Virus record (IMG/VR): IMGVR_UViG_3300022591_000002
Origin: a virus
Taxonomy: Duplodnaviria; Caudoviricetes
DNA: 64,000 nucleotides
Direction: 5' to 3' (one strand)
The notes beneath the pieces are model-generated. The model ran no database searches and was not told the DNA's origin. It worked only from the letters and a program-made list of their open reading frames with translations. The position numbers were made by a program, and so were the translations under genes. This document shows, in pieces, positions 1-64,000 of the stretch. How positions within the stretch are numbered: the first letter of the stretch is position 1; each line of letters opens with the position of its first letter.

Positions 1-2646
1 GCAGTAGTTGGTACAACAAGCAATCCAGCATTTACAGCTTCTCCAGGTGCTATTACAATTAACGGTAACTCAATTACTGTTACAACAGCATCTACAGTAG
101 CAAGTATTTCTGCAAGTATTAACTCAGCATTGCACATCAAAGGTATTGGTGCTAAGGCTAATACATCAGGTAAGCTAGAACTATACACAGACTTGTATCC
201 AGGTAGTTTAACAGTTGCTGGTAATGCAACAACATTGAATTCACTAGGTATTCCAGCAGGTACATATAGCGGTCCTCAAATGACTGTTGCTCCTCATACA
301 CAATATCCTAACTACGGTACTGCACCTAGCGGATCTGTATACCTAAAGACTACAAGTCCTAACAGTGGTGCTCATTGGATTGTTAAACAATACTCTGCAT
401 CAACACAAGCATTTACACAAATTGCGGCTCCATTGTATAACAACTCTGCATCTGCATTGTATAACATTGACAAAACAGGCGGTGGTGCAAACATTCCAGT
501 TGGCACATTGTTTATTGAAGCAAGCTACGACCACGGTGATGGTTTTGCATCAACATCAACACAACGTCCAATCACATTGAACTTTGAAATTCAAAGACGT
601 GCCGCAGTTAGCCCAACAACTATTACAAGTAAAGCACTAAGTAGCTCTCCTACACTAGTTAATGGCACAACACTACAACTAAAAGAAAGTTTAGTTGGCC
701 AGTTGAATTATGGTAACGCAGTTACAGTAACAGTTCAAACTCCTAGTGCAGGCGATACATGGATTGGTGCGTTAGTAACAGCAATTAATTCTGCAGGTTT
801 AACAAACGTTACAGCACAGCACAACAGTGATGACACAATTACAATCACTCACGCAACTGGTGGCGACATTAAATTTAATGACCCTAACAACGTACTAGGT
901 ACAGTTGGCTTTACAGCATGGAATCAAAGTGCTCCAACAACTGCTTATACAACAAACTTCTACGCACTAGGCGAATACGAACCAGATGCTTTTGACTACA
1001 GAGCAAGTAACTGGGCTCCGTTAATCACAACAGCAAGCCCAAGCGAGCCAGTAACTTCCCCTGAAGATGGTACATTATGGTACAGCAGTATCACTGACCA
1101 AGTTGATATTATGTACAATGATGGTACACATTGGAAAGGTTATAGAAATGCATTCCCAAGTACAGATCCAAATGGCCCGATCATCAGTTCTACTCGTCCA
1201 ACAACACAAAGCGATGGACGTACAGCTCTTGCAGATGGCGACATCTGGATTGATCGTTCAGACATTGAAATGTACGGCTTAAACATCTATGTTTACAACG
1301 GCAATACATTGAAGTGGGTTAAACAAGATCCAGCAGATCAAACAAGTCCAACAGGTTGGGTGTTTGCTGATGCACGTTGGGCAACAAACGGTTACTCAAC
1401 AGCGCAATCATCAATTGCATCACTACTACGTTCAGACTTCTTAGACCCAGACGCACCAGATCCAGGCGGTTATCCACGTGGTACACGTCTATGGAACTTA
1501 CGTCGTTCAGGTTTCAACGTAAAACGTTACGAAGCAAACTATATCAATATCTATGCTAACAACGGTGTAAACCCACGTTACACAGAGCCAATGGATGGTT
1601 CAAACTCAACAACAGCATACGCAACATCACGTTGGGTAACTGTAAGTCCAAATCGTCCAGACGGTGCAGGTTCATTTGGTCGTCACGCACAACGTGGCTT
1701 TGTAGTATCAGCACTAAAAGCGTTGATTGATACAAACCAAACTATCCGCGATACAGACAGTTTAGTATTCAACTTGATTGCTTGCCCTGGTTATCCAGAA
1801 GCAGTACAGAATCTAGTTGCTCTAAACACAGACCGTGGACAAACAGCATTCGTTATTGGTGATACTCCATTCCGCTTACCTGCAAACGGTACAGCATTAC
1901 AAGCATGGGGCTTAAACACTAACGGCGCATTTGACAACGGCGATACAGGTGCTACAAGTTATGACGACTACATGGCATTCTTCTATCCAAGTGGTTTCAC
2001 AAACGACAACACAGGAAACTATATTGTTGTTCCACCAAGCCACATGATGTTACGTACATTCATCAACAGTGATGCTAAATCATACGAATGGTTTGCTCCA
2101 GCTGGTGTACGTCGTGGTAATGTAGATAACGCTACATCAGTAGGTTACATCGACGGCACAACCGGCGAGTTCCACACAACAGCGTTACCACAAGCATTAC
2201 GTGATGTGTTAGCAAAAACTAAGGTTAACCCAATTCCAACTCTAACAGGTTCTGGCATTGTTAACTTTGGTAACTATACTCGTGCTCCTGCGGCAAGTGC
2301 GTTAGATCGTATCAACGTTGCTCGTCTAGTTGCATATCTACGTAGACAGTTGGGCATTTTAGTAAGTCCATACTTATTTGAACCAAACGATCAAATTACA
2401 CGTAGCGAAGTTAAAAACGCAGTAGACAGTTTCTTGTTAGAACTTGTCGGACAACGTGCAATCTATGACTACTTGGTAGTTTGCGATACTAGCAACAATA
2501 CACCTGCTAGAATTGACAGATCAGAGTTATGGATCGACATAGCAATTGAGCCAGTTAAGGCAGTGGAATTCATTTATGTTCCAGTTCGCTTATTGAACAC
2601 AGGTGCAATTGCCGCTGGTAATTTAGGCGATATGTCAAAAGGTTAA
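1..2646 (+). CDS. gp18: Tail sheath protein (T4 gp18-like), 5'-truncated
   Basis: Frame is open from base 1. C-terminal sheath motifs (PPSHMMLRT, WFAPAGVRRG, DRINVARL, FEPND, IAIEPVKAVEFI); next to tail tube. Confidence 0.9.
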   Translation, partial: AVVGTTSNPAFTASPGAITINGNSITVTTASTVASISASINSALHIKGIGAKANTSGKLELYTDLYPGSLTVAGNATTLNSLGIPAGTYSGPQMTVAPHTQYPNYGTAPSGSVYLKTTSPNSGAHWIVKQYSASTQAFTQIAAPLYNNSASALYNIDKTGGGANIPVGTLFIEASYDHGDGFASTSTQRPITLNFEIQRRAAVSPTTITSKALSSSPTLVNGTTLQLKESLVGQLNYGNAVTVTVQTPSAGDTWIGALVTAINSAGLTNVTAQHNSDDTITITHATGGDIKFNDPNNVLGTVGFTAWNQSAPTTAYTTNFYALGEYEPDAFDYRASNWAPLITTASPSEPVTSPEDGTLWYSSITDQVDIMYNDGTHWKGYRNAFPSTDPNGPIISSTRPTTQSDGRTALADGDIWIDRSDIEMYGLNIYVYNGNTLKWVKQDPADQTSPTGWVFADARWATNGYSTAQSSIASLLRSDFLDPDAPDPGGYPRGTRLWNLRRSGFNVKRYEANYINIYANNGVNPRYTEPMDGSNSTTAYATSRWVTVSPNRPDGAGSFGRHAQRGFVVSALKALIDTNQTIRDTDSLVFNLIACPGYPEAVQNLVALNTDRGQTAFVIGDTPFRLPANGTALQAWGLNTNGAFDNGDTGATSYDDYMAFFYPSGFTNDNTGNYIVVPPSHMMLRTFINSDAKSYEWFAPAGVRRGNVDNATSVGYIDGTTGEFHTTALPQALRDVLAKTKVNPIPTLTGSGIVNFGNYTRAPAASALDRINVARLVAYLRRQLGILVSPYLFEPNDQITRSEVKNAVDSFLLELVGQRAIYDYLVVCDTSNNTPARIDRSELWIDIAIEPVKAVEFIYVPVRLLNTGAIAAGNLGDMSKG

Positions 2647-2680
2647 TAGGTTAAATAATAAGGAATAAGGAGCATTTAAG

Positions 2681-3307
2681 ATGGCAATCGCAAGTTTAAG
2701 CAAATTATCAGTTCCATTACCAGCAGGCCAAAGTGCAAGCAGTCAAGGCTTGTTGATGCCAAAACTGAAGTATCGCTTCAGAGTGCAACTACAGAATTTT
2801 GGTGTAACAAAGCCAACTACTGAAGTTACAAAGCAGGTAATGAACGTAACTCGTCCAAAGGTTACTTTTGAAAACATGGAACTTCATGTTTACAACTCAA
2901 AGGTTAACTATGCTGGCAAGTACACATGGGATCCGATCACACTAGTAATTCGTGATGATCAATCTAGTGCAGTAAGCAAGCTATGTGGCGAACAGATCCA
3001 GAAGCAATTCGACTTCTATGAACAAGCATCTGCAAGTTCAGGTATCGACTACAAGTTCACAACTGTAATTGAAATCCTAGACGGTGGTAATGGAGCATTT
3101 GATCCAACAGTTTTAGAAACATTCCAATTAATTGGTTGTTACGTAACTGATATTACATACCAACAAGTAGACTACTCAAGTTCAGAGGCGTTAGATATTA
3201 GCTTGTCTATCAAGTTTGACAACGCAATCCAAACAGATACTGCTGGCAATCCAGTTGGTATTGGTACAAACGTTGGACGTACATTAGGTACATTGGCTTC
3301 GGGTTAA
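2681..3307 (+). CDS. gp19: Tail tube protein (gp19-like)
   Basis: 208 aa directly after sheath; PKLKYRFRV, GKYTWDPITLVIRDD, FDNAIQ; AAGGAG RBS. Confidence 0.85.
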   Translation: MAIASLSKLSVPLPAGQSASSQGLLMPKLKYRFRVQLQNFGVTKPTTEVTKQVMNVTRPKVTFENMELHVYNSKVNYAGKYTWDPITLVIRDDQSSAVSKLCGEQIQKQFDFYEQASASSGIDYKFTTVIEILDGGNGAFDPTVLETFQLIGCYVTDITYQQVDYSSSEALDISLSIKFDNAIQTDTAGNPVGIGTNVGRTLGTLASG

Positions 3308-3321
3308 TCCTAAGCAAACAC

Positions 3322-3353
3322 AAAAAGGCCTGGTTTTTTCTAGGCCTTTTTTT
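3322..3353 (+). terminator. Rho-independent terminator
   Basis: AAAAAGGCCT/AGGCCTTTTT stem followed by a T-run. Confidence 0.85.
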
Positions 3354-3368
3354 ACGGCTAAATACTTC

Positions 3369-5120
3369 ATGCCAAACATTACCGACTTTTTATCTGGTGT
3401 CTTTTCAGGTGCTACCCATCCTAAAGGGACAATGGGCGACTTCCAGCATGCCGCTAGGTTATATACTGATAACTTATATGCTCTTACTCCAAAAGCAGGC
3501 TGGATGTACTATGCGTACTTTGTTATAAATCCCAAAGCGCAAACAGCAATTTCTGCAGGCGCTGATAAAACATCTAGCAGTTTATTAGGTACTATAGGAC
3601 AAGTCCTTGGTGGCGCTAATGTAAAAGGAATTATTTCCAACGGCAAGAATCAAAATCTTGAAGCAGGTATGTTAGTAAAAGCCGCAGACTTACCTAAGTT
3701 TCAAATACAAACAGAACAACTAAATCAGTACAACCGTCGTACTAATATTCAAACAAAAATAAATTATCAGCCAGTGACAATTAATTTTCACGATGATATG
3801 AGTAACACCACAAACGAGTTGTGGCAAAGTTATTTTAGATATTATTACGCAGATACAACTTACGGTAGTGCATCAAGTCCTACTACTGACTCTGCTAACC
3901 TTGCAACTAATCCTGCATACGGAAACACAAAATACTCAGCAACAACACCTGTACCTCCTAATGCATACGGTTTAAACAATAATCAAGGTGAGCCTTTTTT
4001 CCGTGCAATTATATTATATCAGTTGAATAGATCTGTATTCAATTCTTATATAATGATCAATCCATTAGTAACACAATGGGATCACGCACACTTAGATCAA
4101 TCGCAAAACAGTTTTTCAGAAAATAAAATGAGCTTTCAATACGAAACAGTATTTTATGGCAAGGGCAAAGTTAAACGAGATCAACCTCCTGGATTTGCTA
4201 CATTTCACTATGACACAACTCCAAGTCCATTAAGTATTCAAGGCGGCGGCACTGGAACACTATTTGGTCCAGGTGGAGTTATTTCAGGAGCTCAAGAATT
4301 ATTTGGCGGTAGCGACACAGGTCCTACAAGTATCTTAGGTACAGCTCTAGGTGTAGCTAACCTAGTAGGTAATGCAGGTAAACTTAATGCGGCTGGTATT
4401 AAAGCAGAAGGATATAGTATGCTTGGCGGAGTATTAGGCACTATTGGTAACAAAGGAAATATACCAGAAGGCTCGTACGGTGGCATCGGCGGCGGAATAG
4501 TCGGCGGAGCACTTAGCATCTTTAAGGGCGGCAATTCTAGTACTAACGGACAGACAAGTGCTAGTCAAAAATCAATAACCGGACAAGCGTCTAATCAGGA
4601 TAATCCAGCGGGAACTACTACACAGCCTGCACTAGCGGCCGCGGCAGTGGCCACAATTACTCCATTAAATTCTGCACTCTTACCAACAGACGTTGCAGAT
4701 TTAGAGTCGCTATCTGCTAGCAACACTGATCAAATTTCATTGTTAAACTCTAAAATTGCAGATGCTAAAACATTACAACCAAGCTATCTAGCAGAATTTG
4801 GTGCGGCGGCCGCAAGTGGCGGACAAGATGCAGTGGACGCAGTGAATTCTAAATATGCATCATTGGGCTATCAGGATCCTAATAAGTTACAGGCTAACTT
4901 AACAGTATTACAATCAAATCAAACAACAATTGATACTGCATTAAAAACAGCAAATCAAATATCAGCTCCAAATCAAACGTTGGCAAAAGATGATAACACT
5001 ACAGGTCCTCAGGATCCAAGTGCCGCTCTTAACACAGCAAAAAATCAAGATACAAATATAACTCAACAACCAGTTATACAAACAGCATCGGCTAATACAG
5101 CAGATTCATGGTACGAATAA
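3369..5120 (+). CDS. Baseplate-tail tube junction protein (gp48/gp54-like) with low-complexity C-terminus
   Basis: Tube-fold motif VKAADLPKF...NQYNR...YQPVTINFHDD; position in tail operon. Confidence 0.55.
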   Translation: MPNITDFLSGVFSGATHPKGTMGDFQHAARLYTDNLYALTPKAGWMYYAYFVINPKAQTAISAGADKTSSSLLGTIGQVLGGANVKGIISNGKNQNLEAGMLVKAADLPKFQIQTEQLNQYNRRTNIQTKINYQPVTINFHDDMSNTTNELWQSYFRYYYADTTYGSASSPTTDSANLATNPAYGNTKYSATTPVPPNAYGLNNNQGEPFFRAIILYQLNRSVFNSYIMINPLVTQWDHAHLDQSQNSFSENKMSFQYETVFYGKGKVKRDQPPGFATFHYDTTPSPLSIQGGGTGTLFGPGGVISGAQELFGGSDTGPTSILGTALGVANLVGNAGKLNAAGIKAEGYSMLGGVLGTIGNKGNIPEGSYGGIGGGIVGGALSIFKGGNSSTNGQTSASQKSITGQASNQDNPAGTTTQPALAAAAVATITPLNSALLPTDVADLESLSASNTDQISLLNSKIADAKTLQPSYLAEFGAAAASGGQDAVDAVNSKYASLGYQDPNKLQANLTVLQSNQTTIDTALKTANQISAPNQTLAKDDNTTGPQDPSAALNTAKNQDTNITQQPVIQTASANTADSWYE

Positions 5121-5121
5121 T

Positions 5122-5499
5122 ATGACAACAACTTATAATAATATTCCACAAGAAAAAGTTACAGACAGCGCACTAGCTACTGTACAGATGTTTAATCAGT
5201 ACGGCAGTCCTGTTGTTGCCTTAGATGCGGCAACTATAGATGCGGCTGTTGGATTTTTTACAAGTCGTGGCTTTGATAAGAATAGTGCAGAATCTATTGC
5301 CTACATTATTATGAAGCAGGCAAAACTAGACGGCTATAAACCTTTTCAAATTATTGACACACTTGGTGGATTAGATAATGTTCAAATATCTGCACTAGTT
5401 ACAGAACTACTAAACTATAACAGATACAAATCAAGCAGTCTTGGAATGGCACAAACGTTTATTCCTGTAGCAACTGTACAAAGAAATATTTTAGCCTAA
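5122..5499 (+). CDS. Hypothetical protein (tail/baseplate module)
   Basis: 125-aa ORF tightly packed in operon. Confidence 0.7.
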   Translation: MTTTYNNIPQEKVTDSALATVQMFNQYGSPVVALDAATIDAAVGFFTSRGFDKNSAESIAYIIMKQAKLDGYKPFQIIDTLGGLDNVQISALVTELLNYNRYKSSSLGMAQTFIPVATVQRNILA

Positions 5500-5939
5500 T
5501 GAGAAACACAGCAAAGGGTCCTTATCTATTAAAGAACCCAGAAAAATATATTGGTGGTGGTACACCTTATTATCGCAGTAGTTGGGAAGCCGCAGTTATG
5601 AAGATGTGTGACGAAAATGCATCTATAGAACAGTGGGCTAGCGAAGCAGTTAAGATTCCTTATCGTGATCCGTTAACTGGTAAAAACACAGTTTACGTAC
5701 CTGACTTTCTTGTAGTCTTTACAGATCGTAAAAATAAAAAGCATACAGAGTTATGGGAAGTAAAACCTATTAATCAAACTATGCTAGAAAGCGTTGGTAA
5801 AAATCCCTACAACCAAGGGCAGTATGTACGAAATCAAGTAAAGTGGGAAATGGCCAGACAGTGGGCTAGAGGTAGGGGAATACACTTTAGGATCCTCACA
5901 GAGGCCGATATTTTCCATACTGGTAAGAAAAAGCGATAA
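5499..5939 (+). CDS. gp4: Head completion nuclease (T4 gp4 / TnsA-like PD-(D/E)xK)
   Basis: YRSSWE, WASE..IPY, YVPDF, EVKP motifs. Confidence 0.75.
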   Translation: MRNTAKGPYLLKNPEKYIGGGTPYYRSSWEAAVMKMCDENASIEQWASEAVKIPYRDPLTGKNTVYVPDFLVVFTDRKNKKHTELWEVKPINQTMLESVGKNPYNQGQYVRNQVKWEMARQWARGRGIHFRILTEADIFHTGKKKR

Positions 5940-5947
5940 GTAAAGTT

Positions 5948-6436
5948 ATGACTAAAAAGCTAGAAGAACTGTTGGATATAGAACCTACTAAAAAAGTAGA
6001 ACCTGTAACCAAACCCGAATCTGTAGAAATAGCAGAAGTTCAGCACGTTGACCTACAGCAGAACTTAGAGCAGTTTGATAAGATCAGTGCCGCCCTCCCT
6101 CAGGTAAAAGGCCTGGGCGATATGAGCGATACAGAGTTAGATGGCCTAGCGGCAAAGGCAGAATCTGCATACGATGATCTAATGGATCTAGGTATGAACG
6201 TAGAAGCACGTTACGGAGCACGTATGTTTGAAGTAGCAGGTACAATGCTACAGGCCGCAATTAACGCTAAATCAGCTAAAATTGACAAAAAATTAAAAAT
6301 GGTAGAATTACAGCTGAAAAAGCTGGCTATTGATAAGAAGAACGGCCCTGCCGAAGATGGCATGGTTGAGGGGGAAGGTTACGTGATTTCTGACCGTAAT
6401 AGTCTCCTGGAAAAACTTAAAAATATGAATAAATAA
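5948..6436 (+). CDS. Putative terminase small subunit
   Basis: Helical/coiled 162-aa protein upstream of large terminase; positional inference. Confidence 0.4.
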   Translation: MTKKLEELLDIEPTKKVEPVTKPESVEIAEVQHVDLQQNLEQFDKISAALPQVKGLGDMSDTELDGLAAKAESAYDDLMDLGMNVEARYGARMFEVAGTMLQAAINAKSAKIDKKLKMVELQLKKLAIDKKNGPAEDGMVEGEGYVISDRNSLLEKLKNMNK

Positions 6437-6458
6437 TATACCAGGGAACTGATATAAC

Positions 6459-7049
6459 ATGAGATCATTTAAAGAATACTTAACAGAAAGCAAACGCACA
6501 TTTGACTTCAAAGTCAAGATTGCAGGAGACGTATCTGCTGACAGCGAAAAAATGCTAGAAACACTTTTACAGAAGTTTCAAATAGCTAGTTTCAAGAAAG
6601 CGGGCAAAACTCCTATTCAATCAGTTCCATTAGACTTTCCACTAATCAAACACGCAGAAGTTAATATCTACGAAGTAAGTTTAGATTACCCAACAACACA
6701 ATGGGAACTTCACGAGTACCTATCTAGCAATTTAAGAATAGGCAGAGACCAAATAGTAGTTCGCAATCCTTTTGAACCTACAGAAGAATACCAAGCTCCT
6801 AAAGCGGCACATGAAGGCACACTACTACAAGATCCTAATTTTACAGAAGTACCTAGCGTAGACAGCAAGAAGTACTACGGCACCGAATACAATTTGAGCT
6901 TTGTAAAAGCATTGAATGACACAATTAAGGCCCAACGTAAAGAACAAGGCCAACAAATTCCCACAGAGTCAGCCGCAACATATAATGTTGACTCCAAAGA
7001 AAACACAACCAGTCCGATACAACAATCTGACTATGATCCAAGGAAATAA
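6459..7049 (+). CDS. Hypothetical virion (head-internal?) protein
   Basis: N-terminus MRSFKEYLTE resembles T4 capsid-targeting sequence. Confidence 0.6.
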   Translation: MRSFKEYLTESKRTFDFKVKIAGDVSADSEKMLETLLQKFQIASFKKAGKTPIQSVPLDFPLIKHAEVNIYEVSLDYPTTQWELHEYLSSNLRIGRDQIVVRNPFEPTEEYQAPKAAHEGTLLQDPNFTEVPSVDSKKYYGTEYNLSFVKALNDTIKAQRKEQGQQIPTESAATYNVDSKENTTSPIQQSDYDPRK

Positions 7050-7051
7050 TT

Positions 7052-7933
7052 ATGCAAATGATCGACGTAATGAAACGCCTAGCAGAGTTGGATTCTACAA
7101 ATCCTAACGTTGTAAAGGCTGACTCAAAAGAACAAGAGTTCAATGCAGGTAACGCTGTTACTGGCATGAACAACTACACAGGCGAAACAGTTATCGCAGA
7201 AACTTTAAGTGTTGCCGAACTACAAAAATTATCTGGCTTGAACGAAAGTTTAGCAGAATGTGGTCCAATGGGTATGATGGGTGCCGGTCCAATGGGCATG
7301 GCATCTGCAAAACCAACTGCAAACTTTAGCCTAAACGCTTCAGCCGCGACAGGCGATGAAGTAGCAAGTATGCTTACACAAATCATGAACCTAGCAGGCG
7401 TTAAAGATGCAGGTCATCATTTAGGTACTCCAGATTCATTAACAGGCGAACCTCCAGCAGGTAGTCATCACGGCGCAGACGGCATGTCAGCACAAAGCGA
7501 CATTGCTAAGGCATTAGGTCACATTGATAGCATCGAAGACGAAGAAGCAGAAATGGGTGCGGATATGGGCGCAGACTTCAGCGGTCAAATTGGTCACGAA
7601 GTTGATACTAAGTCTCCAACAAACGGTGACGTTGGTGCAATGGCTGACCAAGTTCGCGGTATGGCAGATGAGCTAAGTGAAAAAGATCCAGAAGATTTTG
7701 ACGTTGCTGAAGAACTACGTTTATTTGACAATAGTCCAAAAGAGCAAACACGTGCTTACGATCCAAACGCATTTGCTGATGTAATTAACAGACTACGTGA
7801 CTTTGACACAGTTCCAGCACGTGGTGGTGATAATCCACTAAAGGCACACGCAACTGAGGCAGTTAAATCGGCAGACGACACAGGCTCACTAGCAGAACAA
7901 CTAATGGCAGAATTTCAACAGTTTAAAGGCTAA
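7052..7933 (+). CDS. Acidic hypothetical protein (head-associated?)
   Basis: 293-aa D/E-rich ORF with host-like codon style. Confidence 0.65.
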   Translation: MQMIDVMKRLAELDSTNPNVVKADSKEQEFNAGNAVTGMNNYTGETVIAETLSVAELQKLSGLNESLAECGPMGMMGAGPMGMASAKPTANFSLNASAATGDEVASMLTQIMNLAGVKDAGHHLGTPDSLTGEPPAGSHHGADGMSAQSDIAKALGHIDSIEDEEAEMGADMGADFSGQIGHEVDTKSPTNGDVGAMADQVRGMADELSEKDPEDFDVAEELRLFDNSPKEQTRAYDPNAFADVINRLRDFDTVPARGGDNPLKAHATEAVKSADDTGSLAEQLMAEFQQFKG

Positions 7934-7949
7934 TCAAATATAGCTTTCC

Positions 7950-7977
7950 AAATAGGCTCTTCGGAGCCTATTTTTTT
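7950..7977 (+). terminator. Rho-independent terminator
   Basis: AAATAGGCTC-TTCG-GAGCCTATTTTTTT. Confidence 0.9.
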
Positions 7978-7991
7978 CATTAAATAAACGC

Positions 7992-9578
7992 ATGTCATTA
8001 AACAAAGATACAACGTTAATTAAGACAGCTCATAAAACTGTAAAGTTTAGTGAGCAAGACTTACTTGACCTGCAAGAATGTTCTAATTTAGAAACTGGAC
8101 ACAAATATTTCTTAAAACATTTCTTTGCAATCCAACATCCTACTCGTGGTAAAATACAGTACGAAGCATACGGTTATCAAGAAGCACTTGTAGATAGTCT
8201 ACACAACTATCGCTTCAACGTAAACATGTTGCCACGACAGTCGGGTAAGACCACAACGGCCGTAGGCTACTTGTTGTGGTACGCTATGTTCAATCCAGAT
8301 CAAACATTGTTAATTGCGGCGCACAAATACACTGGTGCTCAAGAAATTATGCAACGTATTCGTTACGCATATGAATTGTGTCCTGATCATATTCGTTGTG
8401 GTGTTACAAGTTATAATAAACAGTCAATTGAATTTGATAACGGCTCGCGTATTGTTGCACAAACAACAACTGAAAACACAGGTCGTGGTATGTCTATATC
8501 ACTACTATACTGTGACGAGTTTGCGTTCGTTCCGCCAAACATTGCCACTGAATTCTGGACTTCAATTTCACCTACACTAGCTACTGGTGGTAAGGCAATT
8601 ATTACATCGACACCTAACTCAGACGAAGATCAGTTTGCTGAAATTTGGTTTGGTGCTAACCGTAAGTTCAACGAGTACGGAGATGAACAAGAAGTAGGGG
8701 AAAATGGTTTCCACCCTTACATTAGCCATTGGTCCGATCATCCAGATCGTGATGATGCATGGGCTAAGGTAGAAATGGGACGCATTGGAGAAGAAAGATT
8801 CCGACGTGAATATGGTTGTGAATTCTTGATCTACGATGAAACACTGATCAGCAGTTTAGCACTTGCAGAAATGTCAGGTGTAGATCCTAAATACAGACAA
8901 GGGCAGGTACGTTGGTACAAGAACATTGACCCACGTATGACCTACATAGTAGCCCATGACCCTAGTCTAGGTACAGGTGGAGATCACGCTGGTATTCAAA
9001 TTATAGAAATTCCAACATTTGAACAAGCGGGAGAATGGCAACACAATCTAACCCCTGTACAAGCACAAGTTCGTATCTTGCGAGACATTTGTAAGTTTAT
9101 TAACGAAGAATGTCAAAAAGTAGGATCAACGGCCAACATATATTATTCAGTTGAAAACAACACGCTAGGTGAAGCGGCCTTAATAGCAATTAGCGAAATA
9201 GGTGAAGAAAGTATTCCAGGTATGTTCTTAAGTGAGCCACTAAAGAAAGGACATGTTCGCCGTTTCCGTAAGGGCTTTAACACAACCCAAAAAGCTAAGA
9301 TCAGTGCCTGTGCCAAACTAAAACATCTAGTTGAGCACAAAACACTCAAGATATACAGCAAGCCCTTAATTACAGAACTTAAAGGTTTTATTGCAGGTGG
9401 TGCAAGTTTTGAAGCAAAAACAGGACAACATGACGACCTAGTGCTGGCATTATTGCTAGCTGTACGTATGATTATGATGTTACAAGACTGGGATCCTGCA
9501 ATCTACGAGAAATTTAACGAACATGCAGACGATGATGCGGTTATGCCAATGCCCATATACATCAGCGGTATAGCATAA
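7992..9578 (+). CDS. gp17: Terminase large subunit (gp17-like)
   Basis: Walker A PRQSGKTT, Walker B LLYCDEFAF, TSTPN, RNase H-like AHDPS and HDDLV. Confidence 0.95.
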   Translation: MSLNKDTTLIKTAHKTVKFSEQDLLDLQECSNLETGHKYFLKHFFAIQHPTRGKIQYEAYGYQEALVDSLHNYRFNVNMLPRQSGKTTTAVGYLLWYAMFNPDQTLLIAAHKYTGAQEIMQRIRYAYELCPDHIRCGVTSYNKQSIEFDNGSRIVAQTTTENTGRGMSISLLYCDEFAFVPPNIATEFWTSISPTLATGGKAIITSTPNSDEDQFAEIWFGANRKFNEYGDEQEVGENGFHPYISHWSDHPDRDDAWAKVEMGRIGEERFRREYGCEFLIYDETLISSLALAEMSGVDPKYRQGQVRWYKNIDPRMTYIVAHDPSLGTGGDHAGIQIIEIPTFEQAGEWQHNLTPVQAQVRILRDICKFINEECQKVGSTANIYYSVENNTLGEAALIAISEIGEESIPGMFLSEPLKKGHVRRFRKGFNTTQKAKISACAKLKHLVEHKTLKIYSKPLITELKGFIAGGASFEAKTGQHDDLVLALLLAVRMIMMLQDWDPAIYEKFNEHADDDAVMPMPIYISGIA

Positions 9579-9587
9579 ATATACTTT

Positions 9588-11648
9588 ATGAACGCTCTAG
9601 AAATTATAGCCCAAGATTTATTCGACAAAGTACGTAGTCGCTTTTCTAACCTGCAAATGGGTGATGAAACTGGCGCCGTTACACTAGACCCTAAAGAAGC
9701 AAGAATGTTTGACTTCGATTTTATTCTAGAGGGTAATAACTTAGGGCGTGTTAGTATCAGTATTAACAATATCGGCAGTTTAAAAGTATTTTACAGCCAA
9801 GGAATTGTAGAAGGCATTGACCATGTGTCAGCAGGACAATGGTATGACTTCTTAAAAGAAATGAGAGGATTTGCTAAACGTAGATTATTACGTTTTGATG
9901 CACGAGACATCAGCAAAGATTTCTTAGACCAAAACGACTTTCAGTTTTTAGCACAAAACGGATCACCACAGGAAAACGCTATGCAAGAATCAAACTACTA
10001 TGGTAGCTCAATGAGCAGTTACCGCAAACTAGAAAACACAAAATTAATTTTGCGCCATTCTAAGGCGGTTGACGAAAATGCAGTTGGTGGCCGTAGCCGC
10101 AACGTCAAAGCAATCTTCATCGAAAATGAAGCAGGCGAGCGTTTTAAATATCCATTCATTCATTTAGCAGGTGCTAAGGCAATGCAACGTCACGTAGCTA
10201 ATGGCGGTAACCCATTTGATGCGGCTGGTAATGCTATCACAACAATGAGCGAACACATTATCAAATTAGGTTCATTCAAACGTCATGTTGGTAATGCTCA
10301 GAACTTAACAACAGAAGCTGTTGGCATTTTAGATCGTGCAAGTGGCAAGTTAACTCAGCTACGTAACACAATGGAAGCTATCAGCAAGCAAAAGAATTAT
10401 GAAGCATGGAGAGAGTCAGTTGATGCTACTCCGTTATCACAAATTGAAGAACTAGATGAAACAACTCTAGCAGATTTTAAATCCAAATTTACAGTTAGCT
10501 CATTTAAAGATGACCTAGCACAATACTTCCCACTATTGAACAGCATCATGCACGAGTCGGGCGAAGTTGATTTAGAAGACTACGTTGGCGAAGGTAAAGA
10601 CGTTTGCACTTGCGATCAAGAAGGTGGCGAAGATGAGTGTCCAGTACACGGCGACTCAGTCGAAGAAAATACAGATCATCTAAAGAATCCAAACACTCCT
10701 GCATACTTACGTAAGAAAGCTGGTTACAAATTAAGCAAAGACGATGTCAAGAACGATGCTAATAAACACAAGTACGATTTCCATAAACGTGCTCACGGTG
10801 AAAAGCATCCAGAAGACACACGTGAAAGTTTCTCAGCATTTGAAGCATGGGCAGATGATTTAGATCCATTTAGTCCTAGCAAGTTAGTACGTGAAGGTGG
10901 AGATCAAAGCCCAGAAGAACGTCAACAATCTATGAAGTATATCATTGATTTAAACAAGGCTGTTAAATCAGGACAAGTACAACCTACTCCAGAACTTAAA
11001 CAAGAGTTTGAACAACAACTAGGTGTTTATGGCTTTGGTATGCGTGATGACGAAATTGATCGTGCATGGCAACGCATTACTGGCGAGAAGGCTACTCCAT
11101 CAGTAGATCCAAAGCTACGCCGTCCAGCTCCTCCAATGGACATGCACGGTGACGATAGCGATGATGAAGTTGATCCAGACGTGAGCAAATACAAAGGTAT
11201 GGCAAAACGTGGTAGCATTGGCACAGATGACTTTGGTGCAGAGCTAGGTGAAGAAGATGGTGAAATGTCTCCAAAGGGTAAACCACCAATCAAAGAAATT
11301 GCCGAAGTAGTTAAGTCAATGTTTGACCCAATTGCAGGTGCGTTCCCAAGAGGCGAAACAGGTGTAAAAACTCATATCGCAGTTAAGTATGGTGACGAAG
11401 CAGGTGACCTTGCAGAAAGACTATGTAGCTATTTGATACAAAAGCACGGCGACAACAAGCAAATGGAAGCTATCCGCAGATTAAGCGGGTTACCTACTCT
11501 ATCAGAAGCTGAAAAGAAGACTATGAGCAAGGCCGCTAAGGGTGTAATGAAGTACGGTAAAAAGGGTATGCAGGCATTAGCCAAGGCTGGTAAAGAAGGC
11601 AAGAGCCTTGATAAAGTCCGCGACAAGTATAACAAGTACAAAGACTAA
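9588..11648 (+). CDS. Large hypothetical protein (conserved N-terminus, mosaic acidic/basic C-terminus)
   Basis: 686-aa ORF preceded by TAAATA motif. Confidence 0.7.
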   Translation: MNALEIIAQDLFDKVRSRFSNLQMGDETGAVTLDPKEARMFDFDFILEGNNLGRVSISINNIGSLKVFYSQGIVEGIDHVSAGQWYDFLKEMRGFAKRRLLRFDARDISKDFLDQNDFQFLAQNGSPQENAMQESNYYGSSMSSYRKLENTKLILRHSKAVDENAVGGRSRNVKAIFIENEAGERFKYPFIHLAGAKAMQRHVANGGNPFDAAGNAITTMSEHIIKLGSFKRHVGNAQNLTTEAVGILDRASGKLTQLRNTMEAISKQKNYEAWRESVDATPLSQIEELDETTLADFKSKFTVSSFKDDLAQYFPLLNSIMHESGEVDLEDYVGEGKDVCTCDQEGGEDECPVHGDSVEENTDHLKNPNTPAYLRKKAGYKLSKDDVKNDANKHKYDFHKRAHGEKHPEDTRESFSAFEAWADDLDPFSPSKLVREGGDQSPEERQQSMKYIIDLNKAVKSGQVQPTPELKQEFEQQLGVYGFGMRDDEIDRAWQRITGEKATPSVDPKLRRPAPPMDMHGDDSDDEVDPDVSKYKGMAKRGSIGTDDFGAELGEEDGEMSPKGKPPIKEIAEVVKSMFDPIAGAFPRGETGVKTHIAVKYGDEAGDLAERLCSYLIQKHGDNKQMEAIRRLSGLPTLSEAEKKTMSKAAKGVMKYGKKGMQALAKAGKEGKSLDKVRDKYNKYKD

Positions 11649-11684
11649 TTGGCTAAAATAACCAGTTTTTCCTGCTGGTAAAAG

Positions 11685-11729
11685 TTGACAGGATAAATAA
11701 AAACGCATACAATTACAGTATGCGTTTTT
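11685..11729 (+). promoter_or_regulatory. sigma70 promoter with nested late motif and 12-bp hairpin upstream of ssb
   Basis: TTGACA 11685-90, 17-bp spacer, TACAAT 11708-13; TAAATA 11694-99; inverted repeat AAAAACGCATAC/GTATGCGTTTTT. Confidence 0.75.
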
Positions 11730-11793
11730 TCTTTAGTGTAGTTGCATTAAAGAATTAGGCAAACAAAGGCATAACAATTAAGGAGAATATATT

Positions 11794-12816
11794 ATGGCAT
11801 CTTTGGCAGAAATCAGAGCAAAACTTCAAGCAAGTTCACAACAAAACACCGGTGGCTCAACAGGTGGTGACAACGCAATTTACCCCCATTGGAACGCCGC
11901 AGAAGGCACAACTACAACAGTTCGCTTCCTTCCAGACGGTGACGCAAACAACACATTTTTCTGGGTTGAACGTGCAATGATCAAACTTCCATTCGCTGGA
12001 ATTAAGGGTGAAACAAACTCAAAACCCGTAACAGTACAAGTACCTTGCATGGAAATGTACGGCGAAACTTGTCCAATTCTAACTGAGGTTCGTCCTTGGT
12101 TCAAAGACAAGAGCTTGGAAGAAATGGGTCGTAAGTATTGGAAAAAGCGTTCATACTTGTTCCAAGGTTTTGTAACAACATCTGAACTTAAAGAAGACAA
12201 AACCCCTGAGAATCCAATTCGTCGATTCATCATCGGTAGTCAAATCCACAACATCATCAAGAACGCATTGATGGACTCAGAAATTGAAGAATTGCCAACC
12301 GACTATGTTCGCGGTCTAGATTTTAAGATCGTTAAAACAAGCAAAGGCGGTTACGCAGATTACTCAACATCAAACTGGGCTCGTCGTGAACGTGCGATCA
12401 GTGCAGATGAACAAGCCGCTATTGATCAATATGGTTTGTTTGATCTTAAGAGCTTCCTTCCTAAGAAGCCAGGTGAAGTTGAACTCAAGGTTATCAAAGA
12501 AATGTTCGAAGCGTCAGTAGACGGCGAAGCATTTGATATGGACCGTTGGGGTCAGTACTTCAAACCAGCTGGTATGGGTGGTAGCGGTCAAGCAACTGGC
12601 TCAGCACCACGTGCGGCAGTAGCTACTCCAGCGCCAGCAGGGGAAGATGATGACGTCCCTTTTGAGAGTGCGGCATCAGCACCCGCAGTTAAAGTTGCTG
12701 AATCAACTCCTGTGGCAGAGAAAACTGCACCAGCGGCTGAATCATCAAGCGGCAGTGAAGCAAGTGCAAGAGCGCAAGACATTCTTGCAATGATCCGTAA
12801 CCGTCAAAAAGCATAA
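11794..12816 (+). CDS. gp32: Single-stranded DNA-binding protein (gp32-like)
   Basis: VRFLPDG, CPILTEVRPWFKD, GRKYWKKRSY, DFKIVKTSKGGYADYSTS; acidic tail. Confidence 0.9.
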   Translation: MASLAEIRAKLQASSQQNTGGSTGGDNAIYPHWNAAEGTTTTVRFLPDGDANNTFFWVERAMIKLPFAGIKGETNSKPVTVQVPCMEMYGETCPILTEVRPWFKDKSLEEMGRKYWKKRSYLFQGFVTTSELKEDKTPENPIRRFIIGSQIHNIIKNALMDSEIEELPTDYVRGLDFKIVKTSKGGYADYSTSNWARRERAISADEQAAIDQYGLFDLKSFLPKKPGEVELKVIKEMFEASVDGEAFDMDRWGQYFKPAGMGGSGQATGSAPRAAVATPAPAGEDDDVPFESAASAPAVKVAESTPVAEKTAPAAESSSGSEASARAQDILAMIRNRQKA

Positions 12817-12831
12817 TTTAGGAGATAGACT

Positions 12832-13896
12832 ATGGGAAAAGCCTTCGATATTTCGAAGTTCCGTAAGTCTATCACTAAGTCGATTGACGGCTTAGGTATA
12901 GGCTTTAATGATCCAACAGATTGGATCTCAACGGGCAATTACGCACTCAATTACCTTATTTCAGGTGACTTCTTCAAAGGAGTTCCACTGGGCAAAGTAA
13001 CGGTATTTGCGGGCGAATCAGGAGCAGGTAAGAGTTATATCTGTTCAGGTAACATTATTAAAGCGGCACAAGAACAAGGTATTTTTGTTGTCTTAGTTGA
13101 CTCAGAAAACGCTTTGGACAAGCAGTGGTTAATTGATTTGGGTGTTGATATTTCAGAAGATAAACTTTTGAAACTTAACATGGCAATGATTGATGACGTG
13201 GCAAAAACCATTTCAGAATTCATGAAAGAATACAAAGCAATGCCAACTGAAGAACGTACAAAGGTCTTGTTTGTAATTGACTCGCTAGGTATGTTGCTTA
13301 CTCCTACTGACGTTAATCAGTTCGAAGCAGGTGAAATGAAAGGTGATATGGGCCGTAAGCCTAAAGCACTTACATCACTAGTTCGTAACTGTGTTAATAT
13401 GTTTGGTAGTTATAATGTAGGTATGGTTTGTACAAATCACACTTACGCATCGCAAGATATGTTTGACCCAGATGACAAGATTTCAGGTGGTCAAGGTTTC
13501 GTTTACGCATCATCAATTGTTGTTGCTATGAAGAAACTTAAACTGAAAACTGATGCAGATGGTAACAAAGTATCTGACGTATTAGGTATCCGTTCAGCAT
13601 GTAAAATCATGAAGACACGTTATGCAAAACCTTTTGAAAGTGTTCAAGTTGAGATTCCATATTCAACTGGTATGAGCCCTACATCCGGTTTGGTTGACAT
13701 GTTCGAGAAAATGGGTGTATTATCTAAAGTCGGGAATAAATTAGCATACACCAGTAAAGAAACTGGTGAGATTGTTGCAGAGTTCCGTAAGAATTGGACT
13801 GAAGATAAACTACACGTTATCATGAACGAGTGGGATGCCAAGGCGGCAGAATCTTTAACTACAACAGAAACTACTACTGAGGATGAAGAAGCATAA
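12832..13896 (+). CDS. uvsX: RecA-like recombinase UvsX
   Basis: Walker A GESGAGKS, VDSENALD, VIDSLGML, SGGQG. Confidence 0.92.
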   Translation: MGKAFDISKFRKSITKSIDGLGIGFNDPTDWISTGNYALNYLISGDFFKGVPLGKVTVFAGESGAGKSYICSGNIIKAAQEQGIFVVLVDSENALDKQWLIDLGVDISEDKLLKLNMAMIDDVAKTISEFMKEYKAMPTEERTKVLFVIDSLGMLLTPTDVNQFEAGEMKGDMGRKPKALTSLVRNCVNMFGSYNVGMVCTNHTYASQDMFDPDDKISGGQGFVYASSIVVAMKKLKLKTDADGNKVSDVLGIRSACKIMKTRYAKPFESVQVEIPYSTGMSPTSGLVDMFEKMGVLSKVGNKLAYTSKETGEIVAEFRKNWTEDKLHVIMNEWDAKAAESLTTTETTTEDEEA

Positions 13897-14147
13897 TGGA
13901 TGAAAATCTAATTATTACACTTTGGGATACTTTTAAAGAGTATATCCCAGAAAAGAATCGTGACATGGCCGCAAATCATTACGTTGATTTTTTGCTAGGT
14001 AACGATATCGATGCAAGTACATTGTCTGGATACATGGGCTACGACCCACATCTTGATGATGCCATCAAAACGGTTGTTGACGAAGAAAGCGGCGATGATG
14101 ACGACTACGACGAAGACAATTCAGGGTACGAAGACGAGGATTATTAA
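13896..14147 (+). CDS. Small acidic hypothetical protein
   Basis: Translationally coupled ORF between uvsX and uvsY. Confidence 0.7.
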   Translation: MDENLIITLWDTFKEYIPEKNRDMAANHYVDFLLGNDIDASTLSGYMGYDPHLDDAIKTVVDEESGDDDDYDEDNSGYEDEDY

Positions 14148-14599
14148 TGTGGTATAGTAAGGTTAGTAGAGATATCTCGCACTTGCCTGACTGTATAGAA
14201 TATTATTATTCTCAGTTAGACGATGCTAGAAAGGAAGTTAAGGTATACGGCAATCTTGAGAAAGCCAGTGCCTCACTTCCTGGCATCGTCGAACAACGTT
14301 TCAATCAACTCCAGGAAATAGAAGCAATCCTGGAGTATTTGAACATAGAATTACGTAGAACACGTAGTAAAGCATTTAAGAAGTATCTGGAAAATTATCA
14401 ACGAGCTTTGAGTAGCAGAGACTGCGAAAAGTATGTTGACGGTGAGGCCGACGTAGTCGATCTAGAGAAAATTGTTAACGAGTTTGCCTTGTTACGCAAT
14501 CAATGGCTAGGGATTATTAAAGGTCTTGATATTAAACAATGGCAAATGAGTAATATTATCAAATTACGAACTGCCGGAATGGAAGATGTACAGATCTAA
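14147..14599 (+). CDS. uvsY: Recombination mediator UvsY
   Basis: Helical protein with YLENYQRALSSRDCEKYVDGE and IKGLDIKQWQ; position next to uvsX. Confidence 0.75.
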   Translation: MWYSKVSRDISHLPDCIEYYYSQLDDARKEVKVYGNLEKASASLPGIVEQRFNQLQEIEAILEYLNIELRRTRSKAFKKYLENYQRALSSRDCEKYVDGEADVVDLEKIVNEFALLRNQWLGIIKGLDIKQWQMSNIIKLRTAGMEDVQI

Positions 14600-15816
14600 T
14601 GTATATAGAAGATTTGATATTGCGAACTGCCGGTCACGGCAAGTGGTTGTTTGAACCAGCCTTCACACTTTCTACTGATTTTGAAAAACGTTTTATCGAA
14701 AGCGTTGCAGAACAGATAGATAGAGGCGAAGCACTGACTGAAAAGCAGGCAAATCTTGCACTCAAGCTACTAGGTAAGGTTGAACCACAACTTGTTGCCT
14801 ACTTCAAAACCAAGACTTGGGATTTATTGAATCCAAGTTTCAAAAAACAATTTAGAACACTACTGCCTGTGTCAAGCATTGAGGTTGACAAGTCAGAAAT
14901 TCCAGGAAAAATTGTTGTACGATTCCCATACCACGAAGCAACCATCAAAGATATCAAAGATTTCAAAAATCAAAACACTGGGTTTAACGCAGATTGGCAT
15001 CCTGACAAAAAAGCATGGATTTTTGCTCTACGTGAAGACTGTATTAAATTTTTACAGACAAAAGTTGTACCGCGTGGTTTTACAACCGACGAAAATTTCA
15101 AGGAATTAGTCGTACAAGTTGAAAATATTGAAAATAACCTAGAAAGTTATTTGCCTATGGTTGTGCTTGAAGAAGGCAAACCAAAATTTATCAATGTTTT
15201 TGACAATGTCCCTCAACCAGCAGGCAATGATATTGTTCACGCATTATTTTTAGCCCGTCAATTTGGCATTACAACCTACAGTGATGAAATTAGTCAGTGG
15301 ATTGAGGGAAATATTGAAAATCCCATCACAAAATCCTTGATCAACGCAACCTACTCAAAACAGGGGTTGTGGGTAGATTCAAAAACTCACACAGTTGACA
15401 CGTTTAAGGACATTGTTGACTACGGACAACCTTTATTGATTGTTGTTCCAGGTGGTAGTGAATACAAGAGTCTTAAAGAATGGCACGAATTTGTAAAATC
15501 TTGTGGAATTGAGGACAAAGACATCAGTGTCATGTTTAGACTGCCAAATGAAGGCAAGGGCGATTTCAATCTCTACGTCAAAGAACATAATTTGAATAAT
15601 GAAATTGCTGGCAATACCAAAGTAGTGTTTGTTAGTGTAAAAATTCCTAAGCCATTAGTGAAGACAAACATCAAATTTAATGCTATAATAAATTTAGGGT
15701 TCTATTTGAATACACATTACACGATGGAGACGTTAATTCGTTCAAGTTCAACGTTATTTTTCTATACAGATACAGAACCAAAGGTGAACAGATACAATAC
15801 ATATGGCTACCGCTAA
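14599..15816 (+). CDS. Hypothetical protein upstream of UvsW
   Basis: 405-aa ORF, coupled to both neighbours. Confidence 0.7.
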   Translation: MYIEDLILRTAGHGKWLFEPAFTLSTDFEKRFIESVAEQIDRGEALTEKQANLALKLLGKVEPQLVAYFKTKTWDLLNPSFKKQFRTLLPVSSIEVDKSEIPGKIVVRFPYHEATIKDIKDFKNQNTGFNADWHPDKKAWIFALREDCIKFLQTKVVPRGFTTDENFKELVVQVENIENNLESYLPMVVLEEGKPKFINVFDNVPQPAGNDIVHALFLARQFGITTYSDEISQWIEGNIENPITKSLINATYSKQGLWVDSKTHTVDTFKDIVDYGQPLLIVVPGGSEYKSLKEWHEFVKSCGIEDKDISVMFRLPNEGKGDFNLYVKEHNLNNEIAGNTKVVFVSVKIPKPLVKTNIKFNAIINLGFYLNTHYTMETLIRSSSTLFFYTDTEPKVNRYNTYGYR

Positions 15817-17263
15817 AATAATAATTAAAGACGAAGTCAACGTAAAGATAGAAGGTCTTGATTTAGACACTAGGAAAGACCTAGTGAAGAAATTTAAGTA
15901 TTTTGACCAAAAAGCACGTTACATGCCTGCCTACAAATTAGGTCGGTGGGATGGGTGTACGGCATTTTTTGGTCTTGGCGGTACTACCTATGTCAGCTTG
16001 TTAGACCGAGTGCTTCCACTTTTAACACAGTGGGGTTACTACATCGAAGTTGAAGATCAACGTCATCCAGTTAGCCTAGAATTCCCCAAGATTTCTGAAG
16101 ATTTTTGGGGTGACACAGTCTGGCCAGAAGGACATCGGTTTGCTGGCGAGAAGATTAGACTACGTGATGACCAAGTTGATGTTGTCAACAAGTTCCTTGA
16201 GAATCCACAATGCATACAAGAAATTGCCACTGGCTTTGGTAAGACAATTACCACCGCAACTTTGGCAAAAATCTGTGAAAAATATGGTCGAACTGTAACC
16301 ATTGTGCCAAACAAGAGTCTAGTTGAACAAACAGAAGAAGACTTTATCAACTGCGGATTAGACGTTGGTGTTTACTACGGCGACAGAAAAGACCTAGACA
16401 AAACACACACAATATGCACTTGGCAAAGTTTGAATATTTTAGATAAAAAAGGCAAAAATGCCGAAGAAAATGCTGAAATTTTAACCGTGGCAGAATTGCT
16501 TGAAAACGTACAAACTGTAATGGTTGACGAAGTTCATATGGCCAAGGCGGAAGTGTTGAAAAATTTATTAACACGCAATCTAGCAAATACTCCAATCCGT
16601 TGGGGACTTACAGGTACCATACCAAAAGAGGATATTGACTTCGAAAATATCCGTGCTAGCCTGGGCGAAGTAGTAAATCGTGTTAAGGCACATGAATTAC
16701 AAGAACAGGGCGTACTAAGTGACTGCCACGTTAATATTGTACAAACACAAGAGTGGAAAGAATTTGAAAGCTACCCTGCAGAATTAAAATACTTGGTAAC
16801 AGATGACACTAGAATGGAGTGGATCGCCAAGTTAATCAACAAAATTTCTGAAGCAGGAAACACACTAGTATTAGTTGATAGAATTGAGTCAGGAAAGTTT
16901 TTAATAAACGAATTACCCGAAGCAGTTTTTATTAGCGGTGCTGTAAAAACTAAAGATAGGAAAGAAGAATATGACGAAATTAAAACTGCTGACAACAAGA
17001 TTATTGTGGCGACTTACGGTGTGGCCGCTGTGGGTATTAATATTCCTAGGATCTTCAATATGGTGCTTCTGGAACCCGGAAAGAGCTTTGTCCGCGTTAT
17101 CCAATCTATTGGACGAGGCATTCGCAAAGCAGACGACAAAGACTTCGTCCAAATCTGGGACATAACTGCAAGTTCCAAATATGCCAAGCGTCACTTAACA
17201 GAACGCAAGAAATATTACAAAGAAGCCAAATACCCATTTACAATTGAAAAGGTGAAATACTAA
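15803..17263 (+). CDS. uvsW: SF2 DNA helicase UvsW
   Basis: ATGFGKT, DEVH, GLTGT, VIQSIGRGIR. Confidence 0.9.
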   Translation: MATAKIIIKDEVNVKIEGLDLDTRKDLVKKFKYFDQKARYMPAYKLGRWDGCTAFFGLGGTTYVSLLDRVLPLLTQWGYYIEVEDQRHPVSLEFPKISEDFWGDTVWPEGHRFAGEKIRLRDDQVDVVNKFLENPQCIQEIATGFGKTITTATLAKICEKYGRTVTIVPNKSLVEQTEEDFINCGLDVGVYYGDRKDLDKTHTICTWQSLNILDKKGKNAEENAEILTVAELLENVQTVMVDEVHMAKAEVLKNLLTRNLANTPIRWGLTGTIPKEDIDFENIRASLGEVVNRVKAHELQEQGVLSDCHVNIVQTQEWKEFESYPAELKYLVTDDTRMEWIAKLINKISEAGNTLVLVDRIESGKFLINELPEAVFISGAVKTKDRKEEYDEIKTADNKIIVATYGVAAVGINIPRIFNMVLLEPGKSFVRVIQSIGRGIRKADDKDFVQIWDITASSKYAKRHLTERKKYYKEAKYPFTIEKVKY

Positions 17264-17767
17264 ATGCAAATACTTACGCTAGATAACAAGACATTCTATT
17301 TGAATGACTTGCCTGAGGAAATCGATGAAGACATGCGATTTGCTGTCATGGATAATAGTGATCCACAAAATCCTGACTATTTTTACCTCCCGCTGGTATT
17401 TTTAGAGTCATTCACAGGACCTGCCGCGGTACTAAAAATTGGTCCACACGAAATTACTATGCCACTCGATTGGTGTTGTATTGTTGGAGATCCAACTGGA
17501 CCAGAGATGGAAGTTCTTCCGTTGACTAGTTTAAATGACAGAGGATTTAAGACATTCTGCTTTAATCCATTAAGTAGTTTTCGACCAGAATTTCATGACA
17601 TTGACATCATCAATGTTTACCAAGATGTCAAGTGGTATTTCCCTAAGATGAAGCCGGGGCAGTTACTTGCTACACCTTTACACGCAGGCGAGAAGCCAAC
17701 GTGTGCTTACTTTGTTAAAGAAGTTAGTCGTCAAAGCGAAATAGTAAATTATACACTTTGCTGGTAA
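17264..17767 (+). CDS. Hypothetical protein with Hint-like motifs
   Basis: CIVGDP and GQLLATPLH segments; see findings. Confidence 0.65.
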   Translation: MQILTLDNKTFYLNDLPEEIDEDMRFAVMDNSDPQNPDYFYLPLVFLESFTGPAAVLKIGPHEITMPLDWCCIVGDPTGPEMEVLPLTSLNDRGFKTFCFNPLSSFRPEFHDIDIINVYQDVKWYFPKMKPGQLLATPLHAGEKPTCAYFVKEVSRQSEIVNYTLCW

Positions 17768-17772
17768 AAAAA

Positions 17773-18057
17773 ATGGGAAATCTTAAGCCAGGCGCAACCT
17801 ACGTATACGAACGACAAGGCGGTACTGTGTATGCTCGTGAGATGGGCGCACCGGCCGCTGATAGATTTCCTATAGGTTGGGATTGGGAACCAGAAAACAA
17901 TCCCTCCAGAGTTAAAGGCGCAAGTCCAGATAGTATTTTGGAAGCACAACTTTGGTATAGAATTAAAGAAGCATCACTTACCAATCCCACTTTACACGAA
18001 GCTATTGAACGTGTTAAACTGTTATATTACTTGAGCAAAGAAAAAGATGGCACTTGA
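17773..18057 (+). CDS. Hypothetical protein
   Basis: ORF from ATG 17773, coupled to the next gene. Confidence 0.65.
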   Translation: MGNLKPGATYVYERQGGTVYAREMGAPAADRFPIGWDWEPENNPSRVKGASPDSILEAQLWYRIKEASLTNPTLHEAIERVKLLYYLSKEKDGT

Positions 18058-18502
18058 TATCAAACGTGAATTGAATGCAGTAGACAAGAAGATCTATGAC
18101 TTCTATGATAAACTAACTCCTGAAGAACAGAAGGAGTTTAGCCCCTATGTATTGATGCGATACGTTGCTAACGTTCAAGGAGATCCAGATATTCAAGCAT
18201 GGTTCTTAGAAATGACCAATGAGTTAATTAACAAGAATCATTGGGACCTCAGTAAGAATCACAAGGCATTGTTGTGGAAACTGTTTGCGGCATGTGGTGC
18301 AGGAGTGCCATGTTATCATCCTTATCTTAAAGCAGGATCAAAAGAAAAAGCAGTTAAGATTGAAAAGTTATTGGCAGAATTATATCCAGCATACAAGCTA
18401 GAAGATATTAAAATGATGGCCAAGATGATGACAAAAGAAGACAAGAACGAACTATTTGATAAGATGGGCTTTGACAAAAAGCAACGGAAAGAATACGAGT
18501 GA
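18047..18502 (+). CDS. Putative clamp-loader small subunit (gp62-like)
   Basis: FSPYVLMRY...EMTNELIN pattern resembles gp62; replication context. Confidence 0.45.
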   Translation: MALDIKRELNAVDKKIYDFYDKLTPEEQKEFSPYVLMRYVANVQGDPDIQAWFLEMTNELINKNHWDLSKNHKALLWKLFAACGAGVPCYHPYLKAGSKEKAVKIEKLLAELYPAYKLEDIKMMAKMMTKEDKNELFDKMGFDKKQRKEYE

Positions 18503-19194
18503 TGCAATTAGCTGACCAGCCTTTTGTTTGTACACATTGTGGTAAAAGATTCATGCAGGAAAAAACTCTGTATGCCCACATGTGCGAGCCTAAGCGTAGG
18601 TTTATGCAACGAGATGAAAAACGAGTACAGGCAGGCTTCTTTGCGTTCAACAGATATTACAGACTAGTACAAGGTGCAAAGAAAGACAAAACATATGAAG
18701 AGTTCTGTAAGAGTGCTTACTACAACGCTTTCGTTAAATTTGGCAGTTTTGTCAACAATGTTAATCCCCTATATGCTGATAAGTTTATTGATTACGTTAT
18801 TAAGAGCGGAGTAAAACTTGACCATTGGTGTAGAGATGAATTGTATGAAACATATCTATACGAGATGCTTAAGGTTGAACCTGTTGAAAGTGCAATACAA
18901 CGAGCATTAACAACAATGATGGATTGGGGTGAAGCAACAGACGCTCGATGGAACCATTATTTTAGATACGCTAGTCAAAGTAGAATTGTACAAAATATAC
19001 GTGATGGCAAAATTAGTCCTTGGATATTCTTAAACTGTGAATCCGGTAAGGAACTTCTTACAAGTTTAAATCAGGATCAAATGGAACTTATTACAAGTGC
19101 CATTGACTTGCAGTGGTGGGTAGGACATATTAAGAAATTCAAAGCAGATGCAAATGTAGTCAAGGAAGTTTGTAGGGAAGCAGATATACCATGA
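18499..19194 (+). CDS. Zinc-finger (CxxC..H..C) hypothetical protein
   Basis: CTHCGKRFMQEKTLYAHMC at N-terminus. Confidence 0.65.
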   Translation: MMQLADQPFVCTHCGKRFMQEKTLYAHMCEPKRRFMQRDEKRVQAGFFAFNRYYRLVQGAKKDKTYEEFCKSAYYNAFVKFGSFVNNVNPLYADKFIDYVIKSGVKLDHWCRDELYETYLYEMLKVEPVESAIQRALTTMMDWGEATDARWNHYFRYASQSRIVQNIRDGKISPWIFLNCESGKELLTSLNQDQMELITSAIDLQWWVGHIKKFKADANVVKEVCREADIP

Positions 19195-19532
19195 GTAAGC
19201 CACTTCCATATTCAAACGCTCTTGCAAATTTTTGTAAAGCATTTGAAGCTATTCCTGAGCCTAGCCAAAGAAGATTTCGTAGAATGGTCAGTAGTCCAAT
19301 TAATTGGGAACAAGATTCGAGCATTCCATACGGGTCTGCAAAATATGAAGAAGTCGAAGCCGTAGCAATACATATTCCAATTTATAAGTTAGATGAATTT
19401 GTAAATTCTATTCCAGAACAACATTATAAAGAAATGGAGATACGTATGCGTGTACCAGCAGTTAAGCTAGCATATGAGCGTTATCAAATGTTGTTAAAGA
19501 TGTGTGGTGGAGATTACGATGCCGGATATTGA
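19191..19532 (+). CDS. Hypothetical protein
   Basis: Coupled ORF in replication operon. Confidence 0.6.
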   Translation: MSKPLPYSNALANFCKAFEAIPEPSQRRFRRMVSSPINWEQDSSIPYGSAKYEEVEAVAIHIPIYKLDEFVNSIPEQHYKEMEIRMRVPAVKLAYERYQMLLKMCGGDYDAGY

Positions 19533-20094
19533 TATTGACTTTGCTGATAGAAATTTAATCTTAGATAAGATTAAACACATCCCTGCGGCAAGAATTGATG
19601 GTGACATCAAGAAGCACAATACAGGAGTTTACTGTCATCAAATTCCAATGAATCCGCTAACAGGACTTGCCAGCATTGACTATGAAGAAGCAGAAGAACG
19701 TCAGTACTTCAAAATAGACTTTCTAAATGTAAACATATATGCAGGTGTTAAAAATGAAGAACACCTTAAAAAACTAATGGAGACGGAACCGCTATGGGAT
19801 CTACTGGAACAGGACGACTTTACGAATCTGCTCTTTCACGTGAATGGGCACGGGAGCGTATTGAGAAAAATGAAGCCGAGAAGTATAGAACAGCTTGCGG
19901 CCGTACTGGCCGTCATAAGACCAGCAAAGAGACATTTGATAGGGAAACCGTGGGACGAAGTACTACAGGATGTTTGGATCAAGCCAACGACTGATGAATA
20001 TTACTTTAAGAAGGCTCACGCAGTTGCTTATGCGGCGGCCATTGTAGTGCAGATGAATTTAATTTGCGAAGGTATTAGCTACGGGTTTTCTTAG
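19519..20094 (+). CDS. dnaE: Miniature/split DNA polymerase III alpha (family C) catalytic fragment
   Basis: PDIDIDF, KHNTGVY, YFKIDFLNV, LAVIRP, FKKAHAVAYA; GGAG RBS before ATG 19519. Confidence 0.8.
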   Translation: MPDIDIDFADRNLILDKIKHIPAARIDGDIKKHNTGVYCHQIPMNPLTGLASIDYEEAEERQYFKIDFLNVNIYAGVKNEEHLKKLMETEPLWDLLEQDDFTNLLFHVNGHGSVLRKMKPRSIEQLAAVLAVIRPAKRHLIGKPWDEVLQDVWIKPTTDEYYFKKAHAVAYAAAIVVQMNLICEGISYGFS

Positions 20095-20473
20095 GAGCAC
20101 GTACTAATTGTATTGATTTGCGTTTGATACGCTTTTCTGCTATTTCGCTCAAATTTACACTTGGCCCAAATATTAGTGTTACATCTTTGCTGTTAAAAGT
20201 TTTGATGTAGGGCCTAAAAATAGTCATTTCTGCTTTTAGGAAAATGTTGATAGGAATCTTACGATTACTTTCCCACCACCATGTATCACCTAATTCTAAG
20301 AAACTTTGCTTTTCAAAATCTGTACGGATTATGCCGAAATCGTAAATGCTAGTAACGTTATTATCTAAGTTTAAGATGATGCCGATATACTCTTCTTCGT
20401 TGCATTTTATACAACTGATAAAGGGAAAATTCTTCTGAAATTCTTGGTCTTTGTTACTCTTTGATATCGCCAT
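20075..20473 (-). CDS. Hypothetical protein
   Basis: 132-aa ORF; TATAAATA on minus strand at 20502-20509 upstream. Confidence 0.65.
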   Translation of the reverse strand: MAISKSNKDQEFQKNFPFISCIKCNEEEYIGIILNLDNNVTSIYDFGIIRTDFEKQSFLELGDTWWWESNRKIPINIFLKAEMTIFRPYIKTFNSKDVTLIFGPSVNLSEIAEKRIKRKSIQLVRAPKKTRS

Positions 20474-20483
20474 AAATATGTAT

Positions 20484-21425
20484 ATGTTAAAACTACCAGT
20501 CTATTTATATACCAACCGTTACCAGATATTACTAGATTTGGACACAAATCAAGGAGTTAACCGCGTCATGTACCAAAGAAACTTAACAATTCAAAAAGGA
20601 TTGAAAAATAGCATTCAAATCCAATTTAAAAACAGTGATCAAAAGGCTGTGCCTGTTCACAACATGACATTCATGTTCAACATGTTCAACTCTTTAGACA
20701 ACACTCAATTGTTAAGCAAGCGATTAGAAATACTTGATGACGGTGCAACAACTAACACACGTGGTTTGGCATTATTGACAATTACAGAAAGCGATACACT
20801 CGACTTACAGGCATCTGCATACAACTTCAGCGTAACGGCACTAGATGAAGATGGCGCATACACTCCTGCATATTCAAACACCTACTATGGCGTCAGCGGT
20901 ACAGCTGAAGTTAGAAATGATGTTAATCCAGTTCTAAAGCCAACAGCAGAAATTACTAATTTTCAAGTGTTTAGAAACCCTAATCCAGATGCACTACGTT
21001 ATGAATTCTATAGCGGAGACATTCCAGCTAACGCAGGATTTAAGAGCAATGAAGGCTTACATACTGCGGCAATCTACATGGACGGATTTTCAGGCACGTT
21101 AGAAGTGCAGGTTAGTTTATCCAATAGTCCTGCCAATCCAGGTAACGCCAATCAGAATTTTACCAGCATACAGAGTTTAGACTCTGGTGCAATCAACAAT
21201 GATTTTGTCACAGTGAATTCACTAACATACGACAACTTCACTGGCATTGATTACGTCAATTGGACAGGTAACTGGACCTATGTACAGTTCAAATGGGTAC
21301 CAATGCCAACTACTGAATTTGGTAATCTAAACAACTTTATACCACCAGGTGGTATCAACAACCCACTAATTAATCAACCGTTTTATCCAACCGGAAAGAT
21401 TGACAAGATCCTCTACAGAAGCTAA
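20484..21425 (+). CDS. Probable virion structural protein (beta-rich)
   Basis: TAAATA 5 nt upstream of ATG 20484; N/T/G-rich composition. Confidence 0.55.
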   Translation: MLKLPVYLYTNRYQILLDLDTNQGVNRVMYQRNLTIQKGLKNSIQIQFKNSDQKAVPVHNMTFMFNMFNSLDNTQLLSKRLEILDDGATTNTRGLALLTITESDTLDLQASAYNFSVTALDEDGAYTPAYSNTYYGVSGTAEVRNDVNPVLKPTAEITNFQVFRNPNPDALRYEFYSGDIPANAGFKSNEGLHTAAIYMDGFSGTLEVQVSLSNSPANPGNANQNFTSIQSLDSGAINNDFVTVNSLTYDNFTGIDYVNWTGNWTYVQFKWVPMPTTEFGNLNNFIPPGGINNPLINQPFYPTGKIDKILYRS

Positions 21426-21428
21426 AAT
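21400..21428 (+). promoter_or_regulatory. sigma70 promoter for primase, embedded in the upstream gene end
   Basis: TTGACA-17-TAAAAT; ATG lies 6 nt after the -10. Confidence 0.65.
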
Positions 21429-21434
21429 AGTTGC

Positions 21435-22427
21435 ATGAATCTGATTCAGGCAACCTTAACAGCATCCTTACCATCAAAAAGAAAACAAACTCCTAGCGGG
21501 TGGATTTCTTTCAATGCGCCTTGCTGTCATCACAGAGGTGAGAAAGCAGACAAACGTAAACGTGGCGGCATTTTAATGAACGCTGATGGTTTCCAGTTTC
21601 ACTGTTTCAACTGCGGATTCAAGGCAGGATGGCAACCTGGAAAATTACTGAGCAAGAACACAAAAGATCTATTCCGCTGGATTGGTGTTGCTGACTCAGA
21701 TGTATCGAAATGTGCAATGGAAGCACTCAAGAGTAGAGATGAGATCCAACAAGCACCAGTACCAAAGCATTTTGTAATTGAGCCTAGAGAGTTACCTCCT
21801 AACTCAATGCCAATGTTAGAATTGCTTGAAAATGGTTGTACAGAAACAGAATTTTTAGATGCTGTCGAATATCTAATAAACAGAAAAATTGACCTAGACT
21901 GGTTTGACTTTCACTGGACTGATGAAGCAGGATACAAAGACCGAGTGATTGTGCCTTTTTACTTAGAAGGCAAGGTTGTAGGCTACACAGGCAGAAAAAT
22001 TCGTGAAGGCACACCAAAATATTTGACTCACGTTAGTCCAGGCTATGTGTTCAACTTAGACAATCAAACCGATGACAGGCAGTATGTGATTGTAGTCGAA
22101 GGACAATTTGATGCTATTGCCGTCGATGGAGTGGCCATTGGTCATAATGAACCAAATGAGGCACAAATTGCCAGAATTAACCAACTAGGTAAGACCGTGA
22201 TTGTTGTTCCTGATCAAGACAAGCCAGGTGCTACAATGATTAAGATTGCACTGGAACAAAACTGGTTAGTAAGTTTGCCCGAGTGGGGAGACGATGTTAA
22301 AGACGTTGCAGACGCTGTTAAGAAATATGGCAGAATTTACACACTTTTCACGATTTTGCAGTACCGTGAGACGAATGAGATAAAAATACAACTACTAAAG
22401 AAAAAACTAGAGAAACACAATGGCTGA
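21435..22427 (+). CDS. gp61: DNA primase (gp61-like)
   Basis: Zn-binding PCCHH...HCFNCG; TOPRIM VVEGQFDA and PDQDKPG. Confidence 0.85.
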   Translation: MNLIQATLTASLPSKRKQTPSGWISFNAPCCHHRGEKADKRKRGGILMNADGFQFHCFNCGFKAGWQPGKLLSKNTKDLFRWIGVADSDVSKCAMEALKSRDEIQQAPVPKHFVIEPRELPPNSMPMLELLENGCTETEFLDAVEYLINRKIDLDWFDFHWTDEAGYKDRVIVPFYLEGKVVGYTGRKIREGTPKYLTHVSPGYVFNLDNQTDDRQYVIVVEGQFDAIAVDGVAIGHNEPNEAQIARINQLGKTVIVVPDQDKPGATMIKIALEQNWLVSLPEWGDDVKDVADAVKKYGRIYTLFTILQYRETNEIKIQLLKKKLEKHNG

Positions 22428-23859
22428 TCAAATTACCAACTATACCTACGACATTCAAAAACTTTATATCGAAATGTTTATGAGCGATGCTGACACGTTC
22501 ATGCGTTGTGCAAACATCTTTGAGCCTGAGAATTTTGACAGAAAATTGCAGGAACCTGCGAGCTTTATTAAAAAGTATGTAGACGAATATAAGGTAATGC
22601 CGGAGCCGCAGATTGTTAATGCCAGCTGTGGATTGGACTTGAATCCAGCGGCATTGCCAAAAGAAAACTACGAATGGCTGATGAATGAATTTGAGAATTT
22701 TTCACGTCATAAGGGGTTAGAAAGGGCAATTTTAAAATCAGCTGACTTGCTGGAAAAAGGCGAGTACTTTCCAGTTGAGAAATTAATCAAAGACGCAATT
22801 CAGATTAGTTTGAACAAGGACATGGGTACAAACTACTTTGAAGATCCGAGACAGCGACTTGAAAGTTTGAAGAACTCAAACGGTCAAATTAGCACTGGTT
22901 GGCCATCAATTGACAAGAAATTGTATGGTGGATTTAATCGAGGTGAATTGAACATTTGGTGTGCGGCGTCAGGTGGCGGTAAGTCATTGTTCCTTGCAAA
23001 CTTAGGATGTAACTGGGCCTGTAACGGTTTAAATGTTTTATACTTAACATTCGAATTGAGTGAAAATTTAGTGGCGATGCGTATGGATAGTATGATGACT
23101 GACATTCCAACTCGCGAAATTTTTAAGAGTCTTGATGACGTTGAACTTAAGGTTAAGATGCTGGGCAAGAAGTCTGGTAGCGTACAAATCAAGTATATGC
23201 CATCAGGTAAAAATGCAAATGACATCCGTGCATATTTGAAAGAATATCACGTGAAAAAAGGCTATGAGCCAGACATTATTTTGATTGACTATTTGGACTT
23301 GATGATGCCTATGTCAGTTAAAGTTAGTCCAAGTGACTTGTTCGTTAAGGACAAATATGTGTCAGAAGAGTTGCGTAACTTGGCAATGGAAACACAGGCA
23401 ATTGTGTGTACTGCTAGTCAGTTAAATCGCTCGGCTGTTGAAGAAATTGAATTTGATCACAGTCATATCTCAGGTGGCTTATCTAAGATTCAAACAGCAG
23501 ATAACGTGATTGGTATTTTTACAAGTCGTGCAATGAAGGAACGTGGACGCTATCAAATCCAGTTTATGAAGACACGTAACTCATCAGGTGTAGGTCAGAA
23601 AGTTGACTTGGAATTTGACGTTGATACACTGAAAATTAAAGACTTGGGTGATGATGAGCAGGGTAATGCAGGTAGTGGATTTAAATCACAGGGCTCAACT
23701 ATCTATGAAAACCTAAAGAGAACTTCTGCAAATATTGATCAATCTACTGGGGAAATTAAAGATCCTAATGAAGGCGTATCAGTAAACAAGATTAAGACTA
23801 AAACTGGACAGGCAGGCATTCACGCTATCCTAGCAGGCTTAAATTCTGAGAAAGATTAA
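22420..23859 (+). CDS. gp41: Replicative DnaB-like helicase (gp41-like)
   Basis: AASGGGKS, IDYLDLM, TASQLNR, SGGLSKIQTAD, MKTRNS. Confidence 0.92.
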   Translation: MADQITNYTYDIQKLYIEMFMSDADTFMRCANIFEPENFDRKLQEPASFIKKYVDEYKVMPEPQIVNASCGLDLNPAALPKENYEWLMNEFENFSRHKGLERAILKSADLLEKGEYFPVEKLIKDAIQISLNKDMGTNYFEDPRQRLESLKNSNGQISTGWPSIDKKLYGGFNRGELNIWCAASGGGKSLFLANLGCNWACNGLNVLYLTFELSENLVAMRMDSMMTDIPTREIFKSLDDVELKVKMLGKKSGSVQIKYMPSGKNANDIRAYLKEYHVKKGYEPDIILIDYLDLMMPMSVKVSPSDLFVKDKYVSEELRNLAMETQAIVCTASQLNRSAVEEIEFDHSHISGGLSKIQTADNVIGIFTSRAMKERGRYQIQFMKTRNSSGVGQKVDLEFDVDTLKIKDLGDDEQGNAGSGFKSQGSTIYENLKRTSANIDQSTGEIKDPNEGVSVNKIKTKTGQAGIHAILAGLNSEKD

Positions 23860-24440
23860 AATAGTTCAGCTATTTTATTATTAACACATTCTTCAATGGC
23901 ACGTTGCCATTGCTCTTCGCCGGATCCAGACAATACTAGTTCAGTGGTTGCTTTCGTAGTTAACCATTGATGGTCTGGAGTCCACGGCGGAATTCCACTT
24001 TGTTCGCCATCTAGTTGCCCAGCACTCCAAGCCGCTAATCCAACCCCAATGCGCCACATTTCTGGACCTTCATCTGCGGCTATTGCGGCCAACACACTCA
24101 TCTCGCCCGTAATACCTAAATCTTCAGTAATTTGAATAGTACTGCTGGAAAACCAATCCATCGTGTGTACTACGTGTACACGAGTTTGTTCTACAGGGCC
24201 ACCTAAATAAACTGGTCCGCCCTTACCCGGAATTTTTAACAAACGTTCTGGATAATCTATACCTGCCGCACTCATAACTGTTTGCATGCCAACTTGTGAT
24301 GCTTCTTTGTTGACCACAACTCCCCACGCTCCGGCTGGTCCGTGTTGTGCTATTATTACTACTGATTTTTGAAAGTGTCCGTTACTATTTTTAGGTTGTG
24401 AAACTAACACTTGTCCCGCTAGGCTTTTAAATGTACTCAT
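23856..24440 (-). CDS. YqgE/AlgH (DUF179) family protein
   Basis: FQKSVVIIAQH, GVVVNK, VYLGGPVE, AAWSAGQLDGE. Confidence 0.8.
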   Translation of the reverse strand: MSTFKSLAGQVLVSQPKNSNGHFQKSVVIIAQHGPAGAWGVVVNKEASQVGMQTVMSAAGIDYPERLLKIPGKGGPVYLGGPVEQTRVHVVHTMDWFSSSTIQITEDLGITGEMSVLAAIAADEGPEMWRIGVGLAAWSAGQLDGEQSGIPPWTPDHQWLTTKATTELVLSGSGEEQWQRAIEECVNNKIAELF

Positions 24441-24445
24441 AACAA

Positions 24446-24462
24446 TATTTAACCCATAAATA
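24446..24462. promoter_or_regulatory. Back-to-back TAAATA late promoters
   Basis: TATTTA 24446-51 (minus) and TAAATA 24457-62 (plus), 5 and 7 nt from the two ATGs. Confidence 0.65.
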
Positions 24463-24469
24463 CATTATC

Positions 24470-25156
24470 ATGAACATCTTTGAGTTTCAACCGCCCGTAG
24501 CAGTACACAATAGACTTAATCCTAAACTATGGATTAATCGTCGTCTACGTAAAGACGTATACAAAGCCCTAATGCGTATTGCAGGCGAGTTTTACAAGAG
24601 CCTAAACATCAATGTCAAGCCCGTTGATATATTAATTACAGGAAGCCAAGTTAACTATAACTACGGCCCGGATTCGGACTTAGACCTTCACCTAGTAGTA
24701 GACTTTAGAAGCGTAGACTGCGAAGGTGGAGCACGTGAACTGTTTGATACAAAGCGCAATATTTGGAACCAGGATCACGATATTACTATTCACGATATAG
24801 ATGTAGAATGCTATGTCGAGGATATCAACGATAAGACTGTTAGTGCTACATATAGCCTACTGCACAATCGTTGGTTAGAAGAGCCCCCAGAACCTGAAAC
24901 GGATTTTGATGAAGATCTAATCAAGAACTATACTCAGCACTGGGAACATAAAATTGATCAAGCTGTTGAAACCGGTAGCTTGAGCAAGTGTCGTAAAACA
25001 CGCATGGACCTGAAGAAGTTTAGAGTTAAAAGTCTAGCCAAGGGCGGCGAGTATGATGAGGGCAATCTTGCTTTCAAAGCACTTCGCAACTCGGGCTATA
25101 TTGAAAAACTAATGTCAGCTATTCGTCACTACGATGATAAACGTTTAAGTATATAA
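24470..25156 (+). CDS. Pol-beta superfamily nucleotidyltransferase-like protein
   Basis: GSQVNYNYGPDSDLDLH and DVECYVE motifs. Confidence 0.7.
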   Translation: MNIFEFQPPVAVHNRLNPKLWINRRLRKDVYKALMRIAGEFYKSLNINVKPVDILITGSQVNYNYGPDSDLDLHLVVDFRSVDCEGGARELFDTKRNIWNQDHDITIHDIDVECYVEDINDKTVSATYSLLHNRWLEEPPEPETDFDEDLIKNYTQHWEHKIDQAVETGSLSKCRKTRMDLKKFRVKSLAKGGEYDEGNLAFKALRNSGYIEKLMSAIRHYDDKRLSI

Positions 25157-25168
25157 AAAGGAAAAACC

Positions 25169-25390
25169 ATGAAAAAGTTTTTAATCGCATTAAACATTGT
25201 AATTTGGAGTCTTGTTGCGTTTGAAGTGGCACACGCTGAACCAGCGAAAAAACCAGTAGCCGCTAAGAAGGCCGCTAAGAAAGCAGAAGCACCTAAAAAG
25301 GAGCATCCAAAATACGAACACCAGAAAGCAGAAAAGAAGAAAGTTCCATTGCGCGATAACAGCCCAATGCCAACTCCTCCAGGAAAATAA
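25169..25390 (+). CDS. Small exported Lys/Ala/Pro-rich protein
   Basis: Signal peptide MKKFLIAL...AHA; AAGGA RBS. Confidence 0.7.
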   Translation: MKKFLIALNIVIWSLVAFEVAHAEPAKKPVAAKKAAKKAEAPKKEHPKYEHQKAEKKKVPLRDNSPMPTPPGK

Positions 25391-25406
25391 TCCTGCAATT
25401 CAAAAG

Positions 25407-25435
25407 AAAAGCACAGTTAACGCTGTGCTTTTTTT
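25407..25435 (+). terminator. Rho-independent terminator (possibly bidirectional)
   Basis: AAAAGCACAG/CTGTGCTTTT stem plus T-run. Confidence 0.85.
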
Positions 25436-25467
25436 ACGGCTAAGCATAGACCTAGCTAAAATTCTTG

Positions 25468-25540
25468 AGGTTCAAAACTGTTCTTTTTGACGTCATTTAG
25501 GTTCAATTTTGATGTCTTTTTGAACCTAAACGGTTCAGTT
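25468..25540. repeat. Imperfect ~31-bp tandem repeat with an 11-bp inverted repeat
   Basis: GGTTCA three times; TTTAGGTTCAA 25496-506 / TTGAACCTAAA 25520-30. Confidence 0.6.
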
Positions 25541-25891
25541 TTAAGTGGTTTGATGCCAGGGCGGCGCAACGTTAGCATTGACCGTAGACTGCATATCTGC
25601 CTGGTTTAGCTGTACAATTAGTCGATCTGTAATTGTAGTAATAGCATCTTCATCTATTTGCTCTTCTACCCATTGTAGAGCCTGTTCTGGTGTAATTGAT
25701 TCAAAGGGCACAAACTCGCCAGGCACAGGTGCTGGAAAATCCACATAACCGTAGAATGGTGCAGAGTTGCCCAAGTTGTCCTTGCCTATGATTGTAAAGA
25801 ATGCTTTGGTTACTACGTTTTCAAATCCGTTCAATTCCGGAGTACGTTCAAAACGTTCGATAACCCATTCAAATGTATACTGTTTGTCCAT
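25541..25891 (-). CDS. Hypothetical phage protein
   Basis: 116 aa; GAGGA RBS and TAAATA upstream. Confidence 0.7.
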   Translation of the reverse strand: MDKQYTFEWVIERFERTPELNGFENVVTKAFFTIIGKDNLGNSAPFYGYVDFPAPVPGEFVPFESITPEQALQWVEEQIDEDAITTITDRLIVQLNQADMQSTVNANVAPPWHQTT

Positions 25892-25926
25892 AATATATCC
25901 TCTTCCAATATTTAGTTAAATATAAG

Positions 25927-26358
25927 ATGTTCCCAACAACTATTATTTCAGCTTTCAGCAACAATGCCAATCGTCTAGTCGAAACCGAACCTTTTGTGCT
26001 TACAGAAGCGGCATTGGCAGAATTTGGTATTGAAGTCAACCGCCGTCACATGCCACAAGACGGACGCACAGGGCGTTCAGTGCTAGTAGGACAAGTTGAA
26101 ATGGATTTCCTACAAAAGGCTTGGGACGTACTATTAGAGTTTCAACACTTTAAACAAATGGATGATCTAATGCGCCGTCGCTATCAGTGGCACGGGCATG
26201 TCTGCTTAGATCAAACGGTCAAAATCCGCTTGGATATGGTTCGCTACGAGCCAGCTCTAGGTTGTGTCAATGTATGGTGGGATTGCAGTCTGGTTGACGC
26301 AGACACCGACTCTGTGTTATGCTCATATCAACGATGCCAGCGTTGGTATACAGAGTAA
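25927..26358 (+). CDS. Possible hotdog-fold (MaoC-like) protein
   Basis: LTEAALAEFG..VNRRH and beta-strand pattern; weak resemblance. Confidence 0.35.
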   Translation: MFPTTIISAFSNNANRLVETEPFVLTEAALAEFGIEVNRRHMPQDGRTGRSVLVGQVEMDFLQKAWDVLLEFQHFKQMDDLMRRRYQWHGHVCLDQTVKIRLDMVRYEPALGCVNVWWDCSLVDADTDSVLCSYQRCQRWYTE

Positions 26359-26390
26359 ATATACGCACTTAATTACAACTAGAGGATACT

Positions 26391-27215
26391 ATGGATTTAC
26401 AGCCTTTGGGCCCTTATCAGCCCGCACCTTGGAAGCCAGGACAACCTGCAACATTTAGCCAAACATGGACATTTGGCGATATCATCTACTCACTAATTCC
26501 TATTAAACTATTAGGTGGCGGTGAATTCTACTTGCGCCTAGAAAACCTAGACACACTTTGCCGTGATGTTATTGGATGGCCCGATGGTGGTACGCACTCA
26601 GGTCGTATGACCCAAAAAGACTTTGATCTTCTAGCACCGCTTATCGAAGCACAGCCATACATTAAAAAGTGGGCTCCATGGAACGGTGAAGCTATCACTC
26701 ATCCACTGGACAACATCTGCTGTTGGTTCTACGGTAACGTACATGACAAAGGTCACTATGGACGCATCTACGCACACGCTGTGGGCCTAGATCCAGATCA
26801 GTGGGAACCAGCTGTTACCCAGCCTTGGTTGTACAATGTCAAGCCCAGAGACTTGGGTAGCAAGCGTATGGTTATCAGTAAAACTGATCGCTATGGTAAC
26901 GGACAAATTGCTCCAGCATGGCAACGTTTCAAAGAGTCAGGTTGGAATGAGCAGGCCTACTTTGTAGGTACAGCTGAAGAACACTCAAACTTCCAAGACG
27001 ACTTTAAACTAAAGATTGAGCACTACAAGACCAACGACTTGCTAGAGCTAGCAGAAGTAATTGCAGGCTCACAGTTATATATTGCTAACCAATCAGTGGG
27101 TATGGCAATTGCTCAAGGATTGGGAGTAGCGTTCTGGTGTGATTATCGTAAAGATAACTGTACGCTAGAAGGTTGCGAAACTTACTTTAAACGAGATAAT
27201 GGATTTTATTTCTAA
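26391..27215 (+). CDS. Glycosyltransferase, GT9/heptosyltransferase-like
   Basis: FGDIIYSL and LLELAEVIAGSQLYIANQS...AIAQGLG. Confidence 0.7.
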   Translation: MDLQPLGPYQPAPWKPGQPATFSQTWTFGDIIYSLIPIKLLGGGEFYLRLENLDTLCRDVIGWPDGGTHSGRMTQKDFDLLAPLIEAQPYIKKWAPWNGEAITHPLDNICCWFYGNVHDKGHYGRIYAHAVGLDPDQWEPAVTQPWLYNVKPRDLGSKRMVISKTDRYGNGQIAPAWQRFKESGWNEQAYFVGTAEEHSNFQDDFKLKIEHYKTNDLLELAEVIAGSQLYIANQSVGMAIAQGLGVAFWCDYRKDNCTLEGCETYFKRDNGFYF

Positions 27216-27277
27216 ACACGACATTTGGGTACTGTACATGTTCATAGTGGTGTTTGCCATTACACGTGCAGTACACT

Positions 27278-27541
27278 ATGGTCTTATCTGAAATCCCTTG
27301 GATAGAAATCAACGGACTAGGGTTTTATCAAGAAGTTGTTGATGGAGACCCTAGAGATCCACGCTGTTGGTTGTATATTAGAGGACCCAAGGGCACAGTC
27401 CGTGCTTGGGATATCGGCTACATTACTCCAGGCTACTATGAAGAGCGTCCCGGCTATCTATGGGGATTATACGAACTTATCTTAACCACCATAGACGGGC
27501 ACTATCACTGTTGCTTGTCTGGTAAAGTTTGGAATCTCTGA
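27278..27541 (+). CDS. Hypothetical protein
   Basis: ORF only. Confidence 0.4.
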   Translation: MVLSEIPWIEINGLGFYQEVVDGDPRDPRCWLYIRGPKGTVRAWDIGYITPGYYEERPGYLWGLYELILTTIDGHYHCCLSGKVWNL

Positions 27542-27732
27542 AGATCACGTTGCTGGTACCACGCTAGCCAAGGACTCACGTGAGCAAACGCCATAACGAA
27601 CCACATGGCGGGCATTTCCCAAGTGGTAAACCCACATACACTAGAGCCACCCATTAACACACTATACACTCCGCCCAAGAAGAACAAGGGTGCCGGTGAT
27701 AGGCTAAAAAATAAATTAACTCGTCTACGCAT
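27505..27732 (-). CDS. Small membrane protein
   Basis: Two hydrophobic segments; coupled to the oxygenase gene. Confidence 0.6.
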   Translation of the reverse strand: MRRRVNLFFSLSPAPLFFLGGVYSVLMGGSSVCGFTTWEMPAMWFVMAFAHVSPWLAWYQQRDLQRFQTLPDKQQ

Positions 27733-28297
27733 TGTGTAACCTCACTGGTGGCATGCCCAAACCCGGTCTAAGATCGTAGGCATCACTAGCATACGGACCG
27801 TTACGATCAACCCAATGTAGAGTCATGATCAAACAACTGGTGCCCTCAAAGGGTTCACGCCAATGTTCTACTTCTCCGCCCTTGTAGGTGTAAGCATCAC
27901 CGGGTGCTAGTGTAACTGCTTGGCCCGCCATATAGATGGGCCACGCTGTGGGTTCACAGTGGATCATGACTGTTGCAGAGTATTCACAGCTAGGTCTATC
28001 ACGATGCGGTTTAAGTTCAGCACCAGACCAGTGATAACGAGCGTAGCTGTAACTAGGCACTAGATCACAGGCCCATACTGTACTAAAACGTGGAGTCAGT
28101 AGTGCCAACATGGCTTCTGTTATGTGATTACCATATGAGTCCCAACAGTTGTTGACCATAGTGGGATCAGGCGAGTAATGATTGTGATCACTAGGATCAA
28201 CTCCGTCTCTGGTGTACTGCGACAAGCGAGCTAGATCTAGGGTAACACGTATAAGATCTAGTGTACGGAGGTCTAATAATGATGGAATTAAGTGCAT
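27725..28297 (-). CDS. 2OG-Fe(II) oxygenase (prolyl-hydroxylase-like)
   Basis: HRD iron motif (LKPHRDRPSCEYS) and distal HWREP. Confidence 0.85.
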   Translation of the reverse strand: MHLIPSLLDLRTLDLIRVTLDLARLSQYTRDGVDPSDHNHYSPDPTMVNNCWDSYGNHITEAMLALLTPRFSTVWACDLVPSYSYARYHWSGAELKPHRDRPSCEYSATVMIHCEPTAWPIYMAGQAVTLAPGDAYTYKGGEVEHWREPFEGTSCLIMTLHWVDRNGPYASDAYDLRPGLGMPPVRLHNA

Positions 28298-28338
28298 AGA
28301 TTTTTACCAAATTTGTGGGCGCATTCTTACAAGGATCT

Positions 28339-28354
28339 CGCGAAGCGTCGGCTA
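28339..28354 (+). repeat. 16-bp element CGCGAAGCGTCGGCTA, copy 1
   Basis: Exact reverse complement at 43938-43953. Confidence 0.85.
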
Positions 28355-28387
28355 AAAATTTTTTCGGGAGACTTAAATACCTATACT

Positions 28388-28612
28388 ATGCCAAAACCTA
28401 CAGATAACCTATGGCCCAGAGTAGTCGAGCTAGCCAACTTGATACCTAAACGTTACCAGGATCCTCACCAGCAGGCCCACTACGAAAAGGGTTACTTAAT
28501 AGCGGTCCTCAACAGTCTCTATACAGAGTGTTATGATGTACGCACTCTAGTCAAGCATAAGATCACCACTATGAAGGATCCCCATCCTGAAAACTCTAGG
28601 GACTCTTGGTAA
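28388..28612 (+). CDS. Hypothetical protein
   Basis: ATG 8 nt after TAAATA. Confidence 0.55.
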   Translation: MPKPTDNLWPRVVELANLIPKRYQDPHQQAHYEKGYLIAVLNSLYTECYDVRTLVKHKITTMKDPHPENSRDSW

Positions 28613-28781
28613 AGCCCCAACGCACTCGCAACCAAACTCGTTCAAACAGATAGTGTACTAGAGTTAGAATAACGTGTATAACCACAGCTGATGATAATCC
28701 AGTCCAAATGGCTGTGATCAATAGAGCTGTAATTCTATAGCTGATGGTACGGGCAAGTGTACGAGCATGTGTTTCTGTCAT
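28596..28781 (-). CDS. DUF2061-like small membrane protein
   Basis: ETHARTLARTISYR...YLFERVW; paralog at 50133. Confidence 0.65.
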   Translation of the reverse strand: MTETHARTLARTISYRITALLITAIWTGLSSAVVIHVILTLVHYLFERVWLRVRWGFTKSP

Positions 28782-28788
28782 AGTACAC

Positions 28789-29049
28789 TTAATTAGCCCA
28801 GCGTAATAGAAATAGTGTACAATCTTGAGCTCGAGTAAAAGCCACACATGCTTGACAATAGGCCTGCTCTTCTAGACTGGCATAAACCCAATGACTGTAG
28901 TGATCGCCCACATACTGCTTAAGCCAAGACTCTAATAGATCTACACTTAGTATCCAATCCTGCTGATGCTGTCGAACATCAATTGGCCAGGGCACTACTG
29001 CACGATATGGAAAGTAGGGATCTACGGGATGGTCGATTAAACAACGCAT
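28789..29049 (-). CDS. Hypothetical protein
   Basis: ATG 5 nt after TAAATA. Confidence 0.6.
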   Translation of the reverse strand: MRCLIDHPVDPYFPYRAVVPWPIDVRQHQQDWILSVDLLESWLKQYVGDHYSHWVYASLEEQAYCQACVAFTRAQDCTLFLLRWAN

Positions 29050-29061
29050 GTGAGTATTTAA

Positions 29062-29271
29062 TTACTCGCCCTTAACTCGCTCGCAAATGCCCTTGATTAA
29101 GCGATGACGCTCACTAGACTCTACACGACTAGTACTAATGCGTTCTATATCCTTAATGGCTATTTCTAATGTGTCTATACGATCTAGTGCAGTATAATAG
29201 CGTTCGCGTAGAGTGGTAGCTTGTAGCAAGCTGAGTAACTTGAATATGACTACAGTGATCCAATTATACAC
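29062..29271 (-). CDS. Hypothetical coiled-coil protein
   Basis: Coupled ORF. Confidence 0.55.
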   Translation of the reverse strand: MYNWITVVIFKLLSLLQATTLRERYYTALDRIDTLEIAIKDIERISTSRVESSERHRLIKGICERVKGE

Positions 29272-29482
29272 TAGGTAATCCTGTAGCTAGATCTAGCCCG
29301 GGATCTACTAGCGGGCAACAGTGACTGAAGCGTAGTAGAAACTCTGTATATAGTGGGCTAGTGGGGTCAATCCAAAAGCGTGTGCGATTTAGATGCAGTT
29401 CGCACAGGATCTGATTATCCTGTATAAAGGCAAATACAGCGGCTAGGTTAGGATCCTGTGTGAGTATATAGTGTTGATGCAT
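29264..29482 (-). CDS. Hypothetical protein
   Basis: ORF with TATAAT just upstream. Confidence 0.55.
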   Translation of the reverse strand: MHQHYILTQDPNLAAVFAFIQDNQILCELHLNRTRFWIDPTSPLYTEFLLRFSHCCPLVDPGLDLATGLPSV

Positions 29483-29723
29483 ACTAGTAATTATACTGAG
29501 ACCGGCTACGAGCCAGTAAAAAATTTACTGCGCAAATTTTTTTGGTGCCCGATTTCGTTTAGTGCCCGTAAAAAAATTGGGTGCAAAAAACTAAGGTCCT
29601 GGAGAACCTAACCCCTGGTGATCTAGTCTAACTGGTGGTATTTACGGCATGCGCAAAAGTTGCGCAACTGTTGTGATGCAAGAAGACACCTGGGTACCCC
29701 CTGGTGCCTCCCCACCTCCTCCA

Positions 29724-30050
29724 CTATGCCAACTCTTCGTCCACCGGCTTCAGATCAAAGTCAAAGCCTTCTGCTTCTAGCTCTGCAATAGCTTCGTTGA
29801 ACAAGCTCTCGATCATGCGTACATTGTTGGCCGTGCGTATGTCCTTCTTACGCTTACGCAATGCGCTACCCTTTACGTACATAAGCGCATGATGCTCTGC
29901 ACAGTACAGCGTACCTTCTACTAGAGTCTTGCAAGCACAGTAGGGAGGAGCTCCCCTAACTGTGCGTGGATCATATGCAGGCCCTAGGTATGTACAGCCG
30001 TAGGGCTTAAGGGTCACATAGTCTTGATCGTTACGTGCTGTGGTGCTCAT
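29724..30050 (-). CDS. GcrA C-terminal-domain-like Cys/His protein
   Basis: L...GCTYLG..DP...YCACKTLVEGTLYCAEHHALMY. Confidence 0.5.
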   Translation of the reverse strand: MSTTARNDQDYVTLKPYGCTYLGPAYDPRTVRGAPPYCACKTLVEGTLYCAEHHALMYVKGSALRKRKKDIRTANNVRMIESLFNEAIAELEAEGFDFDLKPVDEELA

Positions 30051-30052
30051 GC

Positions 30053-30928
30053 TTAGACCCTCCGCATACATGTAGTCTTAGCCATAGCTGTCCAGCTGGT
30101 AGGAAAGCTCTTGCGCAGGTCTGCTAGCTTGAGTACCATACGCAAGCTCAGCTCACGTAGCTTGTCTGCATTGCTGACTACGAACGAGACGATCTCATCC
30201 TTAGCCACTTCGGGCTCGTTGAAATCATATGCATCCAACATGCCATCGTTAACGATCTGCTTGATGCGCAGGATCTTCTCACGTGTGGTATCCATCTGCA
30301 GATCAATGTAGTGGCAACGGCTTTCCAATGCATCCAAGTGATCACGCAGACGTTTACTCTTAACGTGTTCAAACTTGATGTTGGTAATAAAGATAGCGGC
30401 ACCCTTGAACTCAAACTTATCGGGGATGCCTTCTGAACGCAAGAGTCTGCTATCAGTATTCCAAGCAATGGTACGCTTCTTAGAACTGTCCAATGCACCC
30501 TTTAGGATGTTCAAACTCAAGTCTTCCATAAGGATTGAGTCACAGTCGTCAAACACTAGAACGTTCTTAGCATCAGCAAACTCGTAGAGTTTAGCATACA
30601 GGCCCAATGCTGACATTGCACCCTTAACGATCTCATACTTGGGCTTACGCTCGCCTAAGACATTAAACAGATCGTCCTTAGACAGTACTTCTTCTACACC
30701 AAAGCTCTTACCTACGCCTGGGGGACCTGATACGATCATAGCACGTACATCACCTGTCTTAACAGCCTTGGTCATCTCAGTGAGGATCTCAAAGCGTTCA
30801 CGGAGTCGCTCTACAATCTGCTCGTCCGTTTCCTGTGCTACTTCCTGCTCACGTGCCTTGATAGCATCCGTATCGAACTCAAGTACTGTGGTACCGGGCA
30901 TTGCCTTTTTTGCTTTTGCTGTAGCCAT
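30053..30928 (-). CDS. AAA-family ATPase
   Basis: Walker A GPPGVGKS, Walker B LVFDDCD, R-finger ALESRC. Confidence 0.85.
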   Translation of the reverse strand: MATAKAKKAMPGTTVLEFDTDAIKAREQEVAQETDEQIVERLRERFEILTEMTKAVKTGDVRAMIVSGPPGVGKSFGVEEVLSKDDLFNVLGERKPKYEIVKGAMSALGLYAKLYEFADAKNVLVFDDCDSILMEDLSLNILKGALDSSKKRTIAWNTDSRLLRSEGIPDKFEFKGAAIFITNIKFEHVKSKRLRDHLDALESRCHYIDLQMDTTREKILRIKQIVNDGMLDAYDFNEPEVAKDEIVSFVVSNADKLRELSLRMVLKLADLRKSFPTSWTAMAKTTCMRRV

Positions 30929-30965
30929 TGTGTGTGCCTTTCTAAGTTAAAAATGTATTATACGA

Positions 30966-31190
30966 TCAAAGACGGAATTTGTCAAGTAATACTTGAGCTT
31001 CTTGTGTGGACTCTACTTCGTCACAAACGGCCAAGATCATCATCTCTACTACCGTTTGGGCTTCCTGTCTCATTGTAGGGTGTAGGGCTTTGATGAACGC
31101 TTCTACTTCGGGTTTAGAGTTCATCATCCACATGACATCAGCCAGCGCCCTTTGACGCTGATTGAGCCCTTCTATCTGTACCTTGCTCAT
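30966..31190 (-). CDS. Hypothetical early protein
   Basis: Coupled ORF. Confidence 0.65.
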   Translation of the reverse strand: MSKVQIEGLNQRQRALADVMWMMNSKPEVEAFIKALHPTMRQEAQTVVEMMILAVCDEVESTQEAQVLLDKFRL

Positions 31191-31885
31191 GCTACCGCCT
31201 TCAAACGGATTACGAATCCGCTATAGTCTTTCTTAGCACGACCCTTAGCCTTCAAGCCAAGCATCACACCTTTTGGATCTAAGAAGCGCAAGTCTGTTTC
31301 GTCTGCACTAGGAACGCCTTCTGGGATCTCATCGTATACTGCAACCACGCTCATGCCTTGCTTGAGTGCTTCTGCCACATCTGCATCGTTGCCATCAGCC
31401 TTACTGAATGTCAAGTGGTAGTTCTTGTACTTGGCTACCTTACGGCCTAAGACCTTAGTGTAGTCGTAGAACTGAACGTCTGGAAACAATTCAAAGATGT
31501 TCTTGTCGTTGATAGTGTACTTCTCCCAGCTCAAGTCTGATGTGCCGTTCAAACGAAACACTGGAGTCAAACCCTGTTTAGCCGCGAACTTGATGGCCTT
31601 TTGAATGTCTGCGTACAGATCGTTCATGAAGTAGTCGCGAGCTTCAAAGAAGTACTTGGTCTTGCGGATACGTGCCTTTTGGATCATGTTCGTATTCTCA
31701 CCCTTCTTGAACATGCCACCACGACCGGCAGTATTAAGGCAAGCGGCAGTACAACCAGCGGTGCGCTTTGGGCAAGTCTCTTTGCCTGACAAATCAGCAG
31801 GAGCAAGGTGCAGGATAAAGCTCAAGTAGCCGAGCTTCGTGCCCTTTTGGATTTTAGGATTTGCTGTAGAAAGTAGTTTGAACAT
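31187..31885 (-). CDS. GP88-family protein (radical-SAM-like Cys motif)
   Basis: CPKRTAGCTAACL, RLNGTSD, FYDYTK, DETDLRFLD. Confidence 0.7.
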   Translation of the reverse strand: MFKLLSTANPKIQKGTKLGYLSFILHLAPADLSGKETCPKRTAGCTAACLNTAGRGGMFKKGENTNMIQKARIRKTKYFFEARDYFMNDLYADIQKAIKFAAKQGLTPVFRLNGTSDLSWEKYTINDKNIFELFPDVQFYDYTKVLGRKVAKYKNYHLTFSKADGNDADVAEALKQGMSVVAVYDEIPEGVPSADETDLRFLDPKGVMLGLKAKGRAKKDYSGFVIRLKAVA

Positions 31886-31940
31886 GTTCGCTCCGTTTGT
31901 TTAGTGTATGTGTGTATTATACAAGGTTTTACTAACCTTG

Positions 31941-32300
31941 TCAAGCCCCAAAGTAGAAATTTTCTGGTTCTACTTCTTCTAGTGGCAATAAAACAACGGC
32001 TGGGTAGGCAATACGCCCATCCCACTCTAACTGACTCTTTTCGTAGGCAGTCATGAAGTCATCAGCCACTACACCGTAGCCCACTAGGTAGTTACGGCTA
32101 CCAACATCATCCCACTCGATGCGCTTACGAAGAACCTCCACCAACTCATCGATGTGCTCATCGTTAGGGCGCTCGTTGCCCAGCTGATAGAAGTAGTCCT
32201 CGCCGCCCTTCATCTTCCAGTACTGTGGGCACTCACCCTCACCATTCCAATCGTGAGCACCGTAGTTTTCCATGTATTGTGTAGTGATATGCAATTTCAT
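31941..32300 (-). CDS. Hypothetical early protein
   Basis: Start moved to ATG 32300 using the AGGAG RBS and promoter. Confidence 0.7.
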   Translation of the reverse strand: MKLHITTQYMENYGAHDWNGEGECPQYWKMKGGEDYFYQLGNERPNDEHIDELVEVLRKRIEWDDVGSRNYLVGYGVVADDFMTAYEKSQLEWDGRIAYPAVVLLPLEEVEPENFYFGA

Positions 32301-32499
32301 TTGAGCTCCTAATGTTTCAGTGTATGTGTACATTATACCTTCAGAAGTTGGTTTTGTCAACCGGTTTACGAACAAAATCCCAGTCGGTGAAAGAGTGTTG
32401 TTTTTATGCCACACCAGCTAGATATGGTGGCCGGGTCCGTCCATCCCGTTGCCTTCGAAGTTTTATTATACAGTTGGTTTTACCATTTGTCAACCCCTA

Positions 32500-32600
32500 A
32501 TTTAGAATAAGGTGAACCTAGCGTATCTCCCGATAGGCTAGGTTCTGGGTGCCGGGACACTACCCCCGGACTTGGAGCGAATGTCGCTTGTGCGACTCGG
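32500..32600 (-). terminator. Structured 3'UTR/terminator with three hairpins
   Basis: GTCGC/GCGAC; CCGGG-GGTAGTGT-CCCGG; AACCTAGC..TATC-GGGA-GATA..GCTAGGTT. Confidence 0.6.
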
Positions 32601-32607
32601 TCTGAGT

Positions 32608-32877
32608 TTAGAGCGTGATGCCCATTGCGCGAGCTTTATAACCTAAGGCTACGATCTCACGGCTTGGCTTGCCCAACTCATATTCTGTAACTTCAACACC
32701 GTTGGCAGACTTGCGTGTGTTTGCATACACGGCATAACCTGCTTGACGTAGGCGGCTTGCTTCTGCGGCCAAGTTACCGATACCGGCCTTCTTAGCTTGT
32801 GATGCTGTCAACTTCTTACCAGCTTGTAATTGTTGAAATACCTTACCTGTTTTAGTTTCTAAATTAATACGTTTCAT
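32608..32877 (-). CDS. Winged-helix/HTH DNA-binding protein
   Basis: LQAGKKLTASQA..GIGNLAAEASRLRQAGY; start at ATG 32877. Confidence 0.6.
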   Translation of the reverse strand: MKRINLETKTGKVFQQLQAGKKLTASQAKKAGIGNLAAEASRLRQAGYAVYANTRKSANGVEVTEYELGKPSREIVALGYKARAMGITL

Positions 32878-32932
32878 TATTGTTTCCTCTATAGTTGTGA
32901 TGTGTTCGCACATCGTAATAATATTGTAACAC

Positions 32933-33364
32933 CTACGCCAGACCCTGTCTAGCCTTTTGGATCTTTTCCTGTATTGCGATCTCCCAAATGCGGTCTAGAT
33001 TGGTATTACTGGTTTTGTCAATCATCCAATGATAGAAACTATCGAACAAGGGCATAGACATAGGTGCTTCTTCAGCATTCTCCCACCAATCGTAATTGAT
33101 CGTAGGGCCTGTGTCCTTCTTGTTGGCCTGTCTAAGCCCTGTGTCCTTCAATCGGATCGTGTGCTTCCACTTGCGAAGGATAATGGCTTCAGCTTCTGTC
33201 CAGTGGTTGTGTGCCCAAGAGTCCGGCTTAGATCGTTTGATTGCTTCACGAGCCGAGTCAAGCCTACGACCCAAGCACTCGAGTTCGTATGCCGCATTAC
33301 CCCAGTCCTTGTAGAACTCAGGGGTAATGTACTCGGTCTTAGTCTTTCTTTTTAATCGAAACAT
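32933..33364 (-). CDS. Hypothetical early protein
   Basis: ORF in operon. Confidence 0.6.
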   Translation of the reverse strand: MFRLKRKTKTEYITPEFYKDWGNAAYELECLGRRLDSAREAIKRSKPDSWAHNHWTEAEAIILRKWKHTIRLKDTGLRQANKKDTGPTINYDWWENAEEAPMSMPLFDSFYHWMIDKTSNTNLDRIWEIAIQEKIQKARQGLA

Positions 33365-33536
33365 TAGCACGGAAGAACGCTCCTAGAACGATAACTGCGA
33401 ACCAATTGGAAAGGGTGTAGGGGATTGCCAGGGCTGGGAACAGGGTATTGAATGCCCAGATAGTCAACAAGGGACCGATCAGGATCAACACGATGGCAAA
33501 CACTACGATGCCGACTACTGCGAGAATGGTTTTCAT
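33339..33536 (-). CDS. Two-TM membrane protein
   Basis: Hydrophobic 65 aa. Confidence 0.65.
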   Translation of the reverse strand: MKTILAVVGIVVFAIVLILIGPLLTIWAFNTLFPALAIPYTLSNWFAVIVLGAFFRANVSIKKKD

Positions 33537-33865
33537 TTGATTTCCTTAATGTGCTTACAGTCGCCACGGAATTGAAAGCCCGGGCAAGTGCAAGTCTTTT
33601 GTTCTACATCTACATAATACACTGAACCTTTGGATCCAGCAACCTCAATCAACTCCGACTTCTTGGGTTCGACTTTGAACGGGTTGACCTTTAGCTTCTC
33701 AAATGTTCTACGGCGTGTATCAAATCCTTTGATTGGGTTCTTGAAATAGAACGGTACAGTCTCGCCCTGCTTGATGTAGGCTACGAGCTGTGTACCGTCC
33801 AGGAGGTACGTGTGATTAGAGCAATTAACATCACCCCAATCGGTAGTTTCACGTACCGCTTCCAT
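33533..33865 (-). CDS. SWIM zinc-finger protein
   Basis: CTCPGFQFRGDCKHI. Confidence 0.75.
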   Translation of the reverse strand: MEAVRETTDWGDVNCSNHTYLLDGTQLVAYIKQGETVPFYFKNPIKGFDTRRRTFEKLKVNPFKVEPKKSELIEVAGSKGSVYYVDVEQKTCTCPGFQFRGDCKHIKEIK

Positions 33866-34224
33866 TACATCAACGCTGGTTCTGCATCAGCGAGGATGGT
33901 GGCAGAGTCAACCACTGCCGGAGTCTTCGTTGCTTTCTTAGCAACAGGCTTAGAGACCTTAGCCTTAGGTGCAACGTCAACACCACGCTTATCAGCCGCG
34001 GCTTCCAATGCGGCCTGCACTTCTTTGTTGCCGTTAGCGAAATCGATGCTCATCAAATAAGCTACGATGTCTTCTTTGACCATCGGGTTCTTCAACTCGA
34101 TGATATCAATGTCCTTGTGACCGTTCTTGGCAAGTACTTTGACGCGAAGGGCATCATTACAGAAACGAACCTTGAACTCACCGTTCAAACGTGAAACACC
34201 TGCATGTGAAAAAGATTTTGACAT
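33865..34224 (-). CDS. Hypothetical early protein, basic tail
   Basis: AGGAG RBS and promoter upstream. Confidence 0.7.
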   Translation of the reverse strand: MSKSFSHAGVSRLNGEFKVRFCNDALRVKVLAKNGHKDIDIIELKNPMVKEDIVAYLMSIDFANGNKEVQAALEAAADKRGVDVAPKAKVSKPVAKKATKTPAVVDSATILADAEPALM

Positions 34225-34310
34225 AATTAATAACTCCTGTGTGTGTAAAAAGCGTTAGAACTATTTCTAACTGTTAATAGTATACTACCAAACTGCCCAA
34301 ATGTCAACCC

Positions 34311-34487
34311 CTAAGAGTTAACTGTTACGAATGGGCTGTAGGGTTCTTGTGGCTTTTGTGCCACAGTCATACGCACCCAACCATCTACGATTTTACCAAG
34401 CTCTGTAGGAACTTCGAACTCGATAGTGTCGTCCTCGCCCGTGTACTCGTAGTCCGGGTCTTCATATGTCTGTGCAAATTTACTCAT
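34311..34487 (-). CDS. Small acidic hypothetical protein (58 aa, below ORF-track cutoff)
   Basis: MSKFAQTYEDPDY...; ATGA overlap with the upstream gene. Confidence 0.6.
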   Translation of the reverse strand: MSKFAQTYEDPDYEYTGEDDTIEFEVPTELGKIVDGWVRMTVAQKPQEPYSPFVTVNS

Positions 34488-34612
34488 TTAGCCAACTCCT
34501 GTGATTGTGTTTTAACTGTGTCAACGCCCTTGTCCAGCATCTTGGCAATGCCGCCGAATCCTACTGTGGCTAACACCAGTCCAAAGATTGTTCCTGCGAT
34601 AAATGCTCTCAT
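34484..34612 (-). CDS. Small membrane peptide (42 aa)
   Basis: MRAFIAGTIFGLVLATVGFGG...; coupled on both sides. Confidence 0.6.
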   Translation of the reverse strand: MRAFIAGTIFGLVLATVGFGGIAKMLDKGVDTVKTQSQELAK

Positions 34613-34821
34613 TTGTCAAACTCCTCTTCACCCATTTCAGTTACTTCTTCTTCCAACACCATTACATCAATGATGCGGGCCGTTTGATCTTCGTTGCTCA
34701 CACCCTGGAACGCTGTGCGGAACGATTGGTACTCGCCCAGGAAGTCATAGACATCCTCTCGTTCCCAACCTTCAGGCACTTCAAGTTCTTGCCGCAAGAT
34801 AGTGGTCAAATAGACTTTCAT
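34609..34821 (-). CDS. Acidic hypothetical protein
   Basis: Start ATG 34821 overlaps the previous stop. Confidence 0.6.
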   Translation of the reverse strand: MKVYLTTILRQELEVPEGWEREDVYDFLGEYQSFRTAFQGVSNEDQTARIIDVMVLEEEVTEMGEEEFDK

Positions 34822-35285
34822 TCTGTGTACTCCTCTTGAGTGGCTTTCGCCTCTGCCATTGTCATCCATACACCGTCTGTAGTATAGCAACGCACATACC
34901 ATACGCCGTCTGTGCGCAGGATGTAGTCGTATTCTTCTTGCTGGCAAGTGTCAAAGTACTCGTCTGCGTTCTTGTAACTACGAGCTACACAACCGCTTTC
35001 GCCGCGATCACGTCCGTAGAACGTACACATATCTTCAGTCAGTGCCTTGTAGCCTGCTACTTCTTCAGCTCGCAGTTCAAACTGGCTAAAGGCGTGCTTC
35101 TCACCAATGTTAGGGCGCAGGCTTGACAAGTCGCCTAAGTCAATAAGCTCGCGCAGTTTAAATGGATCGGAGTAGTGTTCTGCAAGGATAGCGCCGTTGT
35201 GTGCCAAGTAACCGTCCCAGTGACAGTAGACCTGCCCAACTGTGCCGTCTGCGTACTCTAGTGCGATAGTGCTTCGTGTTCCCAT
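34818..35285 (-). CDS. Conserved-looking phage hypothetical protein
   Basis: MGTRSTI...YCHWDGY; promoter-RBS cassette upstream. Confidence 0.75.
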   Translation of the reverse strand: MGTRSTIALEYADGTVGQVYCHWDGYLAHNGAILAEHYSDPFKLRELIDLGDLSSLRPNIGEKHAFSQFELRAEEVAGYKALTEDMCTFYGRDRGESGCVARSYKNADEYFDTCQQEEYDYILRTDGVWYVRCYTTDGVWMTMAEAKATQEEYTE

Positions 35286-35350
35286 TTCTCTGCTCCTTTA
35301 GTGTCTAAGTGCTGTTAGTATAACACCGGTTTTACCAGTTGTCAACCGTT

Positions 35351-35551
35351 TTATGCAAATATTTCTTTAGAAAGGATCTTTTCGTTGACGATCTTGTGGC
35401 AAGTGTTCATAACCATAAAGGCTATTTGGTAAGCCTGGGCACGTTCCTGCTTATTGCTCAAGCCTTCAATGCGGTTGAACATCTCTGTGAGGTTGTCTTC
35501 TGTAACGAACAAGTCGTTCTTGGGGATTGGGTTTTCTACAATGTTGTACAT
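35351..35551 (-). CDS. Hypothetical early protein
   Basis: Cassette upstream. Confidence 0.7.
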   Translation of the reverse strand: MYNIVENPIPKNDLFVTEDNLTEMFNRIEGLSNKQERAQAYQIAFMVMNTCHKIVNEKILSKEIFA

Positions 35552-35604
35552 AGTTCGCTCCTTAAGTGTTTAAGTGTATAGTATAGCACCGATTTTACCA
35601 GATG

Positions 35605-35832
35605 TCAACCAAAGACTCGATATAACCCTACTAGCGTTATGGCTACTCCTACAACGTTAACGATCATCTGTTGTTTATTTGCCACACGGATTGACCATAC
35701 CAAGAACAAGGCACCACCTAGGCATCCTGCCACCAACTGTACTGTGTGAAGTTCAGAGAAGAAGCTCATCACGGTATACATTGTCATGAAACAGGCAGTT
35801 CCTGCCCACTGTAGTACTTCGTTCAATTTCAT
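35605..35832 (-). CDS. Small three-TM membrane protein
   Basis: Hydrophobic pattern. Confidence 0.65.
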   Translation of the reverse strand: MKLNEVLQWAGTACFMTMYTVMSFFSELHTVQLVAGCLGGALFLVWSIRVANKQQMIVNVVGVAITLVGLYRVFG

Positions 35833-35833
35833 C

Positions 35834-36358
35834 TTATGCTTTCTTGTAGAAAATGTGTTGACCTACTTGCGCAACCTTACGAACACTCTTTGCCCACAGC
35901 GGAGGATTAATGTACTCTGCGTGATACAGCGTTGATTCGGCTAAGCTAGGCACCCTGTAACCACGAACTAGTACGGATCTTGCTACCGCTTGGCTTTCTG
36001 CCCACAACTGTCCTTTTGGATGCTCTGCCTTTCGCTTCTTATACAAGGTCCAGCTGAACTGGCTCTTGGCGTATACAACCGAGCAAATGTCCTTGCCCCA
36101 TTGTCCTGCACGTAGCCTGTTCAATGTAACCTGCGCCACAGCGTACTTGCCTTCGGTGGGTTCAATGCCAGCTTCGTGGTAGATGTTCTTGGCCAAGCAC
36201 TCTTCTTCTGCTTTGGTAAAGGTCATGCGTTCGTTGGTCTTAACCACTAGTGCCTTGACTTCCTGTACTTCATCATGAACCACCTGGATCTCAGCCTGTT
36301 GGAAGGCAAGAACAGCCACTAGGGCCGTTCCTGTCGCAATGGTTACAACCTTATTCAC
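35834..36358 (-). CDS. Cell-wall hydrolase, SleB/Hydrolase_2 family
   Basis: CLAKNIYHEAG, AVAQVTLNR, ICSVVY..SQFSW, YHAEY, GQHIFY; GTG start. Confidence 0.85.
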   Translation of the reverse strand: MNKVVTIATGTALVAVLAFQQAEIQVVHDEVQEVKALVVKTNERMTFTKAEEECLAKNIYHEAGIEPTEGKYAVAQVTLNRLRAGQWGKDICSVVYAKSQFSWTLYKKRKAEHPKGQLWAESQAVARSVLVRGYRVPSLAESTLYHAEYINPPLWAKSVRKVAQVGQHIFYKKA

Positions 36359-36932
36359 TGTCTTCCTCTGCGTTCTCTGCTTCCCACTCAGCGGCACTTT
36401 CGCTAATACCAAAAGCCTCATCAAGTTCCCAAGGCAACTCTTCTGCGATCTGCTCGCTGTTCAAGCCACCATACTCATAGAAGTCGTCATCACCGTTGTC
36501 CCAGATGCCAGCAAACGCCATACCTGGTTCGTAATACATAGCACGGATCGAAAAGCCCATCTCAACCAACTTCTCATAAGCACCAATAGGTGGGCTCCAA
36601 GCACTATCAAAGGTCAACATCAAGCCACCGGGGATGTCGTCAGCTTCTACGCCGTCCGCACCGATATCCCACTTAGTGCCCCATTCGTTTACACAGAAGT
36701 CATACCATGTAGCGTAACCAAACTTCTCTAGGTTAGCCTGCTCTGCGGCTTCTAGTGCGATCTGCTTAGGGTCATCCTTAGCACCAACGCAACCTGCTAC
36801 GATCTGCAATTCAGGAGGCACTGGAATGAATTCGTTAAGCAGGGCACCATCGTTGAATGCCTTGCGAGCACGCTCAATCATTGCAGGATCTTCGTGGTAG
36901 AGTTCTACCGTGTTGTTGCACCAATTAGGCAT
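36351..36932 (-). CDS. YubB/DUF1281-like ferredoxin-fold protein
   Basis: MPNWCNN, WYDFCVNEWGTKWD, FDSAWSPP. Confidence 0.7.
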   Translation of the reverse strand: MPNWCNNTVELYHEDPAMIERARKAFNDGALLNEFIPVPPELQIVAGCVGAKDDPKQIALEAAEQANLEKFGYATWYDFCVNEWGTKWDIGADGVEADDIPGGLMLTFDSAWSPPIGAYEKLVEMGFSIRAMYYEPGMAFAGIWDNGDDDFYEYGGLNSEQIAEELPWELDEAFGISESAAEWEAENAEEDSE

Positions 36933-36933
36933 A

Positions 36934-37197
36934 TCAAACTCCTTCGTAGAATGTAACGGTTGGGTCAATGCTCTGCAACTCACGAGCGGCACGGGTCAGC
37001 AACTGATACTTGGTTTGGACTGCTGAACGGCTCAACTCACCATCGCATGTCAAGTTCTCAGGGCTAAGGTCTGCGTCAATGGAATCAGCAATACGCTGAC
37101 GATCTTCTGTATTCAACAGGCTCAACTCGCGTGTGCCAAAGATACGAGCAAAAGCGTTCTTGCTCTCTACATAGCGTTCTAAGTTTGAAATGTTCAT
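36934..37197 (-). CDS. Hypothetical early protein
   Basis: Cassette upstream; LSPENLTCDGE. Confidence 0.7.
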   Translation of the reverse strand: MNISNLERYVESKNAFARIFGTRELSLLNTEDRQRIADSIDADLSPENLTCDGELSRSAVQTKYQLLTRAARELQSIDPTVTFYEGV

Positions 37198-37253
37198 ATC
37201 GCTCCTTAAGTGTTTAAGTGTATAGTATAACAGGTTTTACCAACTCTGTCAAC

Positions 37254-37460
37254 CTAAGATTGAATAAAAACTTCTACCCGTTGTATAAAAGCCACAAACT
37301 CATCATACTTGATTAGGCTGTATGGGCTGTGATTGTAGAACTCGTAGGGCATCTTAACCTGCTTGCCGTCCTTCCAGCACTCGTGGAATGTCTTAATATT
37401 GTCTTCTTCTACATCATCCCAAGTCCTGTATTCAAAGCCTAGGTATTCGTAGTGTTTCAT
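37254..37460 (-). CDS. Hypothetical early protein
   Basis: Start ATG 37460 by RBS and promoter. Confidence 0.65.
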   Translation of the reverse strand: MKHYEYLGFEYRTWDDVEEDNIKTFHECWKDGKQVKMPYEFYNHSPYSLIKYDEFVAFIQRVEVFIQS

Positions 37461-37498
37461 TTCTGCTCCTAATCTATCAGTGTCTGTGTAGTATAACA

Positions 37499-37684
37499 TC
37501 AATCTATCTGGATGTCAACTACTCGTCCGTCCCTAAAGATGTAGTACTCGTTGATATGGCCGTAATATGCCCAAATGCATTCATTACCGCGGGTTAGGGT
37601 GTAGTGGGTAACGCCCTTCTTCTCTAGCAGGTCTGCAACCACTAGCACTTCAAATTCGTTTAGGGTGGGGTCAATCTTAATCAT
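37499..37684 (-). CDS. Hypothetical protein
   Basis: Start ATG 37684, downstream of a terminator. Confidence 0.55.
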   Translation of the reverse strand: MIKIDPTLNEFEVLVVADLLEKKGVTHYTLTRGNECIWAYYGHINEYYIFRDGRVVDIQID

Positions 37685-37692
37685 ACTGTACT

Positions 37693-37735
37693 TCAAAAAA
37701 ATGCCGGGGCTTACGGACACTACCCCTGCCCGGCT
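37693..37735 (-). terminator. Rho-independent terminator carrying a GGGGTAGTGTCC hairpin
   Basis: GCCGGG...CCCGGC followed by ATTTTTTT. Confidence 0.75.
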
Positions 37736-37766
37736 AAAGGGCCCCATTGCAGGGCCCGGAGCAACC

Positions 37767-38111
37767 TTAATCCATACGCGAGCTAGCGTAGATTCTAGCT
37801 TCTGGAAAATACTGGCGGAAGAAGTCTGCGAACGCCTGCGCACCTGCTTCCTTAACACTGATGCTCTGGGTAGGCAAGCCTGCTGGATCCCACAGGTCCA
37901 AACACTTGGCCTTGTAGCTCTTACGGAAGCCTGCTTCAATCAACGCCTTTGCTTCCTTGCTGTTGGTACGATCCACATAGATCTCAACCCAACCAAAACC
38001 ACATGCATCACGCTCGCCCACTTGGGCATACATCTTCTTAGCGGCTTCTACAGCCTCAACCTTAGCGCCAGCAACCACGCTCAAAATCTGCTCTTTGCTA
38101 AAACCTTTCAT
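37767..38111 (-). CDS. Hypothetical early protein
   Basis: Cassette upstream; DACGFGWV. Confidence 0.75.
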   Translation of the reverse strand: MKGFSKEQILSVVAGAKVEAVEAAKKMYAQVGERDACGFGWVEIYVDRTNSKEAKALIEAGFRKSYKAKCLDLWDPAGLPTQSISVKEAGAQAFADFFRQYFPEARIYASSRMD

Positions 38112-38176
38112 ATCTCGCTCCTTAAGTGTTTAAGTGTATAGTATAGCATCAATGGTTTTACCTGTCAACCATTTTT

Positions 38177-38358
38177 GGGGAACTCCAGTCTACTTGTCCT
38201 GTACCGTCTACAGGCCTAGTGCTTTCGTCATTATTGCCTACTTACCTGTCAGCTTCGCCCGAAGGTCTGCCTTCTTGTCCTGGATACTAGGCACCCGTCA
38301 GTGCTCTTCCACCTCTCCTAGGACCTAACAGCGTAGGTAACCCCTAATTCCTTACTAT
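38177..38358 (-). ncRNA. Candidate structured ncRNA (~180 nt) with its own sigma70 promoter
   Basis: Promoter 38365-93 lacks the RBS-ATG part; nested stems and a UUCG loop; no credible ORF. Confidence 0.6.
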
Positions 38359-38404
38359 GTCTATAGTATAACACCGGTTTTACCTAGTGTCAACCGATCT
38401 GTTG

Positions 38405-38572
38405 TTAATATGTAACAGGAGCAAACATCTTTCTGCCCAACTGCATGAAATTACGGAACTGGGCCTGTATCTGCTCGTCGAACTCGTCCAAGTTCTCATC
38501 CATGTACTCTAACCCAACTAGCAAGTCACCGCCACCAGCTTCTTTAGCTACTTCAACAAGTCTATCAAACAT
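38405..38572 (-). CDS. Small acidic hypothetical protein (55 aa)
   Basis: MFDRLVEVAKEAGG...; cassette with AAGGAG upstream. Confidence 0.7.
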   Translation of the reverse strand: MFDRLVEVAKEAGGGDLLVGLEYMDENLDEFDEQIQAQFRNFMQLGRKMFAPVTY

Positions 38573-38624
38573 ATCTGCTCCTTAAGTGTTTAAGTGTATA
38601 GTATAACACAGGTTTTACCAAATG

Positions 38625-38864
38625 TCAACCGATCGTTGCAATAACCCTATCCTCTGCAGGGTTATAGCTCAGGAACACTTTAGTACTATCGCGCTCTTTA
38701 GCATCGATCTTATAGACAACAAAGTAGCAGAACTGCCCTGCATTGGTCAGACCTAGGAACTTAGCACCTGTGAGCTCGTAGTCCTTGCCCGCCTTGCCTA
38801 AGGCCTGCTGTAGGCCATGATGCGTAAATGAGATCAAGGTCTGTAGTCGTTCTGCTGTGATCAT
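38625..38864 (-). CDS. Hypothetical early protein
   Basis: Coupled ORF. Confidence 0.65.
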   Translation of the reverse strand: MITAERLQTLISFTHHGLQQALGKAGKDYELTGAKFLGLTNAGQFCYFVVYKIDAKERDSTKVFLSYNPAEDRVIATIG

Positions 38865-39175
38865 TCTGCTACTTCCTCCAAACTATCGAAACAGTCCTCA
38901 ACACGGTCTGCGCCATTGTAGATAACATAGTCGCCGATTGTGGTGCGACCTTCGCCCTCTTTGATGTATTCGAAGCCGCCGTAATAGTCCAAGCTACGGC
39001 TACCGTTTGCAACAATGACACGCTCGTTGCGATCAATATACACACGACCACAGCGGATGTCTAGGCCTAGCTTGTCGGCACTTACCCGCTCCATGCCGGC
39101 CACATAACGCTCAATGCCGTATGTGATCTCGTCCATCACGTCCAGTATGCTACCACAGTCTTCGAACAAATTCAT
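38861..39175 (-). CDS. Hypothetical early protein
   Basis: Cassette upstream. Confidence 0.7.
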   Translation of the reverse strand: MNLFEDCGSILDVMDEITYGIERYVAGMERVSADKLGLDIRCGRVYIDRNERVIVANGSRSLDYYGGFEYIKEGEGRTTIGDYVIYNGADRVEDCFDSLEEVAE

Positions 39176-39263
39176 ATCAGCTCCTTAGTGTCTATGTAAA
39201 CATTGTAACACAGGTTTTACCACTTGTCAACCCCAGGGGACAAAGCCCCTAAGGACTGCAGGG

Positions 39264-39593
39264 TTATTCCATGCTCGCTATGCCGTTGTCTTGCATACCC
39301 TGCTCTGTAAACGACACCTCGTAGCCCAGCAACCGGCTAATGGCACTCTCAAAGCCCGTGTCTGTGTACATACGCCAGCTGTCTTCAACTTCAGTGCCGT
39401 CTACGCCGTCTACGTCGTAGTATACATTAATGCTATTAAAGCCGTCAAACTCAGTAACTACAATGTCTGTAACTGTTACTTCTGTAAGTGTACAGTCCCA
39501 AATGCTGTCACCTGCTAGTACTACACTCTCGTTGCAGGTATAGTGTGTAGTAGTGCTGTCGTCATCGCTAGTAATGTCTTTTTGTGTTAGCAT
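39264..39593 (-). CDS. Acidic hypothetical early protein
   Basis: Start ATG 39593 by RBS; SFTEQGMQD. Confidence 0.7.
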   Translation of the reverse strand: MLTQKDITSDDDSTTTHYTCNESVVLAGDSIWDCTLTEVTVTDIVVTEFDGFNSINVYYDVDGVDGTEVEDSWRMYTDTGFESAISRLLGYEVSFTEQGMQDNGIASME

Positions 39594-39674
39594 AAGTGCT
39601 CCTTTAGTGTTTAAGTGTGTAGTATAGCACAGTTTTACCAAAATGTCAACTGTGCTATACAATAACCCTGCAAC

Positions 39675-39938
39675 TTAGTCAACTAATTGTATGTTGCTAG
39701 TGTTTAGCGTTTTGCTAGCTATGTGCAGGGCTTGTAGTACTTCCTCTGCTTGTAAGTCTCCGCTAACATAAGCGCATTTTGCTTGCACAGGAAATGCGTG
39801 TACTAGCTCGTTTTTATTATTAAGTTTTTTGTGTACATTAAAAGCAACTACTACTTTTACAGTACCTAATTTTTTATTGTAAACTAACTTAGCTTTTGCA
39901 GGCGTATTAACTGCGCTAACTGTAAATGTGTGTAACAT
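39675..39938 (-). CDS. Basic hypothetical early protein
   Basis: Cassette upstream. Confidence 0.65.
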   Translation of the reverse strand: MLHTFTVSAVNTPAKAKLVYNKKLGTVKVVVAFNVHKKLNNKNELVHAFPVQAKCAYVSGDLQAEEVLQALHIASKTLNTSNIQLVD

Positions 39939-40095
39939 ACAAGCTCCTTTTTAGTGTATGTGTGTATAATAGCACACTTTTACCAAAGTGTCAACTACAA
40001 TTTTAATAGTTGACTAGTGTGTAGGGTTTCTTAACTAGGGGTTGACAACTGTGGTAAAACCTGTTATACTACACACTAGACACTAAGGAGAGCAT

Positions 40096-40308
40096 ATGAA
40101 GACAGCAAAGGTTGACGGCAAGACCGTTACAATTGGTGATGTTGTTTGCTTTAAGAGCGACATCGAGCAGTCGGGTACTATTGTAGACATTAAGCAGAGC
40201 TACATGGGCACGGCGCTTACACTACAGAGCACATATGGCTTTGAAGGTGAGTACATAGGTGGGGAGGAGATAACGACCGAACTAGCCCGCGACTGCTGGG
40301 TAGAATAA
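40096..40308 (+). CDS. Hypothetical early protein (SH3-like strands)
   Basis: Plus-strand copy of the cassette upstream; GDVVCFKSDIEQSGTI. Confidence 0.7.
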   Translation: MKTAKVDGKTVTIGDVVCFKSDIEQSGTIVDIKQSYMGTALTLQSTYGFEGEYIGGEEITTELARDCWVE

Positions 40309-40340
40309 CAGGGAGGGCGCAGGCCCTTTCCCACACTCAC

Positions 40341-40371
40341 AAAAAAACCCTACTATATTGCTATAGTGGGG
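40341..40371 (-). terminator. Rho-independent terminator
   Basis: CCCCACTATA-GCAA-TATAGTAGGG-TTTTTTT. Confidence 0.8.
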
Positions 40372-40560
40372 TCTTCCCGCCTTGAGCTCAAGCATATATG
40401 GCTCAAGTCCGCTGGCCCTTCCACCTAGCCCCGTTACGGGTTGATCTAGCGTGTGTGCATCCGCTAACATCGGCAGGCCATTCTATACAGTAGGCACAGA
40501 ACTTCACAGTTCCCATTGAGCTAGGCTCGTTAACCATTTAGTCCGGTCCGCTTCTTTCCC
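40372..40560 (-). ncRNA. Candidate structured RNA in the tRNA trailer
   Basis: Multibranch fold closed by CCTAGCTC/GGGCTAGG, plus a CTTGAGC/GCTCAAG hairpin; ends at a terminator. Confidence 0.4.
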
Positions 40561-40624
40561 TGCTGTTAGCACTCGATTGACAACAGTCCGGTTTCGCTGT
40601 ATAATACGGTTACTTCAAAAACTA

Positions 40625-40701
40625 TGGTGGGCCCACCTGGACTCGAACCAGGGACCAAAGGATTATGAGTCCTCTGCTCTAACCAACTGAGCTATAGGCC
40701 C
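40625..40701 (-). tRNA. tRNA with CAU anticodon, Ile2 (lysidine)-type, encoded CCA
   Basis: GGGCCTA/TGGGCCC acceptor stem, TAGCTCAGTTGGTTAGAGC D-arm, CTCATAA loop, GTTCGAGTC T-loop; resembles ileX-type rather than Met tRNAs. Confidence 0.92.
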
Positions 40702-40718
40702 TAACCTTAACTTATATT

Positions 40719-41726
40719 TTACTGTCTAAGTCCGAGTCCTGCAAGTAATGATTGTGCCGAATTGATCTTCTTCTGCTCCTGCTGTCCTTGCTTAGTAGCA
40801 CTCATAAAGCTAGTAGGCACACCGCCCTGTGTTTGGCCGAAAGGACTGTAGGTCTGTGCAGAACCTGCTCCTGGACTAGGCTTATTAGGGGCCTCTACAG
40901 CGGGGTTTCTTTGTGGCTGTGCCTGCTGTTGTTTGGCTACTGTCGCCGCTACATCAGCTAGGCTCTGCACTTGTACTCCGGGTGGTGCTTCTACGGGTAT
41001 ATAACCCCACGCCCCTAGCAGTACTGGATTACCATCTACACGGCGGTTCCACTTGCGCATAAAGTACTTGTCAGTCGCCTCACAGATCTTAAGCTGGTCA
41101 ATCAAGTTGGCAAATACACTATCAATAAGCACAATAGTTTCCGCACCCTCAATAATCTTTAACCAGTCAAAGATACAGTCAGTTAGCTCAGTGATCTCTA
41201 TACGCTCGACACCTGGTTCAATCCCACTAAGATCGATCTCATATTGCACATCACTAGCCTTACCCTGATATACCATGTAGCGGGGTTTTGTTACTACACG
41301 ATCATAGAGTGCTTGCTCACGCACGGGGTCACGAGTAATACACTTGTCTAGTTCCCACTTCTTGGCAAATGCCACACCCGCGGCCGCATACTTGTACTGA
41401 TCGAACTTCATCATGGCAAACAGGTCTGGGTCCGTACGTTCTGGCACACTAGACAGATACTGATACAAGTATATGACGTCATCTTCCTCTGTGATGCCTA
41501 CACTGGCCAACCTCTCTAGCGGGGTATTTAAAAAGAACTCACCTGTAGCATCTACAGGAACCGCCATCCAATTAACCCAAGGTGCTACATCCTTAAAATG
41601 GCTAACAAAGTCCTCACAGATGGGCCAATAGATCTCATTGCCTTGATCCGCATAATGTTTCGCGATTGGTAAAGCGATAACAATATCACCAATACCTCTC
41701 GACTGTATAATACCTAACTTACTCAT
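40719..41726 (-). CDS. Glycosyltransferase (GT9-like) with Q/P-rich C-terminal tail
   Basis: SRGIGDIVIALP and IIEGAETIVLIDSVFANL. Confidence 0.7.
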   Translation of the reverse strand: MSKLGIIQSRGIGDIVIALPIAKHYADQGNEIYWPICEDFVSHFKDVAPWVNWMAVPVDATGEFFLNTPLERLASVGITEEDDVIYLYQYLSSVPERTDPDLFAMMKFDQYKYAAAGVAFAKKWELDKCITRDPVREQALYDRVVTKPRYMVYQGKASDVQYEIDLSGIEPGVERIEITELTDCIFDWLKIIEGAETIVLIDSVFANLIDQLKICEATDKYFMRKWNRRVDGNPVLLGAWGYIPVEAPPGVQVQSLADVAATVAKQQQAQPQRNPAVEAPNKPSPGAGSAQTYSPFGQTQGGVPTSFMSATKQGQQEQKKINSAQSLLAGLGLRQ

Positions 41727-41738
41727 ATAATCCCTTTA

Positions 41739-41924
41739 TTAACTAAGCAGGGTAACTCCATAACAATGACCATACAGTTGTTCAGCAATAGCTCTAGCTT
41801 GTAGACTATCTCGAGCTTGAATAACCAAATGTGTATCACGATTGTCTATGACCACCCATATGTCATAATTATGCACGGGCTCATCTCCTACTATAAAGGT
41901 TTGATTAATTTTACGATCTGACAT
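41739..41924 (-). CDS. Hypothetical protein
   Basis: ORF from ATG 41924. Confidence 0.5.
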   Translation of the reverse strand: MSDRKINQTFIVGDEPVHNYDIWVVIDNRDTHLVIQARDSLQARAIAEQLYGHCYGVTLLS

Positions 41925-41928
41925 TATA

Positions 41929-42105
41929 CTAGCAATTCTCAGGACTACGACTACAGTCACGACCACCTTGACCCCATGGAGTCGTGATCCACTGTACAGG
42001 TTCACTACCCGGAGTTCTTACAGTATACACACTAGAGCAACCTGAGCAGAGTAAGCACAAGAGCACAGTTAATACTATATAGGCAATCACAAAGTATCTC
42101 ATCAT
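41929..42105 (-). CDS. Small lipoprotein-like protein
   Basis: Hydrophobic leader and lipobox-like LCSGC; consensus promoter 6 nt upstream. Confidence 0.55.
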   Translation of the reverse strand: MMRYFVIAYIVLTVLLCLLCSGCSSVYTVRTPGSEPVQWITTPWGQGGRDCSRSPENC

Positions 42106-42530
42106 GTAACTATTATACAGCTTCCGTGTGGTTTTGTCAAGAGTCAATAGTTAGAACGGTGGGAAAATATGTGGCATTTTGACACAAAACACTCCCCAGA
42201 ATAGGCCATTTTTGACACCTTTTGGGACAGTTTTGGCAAAAATATAGGTAAAAATATTTGGCGGGTGGTCTGGGTGACAGGCTATGCTAGAAATACTTTT
42301 TCTACTCTGCCTCCTCCACGCTGGCCCTTAAGCGTACTGCCTACGGAATACCAAAGTAAATTTCAACTGAATAACAAAGTAAATTTATATACCCAAATCA
42401 CTTGTTCACAACTCCCTGACTGTAGTATTATTGTGTATACGTAGCAAGTGAGTAGCGAATCAAAAGCACTTATACACTGGCTACCAAATAGTTCTCATCG
42501 TGCCACGAGCAGGTGTTAAATATGTCTACT

Positions 42531-43865
42531 ATGCGCAAAACAACACTAGACACTATACCCAAGTTCAACAACACTGAGCACTTAAACCTTAAGCATCACT
42601 CTAGTACTCCGGATTACCCATTTCCAGAGTTTAGACATGACATATACGATGATCATGTTACACGTAATATAGAGGGTAGTCATGTACCCAAAATGGAGAA
42701 CATTCCTAAAGTACAGGCTGAATTCCATCCTATTAAGCAGTACAACTATGCTTACCCAGAGTTGATTCCTACAGTAGGCACTAGTACGCTACACAAGCCT
42801 TGGAATCCTAACTATACTACACGTACAGCTGATGAAGTTATTGCACAAATGAGCAAGAACTCTACCAAGTGGAGTATGCATACAGCTAACGAAGTATTTG
42901 GTAAGGGCGTTGGACCTATGTCATATACTATAGACATTAACAACACATTCTTCCTACGGGCCGCCAAACGAGTAGATGACGCTTGGGATGCTACCACTGT
43001 AACTAAGACTATTAAGAATAGTACTGCATTTCAGGGCAAGGCCAAACCCATAGTTGATACACGCAAGTACATTACCAGCTATGGTACTAATAAACATACT
43101 ACACAGGTTAACTTATCCGACATGATTGAATTTACACCTTCAACACCTAAAAAGCCATCACTAGATGCTGTACAAGAGCAAAAGTATGTAGTTAATACTC
43201 CTACTCCAGATTTAGGCGCTCGTCCAACTGATACAGGACGTCCTCCAATGTTATTGCCCGCTTGTACTGCATGTGGGCATCAACACCCTAGTACTGTACA
43301 GTTAAAATGGATGAGCCGTGTATGGGCGGCATTAGATGGGTTCTTAACTCCAGCAGAGTGTGATAGTCTACAGGCCCTAGCTAGTGATATTGCACCCGCT
43401 AAAATCAGTACTCAAATAGAGGGATTTGTTGATCCTAATCTACGCACTAGCGACATAGGTTGGATTAACGGTAATGCCGATAGTGGTTGGTTATTCCGCA
43501 GATTATGGGAAGCTATTGGTGAAGCTAATAACCAAATGTTCCACTATGATATACAGTTTCTAGAACCCTTGCAGTATACGATCTATCGTGCTGAGCAACA
43601 GGGTTTTTACGATAAGCACTATGATTGGGGAGCAGGTGATAGCGGTATGCGTAAACTATCCTTTAGCATACAGTTGTCGGATGACGTCGAGTACTCGGGC
43701 GGGGATGTTGTGCTTTATACTGGCGACAAGGGTGGCATCAGTATTCCTCGAACTAAAGGCACTATTACTGTATTCCCTAGCTGGATGATGCATGAAGTTA
43801 CTCCGGTTACGCAGGGTGTTCGCAAGAGTCTAGTAGGATGGTTCCAGGGCCCTGTGCATTTTTAA
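42531..43865 (+). CDS. 2OG-Fe(II) oxygenase (PKHD-like) with ~260-aa N-terminal extension
   Basis: FYDKHYD, RKLSFSIQLSD, FPSWMMHEVTPVTQGVRKSLVGW. Confidence 0.85.
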   Translation: MRKTTLDTIPKFNNTEHLNLKHHSSTPDYPFPEFRHDIYDDHVTRNIEGSHVPKMENIPKVQAEFHPIKQYNYAYPELIPTVGTSTLHKPWNPNYTTRTADEVIAQMSKNSTKWSMHTANEVFGKGVGPMSYTIDINNTFFLRAAKRVDDAWDATTVTKTIKNSTAFQGKAKPIVDTRKYITSYGTNKHTTQVNLSDMIEFTPSTPKKPSLDAVQEQKYVVNTPTPDLGARPTDTGRPPMLLPACTACGHQHPSTVQLKWMSRVWAALDGFLTPAECDSLQALASDIAPAKISTQIEGFVDPNLRTSDIGWINGNADSGWLFRRLWEAIGEANNQMFHYDIQFLEPLQYTIYRAEQQGFYDKHYDWGAGDSGMRKLSFSIQLSDDVEYSGGDVVLYTGDKGGISIPRTKGTITVFPSWMMHEVTPVTQGVRKSLVGWFQGPVHF

Positions 43866-43890
43866 ACTCTAACTTAGACTTAGTATAAAC

Positions 43891-43920
43891 AAGCCCGGTG
43901 TAATAGCTGGGCTTTCTCTT
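43891..43920 (+). terminator. Probable terminator
   Basis: AAGCCCGG/CTGGGCTT followed by TCTCTT. Confidence 0.65.
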
Positions 43921-43937
43921 ATGAGCAAAAAATTTGC

Positions 43938-43953
43938 TAGCCGACGCTTCGCG
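43938..43953 (-). repeat. 16-bp element CGCGAAGCGTCGGCTA, copy 2 (inverted)
   Basis: Exact reverse complement of 28339-28354. Confidence 0.85.
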
Positions 43954-43975
43954 TAAGTGAGTTGTAAATACGGGT

Positions 43976-44203
43976 ATGGAAAAACCATATTACTACACAG
44001 TTCACAAGTTTTCAGTAGACTTTAGGGCTCCCGTAGAGGAGATATGGGCAGAAGCACAAGCTCATGATGTGGGTATTAGTGTTGTGGGTGATCGCTATAG
44101 GTTTACTATAAGCGAAGAGCATTCAGGCTCGTATATAACGCTGTTTTTACTACGTTGGGGTGACTATATAGTCAAACGTGAACAGGAACGGTGGATCAAG
44201 TAG
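43976..44203 (+). CDS. Hypothetical protein
   Basis: ATG 5 nt after TAAATA. Confidence 0.6.
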   Translation: MEKPYYYTVHKFSVDFRAPVEEIWAEAQAHDVGISVVGDRYRFTISEEHSGSYITLFLLRWGDYIVKREQERWIK

Positions 44204-44786
44204 ACTGTATCAGTGAACTGTTTTGAAAGTACTGTAGAGTTAGTCGTTCGCCGGCCCATACAGGTGTTACTTGATGTAACAAGAAGCTGGGGAATATTAT
44301 GAGTGTGTTAGACTTATTTTCCACTGTTTCCACTGCTGAGTGGGGCTCTGTAGGGCTTTCACTAAATTGAAATAGGCCACCCTCGTCCGCTGATTTGATC
44401 ACTAGGTTATAGGTCAAGTATGGAGTACGATCTCTATGCCATTGATAGTAGTCGCCCTGTTCATACTTGGAATATAAGAAACTGCCCTCATCAATAGTAG
44501 CGTGTGCTTTGAACAAGTAATCGTTCATATCTAGTAGGGCCTTGCGTATGGGCTGTCCCCAAGCCCTATCACGAAACTCAAGGGCTAGATCATTAGGAGC
44601 ACCTAGCCATGCGTTTTTGTTCTTTTTGTGTGGGCTTACTAGGGTCCTATTACTAGGGCTAACAACATCACCCTCACTGAGAGGCATACGGGCTAGCGTT
44701 GTAGCCCAACGAGCCAGCGTAGCCTCATCTAAGAAGTCGTGGACTTCTATATACTTGATGGGATTAGAGTGTAGCTCTACCAACAT
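44196..44786 (-). CDS. 2OG-Fe(II) oxygenase
   Basis: YYQWHRD, IFPSFLLHQVTPV..GER. Confidence 0.85.
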   Translation of the reverse strand: MLVELHSNPIKYIEVHDFLDEATLARWATTLARMPLSEGDVVSPSNRTLVSPHKKNKNAWLGAPNDLALEFRDRAWGQPIRKALLDMNDYLFKAHATIDEGSFLYSKYEQGDYYQWHRDRTPYLTYNLVIKSADEGGLFQFSESPTEPHSAVETVENKSNTLIIFPSFLLHQVTPVWAGERLTLQYFQNSSLIQST

Positions 44787-44994
44787 CGGGTCTGATCTTT
44801 ACAGCATTGTCAATACGGCTTTCCAGCATTTTGATCTGCTGTTCAATGCGGCCCTGTGCGTCTTTGTACAGAGCAATCTTGCTGTCATCGGGGGCTAGCT
44901 CGTTTGATTCACGTGCCAGCTCCTTGGTGATCTTTTCGTGTTTGTTCTTGAGTAGCAGAACGTGATGTTTGAGTTTTTGTAGTCCTGAGGCCAT
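44764..44994 (-). CDS. Coiled-coil hypothetical protein
   Basis: GAGGG RBS; heptad pattern. Confidence 0.6.
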   Translation of the reverse strand: MASGLQKLKHHVLLLKNKHEKITKELARESNELAPDDSKIALYKDAQGRIEQQIKMLESRIDNAVKIRPDVGRATL

Positions 44995-45003
44995 ACCCTC
45001 TCC

Positions 45004-45819
45004 TTAAAATGCGGAATTGTTCATACGCTCGGCCATTAGCCAAGGATCATTCCACGTGTCAACGTTTTCAATCTTTTGTACAGCATAAGGCTTGTTGCAG
45101 GCCTGGGCCACAGCAATACCCCACCCTGGTGTGCCGATTGTTTGTTGTGCGCCTGATACCCATGTAGCTAGGGTCCATACGCTGTCTGTAATAACTGTAT
45201 CACAGGTAATACCTGATGCTTCGACGAAACTGTTATATTCCTCTTGGGTACCTACGAACGTGGCGATCTTGTCGATGTTCTGTAGCTTCCACTGTGGGAA
45301 CTGTGTGCTTTCTTGCCAATTGCCACCGCATAGTACGATGGCCTTACCCATTGGACGTCCTACGTTAGCAGGAATGTCCAGCCAGCTTTTAAATCTACAG
45401 CTTTGCCACTGGGTCCAATGTATCTTCAGTACTTTACCAAAGCGGTCCATTGGGTGCATGTTAAATGTGTTGTCTTTGTCACGGGTATAGTCAATCTTAT
45501 CCAGGTCGTGTGTTACGATCTCGCCAGTCCATGGCTCGACGCTTTTAATCCACTTTTGATTCTGGGTAAGTTCACGGATGATGTCTAGGTCCTGCTCATC
45601 TAAGCGGCCACGCCATTCATTGCGAACTCCTACTCCGTTATAGTACAGGCCCTTGGCATTAAGAAATCCAAGTCCTACTCGTAAATGGCCACCACCCATA
45701 GCACGTACCCAGGCCAAGCTCTGGATAACTTCTAAGGGGGTACCTGAAATTTTAAATGTATTGGTATCTGAATAGATATCTCTAAAGTGCGGGTTGGTTG
45801 TGTATTTGAATTGTTCCAT
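45004..45819 (-). CDS. Glycosyltransferase-like protein (GT9-related)
   Basis: Parallels the 26391 protein (IKSVEPW.GE, FVGTQEEY, LATWVSGAQ..IG..GWGIAVAQ). Confidence 0.6.
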   Translation of the reverse strand: MEQFKYTTNPHFRDIYSDTNTFKISGTPLEVIQSLAWVRAMGGGHLRVGLGFLNAKGLYYNGVGVRNEWRGRLDEQDLDIIRELTQNQKWIKSVEPWTGEIVTHDLDKIDYTRDKDNTFNMHPMDRFGKVLKIHWTQWQSCRFKSWLDIPANVGRPMGKAIVLCGGNWQESTQFPQWKLQNIDKIATFVGTQEEYNSFVEASGITCDTVITDSVWTLATWVSGAQQTIGTPGWGIAVAQACNKPYAVQKIENVDTWNDPWLMAERMNNSAF

Positions 45820-45898
45820 ATGGGTATTTACGGCTCCGTCAGTTTGTGTTATACTAGTCTTGAGTATAACATAATTACTATAAAGGAGTCAATAGACA

Positions 45899-46099
45899 AT
45901 GTTAAAACCAAATAAAACTTTCAAGCTCGCTAAACAAAGCAAACGATTCATGGCAACATTTATCGATCCTGTACAGCGCAATGCTTACAAGAACGCCATG
46001 ATCCAAGCGCAACTACAAAGCGAAATTGTACCAAAGCGTGAAGCTAAGAAACCACGTGGTAATTATCCAGATACTCAAACAGATAGCTCTGTAGAATAA
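45899..46099 (+). CDS. Small basic hypothetical protein
   Basis: AAGGAG RBS. Confidence 0.65.
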   Translation: MLKPNKTFKLAKQSKRFMATFIDPVQRNAYKNAMIQAQLQSEIVPKREAKKPRGNYPDTQTDSSVE

Positions 46100-46244
46100 A
46101 ACCCTATATAATCAGCAAAACGGGCCGTTTTAGGCCTGTTTTTGTTTCATATGGATCATATGAGCTAACTAAAACTACGATCTTTACATTATTAAAGGAT
46201 TAACACACAGACAGTAGTAATTAAACAATAAGGAGGACAGCGAT

Positions 46245-46952
46245 ATGTCTAAAATACACAGAGCATTAACTGTGCTATTAGCATTAGCGGCCCTGACTGT
46301 AATGGCACCCAGTCAAGCCGAGACCCCGACTAAAGAGGGTCAACAATATGTATTAGCTTATAACATCTATGATGATGCTACTAGCAAAATACAATCAACA
46401 GTGGATACGATTATGTCACCAATCGTTAATCCCAAAGAACTAGCTTGTCTAGCCCGCAACATATTTTTTGAAGCAGGCAACGAATCCGAAGAAGGCAAGG
46501 TAGCTGTAGGGTTAGTAACTATCAACCGTACTCAGGATGGACGCTTTGCGAAAACCATCTGTGGTGTAGTTGAACAGAAGCTGACTCGCGATATTCCCAA
46601 GAATCAAATAGTCAAAGTTGAAAAGACCAATTGGATTGGGCAAAAGAGGGTAGAGACAGAACAACATACTGTCTGGAGCAAACTTAGTATCTGCCAGTTC
46701 AGCTGGCGTTGTATGTTTGTTAAGAACCCTAAGAGTACAGATGAACGCTGGGTAGAAAGCCAACGTATTGCACAGGAACTGTTAGCTAATGACATGACCT
46801 ACAGTGATTGGCGTACCAAGTATTCTAGTGCTTTATACTTCCATGCCACTGGCATTAGACCATCCTGGGCCAAACAAAAAGAATGGCTGGGTCGTGTAGG
46901 TGGACATTTCTTTTACGCAGATAAGGAAGATGCTCGTTACGCTAAATACTAG
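46245..46952 (+). CDS. Cell-wall hydrolase, SleB/Hydrolase_2 family (second copy)
   Basis: Signal peptide; CLARNIFFEAG, AVGLVTINR, CQFSW, YFHA, GGHFFY. Confidence 0.85.
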   Translation: MSKIHRALTVLLALAALTVMAPSQAETPTKEGQQYVLAYNIYDDATSKIQSTVDTIMSPIVNPKELACLARNIFFEAGNESEEGKVAVGLVTINRTQDGRFAKTICGVVEQKLTRDIPKNQIVKVEKTNWIGQKRVETEQHTVWSKLSICQFSWRCMFVKNPKSTDERWVESQRIAQELLANDMTYSDWRTKYSSALYFHATGIRPSWAKQKEWLGRVGGHFFYADKEDARYAKY

Positions 46953-46953
46953 T

Positions 46954-47208
46954 ATGCGAGCAACAGAATTTATCACTGAAAAGAAACTCAAAGCCCCCAC
47001 TCGTAGCCAATGCTCGGTGGGGCACTCACGTTTGAGTAATGTACGTTACAGCCAATGTGTCAGCAGAGGTTACATTGCACACGATTCAGATCACACAGAT
47101 GGATCTGGTACACAAGGTAAGAAAGGTAGTGGTAAGCCTTTACGTGGTAAGAAAGTTAAAACAGCTCCAAATGGCCCCGTTCGTAACTACGGCGGCGATC
47201 ATAGTTAA
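46954..47208 (+). CDS. Small basic protein with capsid-targeting-like N-terminus
   Basis: MRATEFITE; ATG 5 nt after TAAATA. Confidence 0.6.
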   Translation: MRATEFITEKKLKAPTRSQCSVGHSRLSNVRYSQCVSRGYIAHDSDHTDGSGTQGKKGSGKPLRGKKVKTAPNGPVRNYGGDHS

Positions 47209-47531
47209 ACTCTAAAACTTTCCCCGCATCCACATCGATCACGCTCGTTAGGATTTTGAAATTCAAATCCTTCATTAAGTCCGTTGCGAACCCAATCTAT
47301 AGTCATACCGTCCATATAGGCAAGACTCTTGGCATCTACTAGCACACAAAAGTCAGGCTGTGCAAAATTGGTAATACCGGCTTCTCCCTTGTACTCGTCT
47401 ACATACTCTAGTGTATAAGCCAATCCAGAACATCCTGTAGTCTTGACACCCAATTGGATACCTACACCTTTACCACGTTTGGTTAACAGGTTCTTTATTT
47501 TTTTGGTAGCTTGCTCTGTAATTGTAATCAT
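47205..47531 (-). CDS. iscA: Fe-S cluster assembly protein IscA (HesB family)
   Basis: GVKTTGCSGLAY, FQNPN..DRCGCGESF. Confidence 0.92.
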   Translation of the reverse strand: MITITEQATKKIKNLLTKRGKGVGIQLGVKTTGCSGLAYTLEYVDEYKGEAGITNFAQPDFCVLVDAKSLAYMDGMTIDWVRNGLNEGFEFQNPNERDRCGCGESFRV

Positions 47532-47583
47532 GTTATTATTTACGTGTAAATATGACTATTATTATAGCATCTGGAGAAGTACT

Positions 47584-47904
47584 ATGAAAAAACTTTTGGC
47601 AACATTTATTCTATGTGCTGGCATGGGTAGCTGTGCAGTAGCACACGCCGATGGCTGGCGTCACGGAGGCGGTCACTATGTTTATCGGCCTAACTATGGT
47701 TGGGTAGCTCCTATAGTAGTTGGCGGCATAATTGGGTATGAGATTAATCGAGCCCAACAGCAACCTAATGTCGTTGTTGTACAGCCTCAACCAGTATACC
47801 CTCCTCCATCACCTCCTTATTGGCCACAGCCAGCAGACTATCATTGGGAAGCTATCCTAGATGCTAACTGTAACTGCTATAGAACTGTATTGGTACACAA
47901 CTAA
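47584..47904 (+). CDS. Exported Pro-rich protein
   Basis: Signal peptide MKKLLATF..AHA; GGAG RBS. Confidence 0.65.
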   Translation: MKKLLATFILCAGMGSCAVAHADGWRHGGGHYVYRPNYGWVAPIVVGGIIGYEINRAQQQPNVVVVQPQPVYPPPSPPYWPQPADYHWEAILDANCNCYRTVLVHN

Positions 47905-48950
47905 TGAAGATAAGCAAGATCCCCGGACTAGGTCGGTTTGGAGTGTTTATTGATGATGTTGACTTTGCATCAATGACTCCTGACCTGTGGAATGAAATTG
48001 GCAATATACATTTAAACAGTCTAGTCACTATATTGCGAAATGTTAAACTTGATGTTCGTTCGTATGTCAAGTGGATGAAGCAGTGGGGTCATCCAAGTTC
48101 AAATAAGTTTTACGAAATACAACACAGATACAACATTGAGTATCCATTTCAAATTATAGGAAAGACTGAAGTTAACGGAGTACCAGTTGATCCTGTAGAT
48201 GAAGAATGGGCACACGGCATATTTAGAATGTTAGCCCCAGACGAACACGGCATGCCAACATCGGCAATGATGGTAACTGGCAAACGTGATAAAGATGGAA
48301 ACCCGTTAGGCATGTTTGCTGATGGTGAGCTATTATGGCATAGTAACGAATCGGGACAGTTAGCATTTGCTCCTGGTGTTGCCCTGTTAGGTGAGTCAGG
48401 AGTTGTTGGAAGTTCTACAGGGTTTGTAACAACAACAGATTGGTACGAAAAACAAACAGAAAGTTTTCGCAGTGAACTAGATGAAATGATTATAGTTCAC
48501 AAGTTTACTCCAGGAAGAATCAATCCAGGATTACCCGAGCATCAAGACAAAATTATGTTTCATAATATGTGTCCAACTCCTAACGAGTTGCCACTGGTTA
48601 TTCAAAGTCCTGCTGGTATAAAAGGATTACATTATAGTATTAACACAATTGATTCTATTAAAGGAATGACCAAAGAAGAATCACAACAAGTATTTGATGT
48701 TATAAACAAAGGCCTGTTCACAGATGAACATACCTACGATCACTGGTATGCTCAAGATAATGATCTTTGTTTGTTTGACAACAGTATTACACTACACAGA
48801 AGATTAGGTGGCATTACTAATAGAATGTGTTACCGCATACAATATGCGTTTAGCAAACTTGCTCCTGATTATAATCCATACTTTCAAAAAATGTATGCAG
48901 ACGAGTATGCTAATAGAATAACAGACATGGCTAAATTAGTCATAACATAA
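47904..48950 (+). CDS. TauD/TfdA-like Fe(II)/2OG dioxygenase
   Basis: LLWHSNES; HYWY..DLCLFDNSITLHRR-type C-terminus (DHWYAQDNDLCLFDNSITLHRR). Confidence 0.75.
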   Translation: MKISKIPGLGRFGVFIDDVDFASMTPDLWNEIGNIHLNSLVTILRNVKLDVRSYVKWMKQWGHPSSNKFYEIQHRYNIEYPFQIIGKTEVNGVPVDPVDEEWAHGIFRMLAPDEHGMPTSAMMVTGKRDKDGNPLGMFADGELLWHSNESGQLAFAPGVALLGESGVVGSSTGFVTTTDWYEKQTESFRSELDEMIIVHKFTPGRINPGLPEHQDKIMFHNMCPTPNELPLVIQSPAGIKGLHYSINTIDSIKGMTKEESQQVFDVINKGLFTDEHTYDHWYAQDNDLCLFDNSITLHRRLGGITNRMCYRIQYAFSKLAPDYNPYFQKMYADEYANRITDMAKLVIT

Positions 48951-48962
48951 GGAACATACAAT

Positions 48963-49346
48963 ATGGCATACTCAGATAAAGTAATCGATCACTATGAAAA
49001 CCCACGCAACGTGGGTAGTTTTGGCAAGGACGAAGCAGGTGTAGGCACTGGTATGGTAGGAGCACCGGCCTGCGGTGACGTAATGAAACTACAAATCAAA
49101 GTTAGCCCTGAAGGTATCATAGAAGACGCTAAGTTCAAGACGTATGGGTGTGGTTCAGCTATTGCCAGTTCAAGCCTAGTAACAGAGTGGGTCAAGGGTA
49201 TGCATATTGACGAAGCCCAGAAACTCAAGAACTCAGACATTGCAACAGAACTTGCGCTACCACCCGTAAAGATTCACTGTTCAATTCTTGCAGAAGATGC
49301 AATCAAAGCCGCAGTAGCGGACTATAAGGCAAAGCATGGCAACTAA
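48963..49346 (+). CDS. iscU: Fe-S cluster scaffold IscU
   Basis: MAYSDKVIDHYENPRNVG, GAPACGD, FKTYGCGSAIASSS, LPPVKIHC. Confidence 0.95.
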   Translation: MAYSDKVIDHYENPRNVGSFGKDEAGVGTGMVGAPACGDVMKLQIKVSPEGIIEDAKFKTYGCGSAIASSSLVTEWVKGMHIDEAQKLKNSDIATELALPPVKIHCSILAEDAIKAAVADYKAKHGN

Positions 49347-50124
49347 AATATTAATTATGGGTCTACCTGGTGCAGGTAAGACTACACTAGCAGAAGCGTT
49401 ACGTGAACGCCTGTGGCAAGAAGGGCGCACAGTAAGTTGGTTTAATGCAGACGAAGTTCGTAAACAATATAACGATTGGGATTTCAGTCACGAAGGCCGT
49501 ATCCGTCAAAGTAAGCGCATGGACGAATTAGCCACAGCCACAACTACTGATTATGTTATTGCAGACTTTGTTGCTCCTTTAGTTGAAATGCGTAACAACT
49601 TTAAAGCAGACTGGACTATCTGGGTAGATACTATTCGTGAAGGTCGTTATGCTGATACAAACAAGGCTTTTATTGAGCCTGAGATCTACGACTTCCGTGT
49701 TATAGAACAAGATGCAGAAAAGTGGGCAGACTTTATTGTTAACCATATTATTGACGATCGCCGTCGTCCAACATTTGATTGGCGTAAAGAAACAGTACAG
49801 ATGTTAGGACGTTGGCAACCTTGGCATGATGGTCATCGTGCCCTATTTGAGCGCCTGTTGGCCAAGACAGGACAAGTTGTTATTCAAGTACGTGATGTAC
49901 AGGGCTGGCAAGATAGCAATCCATTTAACTTCTTTGATGTTGTTAAGTTTATTAAACGTGACTTAGATCCATTGTACCAAGGACAGTATGAGATACAGTT
50001 AGTTCCTAACATTGTACACATTGGCTGGGGTCGTGGTGTAGGATATACAGCAGGTGAGGAAACATTTGATGATAAAATCACTGATATTAGTGCTACAAAA
50101 ATTCGCAAACAATTGGGTATCTGA
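49336..50124 (+). CDS. APS-kinase (CysC)-like domain fused to an HxGH nucleotidyltransferase domain
   Basis: GLPGAGKTT, NADEVR, DFSHEGR; C-terminal GRWQPWHDGH. Confidence 0.75.
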   Translation: MATKILIMGLPGAGKTTLAEALRERLWQEGRTVSWFNADEVRKQYNDWDFSHEGRIRQSKRMDELATATTTDYVIADFVAPLVEMRNNFKADWTIWVDTIREGRYADTNKAFIEPEIYDFRVIEQDAEKWADFIVNHIIDDRRRPTFDWRKETVQMLGRWQPWHDGHRALFERLLAKTGQVVIQVRDVQGWQDSNPFNFFDVVKFIKRDLDPLYQGQYEIQLVPNIVHIGWGRGVGYTAGEETFDDKITDISATKIRKQLGI

Positions 50125-50132
50125 GTACGAAG

Positions 50133-50339
50133 ATGAGCGACTCAGCTGTAAGAAGTCTAGCCAAAGCAGTTAGTTGGCGAGTAACAGGAACTATAGATAC
50201 CTTTATCATTAGCTGGTTGATTACGGGTCAAGCCTTACTAGCCAGCGGAATTGCATTTACAGAAATTATGACAAAAATATTATTATTCTGGGCTCACGAA
50301 AGAGTATGGAATAAAATTAGTTGGGGGAAGGATGACTAA
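50133..50339 (+). CDS. DUF2061-like small membrane protein
   Basis: RSLAKAVSWR...HERVWNKISWG. Confidence 0.75.
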   Translation: MSDSAVRSLAKAVSWRVTGTIDTFIISWLITGQALLASGIAFTEIMTKILLFWAHERVWNKISWGKDD

Positions 50340-52032
50340 ACGTATTACTACTCTTGCGTTTAGTATGGCTTTAACTACAGATTACAATTTCCCTTACGTA
50401 CACATACTATTCAAACAGCATTACAAAGTCTTTGGAAAATACCCTGAACAATACGAATGGGTAGATCCGGATTATCTTACGCAAGATATAGAACCTTCTA
50501 TTGTTGCTGATTGGGTTGTTGATAATAAAATTGATATTGTGTTTGCAAGTATGTACTTGTGGAATCATCAATATACTCACATGATCCTTAAAGAAATTAA
50601 GGAACGTAATCCAAACATAACAATCATTGCAGGCGGCCCTCATGTCTTTGGCAATGATCCTGTGTACTTTGAAGAACACCCTTGGGTTGATATCGTTTCA
50701 GATGCTAAAGTATACGGCGAAGCATTCATTGTTGATTATCTTAACGGCAATGAACTAGCTGACGTTACAGGAGCAATTTGGGCAACTGGCAAAAGTAATA
50801 AAAAATTTAACATACGAGATTTTGAATGGGCTCCTAGAGTCTATGCTGACAATATTGACTATGTCAAGAAAGTCATTGCAATGGCTAAATCAGCTTCGAT
50901 GCCAGCCGTAGTTGGATTTGCTATTGAAACTAGTAGAGGATGCCCATTTGCCTGTACCTTCTGTGAGTGGGGTGGCGGCATTGCTACCAAGATGAGTAAA
51001 AAAGATCTAGCCGATGTTAAAGCAGATGTTGCGGCGTTAATATCTGCTAAGGCAGAACGATTCCATATATGTGATAGCAACTTTGGTTTTTGGGACGAAG
51101 ATGTAGCTCTGCTCAAACAAATTGCGGCATCTAATAGAATTGTAGGGTTTCCTAAAGTTGTTACTATCTATGGATGGAGTAAGAATAATAACAAGCGCCA
51201 TTATGAAATGTGTAAGATAATGGCCAACTCAACTATCGAAGGCTTCTATTATGCTCTAAGCATACAAGGGCTGAACGAGTTAACATTACAACAAATTAAA
51301 CGATCTGATTCGCCACTAGAAGATAGATGGGCATTAGCTAGAAAGATATCACAAGACTTCAAAACAAAAGTTCACGTTGAAATCCTAATGGGATTACCGG
51401 GTGACAAATTAGTTGACTATTATAAGATTTTAAACAAACGACATGAATTAGATGCGTTCTCTCATTATGTCTGGATGTTGTTACCAAACACCGAAGCCCA
51501 TACAAAAGAGTACAGAGAAAAGTACAGTCTTAAAACAGCATGGGCGCATAATGTACAACCTAGCTTCATAAAACACAAAGGTCAAAAGATTAACAAAGAA
51601 CTAACGGCCGCTCATGCAAAAAACAGATACGAATATGTAGTTGGCAGTTATTCTTTAGATCCAGAAGAGTGGCTAGAAGTATTCATGCTTGAACGGTTGT
51701 ATAATACAGCAAAGAAGCATACAATAGTATGGCCAGTGTTAGAAGCAAAGCGTGTTCAACTAGGACTTCATCCAAGCGTGTTTTGGAAAAAGATCATGCG
51801 TAACTTTAATAAAATAGATAGTCCAGAGTGGAAGTCTATATGGGAAGACATGTGGCCAAAAATACATAAAATGGTTGAGCCATTACAACCTGGAGAAATC
51901 AGGTACATGGGATCAGCAGGTATTGAAGATGGACACTCTGTGCATCTAAGTGATGTTGCTATTATGTTTTTTGAAAAGTACACAGACAAGTTGTTAGCAT
52001 TAGTTGAACAGGATCAGGAAGGATTACAATGA
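50332..52032 (+). CDS. B12-binding-domain-type radical SAM enzyme
   Basis: N-terminal SMYLWN...IIAGGPH; ETSRGCPFACTFCEW; ICDSNFG. Confidence 0.85.
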   Translation: MTKRITTLAFSMALTTDYNFPYVHILFKQHYKVFGKYPEQYEWVDPDYLTQDIEPSIVADWVVDNKIDIVFASMYLWNHQYTHMILKEIKERNPNITIIAGGPHVFGNDPVYFEEHPWVDIVSDAKVYGEAFIVDYLNGNELADVTGAIWATGKSNKKFNIRDFEWAPRVYADNIDYVKKVIAMAKSASMPAVVGFAIETSRGCPFACTFCEWGGGIATKMSKKDLADVKADVAALISAKAERFHICDSNFGFWDEDVALLKQIAASNRIVGFPKVVTIYGWSKNNNKRHYEMCKIMANSTIEGFYYALSIQGLNELTLQQIKRSDSPLEDRWALARKISQDFKTKVHVEILMGLPGDKLVDYYKILNKRHELDAFSHYVWMLLPNTEAHTKEYREKYSLKTAWAHNVQPSFIKHKGQKINKELTAAHAKNRYEYVVGSYSLDPEEWLEVFMLERLYNTAKKHTIVWPVLEAKRVQLGLHPSVFWKKIMRNFNKIDSPEWKSIWEDMWPKIHKMVEPLQPGEIRYMGSAGIEDGHSVHLSDVAIMFFEKYTDKLLALVEQDQEGLQ

Positions 52033-52763
52033 TAGGAATTATTGGGTATGGTATGGTTGGTAAAGCAGTTGAGTATGGATTTAAAAATACTCAAGTGATT
52101 GTGTCTGACCCTGCGTATGGAATAACAGACATTGTTGATGTTGTCCAAGCTGATCCAGAAGTTATATTTGTATGTGTTCCTACTCCTACAGATGACGACA
52201 AATATAGTTTGTTACGTGGCGTCCTTAAGGATATAAAGCAAACAGGCTATACAGGATTGATTGTTGTAAAGAGTACAGTATTACCGCAGTACATAGAAGA
52301 TTTTGATGTATTATACAATCCTGAGTTTCTAAGCAGAGCAACAGCTAACACAGACTTTACTAATCCTCCTATGTTGATCATAGGTGGTGATCCAATCAAA
52401 GCAAAAGAGTTACTGTCAATATATAAAAAGTATTCAACTGTGGTAACAGACAAAGTATTCATTACAGATATTAAAACTGCTAGCCTAGCCAAATATGCAA
52501 TGAATAGTTTTTACGCTACCAAGGTTACATTTATGAATCAAATGTACGAAGTAGCAGAACAAGTTGGTGCAGACTGGAACAGCGTAACTAATATCTTAAA
52601 AGAACATCCTTGGATGGGAACACATCACTTTGCTGTGCCCGGACCAGATGGTAGCAGAGGATTTGGTGGCCCTTGCTTGCCTAAAGACACAGAAGCATTA
52701 GTTAAAGAGTTTGATGTTGAGTTATTAAGAACTGTACTAGAAATAAACAAAAATTACAGATAA
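52029..52763 (+). CDS. ugd: UDP-glucose/GDP-mannose dehydrogenase (short form)
   Basis: GYGMVG, FVCVPTP, KSTVLP, NPEFL, KYAMNSFYATK, GFGGPCLPKD. Confidence 0.9.
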   Translation: MIGIIGYGMVGKAVEYGFKNTQVIVSDPAYGITDIVDVVQADPEVIFVCVPTPTDDDKYSLLRGVLKDIKQTGYTGLIVVKSTVLPQYIEDFDVLYNPEFLSRATANTDFTNPPMLIIGGDPIKAKELLSIYKKYSTVVTDKVFITDIKTASLAKYAMNSFYATKVTFMNQMYEVAEQVGADWNSVTNILKEHPWMGTHHFAVPGPDGSRGFGGPCLPKDTEALVKEFDVELLRTVLEINKNYR

Positions 52764-53296
52764 GTTTTACTACGCTCTGCAATCAATTTTGCTTGTCGTC
52801 TGTAGTCGTCAAAGTCAAACCCTGTAGGTGTAATCTTTTCAACTGAAACCATAATTCTTAATTTGTCAGGATCAATATTGAATACTGAATGTGGGCTCTT
52901 AACATCTATAGTATGCCACACACCTTTTGGTATAACATGATCCTCAATAATCTCGCTATTGTTGTCAATGCTAGTGTGCCACGCAGTATGAGTTTCGCCA
53001 CCTGTTTCAATTAAAAAACTTGTTACTGATTCTATTCCAGAATCGACGTGCGGCGGAAACACATTCTTAATTGTTCTAACGTGCAATTTATAAATTGGGC
53101 CCAGATCAAAGTATTGTTTGATCCATGTCTCTAATTGTTTTGGAGGATTGTATATGCAAAAATTATCAAATATGTCACCAAAGCCAGACACATTATCGTT
53201 ACCAATTACAGTTTTAGCTAACTCTTGTAAGTGTACTGGTAATGCAGGTATTTCCGGATGGTATGTAACGAATCGACTATTTTCCATTGACTTCAT
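52754..53296 (-). CDS. Cupin/dioxygenase-like protein
   Basis: PPHVDSG, WHTIDVKSPHSV, LRIMVSV. Confidence 0.55.
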   Translation of the reverse strand: MKSMENSRFVTYHPEIPALPVHLQELAKTVIGNDNVSGFGDIFDNFCIYNPPKQLETWIKQYFDLGPIYKLHVRTIKNVFPPHVDSGIESVTSFLIETGGETHTAWHTSIDNNSEIIEDHVIPKGVWHTIDVKSPHSVFNIDPDKLRIMVSVEKITPTGFDFDDYRRQAKLIAERSKTYL

Positions 53297-53356
53297 TCCT
53301 AATGTATGTTAATATTTAATCTATAAATACCTTTATAACAACAAATATGGACAACT

Positions 53357-54463
53357 ATGGTAATTGATCTTAATGTAACCAGCACGTGCAACCTAGCATG
53401 TACCTACTGCTCCGAAGGATATGAGTGCGGATTATCCACCGCCTATGAAGAAAATACAGAAGTAACACTAGACGACATTGAAGAATTCATGTCAAAGATT
53501 GATGACCCAAAACGTGACATTTACTTTTGGGGTGGCGAGCCTTTTGTTAACTGGGAATTCTGTCGCGGTGTTATGGAGAAGTATAAAGACAATCCAAACT
53601 ACAGCTTCTTCTTTTATACCAACGGCGTATACCTAAAGAAATACCTAAAAGAACTTGTACGCTTTCATGAAGCAATGCCAGATCGTTTGAAGATACAGGT
53701 TTCATATGATGGCAAACCTGTTAATGATTTAACACGCTTTGACAAAGCAGGCAATCCCAGTTCTGCAATGGTTAAGAGCAACTACAAGGCCGCTAAAGAA
53801 GCAGGCCTTAATGTTAAAATGAAATCAGTGTTACCTGCAGAACACTTTGATAAAATTTACGAAGCATTCTTAGATGTTATCTCAATGAACGATAACTACT
53901 TCCCAACACCAGACTTATACTCACAGTTAACAGAGGAAGAGTTTGCTCCTAGATTAGAAGTATTGAAACAAGGTCTAGCTAAGATCGCCAAGCACATCTA
54001 TACACATAAGCTACCTCCTGAAAAGTTTGGTTGGTTTATGCAAAGTCGTGCTCTATGCTCCTCTGGTATTAATTATGTATCAGTAGACTTAAACGGAGAC
54101 ATCAGTCCATGTCACGGTTGCATGTACAAAGAGTCACATGCACACGTTATGGGCAATATTTTAAAGACTCCAGACATTGATGCACTGATTAAAGAAAAGA
54201 CAGAAATGTACAAAGGTGCTTTAGCCAATCAACCTTTAATGTGTCAATCATGTGATAGCCAATTTTGTATGAAGTGCAATAGTGCTACTTACGAAAAAAG
54301 CGAAAAAGAAACATATCTTGAAAAATGGTCTGATCACACAAGTAATTGGCAAGTGTGCAAGGTATTCAAAACTAACGAAATTGTCCATCACGCATTGCGC
54401 ACCGCTCTTAAGACTTACAAGAAACCTAAGTTTGAAATTAAAGCGGAACAATGTAGCCTATGA
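53357..54463 (+). CDS. Radical SAM/SPASM enzyme 1
   Basis: CNLACTYC, WGGEP; SPASM CSSG..GDISPCHGC and CQSCDSQFCMKC. Confidence 0.9.
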   Translation: MVIDLNVTSTCNLACTYCSEGYECGLSTAYEENTEVTLDDIEEFMSKIDDPKRDIYFWGGEPFVNWEFCRGVMEKYKDNPNYSFFFYTNGVYLKKYLKELVRFHEAMPDRLKIQVSYDGKPVNDLTRFDKAGNPSSAMVKSNYKAAKEAGLNVKMKSVLPAEHFDKIYEAFLDVISMNDNYFPTPDLYSQLTEEEFAPRLEVLKQGLAKIAKHIYTHKLPPEKFGWFMQSRALCSSGINYVSVDLNGDISPCHGCMYKESHAHVMGNILKTPDIDALIKEKTEMYKGALANQPLMCQSCDSQFCMKCNSATYEKSEKETYLEKWSDHTSNWQVCKVFKTNEIVHHALRTALKTYKKPKFEIKAEQCSL

Positions 54464-55374
54464 TGCAAACAGTTATTCCAAAGATTGTTAGTGCTGGATC
54501 AAAGGACTTTGAAGAAGTTTCCTTTGGTTGGTTGCTGACTGATTGGTGTAACTATGATTGCAGTTATTGTTCTAGCAAAGGTTGGCTAGTTGATAAGTTT
54601 GATAGAAGCAAATATCGCACAGCTTTAATTGTTCCATTTCGATTAAAAAATATAGACGTAAACTTTACAATTGATCTAGCAGGTGGTGAGCCAACGGTTC
54701 ATCCTTATCTTAATGAGATACTTAAAAGCCTAGCTGATATCAATGCTTGCAAACGCATTGTAGTTAATACAAACCTTTCTAGATCATTGCGTTACTTTAA
54801 GAATCTATACAAACATGATAAGATTATGATATCAGCTTCTTATCATGTTGAACACGATAATGAAGACTTTGTTAAGAAATGCCTAGAGCTTAAGAACGAT
54901 AACTTTGTTGTTCATATTAATATTATTGATAATCCCATACACTGGCCTGCAATACTAAAACTAATTGAAACGTGTAGAGCAAATGATATCAATTATGCAT
55001 TTAATTCGTTGCACTCTACTGAGTATAAAGAAATAAATTATACTCCAGAATGTTTTGAAATGTTCAACGACCTTAATACAACTATTAAAGACCGTTACTA
55101 CTACGCATATGAAGACGGTACTACAGAACATCTTAGCTCATTTGAAATTAAACAAAAAAGCCTACACAAGTTTTTAGGTTATAAGTGTACAACACTAAAA
55201 TATCAAATACAATTTGATGGACGCATTGTTAGAGAATGTAACAGAGAACCAGTTACAGCTATGTTTCCAAAACGCAAAGACTTTTTTAAAACAATAACAT
55301 GTCCGCAAGCACAAGGGTGCGATTGCGATGTGATGCTAAATTATTACAAGGAATTACCCAATGTTTACGCTTGA
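54460..55374 (+). CDS. Radical SAM enzyme 2 (twitch-like C-terminus)
   Basis: CNYDCSYC, AGGEPT, NTNLS; C..DGRIVREC..CPQAQGCDC. Confidence 0.85.
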   Translation: MMQTVIPKIVSAGSKDFEEVSFGWLLTDWCNYDCSYCSSKGWLVDKFDRSKYRTALIVPFRLKNIDVNFTIDLAGGEPTVHPYLNEILKSLADINACKRIVVNTNLSRSLRYFKNLYKHDKIMISASYHVEHDNEDFVKKCLELKNDNFVVHINIIDNPIHWPAILKLIETCRANDINYAFNSLHSTEYKEINYTPECFEMFNDLNTTIKDRYYYAYEDGTTEHLSSFEIKQKSLHKFLGYKCTTLKYQIQFDGRIVRECNREPVTAMFPKRKDFFKTITCPQAQGCDCDVMLNYYKELPNVYA

Positions 55375-56485
55375 AATATCCGTAACTGAAAAATGTAACT
55401 TAGGTTGTCCCTACTGTTATGTTGCCAATCGCCCTACATGGATGACTCCAGAAGTTTTTGACAACGCTATGCCAGAGCTATACAATCTAATGTCTCGCAG
55501 TGGAGATAGAGACTATTATGTTAGTTTCTTTGGCGGAGAACCTCTGTTAAACTTTGATTTGATCAAATATGCTGTTCCTAAACTAAAAGCAGATCCAAGA
55601 TGTAAAGGTATTAACATCATTACCAATCTAACTATGATCGATGATGAAAAATACAAGTTTATTAAAGAGAACAATGTAGGAGTTAGTTGGAGTTTTGATG
55701 GAATGAGTTCTAACACCACTCGTCCATTGTTGCCCTTGTTAGAAAACACTAATCCAGAAACTGGCGAGTTGTTCAACGGCATCCTCGATATGTACAACTT
55801 TAAGAAGGATCTTATTATGGATCTAACTAACGGTTGTAAAGTTATGATATGGCCAGGCAATACTAAAGACATGGCAGAGAACTTTGAGTTCTTGCTGGAC
55901 TGGGGCATTGCACACCCTGACTTCAGTATTGTACGTGATGACGTTTGGAAGCGTGACGACATTCTAGAGTTTGGTGTTGAGTGTGAACGTCTAGCTACTG
56001 CATGGATCTCAAAGATTAAACAAGGCATACCATGTTCAGTTGGCTTCCTACGCCTAGCTATATTAGATATCTTGTTTGGGCTTGTAAAAGGTAAACGAGC
56101 GTTTGGTTGCTTTGCAGGAACTAACGGTGGTGTGCTTATGAGCTCAGGAGAGTTTTATCCTTGTGCTCGCTTTGCAAGTAAAAAGATTATGAAAATGGAT
56201 AGTGAATATGATTTCCAGTACTATCAAAAGATATTCAATCCACACAGCTATGACAAATGCCAACCCTGCGATCTTAAGCAGGTATGTAACGCAGGATGTA
56301 CTTACAGTCAAGTAACCAATGACAACAAGCCGTTAGACAGTATCTGTGAATTGTTCCATATCTATTATCAACAGGCTATGCGTGTTGTAGAAGAGTGCAA
56401 AGATGAACCTTTGTTCCAAGATTTAATATTGCATTATCTTGATAACATTGGTGTAGAAAATGAAGGTGTAGAATGCAGGAACTAA
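55361..56485 (+). CDS. Radical SAM/SPASM enzyme 3
   Basis: CNLGCPYC, FGGEPLL; CFAG..GEFYPC; CQPCDLKQVCNAGC. Confidence 0.92.
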   Translation: MFTLEISVTEKCNLGCPYCYVANRPTWMTPEVFDNAMPELYNLMSRSGDRDYYVSFFGGEPLLNFDLIKYAVPKLKADPRCKGINIITNLTMIDDEKYKFIKENNVGVSWSFDGMSSNTTRPLLPLLENTNPETGELFNGILDMYNFKKDLIMDLTNGCKVMIWPGNTKDMAENFEFLLDWGIAHPDFSIVRDDVWKRDDILEFGVECERLATAWISKIKQGIPCSVGFLRLAILDILFGLVKGKRAFGCFAGTNGGVLMSSGEFYPCARFASKKIMKMDSEYDFQYYQKIFNPHSYDKCQPCDLKQVCNAGCTYSQVTNDNKPLDSICELFHIYYQQAMRVVEECKDEPLFQDLILHYLDNIGVENEGVECRN

Positions 56486-56814
56486 AACCTAAAAAGACTT
56501 ATCGTAGTATTACCAGCATCCCTGTTAAGGTTGAAATGCAACCTGTTGAACACAAGGCTGATCGCGTATTAACTACAGATGAACTACAAGAACAAATTGA
56601 AGAAGCACGTAAAGGTAAAGCCAAAGTAGACAGCAAGTACGTAGGTTTTGAGTTAGACGAACGCGGCCATCTGTTTGAATACAAATATGATTATGTTCGC
56701 TATCTAGATAATATGAGTCATATTATTAAAGAAGCTAAGGCACGTAAAAAGAGTAAAGCTGATGACCTTTATCAGAATACACATAAAATGCGTATAAGCA
56801 ATTCACCAACATGA
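56473..56814 (+). CDS. Hypothetical protein within the radical SAM operon
   Basis: Overlaps both neighbouring rSAM genes. Confidence 0.65.
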   Translation: MQELKPKKTYRSITSIPVKVEMQPVEHKADRVLTTDELQEQIEEARKGKAKVDSKYVGFELDERGHLFEYKYDYVRYLDNMSHIIKEAKARKKSKADDLYQNTHKMRISNSPT

Positions 56815-57701
56815 TACCTATTGTAATAGATAAACATCCTAACGCAGATTTCTACGTTGGTGACCAAACAGATAAACCTACTCCAGAAGGATCTGGAGTC
56901 AATGTCTTGTACTTTACTAACAAGTGCAATCTAGCTTGTACATATTGCTATGAAGATTTGCCAGGCCGTCCTCCGCAGATTATGACCAAGGATGAAATCA
57001 GAGAATCTATTGATGCTATCATTGCTAGAGAAAAGCCTGAGAATCAAACGCTGATTGTATTGTTTGGCGGTGAAGCAACACTAGAGTGGGAAAACGTTTG
57101 CTATGCTATGGAATATGCTTACAGCAAGAAAACTAATCTACATTTTAATCTTACTACTAATGGTATCAAATATCTAAGCCAAAAGTTTATTGATGAAACT
57201 ATAGGTAACTATTTTTATAAGAAACGTATGTTGAGTATTGACATTAGCTTCGATGGCATAGGCAACGGTGATCGTATTTTTCATAACGGCAAAGACAGCA
57301 CCGGATCTATGCTAGAGGTGTTGCGTAATTTGGTAAAAAACAATGTTAGATATAGACTACGATATACTATTCAAAAGAATAACATAGATCACTGGTATGA
57401 AGATGCGCACCATATTATTAAAACATTTAAACCCTTGCGATTCATTACATCAGTTGCTTGGTCTACGTTAGATCCTGATACCGACTTTGATAAACTTGAC
57501 ACCGCTAAGTTGAAGTTTAGAGCCGACTGGGTAGAAAAGAAGTTAAGTGTGCCCGTTTGCGAGCTGTTTTGCGACATGTGTAACGGATGCGGCGAACGAA
57601 AAGAACTAAAAACCTACTTTACCAATGAAGGTAATGTAACAACTTACGGGAATTATGAGAACTCTCCAAAGTTCCATGATTTCAAAGAAAAAATACAATA
57701 A
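56811..57701 (+). CDS. Radical SAM enzyme 4
   Basis: CNLACTYC, FGGEAT, TTNG, ISFDG; short CELFCDMCNGC tail. Confidence 0.88.
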   Translation: MIPIVIDKHPNADFYVGDQTDKPTPEGSGVNVLYFTNKCNLACTYCYEDLPGRPPQIMTKDEIRESIDAIIAREKPENQTLIVLFGGEATLEWENVCYAMEYAYSKKTNLHFNLTTNGIKYLSQKFIDETIGNYFYKKRMLSIDISFDGIGNGDRIFHNGKDSTGSMLEVLRNLVKNNVRYRLRYTIQKNNIDHWYEDAHHIIKTFKPLRFITSVAWSTLDPDTDFDKLDTAKLKFRADWVEKKLSVPVCELFCDMCNGCGERKELKTYFTNEGNVTTYGNYENSPKFHDFKEKIQ

Positions 57702-57725
57702 ATAACAAACTAAGAGAGATAATCT

Positions 57726-58133
57726 ATGACTAATAACGACACCCCAACTAACACCGTAATTATTGATAAGCTAAATCACATATTTGAGCTTATTTGTGAA
57801 ATTTCAGCAGAAGATCAGGCGCTTGGCGTCCTTCTTAAAGAGTTTTATACCCTATCGCTAAAAACAGCATCTGAGATTGCACAGCACGGTGGTGACAGAG
57901 ATAAAATTGATATTAGTCAGCATATTAGCATCATCAGCAATATATTAGGTGCTGATGTTCGTGCAATGATGGAACAGGTATTATTAGATCTATCTGCACA
58001 ACAGGTAGAATCAAATAAAGAAGCCGACTCTGCAACTTTAGAATTTATTACTTCTGATTTAGATGATTATGAAAAGTTCATTGCTCAAAACAAAGCTAAA
58101 GAAAGTTTAGATTTTCTTTCAAAAGAAATTTAA
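57726..58133 (+). CDS. Helical acidic hypothetical protein
   Basis: ORF between rSAM 4 and the Cys-rich protein. Confidence 0.65.
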   Translation: MTNNDTPTNTVIIDKLNHIFELICEISAEDQALGVLLKEFYTLSLKTASEIAQHGGDRDKIDISQHISIISNILGADVRAMMEQVLLDLSAQQVESNKEADSATLEFITSDLDDYEKFIAQNKAKESLDFLSKEI

Positions 58134-58145
58134 GGATTTAAGCAT

Positions 58146-58664
58146 ATGGGAAGTCGTAATATATCATCGTTTGACGGAAGCAAGTACGGAGTATCGTATT
58201 CTATATCATCACCTAGTGCCGGAGCAACAATTCAGTCAACCGACTTTGATACTCTAGTTGCAAGATACAATGATGAGTATGTAAGACGTAATCAAGGAAA
58301 TCCCGGTATTGGCCATCCAACTGGTACTATTTCGTCAGATACAATCAAAGGGTGGGCTAATGGCCTAAATGGTTTAGGAGGTCAAGGTGCTACAGGTAAT
58401 AGTTTAGGCGACCCTGGGCAAGACGTTAACTCAACAACCATTAGTCAAATTAATCAAGGTGCGGCATTTTCTGGTGCAGGTGGCGGAGCTCCTGGAAACA
58501 TATCTGGCGGTAATGTGTTTTATGCATCCGACTTTACAGGAGTAGCAAACGCAGTTATTAATGCAGGTGCTCAATGTTTATGTAATTGCAACTACTGTAC
58601 TTGTAATTGTAACTACTGTACCTGTAACTGCGATTACTCATGTACCTGTAACTGTAACTATTAA
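58146..58664 (+). CDS. Gly/Ser-rich protein with 12-Cys C-terminal repeat; putative radical SAM substrate
   Basis: Ends CLCNCNY CTCNCNY CTCNCDYS CTCNCNY; TAAGGA RBS. Confidence 0.8.
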   Translation: MGSRNISSFDGSKYGVSYSISSPSAGATIQSTDFDTLVARYNDEYVRRNQGNPGIGHPTGTISSDTIKGWANGLNGLGGQGATGNSLGDPGQDVNSTTISQINQGAAFSGAGGGAPGNISGGNVFYASDFTGVANAVINAGAQCLCNCNYCTCNCNYCTCNCDYSCTCNCNY

Positions 58665-58780
58665 TTGAAAGGCAAATATGAAACATAAAGAATTAGAAGG
58701 AATTAAGCCTTTAGCTGATGAAGCTCGTAAAGCAGTTGTAGAGCGCAATAAAGTATTGGAATCAAATCCAGCTTATCGTG
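58665..58780. other. Probable junction between two different phage sequences
   Basis: Gene content switches; first GCTGC seen at 58780. Confidence 0.7.
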
Positions 58781-59442
58781 CTGCTGCAAAAGATACTAGA
58801 GATATTCATGAACTGCAAAACGGTATGGAACACGTTGGAGCTGATAAATTTATTGAAAAATATGTTTTAGGCAATACAGATGTTGCTTCTAAAGCTAACG
58901 TACAAAGACTTATTAAAGAATTAGGTGAAAACTCACAAGGTCATCAAGCAATTAAAGCTGGTACTTTGCAACATTTAAAACATACTGCTGGAATTGTTAA
59001 CGATCAAGGAGCTTTTGGTCAAGCTGCTTATAACAAATTTGTTCATAAAAACTTAGGATCTAAGTTAGAAGACATTATGGAAGCTCAACACGTTGCTGAT
59101 GTTAAGGATCTTGGAGATGTTGCAAGATTGACTGAACATAGAAAAGGTGGAGCTGGTTTTGCTAATACAAGCAATACTCAAACAGTTGGCGCTAGAGAAC
59201 AAGCAAAACAAAATCTTAAACAACTTGGTAAAAATGTTGTTGCTGGAGCTGCCGAAGCTGCTGTCAATCTTAAAACATTAGGATTTGGTGGTACTGCTGC
59301 AAGACATACTTACAGAGGATGGAAAGAAGGCGCTGAAGCAACTAAAGCGGCAGCAGAACAAGCAGAAAAACTCAGAGAAACTTTGGATCTTGGATCTGCT
59401 GTAAAAAAACATAGCTTATCAGACATACAAAAAGGAAAATAA
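58678..59442 (+). CDS. Virion (ejection-type) protein, possibly a C-terminal fragment
   Basis: Ala/Lys-rich helical protein directly upstream of a fibre gene, as in P22-like gene order. Confidence 0.45.
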   Translation: MKHKELEGIKPLADEARKAVVERNKVLESNPAYRAAAKDTRDIHELQNGMEHVGADKFIEKYVLGNTDVASKANVQRLIKELGENSQGHQAIKAGTLQHLKHTAGIVNDQGAFGQAAYNKFVHKNLGSKLEDIMEAQHVADVKDLGDVARLTEHRKGGAGFANTSNTQTVGAREQAKQNLKQLGKNVVAGAAEAAVNLKTLGFGGTAARHTYRGWKEGAEATKAAAEQAEKLRETLDLGSAVKKHSLSDIQKGK

Positions 59443-59444
59443 TA

Positions 59445-60191
59445 ATGGCATCAGTTCTTTTATCTCCAGTAGGAAATAGCGGTCAGATATTTACTGACAA
59501 TAATGGCGTTCCTTTAGCTGGTGGTCTTATCTATACATATCAAGCTGGTAGCTCTAGTCCTCTCGCTACATACACTACAAACAATGGAACTATTGCCAAT
59601 GCAAATCCTATTGTTTTAGATGCAAATGGTCGAGTACCAAATGAAGTTTGGTTATTTACTGGTTATAGCTATAAATTTATCATTCAAACAGCTACAGGAA
59701 CTTCTTTGCAAACTTTGGATAATATTTATCCTATTTTGCAAAATGCTCCTGCAAGCGCACCATCAGTTCCTAGTGGCGGTATTATTTTATGGTCAGGTTC
59801 TACAGGTTCAGTTCCTAGCGGATGGTATTTATGCGATGGAACAAACGGAACACCTGATTTACGCAACTCGTTCATAGTTGGCGCTGGTAATACATACGCA
59901 GTAGGAGCAACAGGTGGCTCTACTGATGCAATTGTAGTAAGTCATACCCATACAGCAACTTCTACAGTTACAGACCCTGGACACGTTCATACTTTAAGCC
60001 CATCTTATCAATCAAATGTAAATTCAGGACAAGGCGGTAGAAACGATGGCTCACAAAACAATCTTGTTTCTGCAACACAATCAGCAACAACAGGAATTAC
60101 AGTAGCTACAACTAATGCTACTGCTGGTACAAGTGGCACAAATCAAAATCTTCCTCCATATTATGCACTTGCATACATTATGAAATCTTAA
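59445..60191 (+). CDS. Tail fibre/spike with head-binding-like N-terminus and tail-collar domain
   Basis: GVPLAGGLIYTYQAG; GGIILWSG..PSGWYLCDGTNGTPDLR; NLPPYYALAYIMK. Confidence 0.8.
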   Translation: MASVLLSPVGNSGQIFTDNNGVPLAGGLIYTYQAGSSSPLATYTTNNGTIANANPIVLDANGRVPNEVWLFTGYSYKFIIQTATGTSLQTLDNIYPILQNAPASAPSVPSGGIILWSGSTGSVPSGWYLCDGTNGTPDLRNSFIVGAGNTYAVGATGGSTDAIVVSHTHTATSTVTDPGHVHTLSPSYQSNVNSGQGGRNDGSQNNLVSATQSATTGITVATTNATAGTSGTNQNLPPYYALAYIMKS

Positions 60192-60192
60192 G

Positions 60193-60432
60193 GTGAGCAA
60201 TATGTCTTTTGAACTTGACCCGGTTAAATATGGAATGCTTTGGAGTAAGGTGGAATCTTATGAAGATAAATTTGAAGCTATGTCTAAAAAAATGGATAAG
60301 CTGGAGTCTTCAATTGATGAACTCGTTGCTCTTGCCAATCGTAGTCGTGGCGGTCTGTTTATGGGCATTGGCATTATTTCAGCTATTAGTTCTCTTGTGG
60401 GATTCGTAGCGCATTGGTTCAGTTCAAAGTAA
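60193..60432 (+). CDS. Coiled-coil protein with C-terminal TM
   Basis: Heptad segment followed by a hydrophobic helix. Confidence 0.65.
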   Translation: MSNMSFELDPVKYGMLWSKVESYEDKFEAMSKKMDKLESSIDELVALANRSRGGLFMGIGIISAISSLVGFVAHWFSSK

Positions 60433-60456
60433 GGCGGTATAAGAAAGTGAACCTAT

Positions 60457-60906
60457 ATGTCAGATCCATTCGGTATTTCGGAAGGAGCAAAGGCTCTTAG
60501 CGGTAGTCTTGATAGCAGCAGAGAGGCTGCAAAAGGATTATCTAAAAGCATTGAAGGAATACAGCAAGACGGATTAGATGTAGCTCAACGCAAAGCAAAT
60601 GAAAGGCGTAGAGCATTACGAGAAGCAGAACATAAGAAGCAAACAGCGTTGATTAAAGCGCTTGAAGATTGGAACAAAAAGAAACAAATGAGCGATCAAG
60701 AAACAAAGTTAAAGATCGACTTTGTTAAAAAGTACGGTGCTAAAGAATGGGATGCTGTTTTAAGAATTAAGTTGGATATTGAGAATATGGAACGCAAAGC
60801 TAATGAAGAATTTCAACATGATCTTAAAGAAGTTCGTAAAGTTCAATTTTATTGTTTTGCTGTAGCAGCTCTAATAGCTTGGTATTTGACTTGGGGAATA
60901 AAGTGA
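60457..60906 (+). CDS. Coiled-coil membrane-anchored hypothetical protein
   Basis: C-terminal TM segment. Confidence 0.65.
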   Translation: MSDPFGISEGAKALSGSLDSSREAAKGLSKSIEGIQQDGLDVAQRKANERRRALREAEHKKQTALIKALEDWNKKKQMSDQETKLKIDFVKKYGAKEWDAVLRIKLDIENMERKANEEFQHDLKEVRKVQFYCFAVAALIAWYLTWGIK

Positions 60907-60987
60907 ACAATGAAAGATTTTTATGGTTTTTTATAGTTTTGTGTATTTGGCTTATTGTGGGAACTTTAATTATGGGAACTTATTAAT

Positions 60988-61386
60988 ATGTTTGGCATAG
61001 ATGACATTATTGGAGCTGGTCTTAAAATTATCGATAAGGTAATTCCTGATCCACAAGCTAAAGCTCAAGCTCAATTAGAATTGCAAAAGTTAGCAAACGA
61101 TGGTCAGTTAGCTGAACTTCAAGCTGACATGAACGAACAAAACAATGTATCTGATCGTTGGAAAGCTGACTTGCAGTCTGATAGTTGGTTATCTAAAAAT
61201 ATTAGACCAATGACTCTTATTGCAATTCTTGCTGGTTATTTTGTATTTGCTACATCTTCAGCTTTTGATTTGAATGTAAAACAAGCGTATGTAGAGCTTC
61301 TCGGTCAATGGGGAATGCTCATAATGTCAGCTTATTTTGGCGGTAGAACTTTAGAAAAGATTATGTCTAAAAAGGATGCAAAATGA
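60988..61386 (+). CDS. Holin (GTA 3TM-holin-like)
   Basis: IIDKVIPDP, RWKAD..SDSWLSKNIRP, AYFGGRTLEK; lysis context. Confidence 0.75.
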   Translation: MFGIDDIIGAGLKIIDKVIPDPQAKAQAQLELQKLANDGQLAELQADMNEQNNVSDRWKADLQSDSWLSKNIRPMTLIAILAGYFVFATSSAFDLNVKQAYVELLGQWGMLIMSAYFGGRTLEKIMSKKDAK

Positions 61387-61595
61387 ACAATAAAGAACAT
61401 ATATTGACAATTGCAGCTTGGTCTTTAGTTTGCGTTGTAATTGCTATGCTTTGTATGTTTGCTTTTGCCGTTATTGATCCTAATGTTGATGATGAAAAAG
61501 TATTTCAAATCATAGGGCCGGCATTTCAAACAATAGTTGGTGGTTTTATTGGTTTAATTACAGGAATTAAAATAGGATCAAATGATGACGAATGA
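61383..61595 (+). CDS. Two-TM membrane protein
   Basis: AFQTIVGGFIGLITG. Confidence 0.65.
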   Translation: MNNKEHILTIAAWSLVCVVIAMLCMFAFAVIDPNVDDEKVFQIIGPAFQTIVGGFIGLITGIKIGSNDDE

Positions 61596-62181
61596 TCAGT
61601 TGGAAGCTCTAGGAATTGATCCTAAATGGCTTGATCCTTTAAATAGCACTTTTGATAAATACGAGTTAAATACGCCAACTCGTCAAGCTGCTTTTATTGG
61701 TCAATGCGGTCATGAGTCAGGAAATTTTAAAACGCTGGAAGAAAATCTTCATTACAGCGCTAAAGGCTTAATGGCAACTTGGCATAGTCGTTTTCCTGAT
61801 GAAGCAACTGCTGACAAGTACGCTAATAATCCTGAGATGATCGCAAACAAGGTTTATGGCGGTAGAGCTGATCTTGGCAATACTGAAGACGGTGACGGAT
61901 GGCGCTTTCATGGAAGAGGCGTTATACAGTTGACCGGGCGTGCAAATTACAAAACTTGTGGTGATGCTATAGGCGTGGATCTAATAAACGCTCCTGAGCT
62001 GCTTTTAGAGCCTAAAAACGCTGTTATGAGCGCTGGATGGTTTTGGAACAAAAGAGGCTTAAATGCACTTGCAGACAATCAAGATTGGGAAACTATCACC
62101 AAAAGAATAAATGGCGGTACATTAGGTTTACAAGATAGAATCGATAAAACTCACAAAGCAATGGATATTTTAGGAGCTTAA
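61582..62181 (+). CDS. Endolysin, GH19 (chitinase-like) family
   Basis: AFIGQCGHESG, EENL.YS, FHGRGVIQLTGRANY, TKRINGG. Confidence 0.9.
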   Translation: MMTNDQLEALGIDPKWLDPLNSTFDKYELNTPTRQAAFIGQCGHESGNFKTLEENLHYSAKGLMATWHSRFPDEATADKYANNPEMIANKVYGGRADLGNTEDGDGWRFHGRGVIQLTGRANYKTCGDAIGVDLINAPELLLEPKNAVMSAGWFWNKRGLNALADNQDWETITKRINGGTLGLQDRIDKTHKAMDILGA

Positions 62182-62183
62182 AA

Positions 62184-62405
62184 ATGGCAACAAATTTCAC
62201 AATCAAAGAACACAAACCAGCAAAAGCTACAACAAAAGCGCATTATGTTGTTGAGCGTGAGCATGAGAAAAAAGAGCATAACGAGCTAGTTCGTTTAGAA
62301 AAAAAGCTCGATAAGCATATTGGATTGCCTATGGAAAAGGCTCACAAATCCGAAAAAGGAAACAGCCAAAAGGCTGCTCCTCTTCCAAATATGCGTAAGT
62401 ATTAA
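62184..62405 (+). CDS. Small basic His/Lys-rich protein
   Basis: AGGAG RBS. Confidence 0.6.
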   Translation: MATNFTIKEHKPAKATTKAHYVVEREHEKKEHNELVRLEKKLDKHIGLPMEKAHKSEKGNSQKAAPLPNMRKY

Positions 62406-62608
62406 CGCACTCTTGCTACTTTAGCTTTTCTTAAAACTGCCTCATATTGCTGCTTGGCTTGATCGTCAAGTTTGCGTAGAGGCAGTTCTTGAAAATATTT
62501 GTATTTAGCTTGATATTCAGGAAGTTCTGAAGGTCGAACCCAACCGTATTTAACTCTCCAGCGTTCTTCTATATCAGTTCCTGCTGCTGTCCAAATATAT
62601 TCGGTCAT
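62402..62608 (-). CDS. Hypothetical protein
   Basis: AGGAG RBS. Confidence 0.65.
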   Translation of the reverse strand: MTEYIWTAAGTDIEERWRVKYGWVRPSELPEYQAKYKYFQELPLRKLDDQAKQQYEAVLRKAKVARVR

Positions 62609-62617
62609 AGCATCTCC

Positions 62618-62872
62618 TTAAAATGGAATATCTGACTCCATATCAGCCAAATTAGTTGCTGGTGCAGCTCCTGCTGGTTTATCTTCAGGAACATTTAGGT
62701 AGGCAAATATAGCGCCTTCCTTCATAGCAAATAAAGGCAAATTCTCAATCTTAAGCATCAAACCATTCTTTGTTTCAAGAACTACGCCAATAGACTGATA
62801 CTTCTTTTTTACAATTCCTGCTTGGTCTTTATACTCGGAAACTGCTGCTTTTACAAAATATTTAACTGACAT
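62618..62872 (-). CDS. Small SSB-like protein with acidic ..DIPF tail
   Basis: C-terminal DMESDIPF; next to the exonuclease. Confidence 0.55.
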   Translation of the reverse strand: MSVKYFVKAAVSEYKDQAGIVKKKYQSIGVVLETKNGLMLKIENLPLFAMKEGAIFAYLNVPEDKPAGAAPATNLADMESDIPF

Positions 62873-63549
62873 TATTTACTCTCCATTAATTTAACTTCTG
62901 CTTCTACTTCATTTAAAAACTGATTAATTTCTGTTTCCATATAGAGAATAAACTCAGGATCTCTAGGAACATTGATTATTAATAATTTGCTTCTTTCAGG
63001 CATTCTTGGATCAAAGCTCACAAAATCGCACCATTTAGCACCAGTAACTGACATTTGTGCTTGCATCTGAATAATGTATTTTTGAGGCGGTTTTCCTTCT
63101 TTTACATAGCTCCAATGCGTAGCAGAGTTTGGACACTTAATCTCGATAAGACCATCACTACCAACAAGTCCATCAGGAGAGCAGCCAAACCAATCAATAG
63201 TAGGATGGTCAATAAATGGTACTTGATCAACGAAATTAAACGATGCAACTTCATACGCAACTCTTGCTTGCGGTTCTGTTGCTGTTCCCCATTCCATTGC
63301 TGCATTAGTGTAAGATTCCTCTATGGTCTTTGTAACTCGTTGCAAGGCAAGCTCAATCAGATAGTTTTGTCGACTAGCTGAAGCGCCTGATTTTGTTCTT
63401 GCAAGTATGTCAGCAACTCTAGAAGCTGTCACCTTTCCTCTACGCAGCTCATGCCATTCTGCCGTTCCTTGTTGCACAGTTTGAACCATTCCAGCAAACG
63501 GTATAGGTTCAAAAGCTGATAATCGATCTTCAGTTGTAAATGTAGTCAT
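62872..63549 (-). CDS. YqaJ/lambda-exonuclease family recombinase
   Basis: QGTAEW..RRGKVTAS, MEWG...EPQAR, GCSPDG, EIKCP, QMQAQM. Confidence 0.9.
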   Translation of the reverse strand: MTTFTTEDRLSAFEPIPFAGMVQTVQQGTAEWHELRRGKVTASRVADILARTKSGASASRQNYLIELALQRVTKTIEESYTNAAMEWGTATEPQARVAYEVASFNFVDQVPFIDHPTIDWFGCSPDGLVGSDGLIEIKCPNSATHWSYVKEGKPPQKYIIQMQAQMSVTGAKWCDFVSFDPRMPERSKLLIINVPRDPEFILYMETEINQFLNEVEAEVKLMESK

Positions 63550-63836
63550 GTATTTTCCAAAATCCAAGAGTTTAAAATTTTAAGCAATTCCCAATTTAAT
63601 GATGCTCCAGTTTGATCTGCTAAATTTCTTGCATCATCAGTCATACCATTAAGGTAATCAATGGTTAATTGTGGCGCACAAAAATTAATTGGTTTGCGTG
63701 GCTCAAATTCATTAACAATTCGAATTACTTCACGAACTTTATGCCAATCATGGAAATCATAAAACTTTTGATAATAAAAATTTTCTGATTTTCCATCCTC
63801 TTCTTTTGAAATATTAAGTTCATAAGATGTAGTCAT
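63546..63836 (-). CDS. Hypothetical protein
   Basis: Coupled ORF. Confidence 0.55.
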   Translation of the reverse strand: MTTSYELNISKEEDGKSENFYYQKFYDFHDWHKVREVIRIVNEFEPRKPINFCAPQLTIDYLNGMTDDARNLADQTGASLNWELLKILNSWILENT

Positions 63837-63934
63837 AGTTTTCCTATCATTAAATGTAAATAATCAACAATTATTGTTAATTCGCCAAAAATTAATCCTG
63901 CTACAAAAGAAAACCAAAGCGCTATTATTTTCAT
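63833..63934 (-). CDS. Small membrane peptide (33 aa)
   Basis: MKIIALWFSFVAGLIFG...; ATGA overlaps on both sides. Confidence 0.45.
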   Translation of the reverse strand: MKIIALWFSFVAGLIFGELTIIVDYLHLMIGKL

Positions 63935-64000
63935 TTTTCCATCCAAATATAAAAAATTGTGGCAAAAATAAGCAACCAGCAAATTGCACCAGTTAAAGCC

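Follow-up and report, generated by a model that had tools for sequence, protein, structure and literature searches.

Restriction-site avoidance has a classic example in Staphylococcus phage K, which carries no GATC. Site-specific nucleases are also encoded by viruses themselves, as in the chloroviruses, whose restriction enzymes degrade host DNA while a cognate methylase protects the virus. The avoidance of restriction sites as short palindromes has been surveyed across virulent double-stranded DNA phages by Rusinov et al. 2018 (PMC6286503). Phages may further protect their DNA by modification: 7-deazaguanine DNA modification by phage DpdA protects from restriction (PMC6884629), and the DpdA of phage CAjan modifies the G in GA, GGC, and GGT (PMC10484667).

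Here, we analyze the loss of GCWGC (GCAGC and GCTGC) from jumbo-phage DNA in a single stretch of 64,000 nucleotides, referred to below as the window. Its first 58.7 kb resemble known cases of site avoidance in that synonymous recoding has eliminated a short restriction-type word, several further palindromes are scarcer than expected, and relatives have the trait in common. Unlike the surveyed cases, the purge leaves no site at all in at least 58.7 kb and occurs alongside flank-conditional purges of other words. The recognition words of TseI and ApeKI (GCWGC, Type IIP) and of BbvI (GCAGC, Type IIS) are exactly the missing set, whereas Fnu4HI and BisI would also read GCSGC, which the window does not avoid. 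The match is one of specificity only, as neither this DNA nor any host showed a gene for such an enzyme.

GCWGC counts and codon choice

Positions 1-58664 belong to a jumbo myovirus that is uncultured and has a genome of about 350 kb; they contain genes for a tail sheath, a tail tube, TerL, SSB, UvsX, helicases, a primase, DnaB, and oxygenases and a radical-SAM cluster (Table 1). Positions 5948-49346 are syntenic with the 81.5-kb contig G001 of a related jumbo phage, and a megablast search of positions 1-20000 against GenBank phages returned no match. When the ORFs of the variable region at 49347-58664 were compared by tblastn with the related contigs G001 to G003, only 52029-52763 matched, weakly, to G002 at 38%. 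This region is nevertheless free of GCWGC (0 versus 10.0 expected) and therefore has a purge history in common with the rest of the jumbo phage. No nuclease was recognized among the genes of the window.

Table 1. Coordinates of the features discussed in the text
Feature	Position	Strand	Basis
Jumbo-myovirus segment, no GCWGC on either strand	1..58664		0 versus 92.9 expected; gene content; synteny with G001
Alanine run written GCG-GCC-GCG-GCA, avoiding GCWGC	4635..4646	+	Exact match and codon-pair statistics
Variable region with five radical-SAM genes and a Cys-repeat ORF	49347..58664	+	Pfam matches; no homologue in G001 to G003
Jumbo-phage/small-phage junction	58665..58686		Nucleotide homology to L102 begins at 58686; unrelated upstream
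Truncated gene, the C-terminal 251 residues of an 863-aa small-phage virion protein (L102:8168-10759)	58678..59442	+	tblastn, 86% identity over residues 4-254
Fragment of a small phage (~35 kb) with tail-collar fiber, holin, endolysin, and RecE-like exonuclease	58686..64000		Homology and PHROG matches

The original prediction, made from a scan by eye, held that GCWGC is missing before position 58780 and frequent after it, and both statements proved accurate. GCAGC and GCTGC together have no copy on either strand of 1-58779, and the first site is at 58780. The expected number in 1-58664 is 65 from base composition, 107 and 106 from first- and second-order Markov models, and 92.9 from the third-order (maximal Markov) model; against the last, the observed zero has a z score of -9.6 and a Poisson P of about 4.5e-41. 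Every block of approximately 10 kb within 1-58664 is empty, against 10 to 21 expected sites per block. The depletion is specific to this word, as no unrelated pentamer is comparably affected: the next most depleted pair, TCAGA/TCTGA, reaches only z = -4.7 (55 versus 102 expected), and GCSGC is not depleted at all (GCGGC, 65 versus 51 expected; GCCGC, 39 versus 33 expected). GCWGC density is normal in 58665-64000, with 21 sites against 22.1 expected, all of which lie in 58780-64000. These counts confirm that the depletion of GCWGC is real.

Synonymous choice in every reading frame and on both strands, together with some amino acid change, produced the purge. GCA and GCT account for 76% of the alanine codons in 1-58664, and none of these 768 codons is followed by GCN. 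Alanine pairs begin with GCC or GCG in all 59 instances, as had been predicted in spite of the preference for GCA and GCT, and the three examples originally offered are exact at 4635, 4803, and 33995. The other two reading frames are likewise empty (zero NGC-AGC, NGC-TGC, G-CAG-C, and G-CTG-C), as is intergenic DNA. In TerL, 10 positions carry GCWGC in unpurged relatives and encode conserved amino acids, and the window has a synonymous codon at all 10.

The right end of the contig

The contrast before and after 58780 is real by counts, but it is not a property of the phage and arises from a junction with another phage. Counts alone place the purge boundary only to about 56.8-58.7 kb, where just 2 sites are expected; such counts being too coarse, we set it at 58665-58686 from homology. 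Positions 58686-64000 share 85-90% nucleotide identity and an identical gene order with IMGVR_UViG_3300032236_000163. They also resemble Methylophilales phage Venkman weakly, a similarity that pertains to the foreign fragment and not to jumbo-phage DNA. A comparison of 56800-64000 as DNA with the related jumbo-phage contigs found no match. The T4-type late promoter TATAAATA was considered as a marker of the junction and rejected, there being only 2 copies in the window.

The join with a different small phage at 58665-58686 is most likely an assembly chimera, and GCWGC reappears at 58780 because of this join. A genuine and very recent capture of 58665-64000 by the jumbo phage appears improbable to us. 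Such a capture would agree with the look of the junction, which resembles a normal intergenic spacer (it falls in a 13-nt gap, and AAAGG and an ATG precede the truncated ORF), and with a tetranucleotide composition that differs only mildly, the foreign end lying within about 1.5 SD of jumbo-phage chunks. It is at odds with homology that begins inside the 863-aa small-phage gene and with a piece in which the small phage's own genes for fiber, lysis, and recombination keep their native order. The 21 GCWGC sites at full density also directly adjoin 58.7 kb without any and would undo the selected trait, and nothing similar occurs in the relatives examined.

Relatives, other purged words, and flanking sequence

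The purge is a heritable trait, shared by a deep clade of related jumbo phages. Among related contigs of these ~350-kb phages, the observed and expected numbers of GCWGC are 0 and 136 in G001, 0 and 164 in G003, and 21 and 336 in G002. We classed loci with an observed/expected ratio below 0.1 as purged, which applies to 47 of the 80 TerL-flanking loci compared. The TerL phylogeny contains two purged clades with 100% SH-aLRT support and normal clades between them. Such clade-wide inheritance is the expectation if a sequence-specific nuclease has exerted long-term selection.

GCWGC is not the only word lost. A scan of palindromes in the window shows that AAGCTT and GTGCAC are absent (0 versus 12.4 and 0 versus 8.5 expected, respectively), while CTGCAG and GCATGC are purged conditionally, surviving essentially as forms with a doubled outer G/C. 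Bare CTGCAG occurs once against 10.3 expected and bare GCATGC not at all against 8.0, whereas the flanked forms are present at 6 versus 5.4 and 5 versus 5.1 expected, respectively. Pooled with bare CGTACG, the bare forms are depleted with a P of about 4e-10. The purges that approach zero among 6-mers affect only palindromes without an internal GA or GG. Several purged palindromes of restriction type fit a defense-driven cause. The additional words vary among relatives, RCTAGY being absent from G002 against 73 expected and AGCGCT from G001 to G003, and such lineage-specific sets are the expectation for host restriction repertoires.

Flanking sequence also conditions survival in the relatives. 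Every GCWGC that remains in the 47 purged loci is in the flanked form, GGCWGC or GCWGCC, as are the survivors in individual contigs and loci (21/21 in G002, 14/14 in L029, 11/11 in L033, 7/7 in L006, and 22/23 in L051), compared with a share of 17-39% in unpurged loci. The survival of GTGCAC in relatives is flank conditional as well.

From this flank dependence we infer a DNA modification that is set by sequence context and, in the window lineage, leaves GCWGC unprotected. The jumbo-phage family would carry a modification on the G in GG, and possibly GA, steps, and sites that contain or abut such a step would be protected. With no such G inside, GCWGC would be removable only by mutation, and since the window lineage loses even GGCWGC, the agent acting here would not be blocked by a mark just outside its site. 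The pattern is like that of the CAjan DpdA in two respects: among the survivors in the window and its relatives, a G immediately precedes GC or GT (or, on the other strand, a C immediately follows), which is the GGC/GGT context, and the strong purges hit only words without an internal GA or GG. It is unlike DpdA systems in that any such mark leaves GGCWGC unrescued in the window lineage. No dpdA or preQ0-pathway genes were found in the window, and modification genes of PF00145, PF01555, and PF01702 were not found in 16 related contigs, all of which are fragments that are 7-55% complete.

Candidate agents of the purge

The purge is, in our view, probably a case of ordinary restriction-site avoidance, by which the phage escapes a sequence-specific endonuclease of its hosts. 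The jumbo-phage lineage would have been under long and strong selection to carry no GCWGC. The agent would be either a Type IIP enzyme of the TseI/ApeKI type that reads GCWGC or a Type IIS enzyme of the BbvI type that reads GCAGC in either orientation; because the two forbid identical words, the purge cannot separate them. Of the long-term selection by a sequence-specific nuclease put forward in the original prediction, the central claim is upheld by the depletion, the recoding, the inheritance, and the other purged palindromes, whereas its methyl-directed variant is unlikely and its value as a clue to the host is small.

The purge does little to indicate the host, being found in at least two separate clades of the phage family, and the host cannot be named from it. 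For freshwater Betaproteobacteria as hosts we found no evidence either way; the Venkman-like match sits in the foreign fragment. SMRT sequencing detects m5C poorly. For this reason, we treat as weak counter-evidence the finding that, in two methylome surveys of lake and ocean, GCWGC methylation was confined to Chloroflexi metagenome-assembled genomes (MAGs) and none was reported in the Betaproteobacteria (PMC6329791, PMC8919816), where the original prediction had suggested looking. Given the spread of the purge, host restriction would also require GCWGC-cutting enzymes to be very common among aquatic bacteria. A further point against host restriction is that GCWGC is fully purged where other words obey the flank rule, a special case that leaves room for a different agent.

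One such agent, possible if doubtful, is a GCWGC endonuclease encoded by the phage itself without a partner methylase and used on host or competitor DNA, with immunity gained by having no sites. The chloroviruses, with their virus-encoded site-specific nucleases, are the model for this reading, in which the nuclease is here a candidate only; unlike their protection by a cognate methylase, protection here would come from the absence of sites. An absolute purge is in keeping with this reading, particularly one that extends to GCWGC in flanked form, since other words in this DNA survive when flanked, putatively through the mark. The region between the clamp loader and phoH argues otherwise: in G002, where bare GCWGC is entirely purged, they are immediate neighbors, and in 80 relatives the gap is occupied by ThyX, small ORFs, SufBD, and other genes, with no recognized nuclease. 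A cluster of ~225-aa proteins in this gap was considered as a nuclease and rejected, as it is ThyX and is present in purged and unpurged DNA alike. Several other words are, moreover, purged in lineage-specific sets, which one phage nuclease cannot explain.

The RE_Bsp6I family (PF09504) had no match in the 16 related contig fragments, an uninformative result, since control genomes were likewise without a match. A comparison of 2,683 ORFs with purge state over 164 DNA stretches, which is confounded by the region covered and by phylogeny, yielded no purge-specific nuclease-like cluster, and the ORF clusters found only in purged DNA had no informative Pfam match. We regard as unlikely the fuller version of this reading, in which the purge would be self-immunity to a methylase-less GCWGC endonuclease, the G modification would shield other words, and the repeated changes on the TerL tree among a full, a flank-conditional, and an absent purge would track gain and loss of the nuclease.

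Considerably less probable is a methyl-directed enzyme (Type IIM/IV, BisI-like), the variant suggested in the original prediction, by which phage DNA methylated at GCWGC in one host would be cut in the next. BisI-family enzymes are described as cutting within methylated GCNGC (PMC4926085), which lends this reading some plausibility. Sites of the BisI type are GCNGC, yet GCSGC is at or above expectation in the window; 1.2 Mb of related contigs yielded neither a C5 nor an N4/N6 methyltransferase; and the reading needs a relay between two hosts. Chance, mutational bias (e.g., the deamination of methylated sites), a codon-pair effect in translation, and sequencing artifact have no point in their favor and a negligible probability, and they were rejected on counts: P is about 1e-40, GCWGC is missing from every reading frame, from both strands, and from intergenic DNA, mutational decay would give partial depletion and not 0 of >390 sites expected in the window, G001, and G003, and the 21 sites in the foreign 5.3 kb of the same contig show that neither library nor assembler removed the word.

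The GCWGC purge by itself is a clean and extreme example of an already known antirestriction strategy. It is also a sensitive marker of phage-owned DNA, which here exposes a probably chimeric contig end, to be trimmed off ahead of any use of the genome. Taken together, the purged words (GCWGC, AAGCTT, GTGCAC, and the bare forms of CTGCAG and GCATGC) outline by their absence the nucleases that an uncultured phage encounters. The contrast between flank-conditional and flank-independent purges offers a sequence-only readout of probable phage DNA modification sites, and it predicts one GCWGC-cutting agent that would ignore that modification.

GCWGC is absent from the jumbo-phage segment

Neither GCAGC nor GCTGC (together, GCWGC) occurs at positions 1-58779 of the window, while 58780-64000 contains 21 sites, the first of them at 58780. 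The jumbo-phage segment (1-58664) is expected to carry 65 sites from base composition, ~107 under first- and second-order models, and 92.9 under the maximal third-order Markov model, against which the observed zero corresponds to a z of -9.6 and a Poisson P of ~4.5e-41. Every ~10-kb block of the segment is empty, with 10-21 sites expected in each. The depletion is specific to GCWGC: the runner-up among pentamers in this segment, TCAGA/TCTGA, reaches a z of -4.7, and GCSGC is not avoided (GCGGC, 65 versus 51 expected; GCCGC, 39 versus 33 expected). The Markov-corrected counts thus bear out the original prediction, made by eye, that GCWGC is missing across this segment. TCNGA (an Hpy188I-type word; 72 versus 127 expected) is moderately depleted in 1-58664, as are CATG, CGCG, TGCA, and GCGC, and these may represent weaker avoidance signals.

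The loss of GCWGC, which we refer to as a purge, is evident at the codon level. GCA and GCT make up 76% of the alanine codons, and a GCN codon follows one of them in 0 of 768 cases. Despite this preference, all 59 Ala-Ala pairs begin with GCC or GCG, as had been proposed from Ala runs that we located exactly at 4635, 4803, and 33995. The remaining two frames are also empty (NGC-AGC, NGC-TGC, G-CAG-C, and G-CTG-C each 0). Since Ala-Ala pairs are only slightly underrepresented (59 versus ~74 expected by arithmetic from Ala frequency), the purge is mostly synonymous. In TerL, the window has a synonymous alternative at 10 of the 10 sites with conserved amino acids where GCWGC occurs in unpurged relatives.

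Gene content and the right-hand boundary

Products of the segment 1-58664 include a tail sheath and a tail tube, a large terminase, SSB, a UvsX-like recombinase, helicases, a primase, DnaB, and an AlgH-like protein, along with the features tabulated below. The terminase shares 52% identity with its counterpart in the Pseudomonas jumbo phage PA5oct and 63-90% with those of 80 IMG/VR contigs. CheckV places a 200-kb relative at 55% completeness, indicating genomes of ~350 kb. GC content rises to 45-48% in the middle of the window (26-46 kb). We compared the window with three related jumbo-phage contigs, G001, G002 (IMGVR_UViG_3300032240_001498), and G003. Positions 5948-49346 are collinear with G001 (81.5 kb; TerL 90% identical), and the variable stretch 49347-58664 has no counterpart in G001-G003 apart from one weak match of ORF 52029-52763 in G002. 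This variable stretch is likewise free of GCWGC (0 versus 10.0 expected). It includes a RiPP-like cluster (50332-58664) with five consecutive radical-SAM genes, and the 172-aa ORF 3' of them is a possible precursor peptide because of its terminal C-N-C-N-Y-C-T-type repeats.

Coordinates of selected features in the jumbo-phage segment
Feature	Coordinates	Strand	Remark
SleB-type cell-wall hydrolase	35834-36424
SleB-type cell-wall hydrolase	46245-46952
tRNA-Met (CAT)	40625-40701	-	Single gene; inside higher-GC part
2OG-Fe(II) oxygenase-domain protein	42513-43865
2OG-Fe(II) oxygenase-domain protein	44196-44786
TauD-family dioxygenase	47904-48950
Radical-SAM, B12-binding type	50332-52032
Radical-SAM, SPASM type	53357-54463
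Radical-SAM	54460-55374
Radical-SAM	55361-56485
Radical-SAM	56811-57701
172-aa ORF	58146-58664		Preceded by two small ORFs; 3' of radical-SAM genes

The remaining part of the contig has a different origin. Positions 58686-64000 are collinear, at 85-90% nucleotide identity, with IMGVR_UViG_3300032236_000163, a 34.9-kb small phage in which GCWGC is abundant (99 sites in 19.7 kb). This match starts mid-gene, with ORF 58678-59442 corresponding to the C-terminal 251 residues of an 863-aa small-phage protein, and sequence comparison found the two unrelated 5' of the breakpoint. The fragment encodes a tail-collar fibre, holin, endolysin, and RecE-like exonuclease and weakly resembles Methylophilales phage Venkman. 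Sites are frequent past 58780, as first noticed, at the full density of this foreign end (21 versus 22.1 expected). Because the homology breaks off within a gene, the attached piece is a self-contained small-phage module, and GCWGC at full density abuts 58.7 kb with none, the join is probably an assembly chimera; that the jumbo phage naturally captured small-phage DNA appears unlikely. The contig end (58665-64000) needs trimming before the genome is analysed as one phage.

Three purge states in the family

The related contigs carry few or no GCWGC sites, with observed and expected counts of 0 and 136 in G001 (80 kb), 0 and 164 in G003 (120 kb), and 21 and 336 in G002 (200 kb). Among 80 terminase-flanking loci of relatives, 47 are purged (observed/expected below 0.1), 25 are normal, and 8 are intermediate. 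A TerL tree of 81 rows (LG+G4, SH-aLRT support) resolves the purged loci into two clades with 100% support each, one of 20 rows that include the window and one of 30 rows. Normal clades separate the two, which implies repeated gain or loss of the trait.

Every GCWGC left in the 47 purged loci is flanked, with an outer G or C doubled (GGCWGC or GCWGCC). The same form accounts for the survivors in G002 (21/21) and in the terminase-flanking loci L029 (14/14), L033 (11/11), L006 (7/7), L007 (6/6), and L051 (22/23); its share in unpurged loci is 17-39%. When expectations are split by flank, most intermediate loci have approximately no bare sites and near-expected flanked sites, as in L029 (flanked, 14 versus 10 expected; bare, 0 versus 14) and L033 (flanked, 11 versus 8; bare, 0 versus 15). 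The intermediate loci are thus not noisy. The window is fully purged (flanked, 0 versus 41 expected; bare, 0 versus 65). Taken together, the flanked survivors and the split expectations sort the family into three states, in which GCWGC is purged in full, purged only where unflanked (flank-conditional), or not purged.

Other purged words, the agent, and the host

AAGCTT (0 versus 12.4 expected) and GTGCAC (0 versus 8.5) are also absent from the window, and the 8 GTGCAC sites left in G001-G003 all read GGTGCAC or GTGCACC. Three more words obey the flank rule inside the window: CTGCAG occurs once bare (10.3 expected) and 6 times flanked (5.4 expected), GCATGC 0 (8.0) and 5 (5.1) times, and CGTACG 0 (6.5) and 2 (3.4) times; the pooled bare count is 1 versus 24.8 expected (P ~4e-10). 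Near-complete purges of 6-mer palindromes in the window and G001-G003 affect only those without internal GA or GG. Some purges in relatives are lineage-specific extras: AGCGCT is missing from G001-G003 (0 versus 17.1 expected in G002), and RCTAGY is wholly absent from the 200 kb of G002 (0 versus 73 expected; ACTAGT, 0 versus 21.8; GCTAGC, 0 versus 15.1), and no such purge is seen in the window (ACTAGT, 17; GCTAGC, 15). The most depleted hexamer in G001, G002, and G003 alike is TAAATA (e.g., 91 versus 185 expected in G002), perhaps because it is kept for use as a promoter element; the window has just 2 copies of the full T4 late-promoter word TATAAATA.

The purge pattern is consistent with modified G in G-purine steps. 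DpdA of phage CAjan, whose motif was the sole one determined for a DpdA before phage iggy, substitutes G in GA, GGC, and GGT (PMC10484667). These motifs are exactly the flanks of the surviving words here, where the mark is putative. A profile search of 16 related contigs, all fragments, found no TGT-family gene.

Ordinary restriction-site avoidance is the best-supported reading, and selection by host restriction, as the original prediction held, is rather likely: the purge is inherited and recoded, and other restriction-type words are purged as well. The phage would meet nucleases cutting GCWGC (TseI/ApeKI type) or GCAGC in either orientation (BbvI type), two kinds of agent that leave the same missing words. 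A G-purine mark would shield any site containing or abutting such a step. GCWGC has no G before A or G, so the mark could not protect it internally and selection would remove it. For some relatives, marking position -1 (GGCWGC) may be enough for protection; in the window's lineage it would not be enough for GCWGC. Since GGCWGC is purged while flanked CTGCAG and GCATGC are tolerated in the same DNA, the GCWGC-cutting agent would appear to ignore the mark.

The main rival is that the phage avoids its own GCWGC nuclease, which would account for GCWGC being the only word purged without exception. We consider this doubtful, as G002 has no insert between the clamp loader and phoH, the same gap in the 80 relatives holds ThyX and other genes with no recognisable nuclease, and the remaining purged words differ by lineage, as host repertoires would. 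A methyl-directed enzyme, initially offered as an alternative agent, is unlikely given that GCSGC is spared and that no C5 or N4/N6 methyltransferase was found in the 16 contig fragments. The counts, together with the presence of 21 sites in the contig's own foreign end, exclude chance, mutational bias, and artefact.

It had also been suggested that the purge could help identify the host. It does not, because it recurs in two clades of the jumbo-phage family. Freshwater Betaproteobacteria had been named as the place to look, and the lake and ocean methylome surveys consulted report GCWGC methylation only in Chloroflexi MAGs (PMC6329791, PMC8919816). The similarity to a Methylophilales phage is confined to the chimeric fragment. 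Chloroflexi is a weak host lead, since the G+C content of the phage is only ~40% and SMRT sequencing detects m5C poorly.

Restriction-site avoidance is a known kind of phenomenon. New here are exact GCWGC statistics for the window, the finding that the GCWGC boundary marks a join, within a gene, to another phage, and the layout of three purge states on one family tree, on which the window is flank-independent for GCWGC yet flank-conditional for CTGCAG and GCATGC.

Follow-up and report, generated by a model that had tools for sequence, protein, structure and literature searches.

The orphan RNAs GOLLD and ROOL of phages and prophages, whose function is unknown, are highly structured; they frequently occur next to tRNA genes, and both are represented in Rfam. 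According to the T4 annotation, rnaC (species 1) and rnaD (species 2) are likewise small stable phage RNAs with no known function, lying within the tRNA cluster and co-transcribed with the tRNAs. To our knowledge, the orphan classes GOLLD, ROOL, OLE and T4 rnaC/rnaD each remain a long-standing puzzle, and we know of few phage structured RNAs with as much covariation support as the family described here. Phage tRNA arrays are thought to counter host tRNA-directed defences. The HK022 put RNA and the EAR RNA are cis-acting processive antiterminator RNAs. Bacterial rRNA (rrn) operons comprise boxB, boxA and boxC elements and a leader-trailer helix around the 16S RNA (PMC10250234). Finally, Fremin et al. 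2023 mined IMG/VR by covariation and reported 10,006 unnamed viral structured RNA candidates (PMC10690425). For one of them, DNAVirus_1850, 27 occurrences in IMG/VR and an overlap with a single tRNA-Asp prediction are reported; the paper gives it no name, function or context (PMC10690425).

In this study we focus on a 64,000-nt stretch of DNA, hereafter the window, from the virus IMGVR_UViG_3300022591_000002, in which an earlier note had singled out a promoter devoid of a protein gene and had proposed that it drives an early, structured non-coding RNA. Positions 38165-38364 of the minus strand encode a genuine structured non-coding RNA, and our best explanation, to which we assign a probability of about 0.6, is that it is a trans-acting stable RNA tied to tRNA or translation biology. 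The window phage is a large, myovirus-type phage, whose genes include a tail sheath, a T4-type large terminase and a DnaB-type helicase. DNA identical to the window is present on a 317-kb contig, and the RNA cassette is identical in two independent assemblies. Sequencing runs that contain the whole stretch carry the label pond or viral metagenome, and the label is freshwater or lake for runs in which it is present only in part.

The RNA cassette and its immediate surroundings comprise the following features:

38365-38393 (-), sigma70-type promoter of the RNA cassette, TTGACA-17-TATACT, with the -35 TTGACA at 38388-38393, a 17-nt spacer and an extended -10 TG-TATACT at 38365-38370
38165-38364 (-), region matched over its full length by the family covariance model R1 (136.3 bits, E 1.4e-44, model positions 1-218)
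38178-38342 (-), conserved core GGUUACC...GGAGUUCCC, 100% identical in a metatranscriptome contig
38140-38168 (-), next promoter cassette, which drives the 114-aa gene 37767-38111

The promoter is present as the earlier note had described it, and is one of ~15 near-identical cassettes distributed across the early region at 30.9-40.1 kb; the same early promoters were recovered by a consensus scan. With the pattern GGTTGACA-N17-TATACT, it occupies 38365-38395 (-), 3' of the 55-aa gene 38405-38572 (-). The promoter pattern is matched 27 times for 7.5 matches expected, and 0 of 100 shuffles reach 27. All sibling promoters run into a leader ...ACACTTAAGGAGC-N-ATG, and the lack of this AAGGAGC-N-ATG half in the RNA cassette had also been rightly observed: its promoter continues into ATAGACATAGTAAGGAATTAGGGG..., where there is no start codon. 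Transcription is predicted to start near 38358. The ~190 nt behind the promoter contain neither an RBS-ATG nor an ORF, and no stop-to-stop frame longer than 27 codons crosses 38177-38358 on the minus strand. A scan between the RNA and the next promoter (from 38170) revealed no terminator-like site. The length of ~180 nt proposed earlier is an inferred figure.

At gathering thresholds, the region of the window RNA has no match in Rfam, the sole Rfam match in the window being a tRNA, and a 431-nt region searched at E ≤10 returned three chance snoRNA/miRNA matches only. The minimum free energy of the window RNA is -53.9 kcal/mol, with z = -1.10, and 34 of 200 shuffles fold equally well. From the sequence alone the stability of the fold is therefore unremarkable, and the wording "highly structured" does not hold as far as energy is concerned.

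Other non-coding stretches were observed in the window. A second promoter cassette without RBS-ATG is located at 32363-32495 (-), with GGTTGACA-N17-TATAAT at 32465-32495, followed by ~100 nt of GC-rich non-coding sequence with no R1 match and then by the promoter 32332-32362. The sole tRNA of the window, a tRNA-Met (40625-40701), is 2.2 kb from the RNA cassette. It is followed on its 3' side by ~260 nt of non-coding sequence (40341-40624, minus strand) that ends in a clear hairpin and U-run near 40345-40375 and has no R1 or Rfam match; this stretch may be another stable RNA co-transcribed with tRNA-Met. A near-consensus promoter at 40575-40605 (+) is directed antisense into the 3' end of the tRNA-Met gene. 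When the window was scanned with R1 no second copy was found, including at the candidate 40341-40560 with its shared 9-mer.

The family that includes the 165-nt core (38178-38342) was found in at least 180 viral or metagenomic loci, with ~100 distinct sequences. The metatranscriptome contig matches this core with 0 mismatches, while the remaining 40 nt of this contig are unlike the window. This evidence (run X20) consists of assembled contigs of ordinary depth that may be DNA carry-over and in which RNA ends are not visible, and the parts of the stretch uncovered in X20 carry no meaning. DNA contigs from another sample part from the window exactly at 38342, and two freshwater contigs span the RNA region at ~88-92% identity. 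Since the core is matched in contigs with different flanks, it occurs in other flanking contexts. Among the contigs found through homologues of the 55-aa protein, L029 and L030 have the RNA at full length and 80% identity, in another slot that lies upstream of the 55-aa homologue, and more remote copies are present in L025, L026 and L028. A strict pattern drawn from those copies yielded 26 IMG/VR loci and 68 JGI metagenome loci. The pattern of the 5' motif alone yielded at least 119 IMG/VR loci, and 93 of 98 new loci have a full-length covariance model match; as the searches were seeded on the 5' motif, the invariance of this motif is circular. Each locus contains one RNA copy.

The strict pattern has 0 matches in 185,579 prokaryote genomes. 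A relaxed pattern has three there, which we rejected as chance matches, two scoring 10-12 bits with R1 and one lying in apparent coding sequence. The 50,697 deposited phage genomes contain no true match: BLAST searches for near and distant similarity, with the window region and two other members as queries, returned only chance matches inside ORFs. The RNA is also absent from 18 IMG/VR relatives found through neighbouring proteins, and in L001 a 96-aa gene occupies the RNA slot. A decayed protein gene at the RNA locus was considered and rejected, as tblastx against the relatives found nothing. The family is confined to uncultured giant (myovirus-type) freshwater phages.

Comparison of 18 loci with Rfam at gathering thresholds, and of 12 at E ≤1, revealed only tRNAs and one permuted tmRNA elsewhere. 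Thirteen diverse members were compared with Rfam 15 at E ≤1 and match no family, riboswitches, ribozymes, RNase P, tmRNA, 6S, SRP, Y RNA, 5S and T-box included; the Rfam comparison is thus negative for the window RNA and for these members alike. Neither ARAGORN nor Rfam detects any likeness of the family RNA to tRNA. A permuted tmRNA (RF04321, 65.8 bits) was observed at L057:393-707 (+), on a contig that also contains a family member and tRNAs.

Covariation was assessed on A2, a plain MAFFT alignment of 44 distinct members fitted to no structure. Its invariant words are GGUUACCUA, C.GUUAGG, GACGGG, A.GAA, UAGG..UAAU and AGACG, with variable hairpins between them. RNAalifold recovered 24 pairs only from the plain alignment, and duplex folding of leader against trailer yielded a closing helix of 20-25 bp whose sequence is quite different among clades. 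Eight helices (45 pairs) were set by hand, with 3' partners slid by 1-3 columns and shuffles serving as controls. In A2, 88.5% of the cells pair, compared with 38.6-53.6% when the partners are slid, and 29 of the 45 pairs change on both sides in a compensatory manner. The covariation score is 0.364, for at most 0.136 in the slid controls, and none of 500 shuffles reaches the observed value. In an alignment of 94 distinct sequences to the model, which leans towards that model, 93.0% of the cells pair (42-47% in slid controls) and compensatory changes are seen in 34 of the 45 pairs, among them 19 of the 21 P1 pairs and all 5 of hairpin A. Moreover, the frequent G-U pairs make the fold strand-specific, and the strand is that of the flanking promoters and tRNAs.

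The fold that these abundant compensatory changes maintain has a closing helix P1, stacked helices P2 and P3, a junction of P3, P4 and P5, two hairpins (A and B) and conserved junction strands, whose conserved unpaired nucleotides are GGUUA, AGG, A.GAA, UAAUGA and AGACG. In the window, its elements are, from 5' to 3' of the RNA:

38341-38344 (-), P1 5' strand, here cut to GGGG (21-25 bp in relatives)
38333-38337 (-), P2 5' strand CCUAC
38327-38331 (-), P3 5' strand CUGUU, with U at position 2
38277-38324 (-), P4 domain, with outer stem GUCCU-a-GGA / UCC-AGGAC
38291-38304 (-), hairpin A, GCACU-GACG-GGUGC, inside the P4 domain
38257-38276 (-), A.GAA junction (38272-38276) and, 3' of it, the variable P5 hairpin, whose loop is UUCG
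38246-38250 (-), P3 3' strand GACAG
38237-38241 (-), P2 3' strand GUAGG, then the conserved J2/6 (..UAAUGA.GAA.., 38220-38235)
38198-38214 (-), hairpin B, CCUGUA-GACGG-UACAGG, with loop consensus AGACGGU or AGACGUU (AGACGKU)
38181-38186 (-), conserved J6/1 GGAGUU
38177-38180 (-), P1 3' strand CCCC, then AAAAAUGG, then at once the next promoter

The central proposal of the earlier note, a structured non-coding RNA driven by an early promoter, is strongly supported by the homologues and by the compensatory base changes, and all the strings it quoted are present in the places it gave. Several of its helices agree with the covariation of the family: CCUAC/GUAGG is P2, the CUGUU/GACAG part of its stacked stem is P3, GUCCU/AGGAC is P4, the C(UUCG)G hairpin is the variable P5, and CCUGUA/UACAGG is hairpin B. 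Other parts of its fold have to be revised. The terminal GGAAUU/AGUUCC stem is replaced by the family closing helix, in which the GG of GGUUACC pairs with the CC that follows GGAGUU. The k-turn-like hairpin GGUG-GAAGAG-CACU gives way to hairpin A, since CACU pairs downstream in GCACU-GACG-GGUGC, all five pairs of which covary among the 94 sequences; the kink-turn was also rejected on the ground that other clades have unrelated sequence in place of the upstream GGUGGAAG. Only one subclade could form the CCUAGU/ACUAGG pseudoknot, and the repeated 9-mer CAGGACAAG does exist in the window but is not conserved in the homologues.

The window copy possesses P2, P3, hairpins A and B and all the invariant junction words, and its row in the 94-sequence alignment contains every position conserved at ≥95%. 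At position 2 of P3, the U of the window copy is offset by an A in the partner strand, where most relatives have C-G. The loop of hairpin A is conserved as GACG/GCCG, with GCCG in 24 of 94 members. While the invariant core nucleotides and the internal helices are all intact, the long P1 (~21-25 bp) of the relatives is down to ~4 bp, consisting of GGGG/CCCC and two weak pairs only, and the R1 score is ~55 bits below that of the nearest clade. A short P1 is also found in a minority of members (L043, L046 and L025). With most of P1 lost and no terminator, the window RNA may be trimmed from a read-through early transcript, or this may be a weakened or decaying copy. A mosaic member was observed at L073:7775-7989 (-), in which the P4 domain is identical to that of the window copy and P5, P6 and the long P1 are of the L029 type, which implies recombination inside the RNA gene.

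Rfam and ARAGORN revealed that many members lie inside phage tRNA arrays, with up to 31 tRNAs per locus. In 13 of the 16 loci of the first set, tRNA-Asp(GUC) comes next on the strand of the RNA. In 60 further distinct loci the next tRNA is Asp in 18, Glu in 17 and another in 7, and none is found within 400 nt in 16; the loci counted are related, so these figures describe conserved synteny and not independent events. The downstream tRNA frequently begins 0-6 nt past the R1 match, and in L067 it is squeezed in with tRNA-Glu on one side and tRNA-Ala on the other. The layout in the arrays comprises tandem promoters, a boxA-like word, a P1 of 21-25 bp, the RNA, tRNA-Asp/Glu and further tRNAs. One or two sigma70-type promoters stand at about -100 and -200, with a small hairpin each. 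The boxA-like word, GTTCTTTAAAAA or GTTCTTTAACAA, is located 38-48 nt upstream of the R1 match in ~32 of the 85 members with enough flank, for 83 occurrences overall in 3.5 Mb. The boxA of E. coli rrnB, read for comparison, is TGCTCTTTAACAA at the corresponding place (L224:1016-1028). In most relatives, this arrangement shows the family RNA as the first gene of a putative stable-RNA unit resembling an rRNA operon, and it suggests that Nus-type antitermination may drive phage tRNA operons.

The rRNA-operon-like front end was seen ~300 nt upstream of the RNA in L169, L222, L168, L209, L140, L189, L159, L207, L055 and L038, with tandem TTGACA-17-TAxxxT promoters ~100 nt apart, a small hairpin for each, and then GTTCTTTAAAAA/GTTCTTTAACAA. 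ARAGORN further predicts a tRNA with anticodon CUA (amber suppressor, labelled Pyl) at L038:493-568 (+), and a tRNA-Asp with anticodon AUC in L150, 131 nt upstream of the RNA; these two tRNAs may be signs of recoding or unusual decoding.

The second context, common to ~1/3 of the members, is the stand-alone one, to which the window copy belongs. Here a single promoter abuts the RNA, with a -10 ending ~7 nt before P1, so that transcription would start at the base of P1. The downstream feature is another promoter, an RBS or tRNA-Asp, and in ~20 distinct loci it is an independent strong promoter. The window copy has no boxA-like word and no rrn-like surroundings, being placed between a promoter directly upstream and a promoter downstream.

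The cassette has been gained or lost between near-identical phages. In the closest sister contigs, L021-L023, which encode a 55-aa protein of 95% identity, a single promoter separates the 55-aa gene from the 114-aa gene, the promoter of the latter coming directly after the 55-aa gene; the module of promoter and RNA, ~225 bp bounded by the GGTTGACA repeat, is missing. Alignment of window 38171-38395 with L021:1452-1521, L022 and L023 displays the whole module as an indel, between flanking proteins that are 95-100% identical. This suggests that cassettes are shuffled by recombination between repeated early promoters. The copy in the window is displaced, the usual place of this RNA being the head of phage tRNA operons.

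If the RNA is a trans-acting stable RNA, as we propose, it would be cut out of its transcript and accumulate. RNase P, cutting at the following tRNA, would generate the 3' end, and P1, which is long enough for an RNase III site, would be where RNase III or the pairing of the ends acts. Indeed, a long helix that pairs the ends, a start at its base and an abutting tRNA argue for an excised, exonuclease-protected stable RNA. Once excised, it would act in trans on a host or phage component of the tRNA, translation or RNA-processing machinery. In the window phage, the RNA would be made early by the host RNA polymerase, and would either be freed from the read-through transcript by another nuclease or stay as a 5' leader. 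Action in trans is favoured by the finding of the same core before tRNAs, promoters and assorted genes as well as free-standing; for the family we consider it slightly the better bet, the variety of contexts being the one argument for it. The linkage with tRNA arrays and the rrn-like design suggest a target in tRNA, translation or RNA-processing biology. A bolder form of this proposal, in which we place rather little trust, is that the RNA is a catalytic or protein-scaffolding stable RNA occupying the place of 16S in an rrn-mimicking operon and acting on the host translation/tRNA system. If true, the phage would recruit the host rRNA antitermination and processing machinery for bulk output of RNA and tRNA, and the RNA might reprogram or protect tRNAs or ribosomes during infection.

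Several specific candidates were tried and rejected. Varied downstream neighbours (a promoter, an RBS, a tRNA or nothing) count against gene-specific cis regulation, and a riboswitch or gene-specific cis-regulator was rejected on this ground, the RBS lying at variable distance and no terminator following the window copy. T-box-like tRNA sensing was rejected because the loops are unchanged when the neighbour is tRNA-Glu, Ala or Leu, and no Rfam T-box model matches. Reading of the tRNA-Asp anticodon by the GAC loops is contradicted by the members with GCCG in hairpin A (24 of 94) and by others with still different loops. An rRNA fragment or mimic was rejected as well: on E. coli 16S, 23S and 5S, R1 with filters off matched only the rrnB terminator hairpin, as a fake P1.

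A generic cis-acting leader, whose folded 5' end would modify whatever follows, has to be considered more seriously, although we regard it as unlikely. It could operate through processive antitermination or Rho protection (as for HK022 put, or EAR-like), through stabilising of the transcript, or as a guide for tRNA precursor processing, and our estimate covers these routes jointly. The RNA always lies right behind a promoter, or behind a promoter and boxA, it holds the place of the leader or of 16S in the rrn-like unit, and in the window as in L032/L056 the downstream genes follow it without an intervening terminator, all of which would suit such a leader. However, an extra antiterminator would be redundant where boxA is present, and in the many loci in which a tRNA starts 0-6 nt after P1, RNase P would sever the RNA from the elongating polymerase. 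The independent strong promoter that comes next in ~20 distinct loci also speaks against action in cis, and a helix of 21-25 bp pairing the ends is better suited to an excised stable RNA. Alternatively, the window copy could be a decayed and now functionless remnant, be it of a gene cassette or of an RNA copy left behind by cassette shuffling. Its eroded P1, the missing boxA and tRNA, the R1 score under that of its clade and the absence of the cassette from the closest sister phages would fit, but we hold this to be very improbable, since the invariant core and the internal helices are intact, P3 having its compensated U-A pair, the core is 100% identical amid different flanks in another sample, the short P1 is shared with L043, L046 and L025, and the locus was never a protein gene.

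Among the functions proposed in the earlier note, an anti-defence role, by which an abundant early RNA would imitate some feature of tRNA or rRNA and titrate a host nuclease or sensor directed at tRNAs or the translation apparatus, seems improbable to us. The strong early promoter in the window, the linkage with phage tRNA arrays and the presence or absence of the RNA between near-identical phages, a pattern typical of accessory counter-defence genes, are in line with such a decoy; on the other hand the RNA is unlike tRNA (ARAGORN, Rfam) and unlike E. coli rRNA, and the idea is entirely speculative. A ribozyme, self-cleaving or acting on tRNA precursors or other RNAs with the junction strands as active site, is in our opinion quite improbable. 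The unpaired junctions (GGUUA, AGG, A.GAA, UAAUGA, AGACG) display a conservation of riboswitch or ribozyme grade, in a compact multi-junction fold located among tRNA genes, yet no Rfam ribozyme or RNase P model matches the 13 diverse members at E ≤1, no conserved cleavage-site signature was recognised, and no data require catalysis. As for a Csr/Rsm-type protein sponge, the six GGA triplets of the window copy had been counted correctly, but they are no enrichment over the 5.7 expected, their positions are not conserved in the alignment, and they lie outside the conserved loops, which are GACG/GCCG and AGACGGU/AGACGUU and not A(N)GGA; we give this possibility next to no credence. The reading that we prefer is that of a stable RNA acting in trans.

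This family is abundant in giant freshwater phages, and is absent from Rfam and from the deposited phage genomes and prokaryote genomes searched. Its placement ahead of tRNA-Asp/Glu links it with large phage tRNA arrays, whose biology is unexplained, and suggests that giant phages may copy the host rrn design of promoter, boxA and processing stem for untranslated RNAs. Furthermore, that a free-standing early cassette is gained or lost between near-identical phages argues for a value of the RNA in itself. With the covariance model and the alignment, the family can be searched for and approached by experiment.

In the literature searched, no such RNA is named. DNAVirus_1850 (PMC10690425) could be a subset of the window RNA family, a comparison made by description only. 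The family resembles the small stable RNAs rnaC and rnaD of T4 in its position within tRNA clusters, but has no homology to them in sequence or structure: R1 has no match at E ≤1 in T4 68.0-76.0 kb, the tRNA region. T4 rnaC ends in a tRNA-like T-arm, which the family lacks, and the family RNA is larger (~200-300 nt), with a closing helix of 21-25 bp and its own promoters with boxA. Like GOLLD and ROOL, it is an orphan structured phage RNA adjoining tRNA genes, whereas those RNAs measure 500-800 nt and have unrelated folds, and no Rfam model matches the family. The HK022 put and EAR RNAs share with it a position just downstream of promoters and ahead of long operons, but are much smaller or have other folds, with no homology (Rfam negative); unlike them, the family RNA would often be severed from its transcript by way of the adjacent tRNA, and it co-occurs with boxA. 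In layout, array members resemble the front of bacterial rrn operons, which have tandem P1/P2 promoters and a spacer tRNA-Glu or distal tRNA-Asp: the likeness covers tandem promoters, a small hairpin, a boxA-like word (GTTCTTTAAAAA/GTTCTTTAACAA, for TGCTCTTTAACAA in E. coli), a long helix in which the flanks of the first RNA pair, and tRNA-Glu/Asp directly after. The enclosed RNA differs, being of ~170-230 nt and not 16S, with no likeness to E. coli 16S, 23S or 5S, and none of the rrn-like parts is present at the window copy. Judged by this layout, the array front end is a probable copy of the front of an rRNA operon, with the RNA in the place of 16S, a setting that appears undescribed. We class the RNA as a new family within a known kind, the orphan phage stable RNAs linked to tRNA genes.

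Follow-up and report, generated by a model that had tools for sequence, protein, structure and literature searches.

A radical SAM gene cassette in a giant pond phage is linked to a cysteine-heptad fibre-type protein, its probable substrate

At positions 53357–58664 of the window (the whole 64,000-nt stretch of giant pond phage DNA that was analysed), four radical SAM (rSAM) genes, two small ORFs and a gene for a 172-aa Cys protein form a compact cassette. Sequence comparisons lead us to propose, with a probability of roughly 0.55, that this cassette post-translationally modifies a fibre-type structural protein of the phage itself, most likely via thioether links. The pairing of enzymes and Cys-repeat protein recurs in many unrelated phages, cultured Campylobacter phages included, and it is therefore very probable that these phages chemically modify a structural protein of their own. 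Our literature searches found no description of a phage rSAM system modifying a Cys-repeat fibre, which agrees with the original remark that no characterised phage pathway of such an architecture is known.

The seven genes all lie on the + strand and mostly overlap, by 4–14 nt at four junctions, with gaps of 12–24 nt at the other two; the operon is thus organised as first described, with a Cys protein at its end. Searches against Pfam, NCBIfam and PHROG found neither a protease nor an exporter gene in the cassette. The frequent upstream neighbour of the cassette, a UDP-glucose-dehydrogenase-like gene that is truncated here (52029–52763, + strand, 244 aa; PF00984, PF03721), is common elsewhere too: in 23 of 54 loci a homologue directly precedes the rSAM genes. 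A fifth rSAM gene at 50332–52032, which had been overlooked, encodes a B12-dependent, KedN5-like protein just upstream of the cassette; this B12-dependent rSAM was not found beside the cassette in relatives. The window's next-but-one gene is a tail-collar fibre homologue. The motif TATAAATA, previously read as a late-type signal, is present 5′ of rSAM1 (53322–53329, + strand) but is uninformative. It occurs twice in the 64-kb window versus 4.5 copies expected by chance, and being rarer than expected it provides no evidence of late timing.

All four rSAM proteins match PF04055 above the Pfam cut-off and carry a CX3CX2C motif. In rSAM1 (53357–54463, 368 aa), a radical SAM/SPASM protein that also matches PF13186 (SPASM), this motif begins at residue 11, and the auxiliary cysteines C234, C252, C296, C299, C304, C307 and C334 are invariant in 10 diverse orthologues. 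The second core enzyme, rSAM3 (55361–56485, 374 aa), also of the radical SAM/SPASM type, has the canonical SPASM set C250, C268, C300, C303, C309, C313 and C329, which is 100% conserved in 40 orthologues. In rSAM4 (56811–57701, 296 aa) the auxiliary cysteines are reduced to a single C-terminal CX3CX2CX2C motif at 250–260 with conserved Cys 250, 254, 257 and 260, and the accessory rSAM2 (54460–55374, 304 aa) has a short, incomplete SPASM set. With seven auxiliary cysteines in rSAM1 and rSAM3 and shorter sets in the other two, the original division into two full SPASM proteins and two with shorter tails was right.

The nearest solved relative of rSAM1, rSAM3 and rSAM4 is CteB (5WGG/5WHY), the thioether-forming SCIFF maturase. 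The best solved match of rSAM1 is 5WGG, in an alignment that starts at CteB residue 100; rSAM3 matches it with E 4e-19, and for rSAM4 the similarity to CteB and SkfB is limited to the core. None of the three carries a fused RRE domain in these solved-structure alignments, and a sequence search with rSAM2 gave no solved relative. Among NCBIfam models, the nearest to the same three enzymes are PapB, SCIFF, QhpD and several maturases of Cys-rich peptides. PapB is the best match of rSAM3 (124.8 bits versus a cut-off of 340) and matches rSAM4 below the cut-off (86.7 bits), TIGR03906, the model for QhpD, also ranks near the top (72.8 bits versus a cut-off of 453), and residues 3–320 of rSAM1 align with the 359-position model TIGR04115. 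The best match of rSAM2, the STM4011 family, is likewise far below its cut-off, and weaker matches include the cyclophane-forming maturases YhhB and AmcB, DynA/DarW and anSME. Because these scores fall far below the curated NCBIfam cut-offs, none of which is reached, the reaction type is not transferable by homology. As for the concern that the enzymes might belong to cofactor or sulfatase-maturase families, their closest kin are not in these but are CteB and PapB, peptide maturases that form thioethers.

Across related loci, rSAM1 is the family found directly 5′ of the Cys-repeat gene in minimal systems, and rSAM4 is found in most heptad-type loci. In some relatives rSAM2 lies within the cluster; in others it lies downstream, as tandem copies. 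Further rSAM genes are numerous in these phages (7–16 per genome). The small conserved protein orf113 (56473–56814) has 38 matches, which occur only with window-type clusters, and no family in Pfam, NCBIfam or PHROG; its AF2 model (mean pLDDT 63) has two helices and is not RRE-like. The acidic, all-helical orf135 (57726–58133), with the Cys-repeat gene directly downstream, has 37 homologues, always positioned between rSAM4 and the Cys gene. Its AF2 model (mean pLDDT 73) has six helices and no Foldseek match in the PDB, and PHROG gave only a weak match. The suggestion that one of these ORFs adopts an RRE/PqqD-like fold was not borne out by these helical models, for which no fold match was found.

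The linkage between enzymes and repeat was examined in both directions. In the forward test, a DNA pattern encoding just two heptads was searched in IMG/VR and returned 45 loci, each encoding a protein with 2–25 heptads. When the locus of phage CPt10 is added, rSAM genes are present in the retrieved flank of 35 of the 46 heptad loci. The rSAM-free loci are mostly truncated flanks or small fragments, and at L011, L017/L040 and L018/L020 rSAM genes are absent from fragments of up to 60 kb. In the reverse test, in which loci were searched with an rSAM1-orthologue alignment, a Cys-rich C-terminal ORF was present in about 51 of 54 loci, nearly always directly 3′ of rSAM1 or at the operon end. The original prediction had named rSAM clusters without any Cys-rich ORF as evidence against it; this count speaks for the prediction, whereas L075, which has an rSAM pair and no Cys ORF, speaks against it. 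A distant relative, L097, has a CHS(N/D) tetrad repeat, which is a CXXX repeat. The adjacency is kept despite rSAM1 identities of 28–33% and altered gene order. Because co-occurrence is near-perfect both ways across such divergent lineages, these comparisons support the view that the rSAM genes constitute one functional unit with the Cys-repeat protein.

The presumed substrate (58146–58664) consists of a Cys-free body of approximately 140 residues and, as originally noted, a C-terminal stretch with 12 Cys in 29 residues. This stretch, the presumed modification site, comprises four CxCNC(N/D)Y heptads (CLCNCNY CTCNCNY CTCNCDY S CTCNCNY; 58575–58661), the copies of which differ by synonymous codons. 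Over 298 repeats, the heptad consensus is C 100%, T 74%, C 100%, N/D/Q 96%, C 100%, N 93% and Y 89%, with Tyr or Phe at position 7 in 98%, so that no residue class other than Cys is strictly invariant. The protein family contains 523 clusters (E ≤ 1e-3), none with a name, in which an E..RR motif, a pre-repeat helix I.A..IN.LI...AG.VC and every Cys are conserved. The protein matched positions 271–318 of PHROG 26958, a 534-position profile without annotated function, and matched no NCBIfam or Pfam repeat model.

In four homologues, Peptidase_S74 (PF13884) is matched above the Pfam cut-off from profile position 1, directly after ...CNCNY, and the same order is seen in many database relatives, one of them 74% identical. 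The window's protein has no Peptidase_S74 domain and stops exactly at the domain and cleavage boundary of its homologues. In homologues of 381–835 aa the repeat is internal or terminal in large proteins, and some phages have tandem paralogues (four at L015, three at L023). In characterised proteins, Peptidase_S74 brings about trimerisation of the fibrous region before it and afterwards cleaves itself off. The position of the heptads immediately before this self-cleaving trimerisation chaperone thus indicates that the repeat forms the tip, at the C-terminal end, of a fibre or spike that is trimeric, and judged from its domain context the predicted substrate is fibre-like and not a small secreted peptide.

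Cultured phages provide further evidence for the pairing. Among 50,697 isolate phage records, homologues of rSAM1 and rSAM3 (E ≤ 1e-10) occur only in one set of 15 Campylobacter Firehammervirus records, apart from two weak matches of rSAM3, and the heptad protein is restricted to this set as well. The heptad DNA matches a 21-bp repeat that lies within a gene in Campylobacter phages CPt10, CP20 and CP21. In CPt10, CPt10_1931 is of the rSAM1 type, CPt10_1891/CPT_0180 is the heptad protein, and 17806–18843 encodes an rSAM3-type protein with 42% identity to that of the window. The rSAM3 orthologue is far from the heptad gene, indicating that the linkage is not mere synteny. In Campylobacter phage IBB_35, the heptad protein is gene 3-9 (534 aa; 60,318 Da listed and 60,317 Da computed), which was identified in purified virions by ESI-MS/MS in one study at 2.6% coverage, whereas the rSAM gene 3-5 was not identified in virions (PMC3322345, supplementary tables). 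Together with the S74 domain directly after the repeat, this published detection favours the original idea that the phage modifies its own protein over a secreted RiPP.

In the mechanism that we propose, rSAM1 and rSAM3, with their full SPASM sets, would be the core enzymes, usually joined by rSAM4, and rSAM2, orf113 and orf135 would be accessories. With SAM and Fe-S clusters bound, the enzymes would remove hydrogen from repeat residues, and Cys sulfur would most likely be joined to a carbon of a neighbouring Asn, Asp or Thr. The resulting thioethers, of the ranthipeptide or QhpD type, would yield a covalently stapled, reduction-proof fibre tip. The earlier interpretation is thus supported for the functional unit, the kinship of the enzymes and the phage's own protein as target, but not for late timing, the RRE/PqqD fold or the nature of the crosslinks.

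It is also conceivable, but rather unlikely, that the heptad tip is the substrate of a chemistry other than Cys thioether formation, with different enzymes perhaps performing different reactions. Candidates are Tyr-centred C–C or C–O crosslinks of the cyclophane type, Cys-to-formylglycine oxidation of the anSME type, epimerisation, and methylation or methylthiolation. That a single operon encodes rSAM proteins of four distinct classes hints at more than a single reaction, and the near-constant Tyr/Phe at position 7, the weaker YhhB, AmcB, DynA/DarW and anSME matches and the neighbouring B12-dependent rSAM methyltransferase homologue are in line with such chemistries. However, three of the enzymes have their strongest matches among thioether-forming proteins (CteB for PDB structures, PapB and SCIFF for NCBIfam models), only Cys is strictly invariant, the B12 enzyme is not beside the cassette in relatives, and the sulfatase-type CxPxR motif is absent.

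Two other readings separate the enzymes or the product from a modified fibre. CxC repeats are typical metal ligands and can also form disulfides, and the T4 fibre tip has His-x-His iron sites, so the heptads might be purely structural or metal-binding, for example in a Cys-lined triple β-helix, while the rSAM enzymes act elsewhere. The trimeric β-helical fibre implied by the S74 context, the abundance of other rSAM genes and the rSAM-free fragments at some heptad loci fit this reading, yet we regard it as improbable given the two-way co-occurrence of adjacent or overlapping genes in very divergent lineages, the exclusively shared distribution among isolates and the placement of the enzymes in the protein/peptide-modifying SPASM group. 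Least probable is a diffusible RiPP, in which the 140-residue N-terminal part would serve as leader and the Cys-rich core, once modified, would be cleaved off and released to target the host or competitors, whether as a toxin, a metallophore or an anti-defence factor. The layout is RiPP-like in that a long N-terminal part devoid of Cys precedes a Cys core at the C terminus and the maturases are encoded alongside, and the tandem paralogues resemble multi-precursor loci. Against this, the cassette has no protease, exporter or RRE, relatives have no cleavage module besides the S74 at the C terminus, whose self-removal leaves the repeat on the body, the repeat sits in large homologues, and one homologue is present in virions.

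A modified fibre tip, our preferred reading, can be compared with several known systems. The rSAM genes of Campylobacter phages CP220 and CPt10 include true homologues of rSAM1 and rSAM3, accompanied by the heptad protein; Timms et al. 2010, in contrast, counted 11–12 rSAM genes, suggested that the host gains a metabolic benefit from them and described the 21-bp intragenic repeat apart from these genes, as a repeat in the DNA, without drawing the link (PMC2853527), and the gene set has thus been present but unrecognised in published genomes since 2010. TIGR04115 (CXXX-repeat), CcpM (TIGR04068) and CefB (NF038107, Cys-every-fifth) likewise pair a SPASM rSAM with a peptide of regularly spaced Cys; these pairs are bioinformatically defined, with mostly uncharacterised products. 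The rSAM1 alignment and the CXXX-type repeat of L097 are points in common with TIGR04115 in particular, whereas the phage scores are below all three cut-offs and the Cys protein lies outside the repeat models. The homologues with PF13884 directly after the repeat resemble Peptidase_S74 fibres and spikes such as K1F endosialidase and the T5 L-shaped tail fibre, whereas the window's protein ends at the domain boundary; we know of no characterised S74 protein whose tip has a Cys repeat or that is partnered by rSAM enzymes. CteB/CteA (SCIFF, thermocellin) and PapB/PapA (freyrasin) also combine a radical SAM/SPASM enzyme with an adjacent Cys-rich target, and CteB and PapB form thioethers from Cys sulfur to carbon in Thr, Asp or Glu side chains. 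They differ from the low-scoring phage enzymes in that CteB has an N-terminal RRE of approximately 100 residues, whereas their phage counterparts begin directly with the rSAM core, and in that their targets are leader-core peptides of 40–50 aa, whereas the phage operon has up to four enzymes and a fibre-type target of 172–835 aa with an S74 chaperone. QhpD, also a radical SAM/SPASM enzyme, introduces several thioethers between Cys and Asp/Glu into QhpC, the γ subunit of quinohemoprotein amine dehydrogenase, a protein that is kept within a larger assembly and not secreted. The match to QhpD is below the cut-off, however, QhpC is unrelated and heptad-free, and the system serves the maturation of a bacterial periplasmic enzyme and not of a virus particle.

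The cassette lies on the + strand at 53357–58664 and, as the original prediction had described it, contains seven genes, four of which encode radical SAM (rSAM) enzymes and the last a protein with a Cys-rich tail. In order, these are rSAM1 (53357–54463, 368 aa), rSAM2 (54460–55374, 304 aa), rSAM3 (55361–56485, 374 aa), orf113 (56473–56814), rSAM4 (56811–57701, 296 aa), orf135 (57726–58133), and the Cys protein (58146–58664, 172 aa). Genes overlap by 4–14 nt at four of the six junctions and are separated by 12 and 24 nt at the other two. The Cys protein is the presumed substrate of the enzymes, and its final 29 residues read CLCNCNY-CTCNCNY-CTCNCDY-S-CTCNCNY, that is, four copies of a heptad unit, CxCNC(N/D)Y, that differ by synonymous codons at the DNA level.

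All four rSAM proteins pass the Pfam family PF04055 with 34.3–57.3 bits (gathering cut-off, 29.5), and their CX3CX2C motifs start at residues 11, 30, 12, and 39. The described SPASM Cys sets were also confirmed: seven C-terminal cysteines are present in rSAM1 and rSAM3 and not in rSAM2 or rSAM4. rSAM1 matches the SPASM profile PF13186 (24.7 bits, cut-off 21.5) and has seven invariant auxiliary cysteines, and rSAM3 carries the canonical seven-Cys set, including an exact CX2CX5CX3C, with 100% conservation in 40 aligned orthologues. The auxiliary cysteines of rSAM4 form a single CX3CX2CX2C and rSAM2 has a partial set. The top NCBIfam matches are to PapB, the SCIFF maturase, QhpD, the nif11 maturase, and several maturases of Cys-rich peptides, all of them far under the curated cut-offs. 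For PapB (NF047865), rSAM1, rSAM3, and rSAM4 score 73.3, 124.8, and 86.7 bits against a cut-off of 340; the SCIFF maturase model (TIGR03974, CteB) gives 53–76 bits against 425 and the CXXX-repeat maturase model (TIGR04115) gives 38–47 bits against 350. We also considered whether the enzymes belong to cofactor or anaerobic sulfatase maturase clades, which would have spoken against a crosslinking role. The sulfatase maturase model TIGR03942 gives 42.6–49.8 bits against 349, the anSME and MoaA models score lower than the peptide-maturase models, the Cys protein has no C/S-x-P-x-R sulfatase motif, and there is no sulfatase gene nearby in the window. Since every curated cut-off is missed by far, the four enzymes represent new families within the protein- and peptide-modifying SPASM group, outside every curated family. 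The best solved relative by sequence for rSAM1, rSAM3, and rSAM4 is CteB (5WGG/5WHY), and the search found no solved relative for rSAM2. The alignments begin at CteB residue 100–101, ahead of which the phage enzymes have only 3–33 residues, and therefore the leader-binding N-terminal domain of CteB is missing in the phage enzymes.

If the cassette is a functional unit, its enzymes and the Cys tail should occur together in other genomes, and we examined this in both directions. In the forward direction, a degenerate DNA pattern for C(D/N)C(D/N)YCTC(D/N)C(D/N)Y alone retrieved 45 loci from IMG/VR, each encoding a protein with 2–25 heptads. Together with the locus of the Campylobacter phage CPt10, 35 of the 46 heptad loci contain rSAM genes, as judged by phmmer with the proteins of the window. 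Those without rSAM genes mostly have cut flanks, and eight rSAM genes lie farther along one of these contigs; four heptad fragments (7–33% complete) have no rSAM gene at all. In the reverse direction, an alignment of ten diverse rSAM1 orthologues yielded 80 loci, 54 of which have a real family member (phmmer E ≤ 1e-23), and about 51 of the 54 have a Cys-rich C-terminal ORF adjoining the enzymes. The others comprise one locus that is truncated (L064), one with a broken gene (L070), and one from which the ORF is truly absent (L075); at L099 and L106, Cys-rich C-terminal ORFs are present under the counting threshold. Thus, rSAM clusters of this kind truly lacking a Cys-rich ORF, an outcome that would have weighed against the original prediction, amount to one in 54. 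The conserved core consists of the Cys protein and two enzyme genes, one of rSAM3 type and one of rSAM1 type, to which window-type clusters add rSAM4, orf113, orf135, and sometimes rSAM2. More distant rSAM1 relatives adjoin other Cys grammars, such as CxCN(S)D hexads and CHS(N/D) tetrads, among others.

PF04055 matches are unusually numerous in heptad phages, with 16 in a 207-kb contig, 11 in CPt10, and seven in a complete 214-kb contig (G008), in which a 12-kb stretch around the heptad gene contains all seven rSAM genes. The extra rSAM genes in these phages include ones of rSAM2 type. Heptad proteins with rSAM genes nearby are also encoded on contigs binned to metagenome-assembled genomes of Chloroflexota, Alphaproteobacteria, and Anaeromicropila (L135:2869–3408 and 6569–7921; L138:57–1619; L140:3481–5985, 835 aa), and these contigs are probably phage or prophage.

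The heptad consensus, derived from 298 copies, is C 100%, T 74%, C 100%, N/D/Q 96%, C 100%, N 93%, and Y 89% (otherwise mostly F). The Cys protein itself has no match at E ≤ 0.01 to NCBIfam and Pfam models, including the curated repeat models, and its family comprises 523 clusters at 90% identity (E ≤ 1e-3), all annotated as "hypothetical" or named solely for a Peptidase_S74 domain. The family alignment conserves an E..RR(G) motif, a pre-repeat helix I.A..IN.LI...AG.VC, and invariant cysteines, and longer versions reach 381–835 aa. In many homologues, SD(E/I)RLK... stands directly after ...CNCNY, which is position 1 of the Pfam Peptidase_S74 profile ("chaperone of endosialidase", PF13884). The profile scored above its cut-off in the four homologues tested (28–34 bits versus 22), in each case from position 1, and is precomputed for many further relatives, one of them 74% identical to the protein of the window; it has no match above the 22-bit cut-off in the window's own protein. 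In the K1F endosialidase and the T5 L-shaped fiber, the S74 domain brings the fibrous segment ahead of it into a trimer and is then released by self-cleavage. The position of S74 directly after the repeat, together with its behavior in these characterized fibers, suggests that the heptads form the C-terminal tip of a trimeric fiber or spike. The window's protein is a version of the family that ends at the S74 cleavage boundary.

Some loci carry tandem Cys-heptad paralogues after one rSAM set, four in L015 (4721–7282) and three in L023 (7389–9443), with differing bodies and nearly identical heptad tips. Some of these paralogues end after just 12 residues of the S74 start, SDE(Q/R)(L/V)K....EY(I/M). 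A second Cys/His-rich motif, MAC(T/N/S)GH..C..H..., sometimes in the form of Thr-rich CxxH repeats, opens distant members (L022:11842–12576, L007:7494–8012, L033:5417–6025, L087:5557–6237, and others) but the window's protein lacks this motif, which may be an additional site of modification or metal binding. Around the cassette of the window, a homologue of a tail-collar fiber is the next-but-one gene after the Cys protein, followed by two small + strand ORFs (60457–60906 and 60988–61386) that match no family and have hydrophobic segments at the C-terminus or in the center; they could encode membrane proteins from a module for lysis or fiber assembly. A Pfam search of the genes downstream of the Cys ORF at diverse loci returned no virion families, so a virion-module context is not established at those loci.

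Among cultured phages, the system was found in a single group. Of 50,697 isolate records, only 15, all of Campylobacter Firehammervirus, contain homologues of both rSAM1 and rSAM3, with no matches elsewhere apart from two weak ones for rSAM3, and these phages are the only isolates with a heptad-repeat DNA match by blastn. A tblastn search of isolate phages with the whole Cys protein gave no match, probably because the low-complexity filter hides the repeat. In CPt10, the heptad protein is CPt10_1891, the rSAM1-type gene CPt10_1931 sits 2.3 kb downstream, and the rSAM3-type gene is distant from the heptad gene, at 17.8 kb. Since the same isolates carry all three genes and the rSAM3-type gene of CPt10 is far off, the three genes travel together even when unclustered. 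The heptad gene of the Campylobacter phage IBB_35 is gene 3-9, reported as 1605 nt encoding 60,318 Da with "no homologs" (PMC3322345); its product (AEF56812) has a computed mass of 60,317 Da and six heptads. The product of gene 3-9 is among the 38 proteins identified by ESI-MS/MS in purified IBB_35 particles, at 2.6% coverage, whereas the product of the adjacent rSAM gene 3-5 is absent from the virion protein list (PMC3322345). This virion detection, at 2.6% coverage, comes from a distant homologue of the window's protein. Directly upstream of gene 3-9, the depositors annotated a 114-nt "polydeoxyadenosyl region" (L141:5617–5730; IBB_35 contig 3, 10116–10229). The heptad DNA pattern also matched inside a CRISPR array on the chromosome of Campylobacter concisus RMIT-O23 (CP147775.1, L137:1667–3577), and likewise in L139; the L137 array has 26 repeats of about 36 nt ending in ...CCCCATCTAGGGGATTGAAAC, and the match falls in a spacer at about 2380–2421, whose apparent target is a phage gene with the heptad repeat.

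Elsewhere in the window are genes for replication, a tail sheath, a tail tube, and a large terminase, which shares 52% identity with the terminase of the group of the 287-kb Pseudomonas phage PA5oct. The Cys protein is encoded on a 286,920-bp contig, and the DNA is present in pond and viral metagenome DNA sequencing runs from three studies, none of the listed runs containing it being RNA; the source is therefore a freshwater jumbo phage. The proposed late expression of the cassette had been read from a supposed late-promoter motif, TATAAATA. This motif is indeed present at 53322–53329, but with two copies in the 64-kb window versus 4.5 expected it is uninformative on timing, and sigma-70 and terminator scans gave background level only. 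The region that contains it looks like the product of an insertion, a 180-aa reverse-strand ORF without a family (52754–53296) between rSAM1 and a UDP-glucose/GDP-mannose dehydrogenase-like (UGDH-like) gene, which are adjacent in relatives such as L070. The UGDH-like gene (52029–52763, +, 244 aa) is truncated, retaining just its N-terminal and central domains. In 23 of 54 related loci, among them some with far more diverged rSAM genes, a highly similar gene (E down to 1e-117) immediately precedes the rSAM genes; the UGDH-like gene could be a component of the system or a relic of synteny. In the window, its start is overlapped by the stop of a fifth rSAM gene missed in the first reading (50332–52032, +), of the B12-binding, KedN5-like C-methyltransferase type (140 bits, far under the cut-off). 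We rejected this gene as a member of the cassette because relatives have no homologue of it beside the cassette.

Whether the cassette resembles a RiPP pathway was judged from its own genes. A check for an RRE (leader recognition element) or PqqD-like fold had been proposed for orf113 and orf135, which are confined to window-type clusters. The AF2 models, built with alignments, are helical (pLDDT 63, low confidence, for orf113 and 73 for orf135) and lack the RRE β-sheet; Foldseek of the orf135 model against the PDB found nothing at E ≤ 0.001, and ESM Atlas look-ups gave low-confidence models with no usable feature matches. No RRE is fused to the cassette enzymes and, within the low confidence of the orf113 model, none stands alongside them; nor does the cassette contain a protease or exporter gene. 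A modeled complex of rSAM1, three 4Fe-4S clusters, and SAM with residues 118–172 of the Cys protein scored 0.02 (mark, 0.32), a result that speaks neither for nor against their interaction.

Homology, motifs, linkage, S74 context, and one virion detection are established directly, and from these we infer that the rSAM enzymes act on the heptads of the phage's own Cys protein. The original prediction thus stands in large part as to the functional unit and its "own protein" target, through linkage, the S74 context, and the virion detection, whereas the late timing and the RRE are unsupported. CteB joins Cys to Thr, PapB joins Cys to Asp or Glu, and QhpD joins Cys to Asp or Glu inside a protein subunit. 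Thioethers from Cys to carbons of Asn, Asp, or Thr would be the most likely product, ahead of the rival explanations of other chemistries at the heptads and of a metal or disulfide role of their cysteines, because these nearest characterized relatives make thioethers and because Cys and precisely these acceptor residues make up nearly the whole repeat. There are three cysteines per heptad with three SPASM/twitch-type enzymes (rSAM1, rSAM3, and rSAM4) and two per hexad with two enzymes in simpler loci, a suggestive sign that the number of cysteines per repeat tracks the number of enzymes. In non-heptad tails, Asn/Asp is found at 66% at Cys+3 and 61% at Cys−3, versus 27% overall; this symmetric enrichment reflects periodicity and therefore does not fix the direction or topology of the crosslinks. 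Our specific reading of the thioether product, to which we give a probability of roughly 0.3, is that several unrelated phage lineages "vulcanize" the fiber tip: each enzyme would close one of the three cysteines in every heptad onto a Thr or Asn/Asp nearby, either in its own chain or in another of the three, to build a polycyclic thioether ladder.

A literature search on rSAM or thioether tail fibers, Cys-rich virion SPASM proteins, CNCNY, and Firehammervirus receptor proteins found no paper describing the system. The 11–12 rSAM genes of CP220 and CPt10 were proposed to confer a metabolic benefit on the host, and the 21-bp repeat in CPT_0180/CPt10_1891 was taken as a DNA feature with no link to the rSAM genes (Timms et al. 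2010). A cyanophage rSAM maturase has merely been called an "antibiotic synthesis gene" (PMC12801897). New here are the four-enzyme jumbo-phage version without S74, the exclusive co-distribution in isolates, the identification of the Campylobacter phage genes and of the published virion detection, and the C. concisus spacer match to heptad-coding DNA. If true, the hypothesis would explain the puzzle, standing since 2010, of Campylobacter group II phages with 11–12 rSAM genes. The family of Cys proteins is large, with more than 500 protein clusters. The Campylobacter phages concerned, which are candidates for use in food safety, have been cultured; together with the published virion mass spectrometry match, this means that the hypothesis could be tested directly on virion preparations that already exist, by mass spectrometry. 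If the enzymes act as proposed, viruses would use thioether chemistry to complete a structural component of the particle that probably contacts the host. This would be a new kind of virion maturation and would also provide protein rods of high stability and dense crosslinking from a natural source. To our knowledge, neither virus particles nor structural proteins have been found to contain a covalent architecture like the polycyclic thioether ladder. The known cases of radical SAM thioether chemistry are small secreted peptides and one bacterial enzyme subunit, and the present system, in a reading largely supported for the unit and its target, would be radical SAM peptide-maturase chemistry applied to a structural fiber of a virus.
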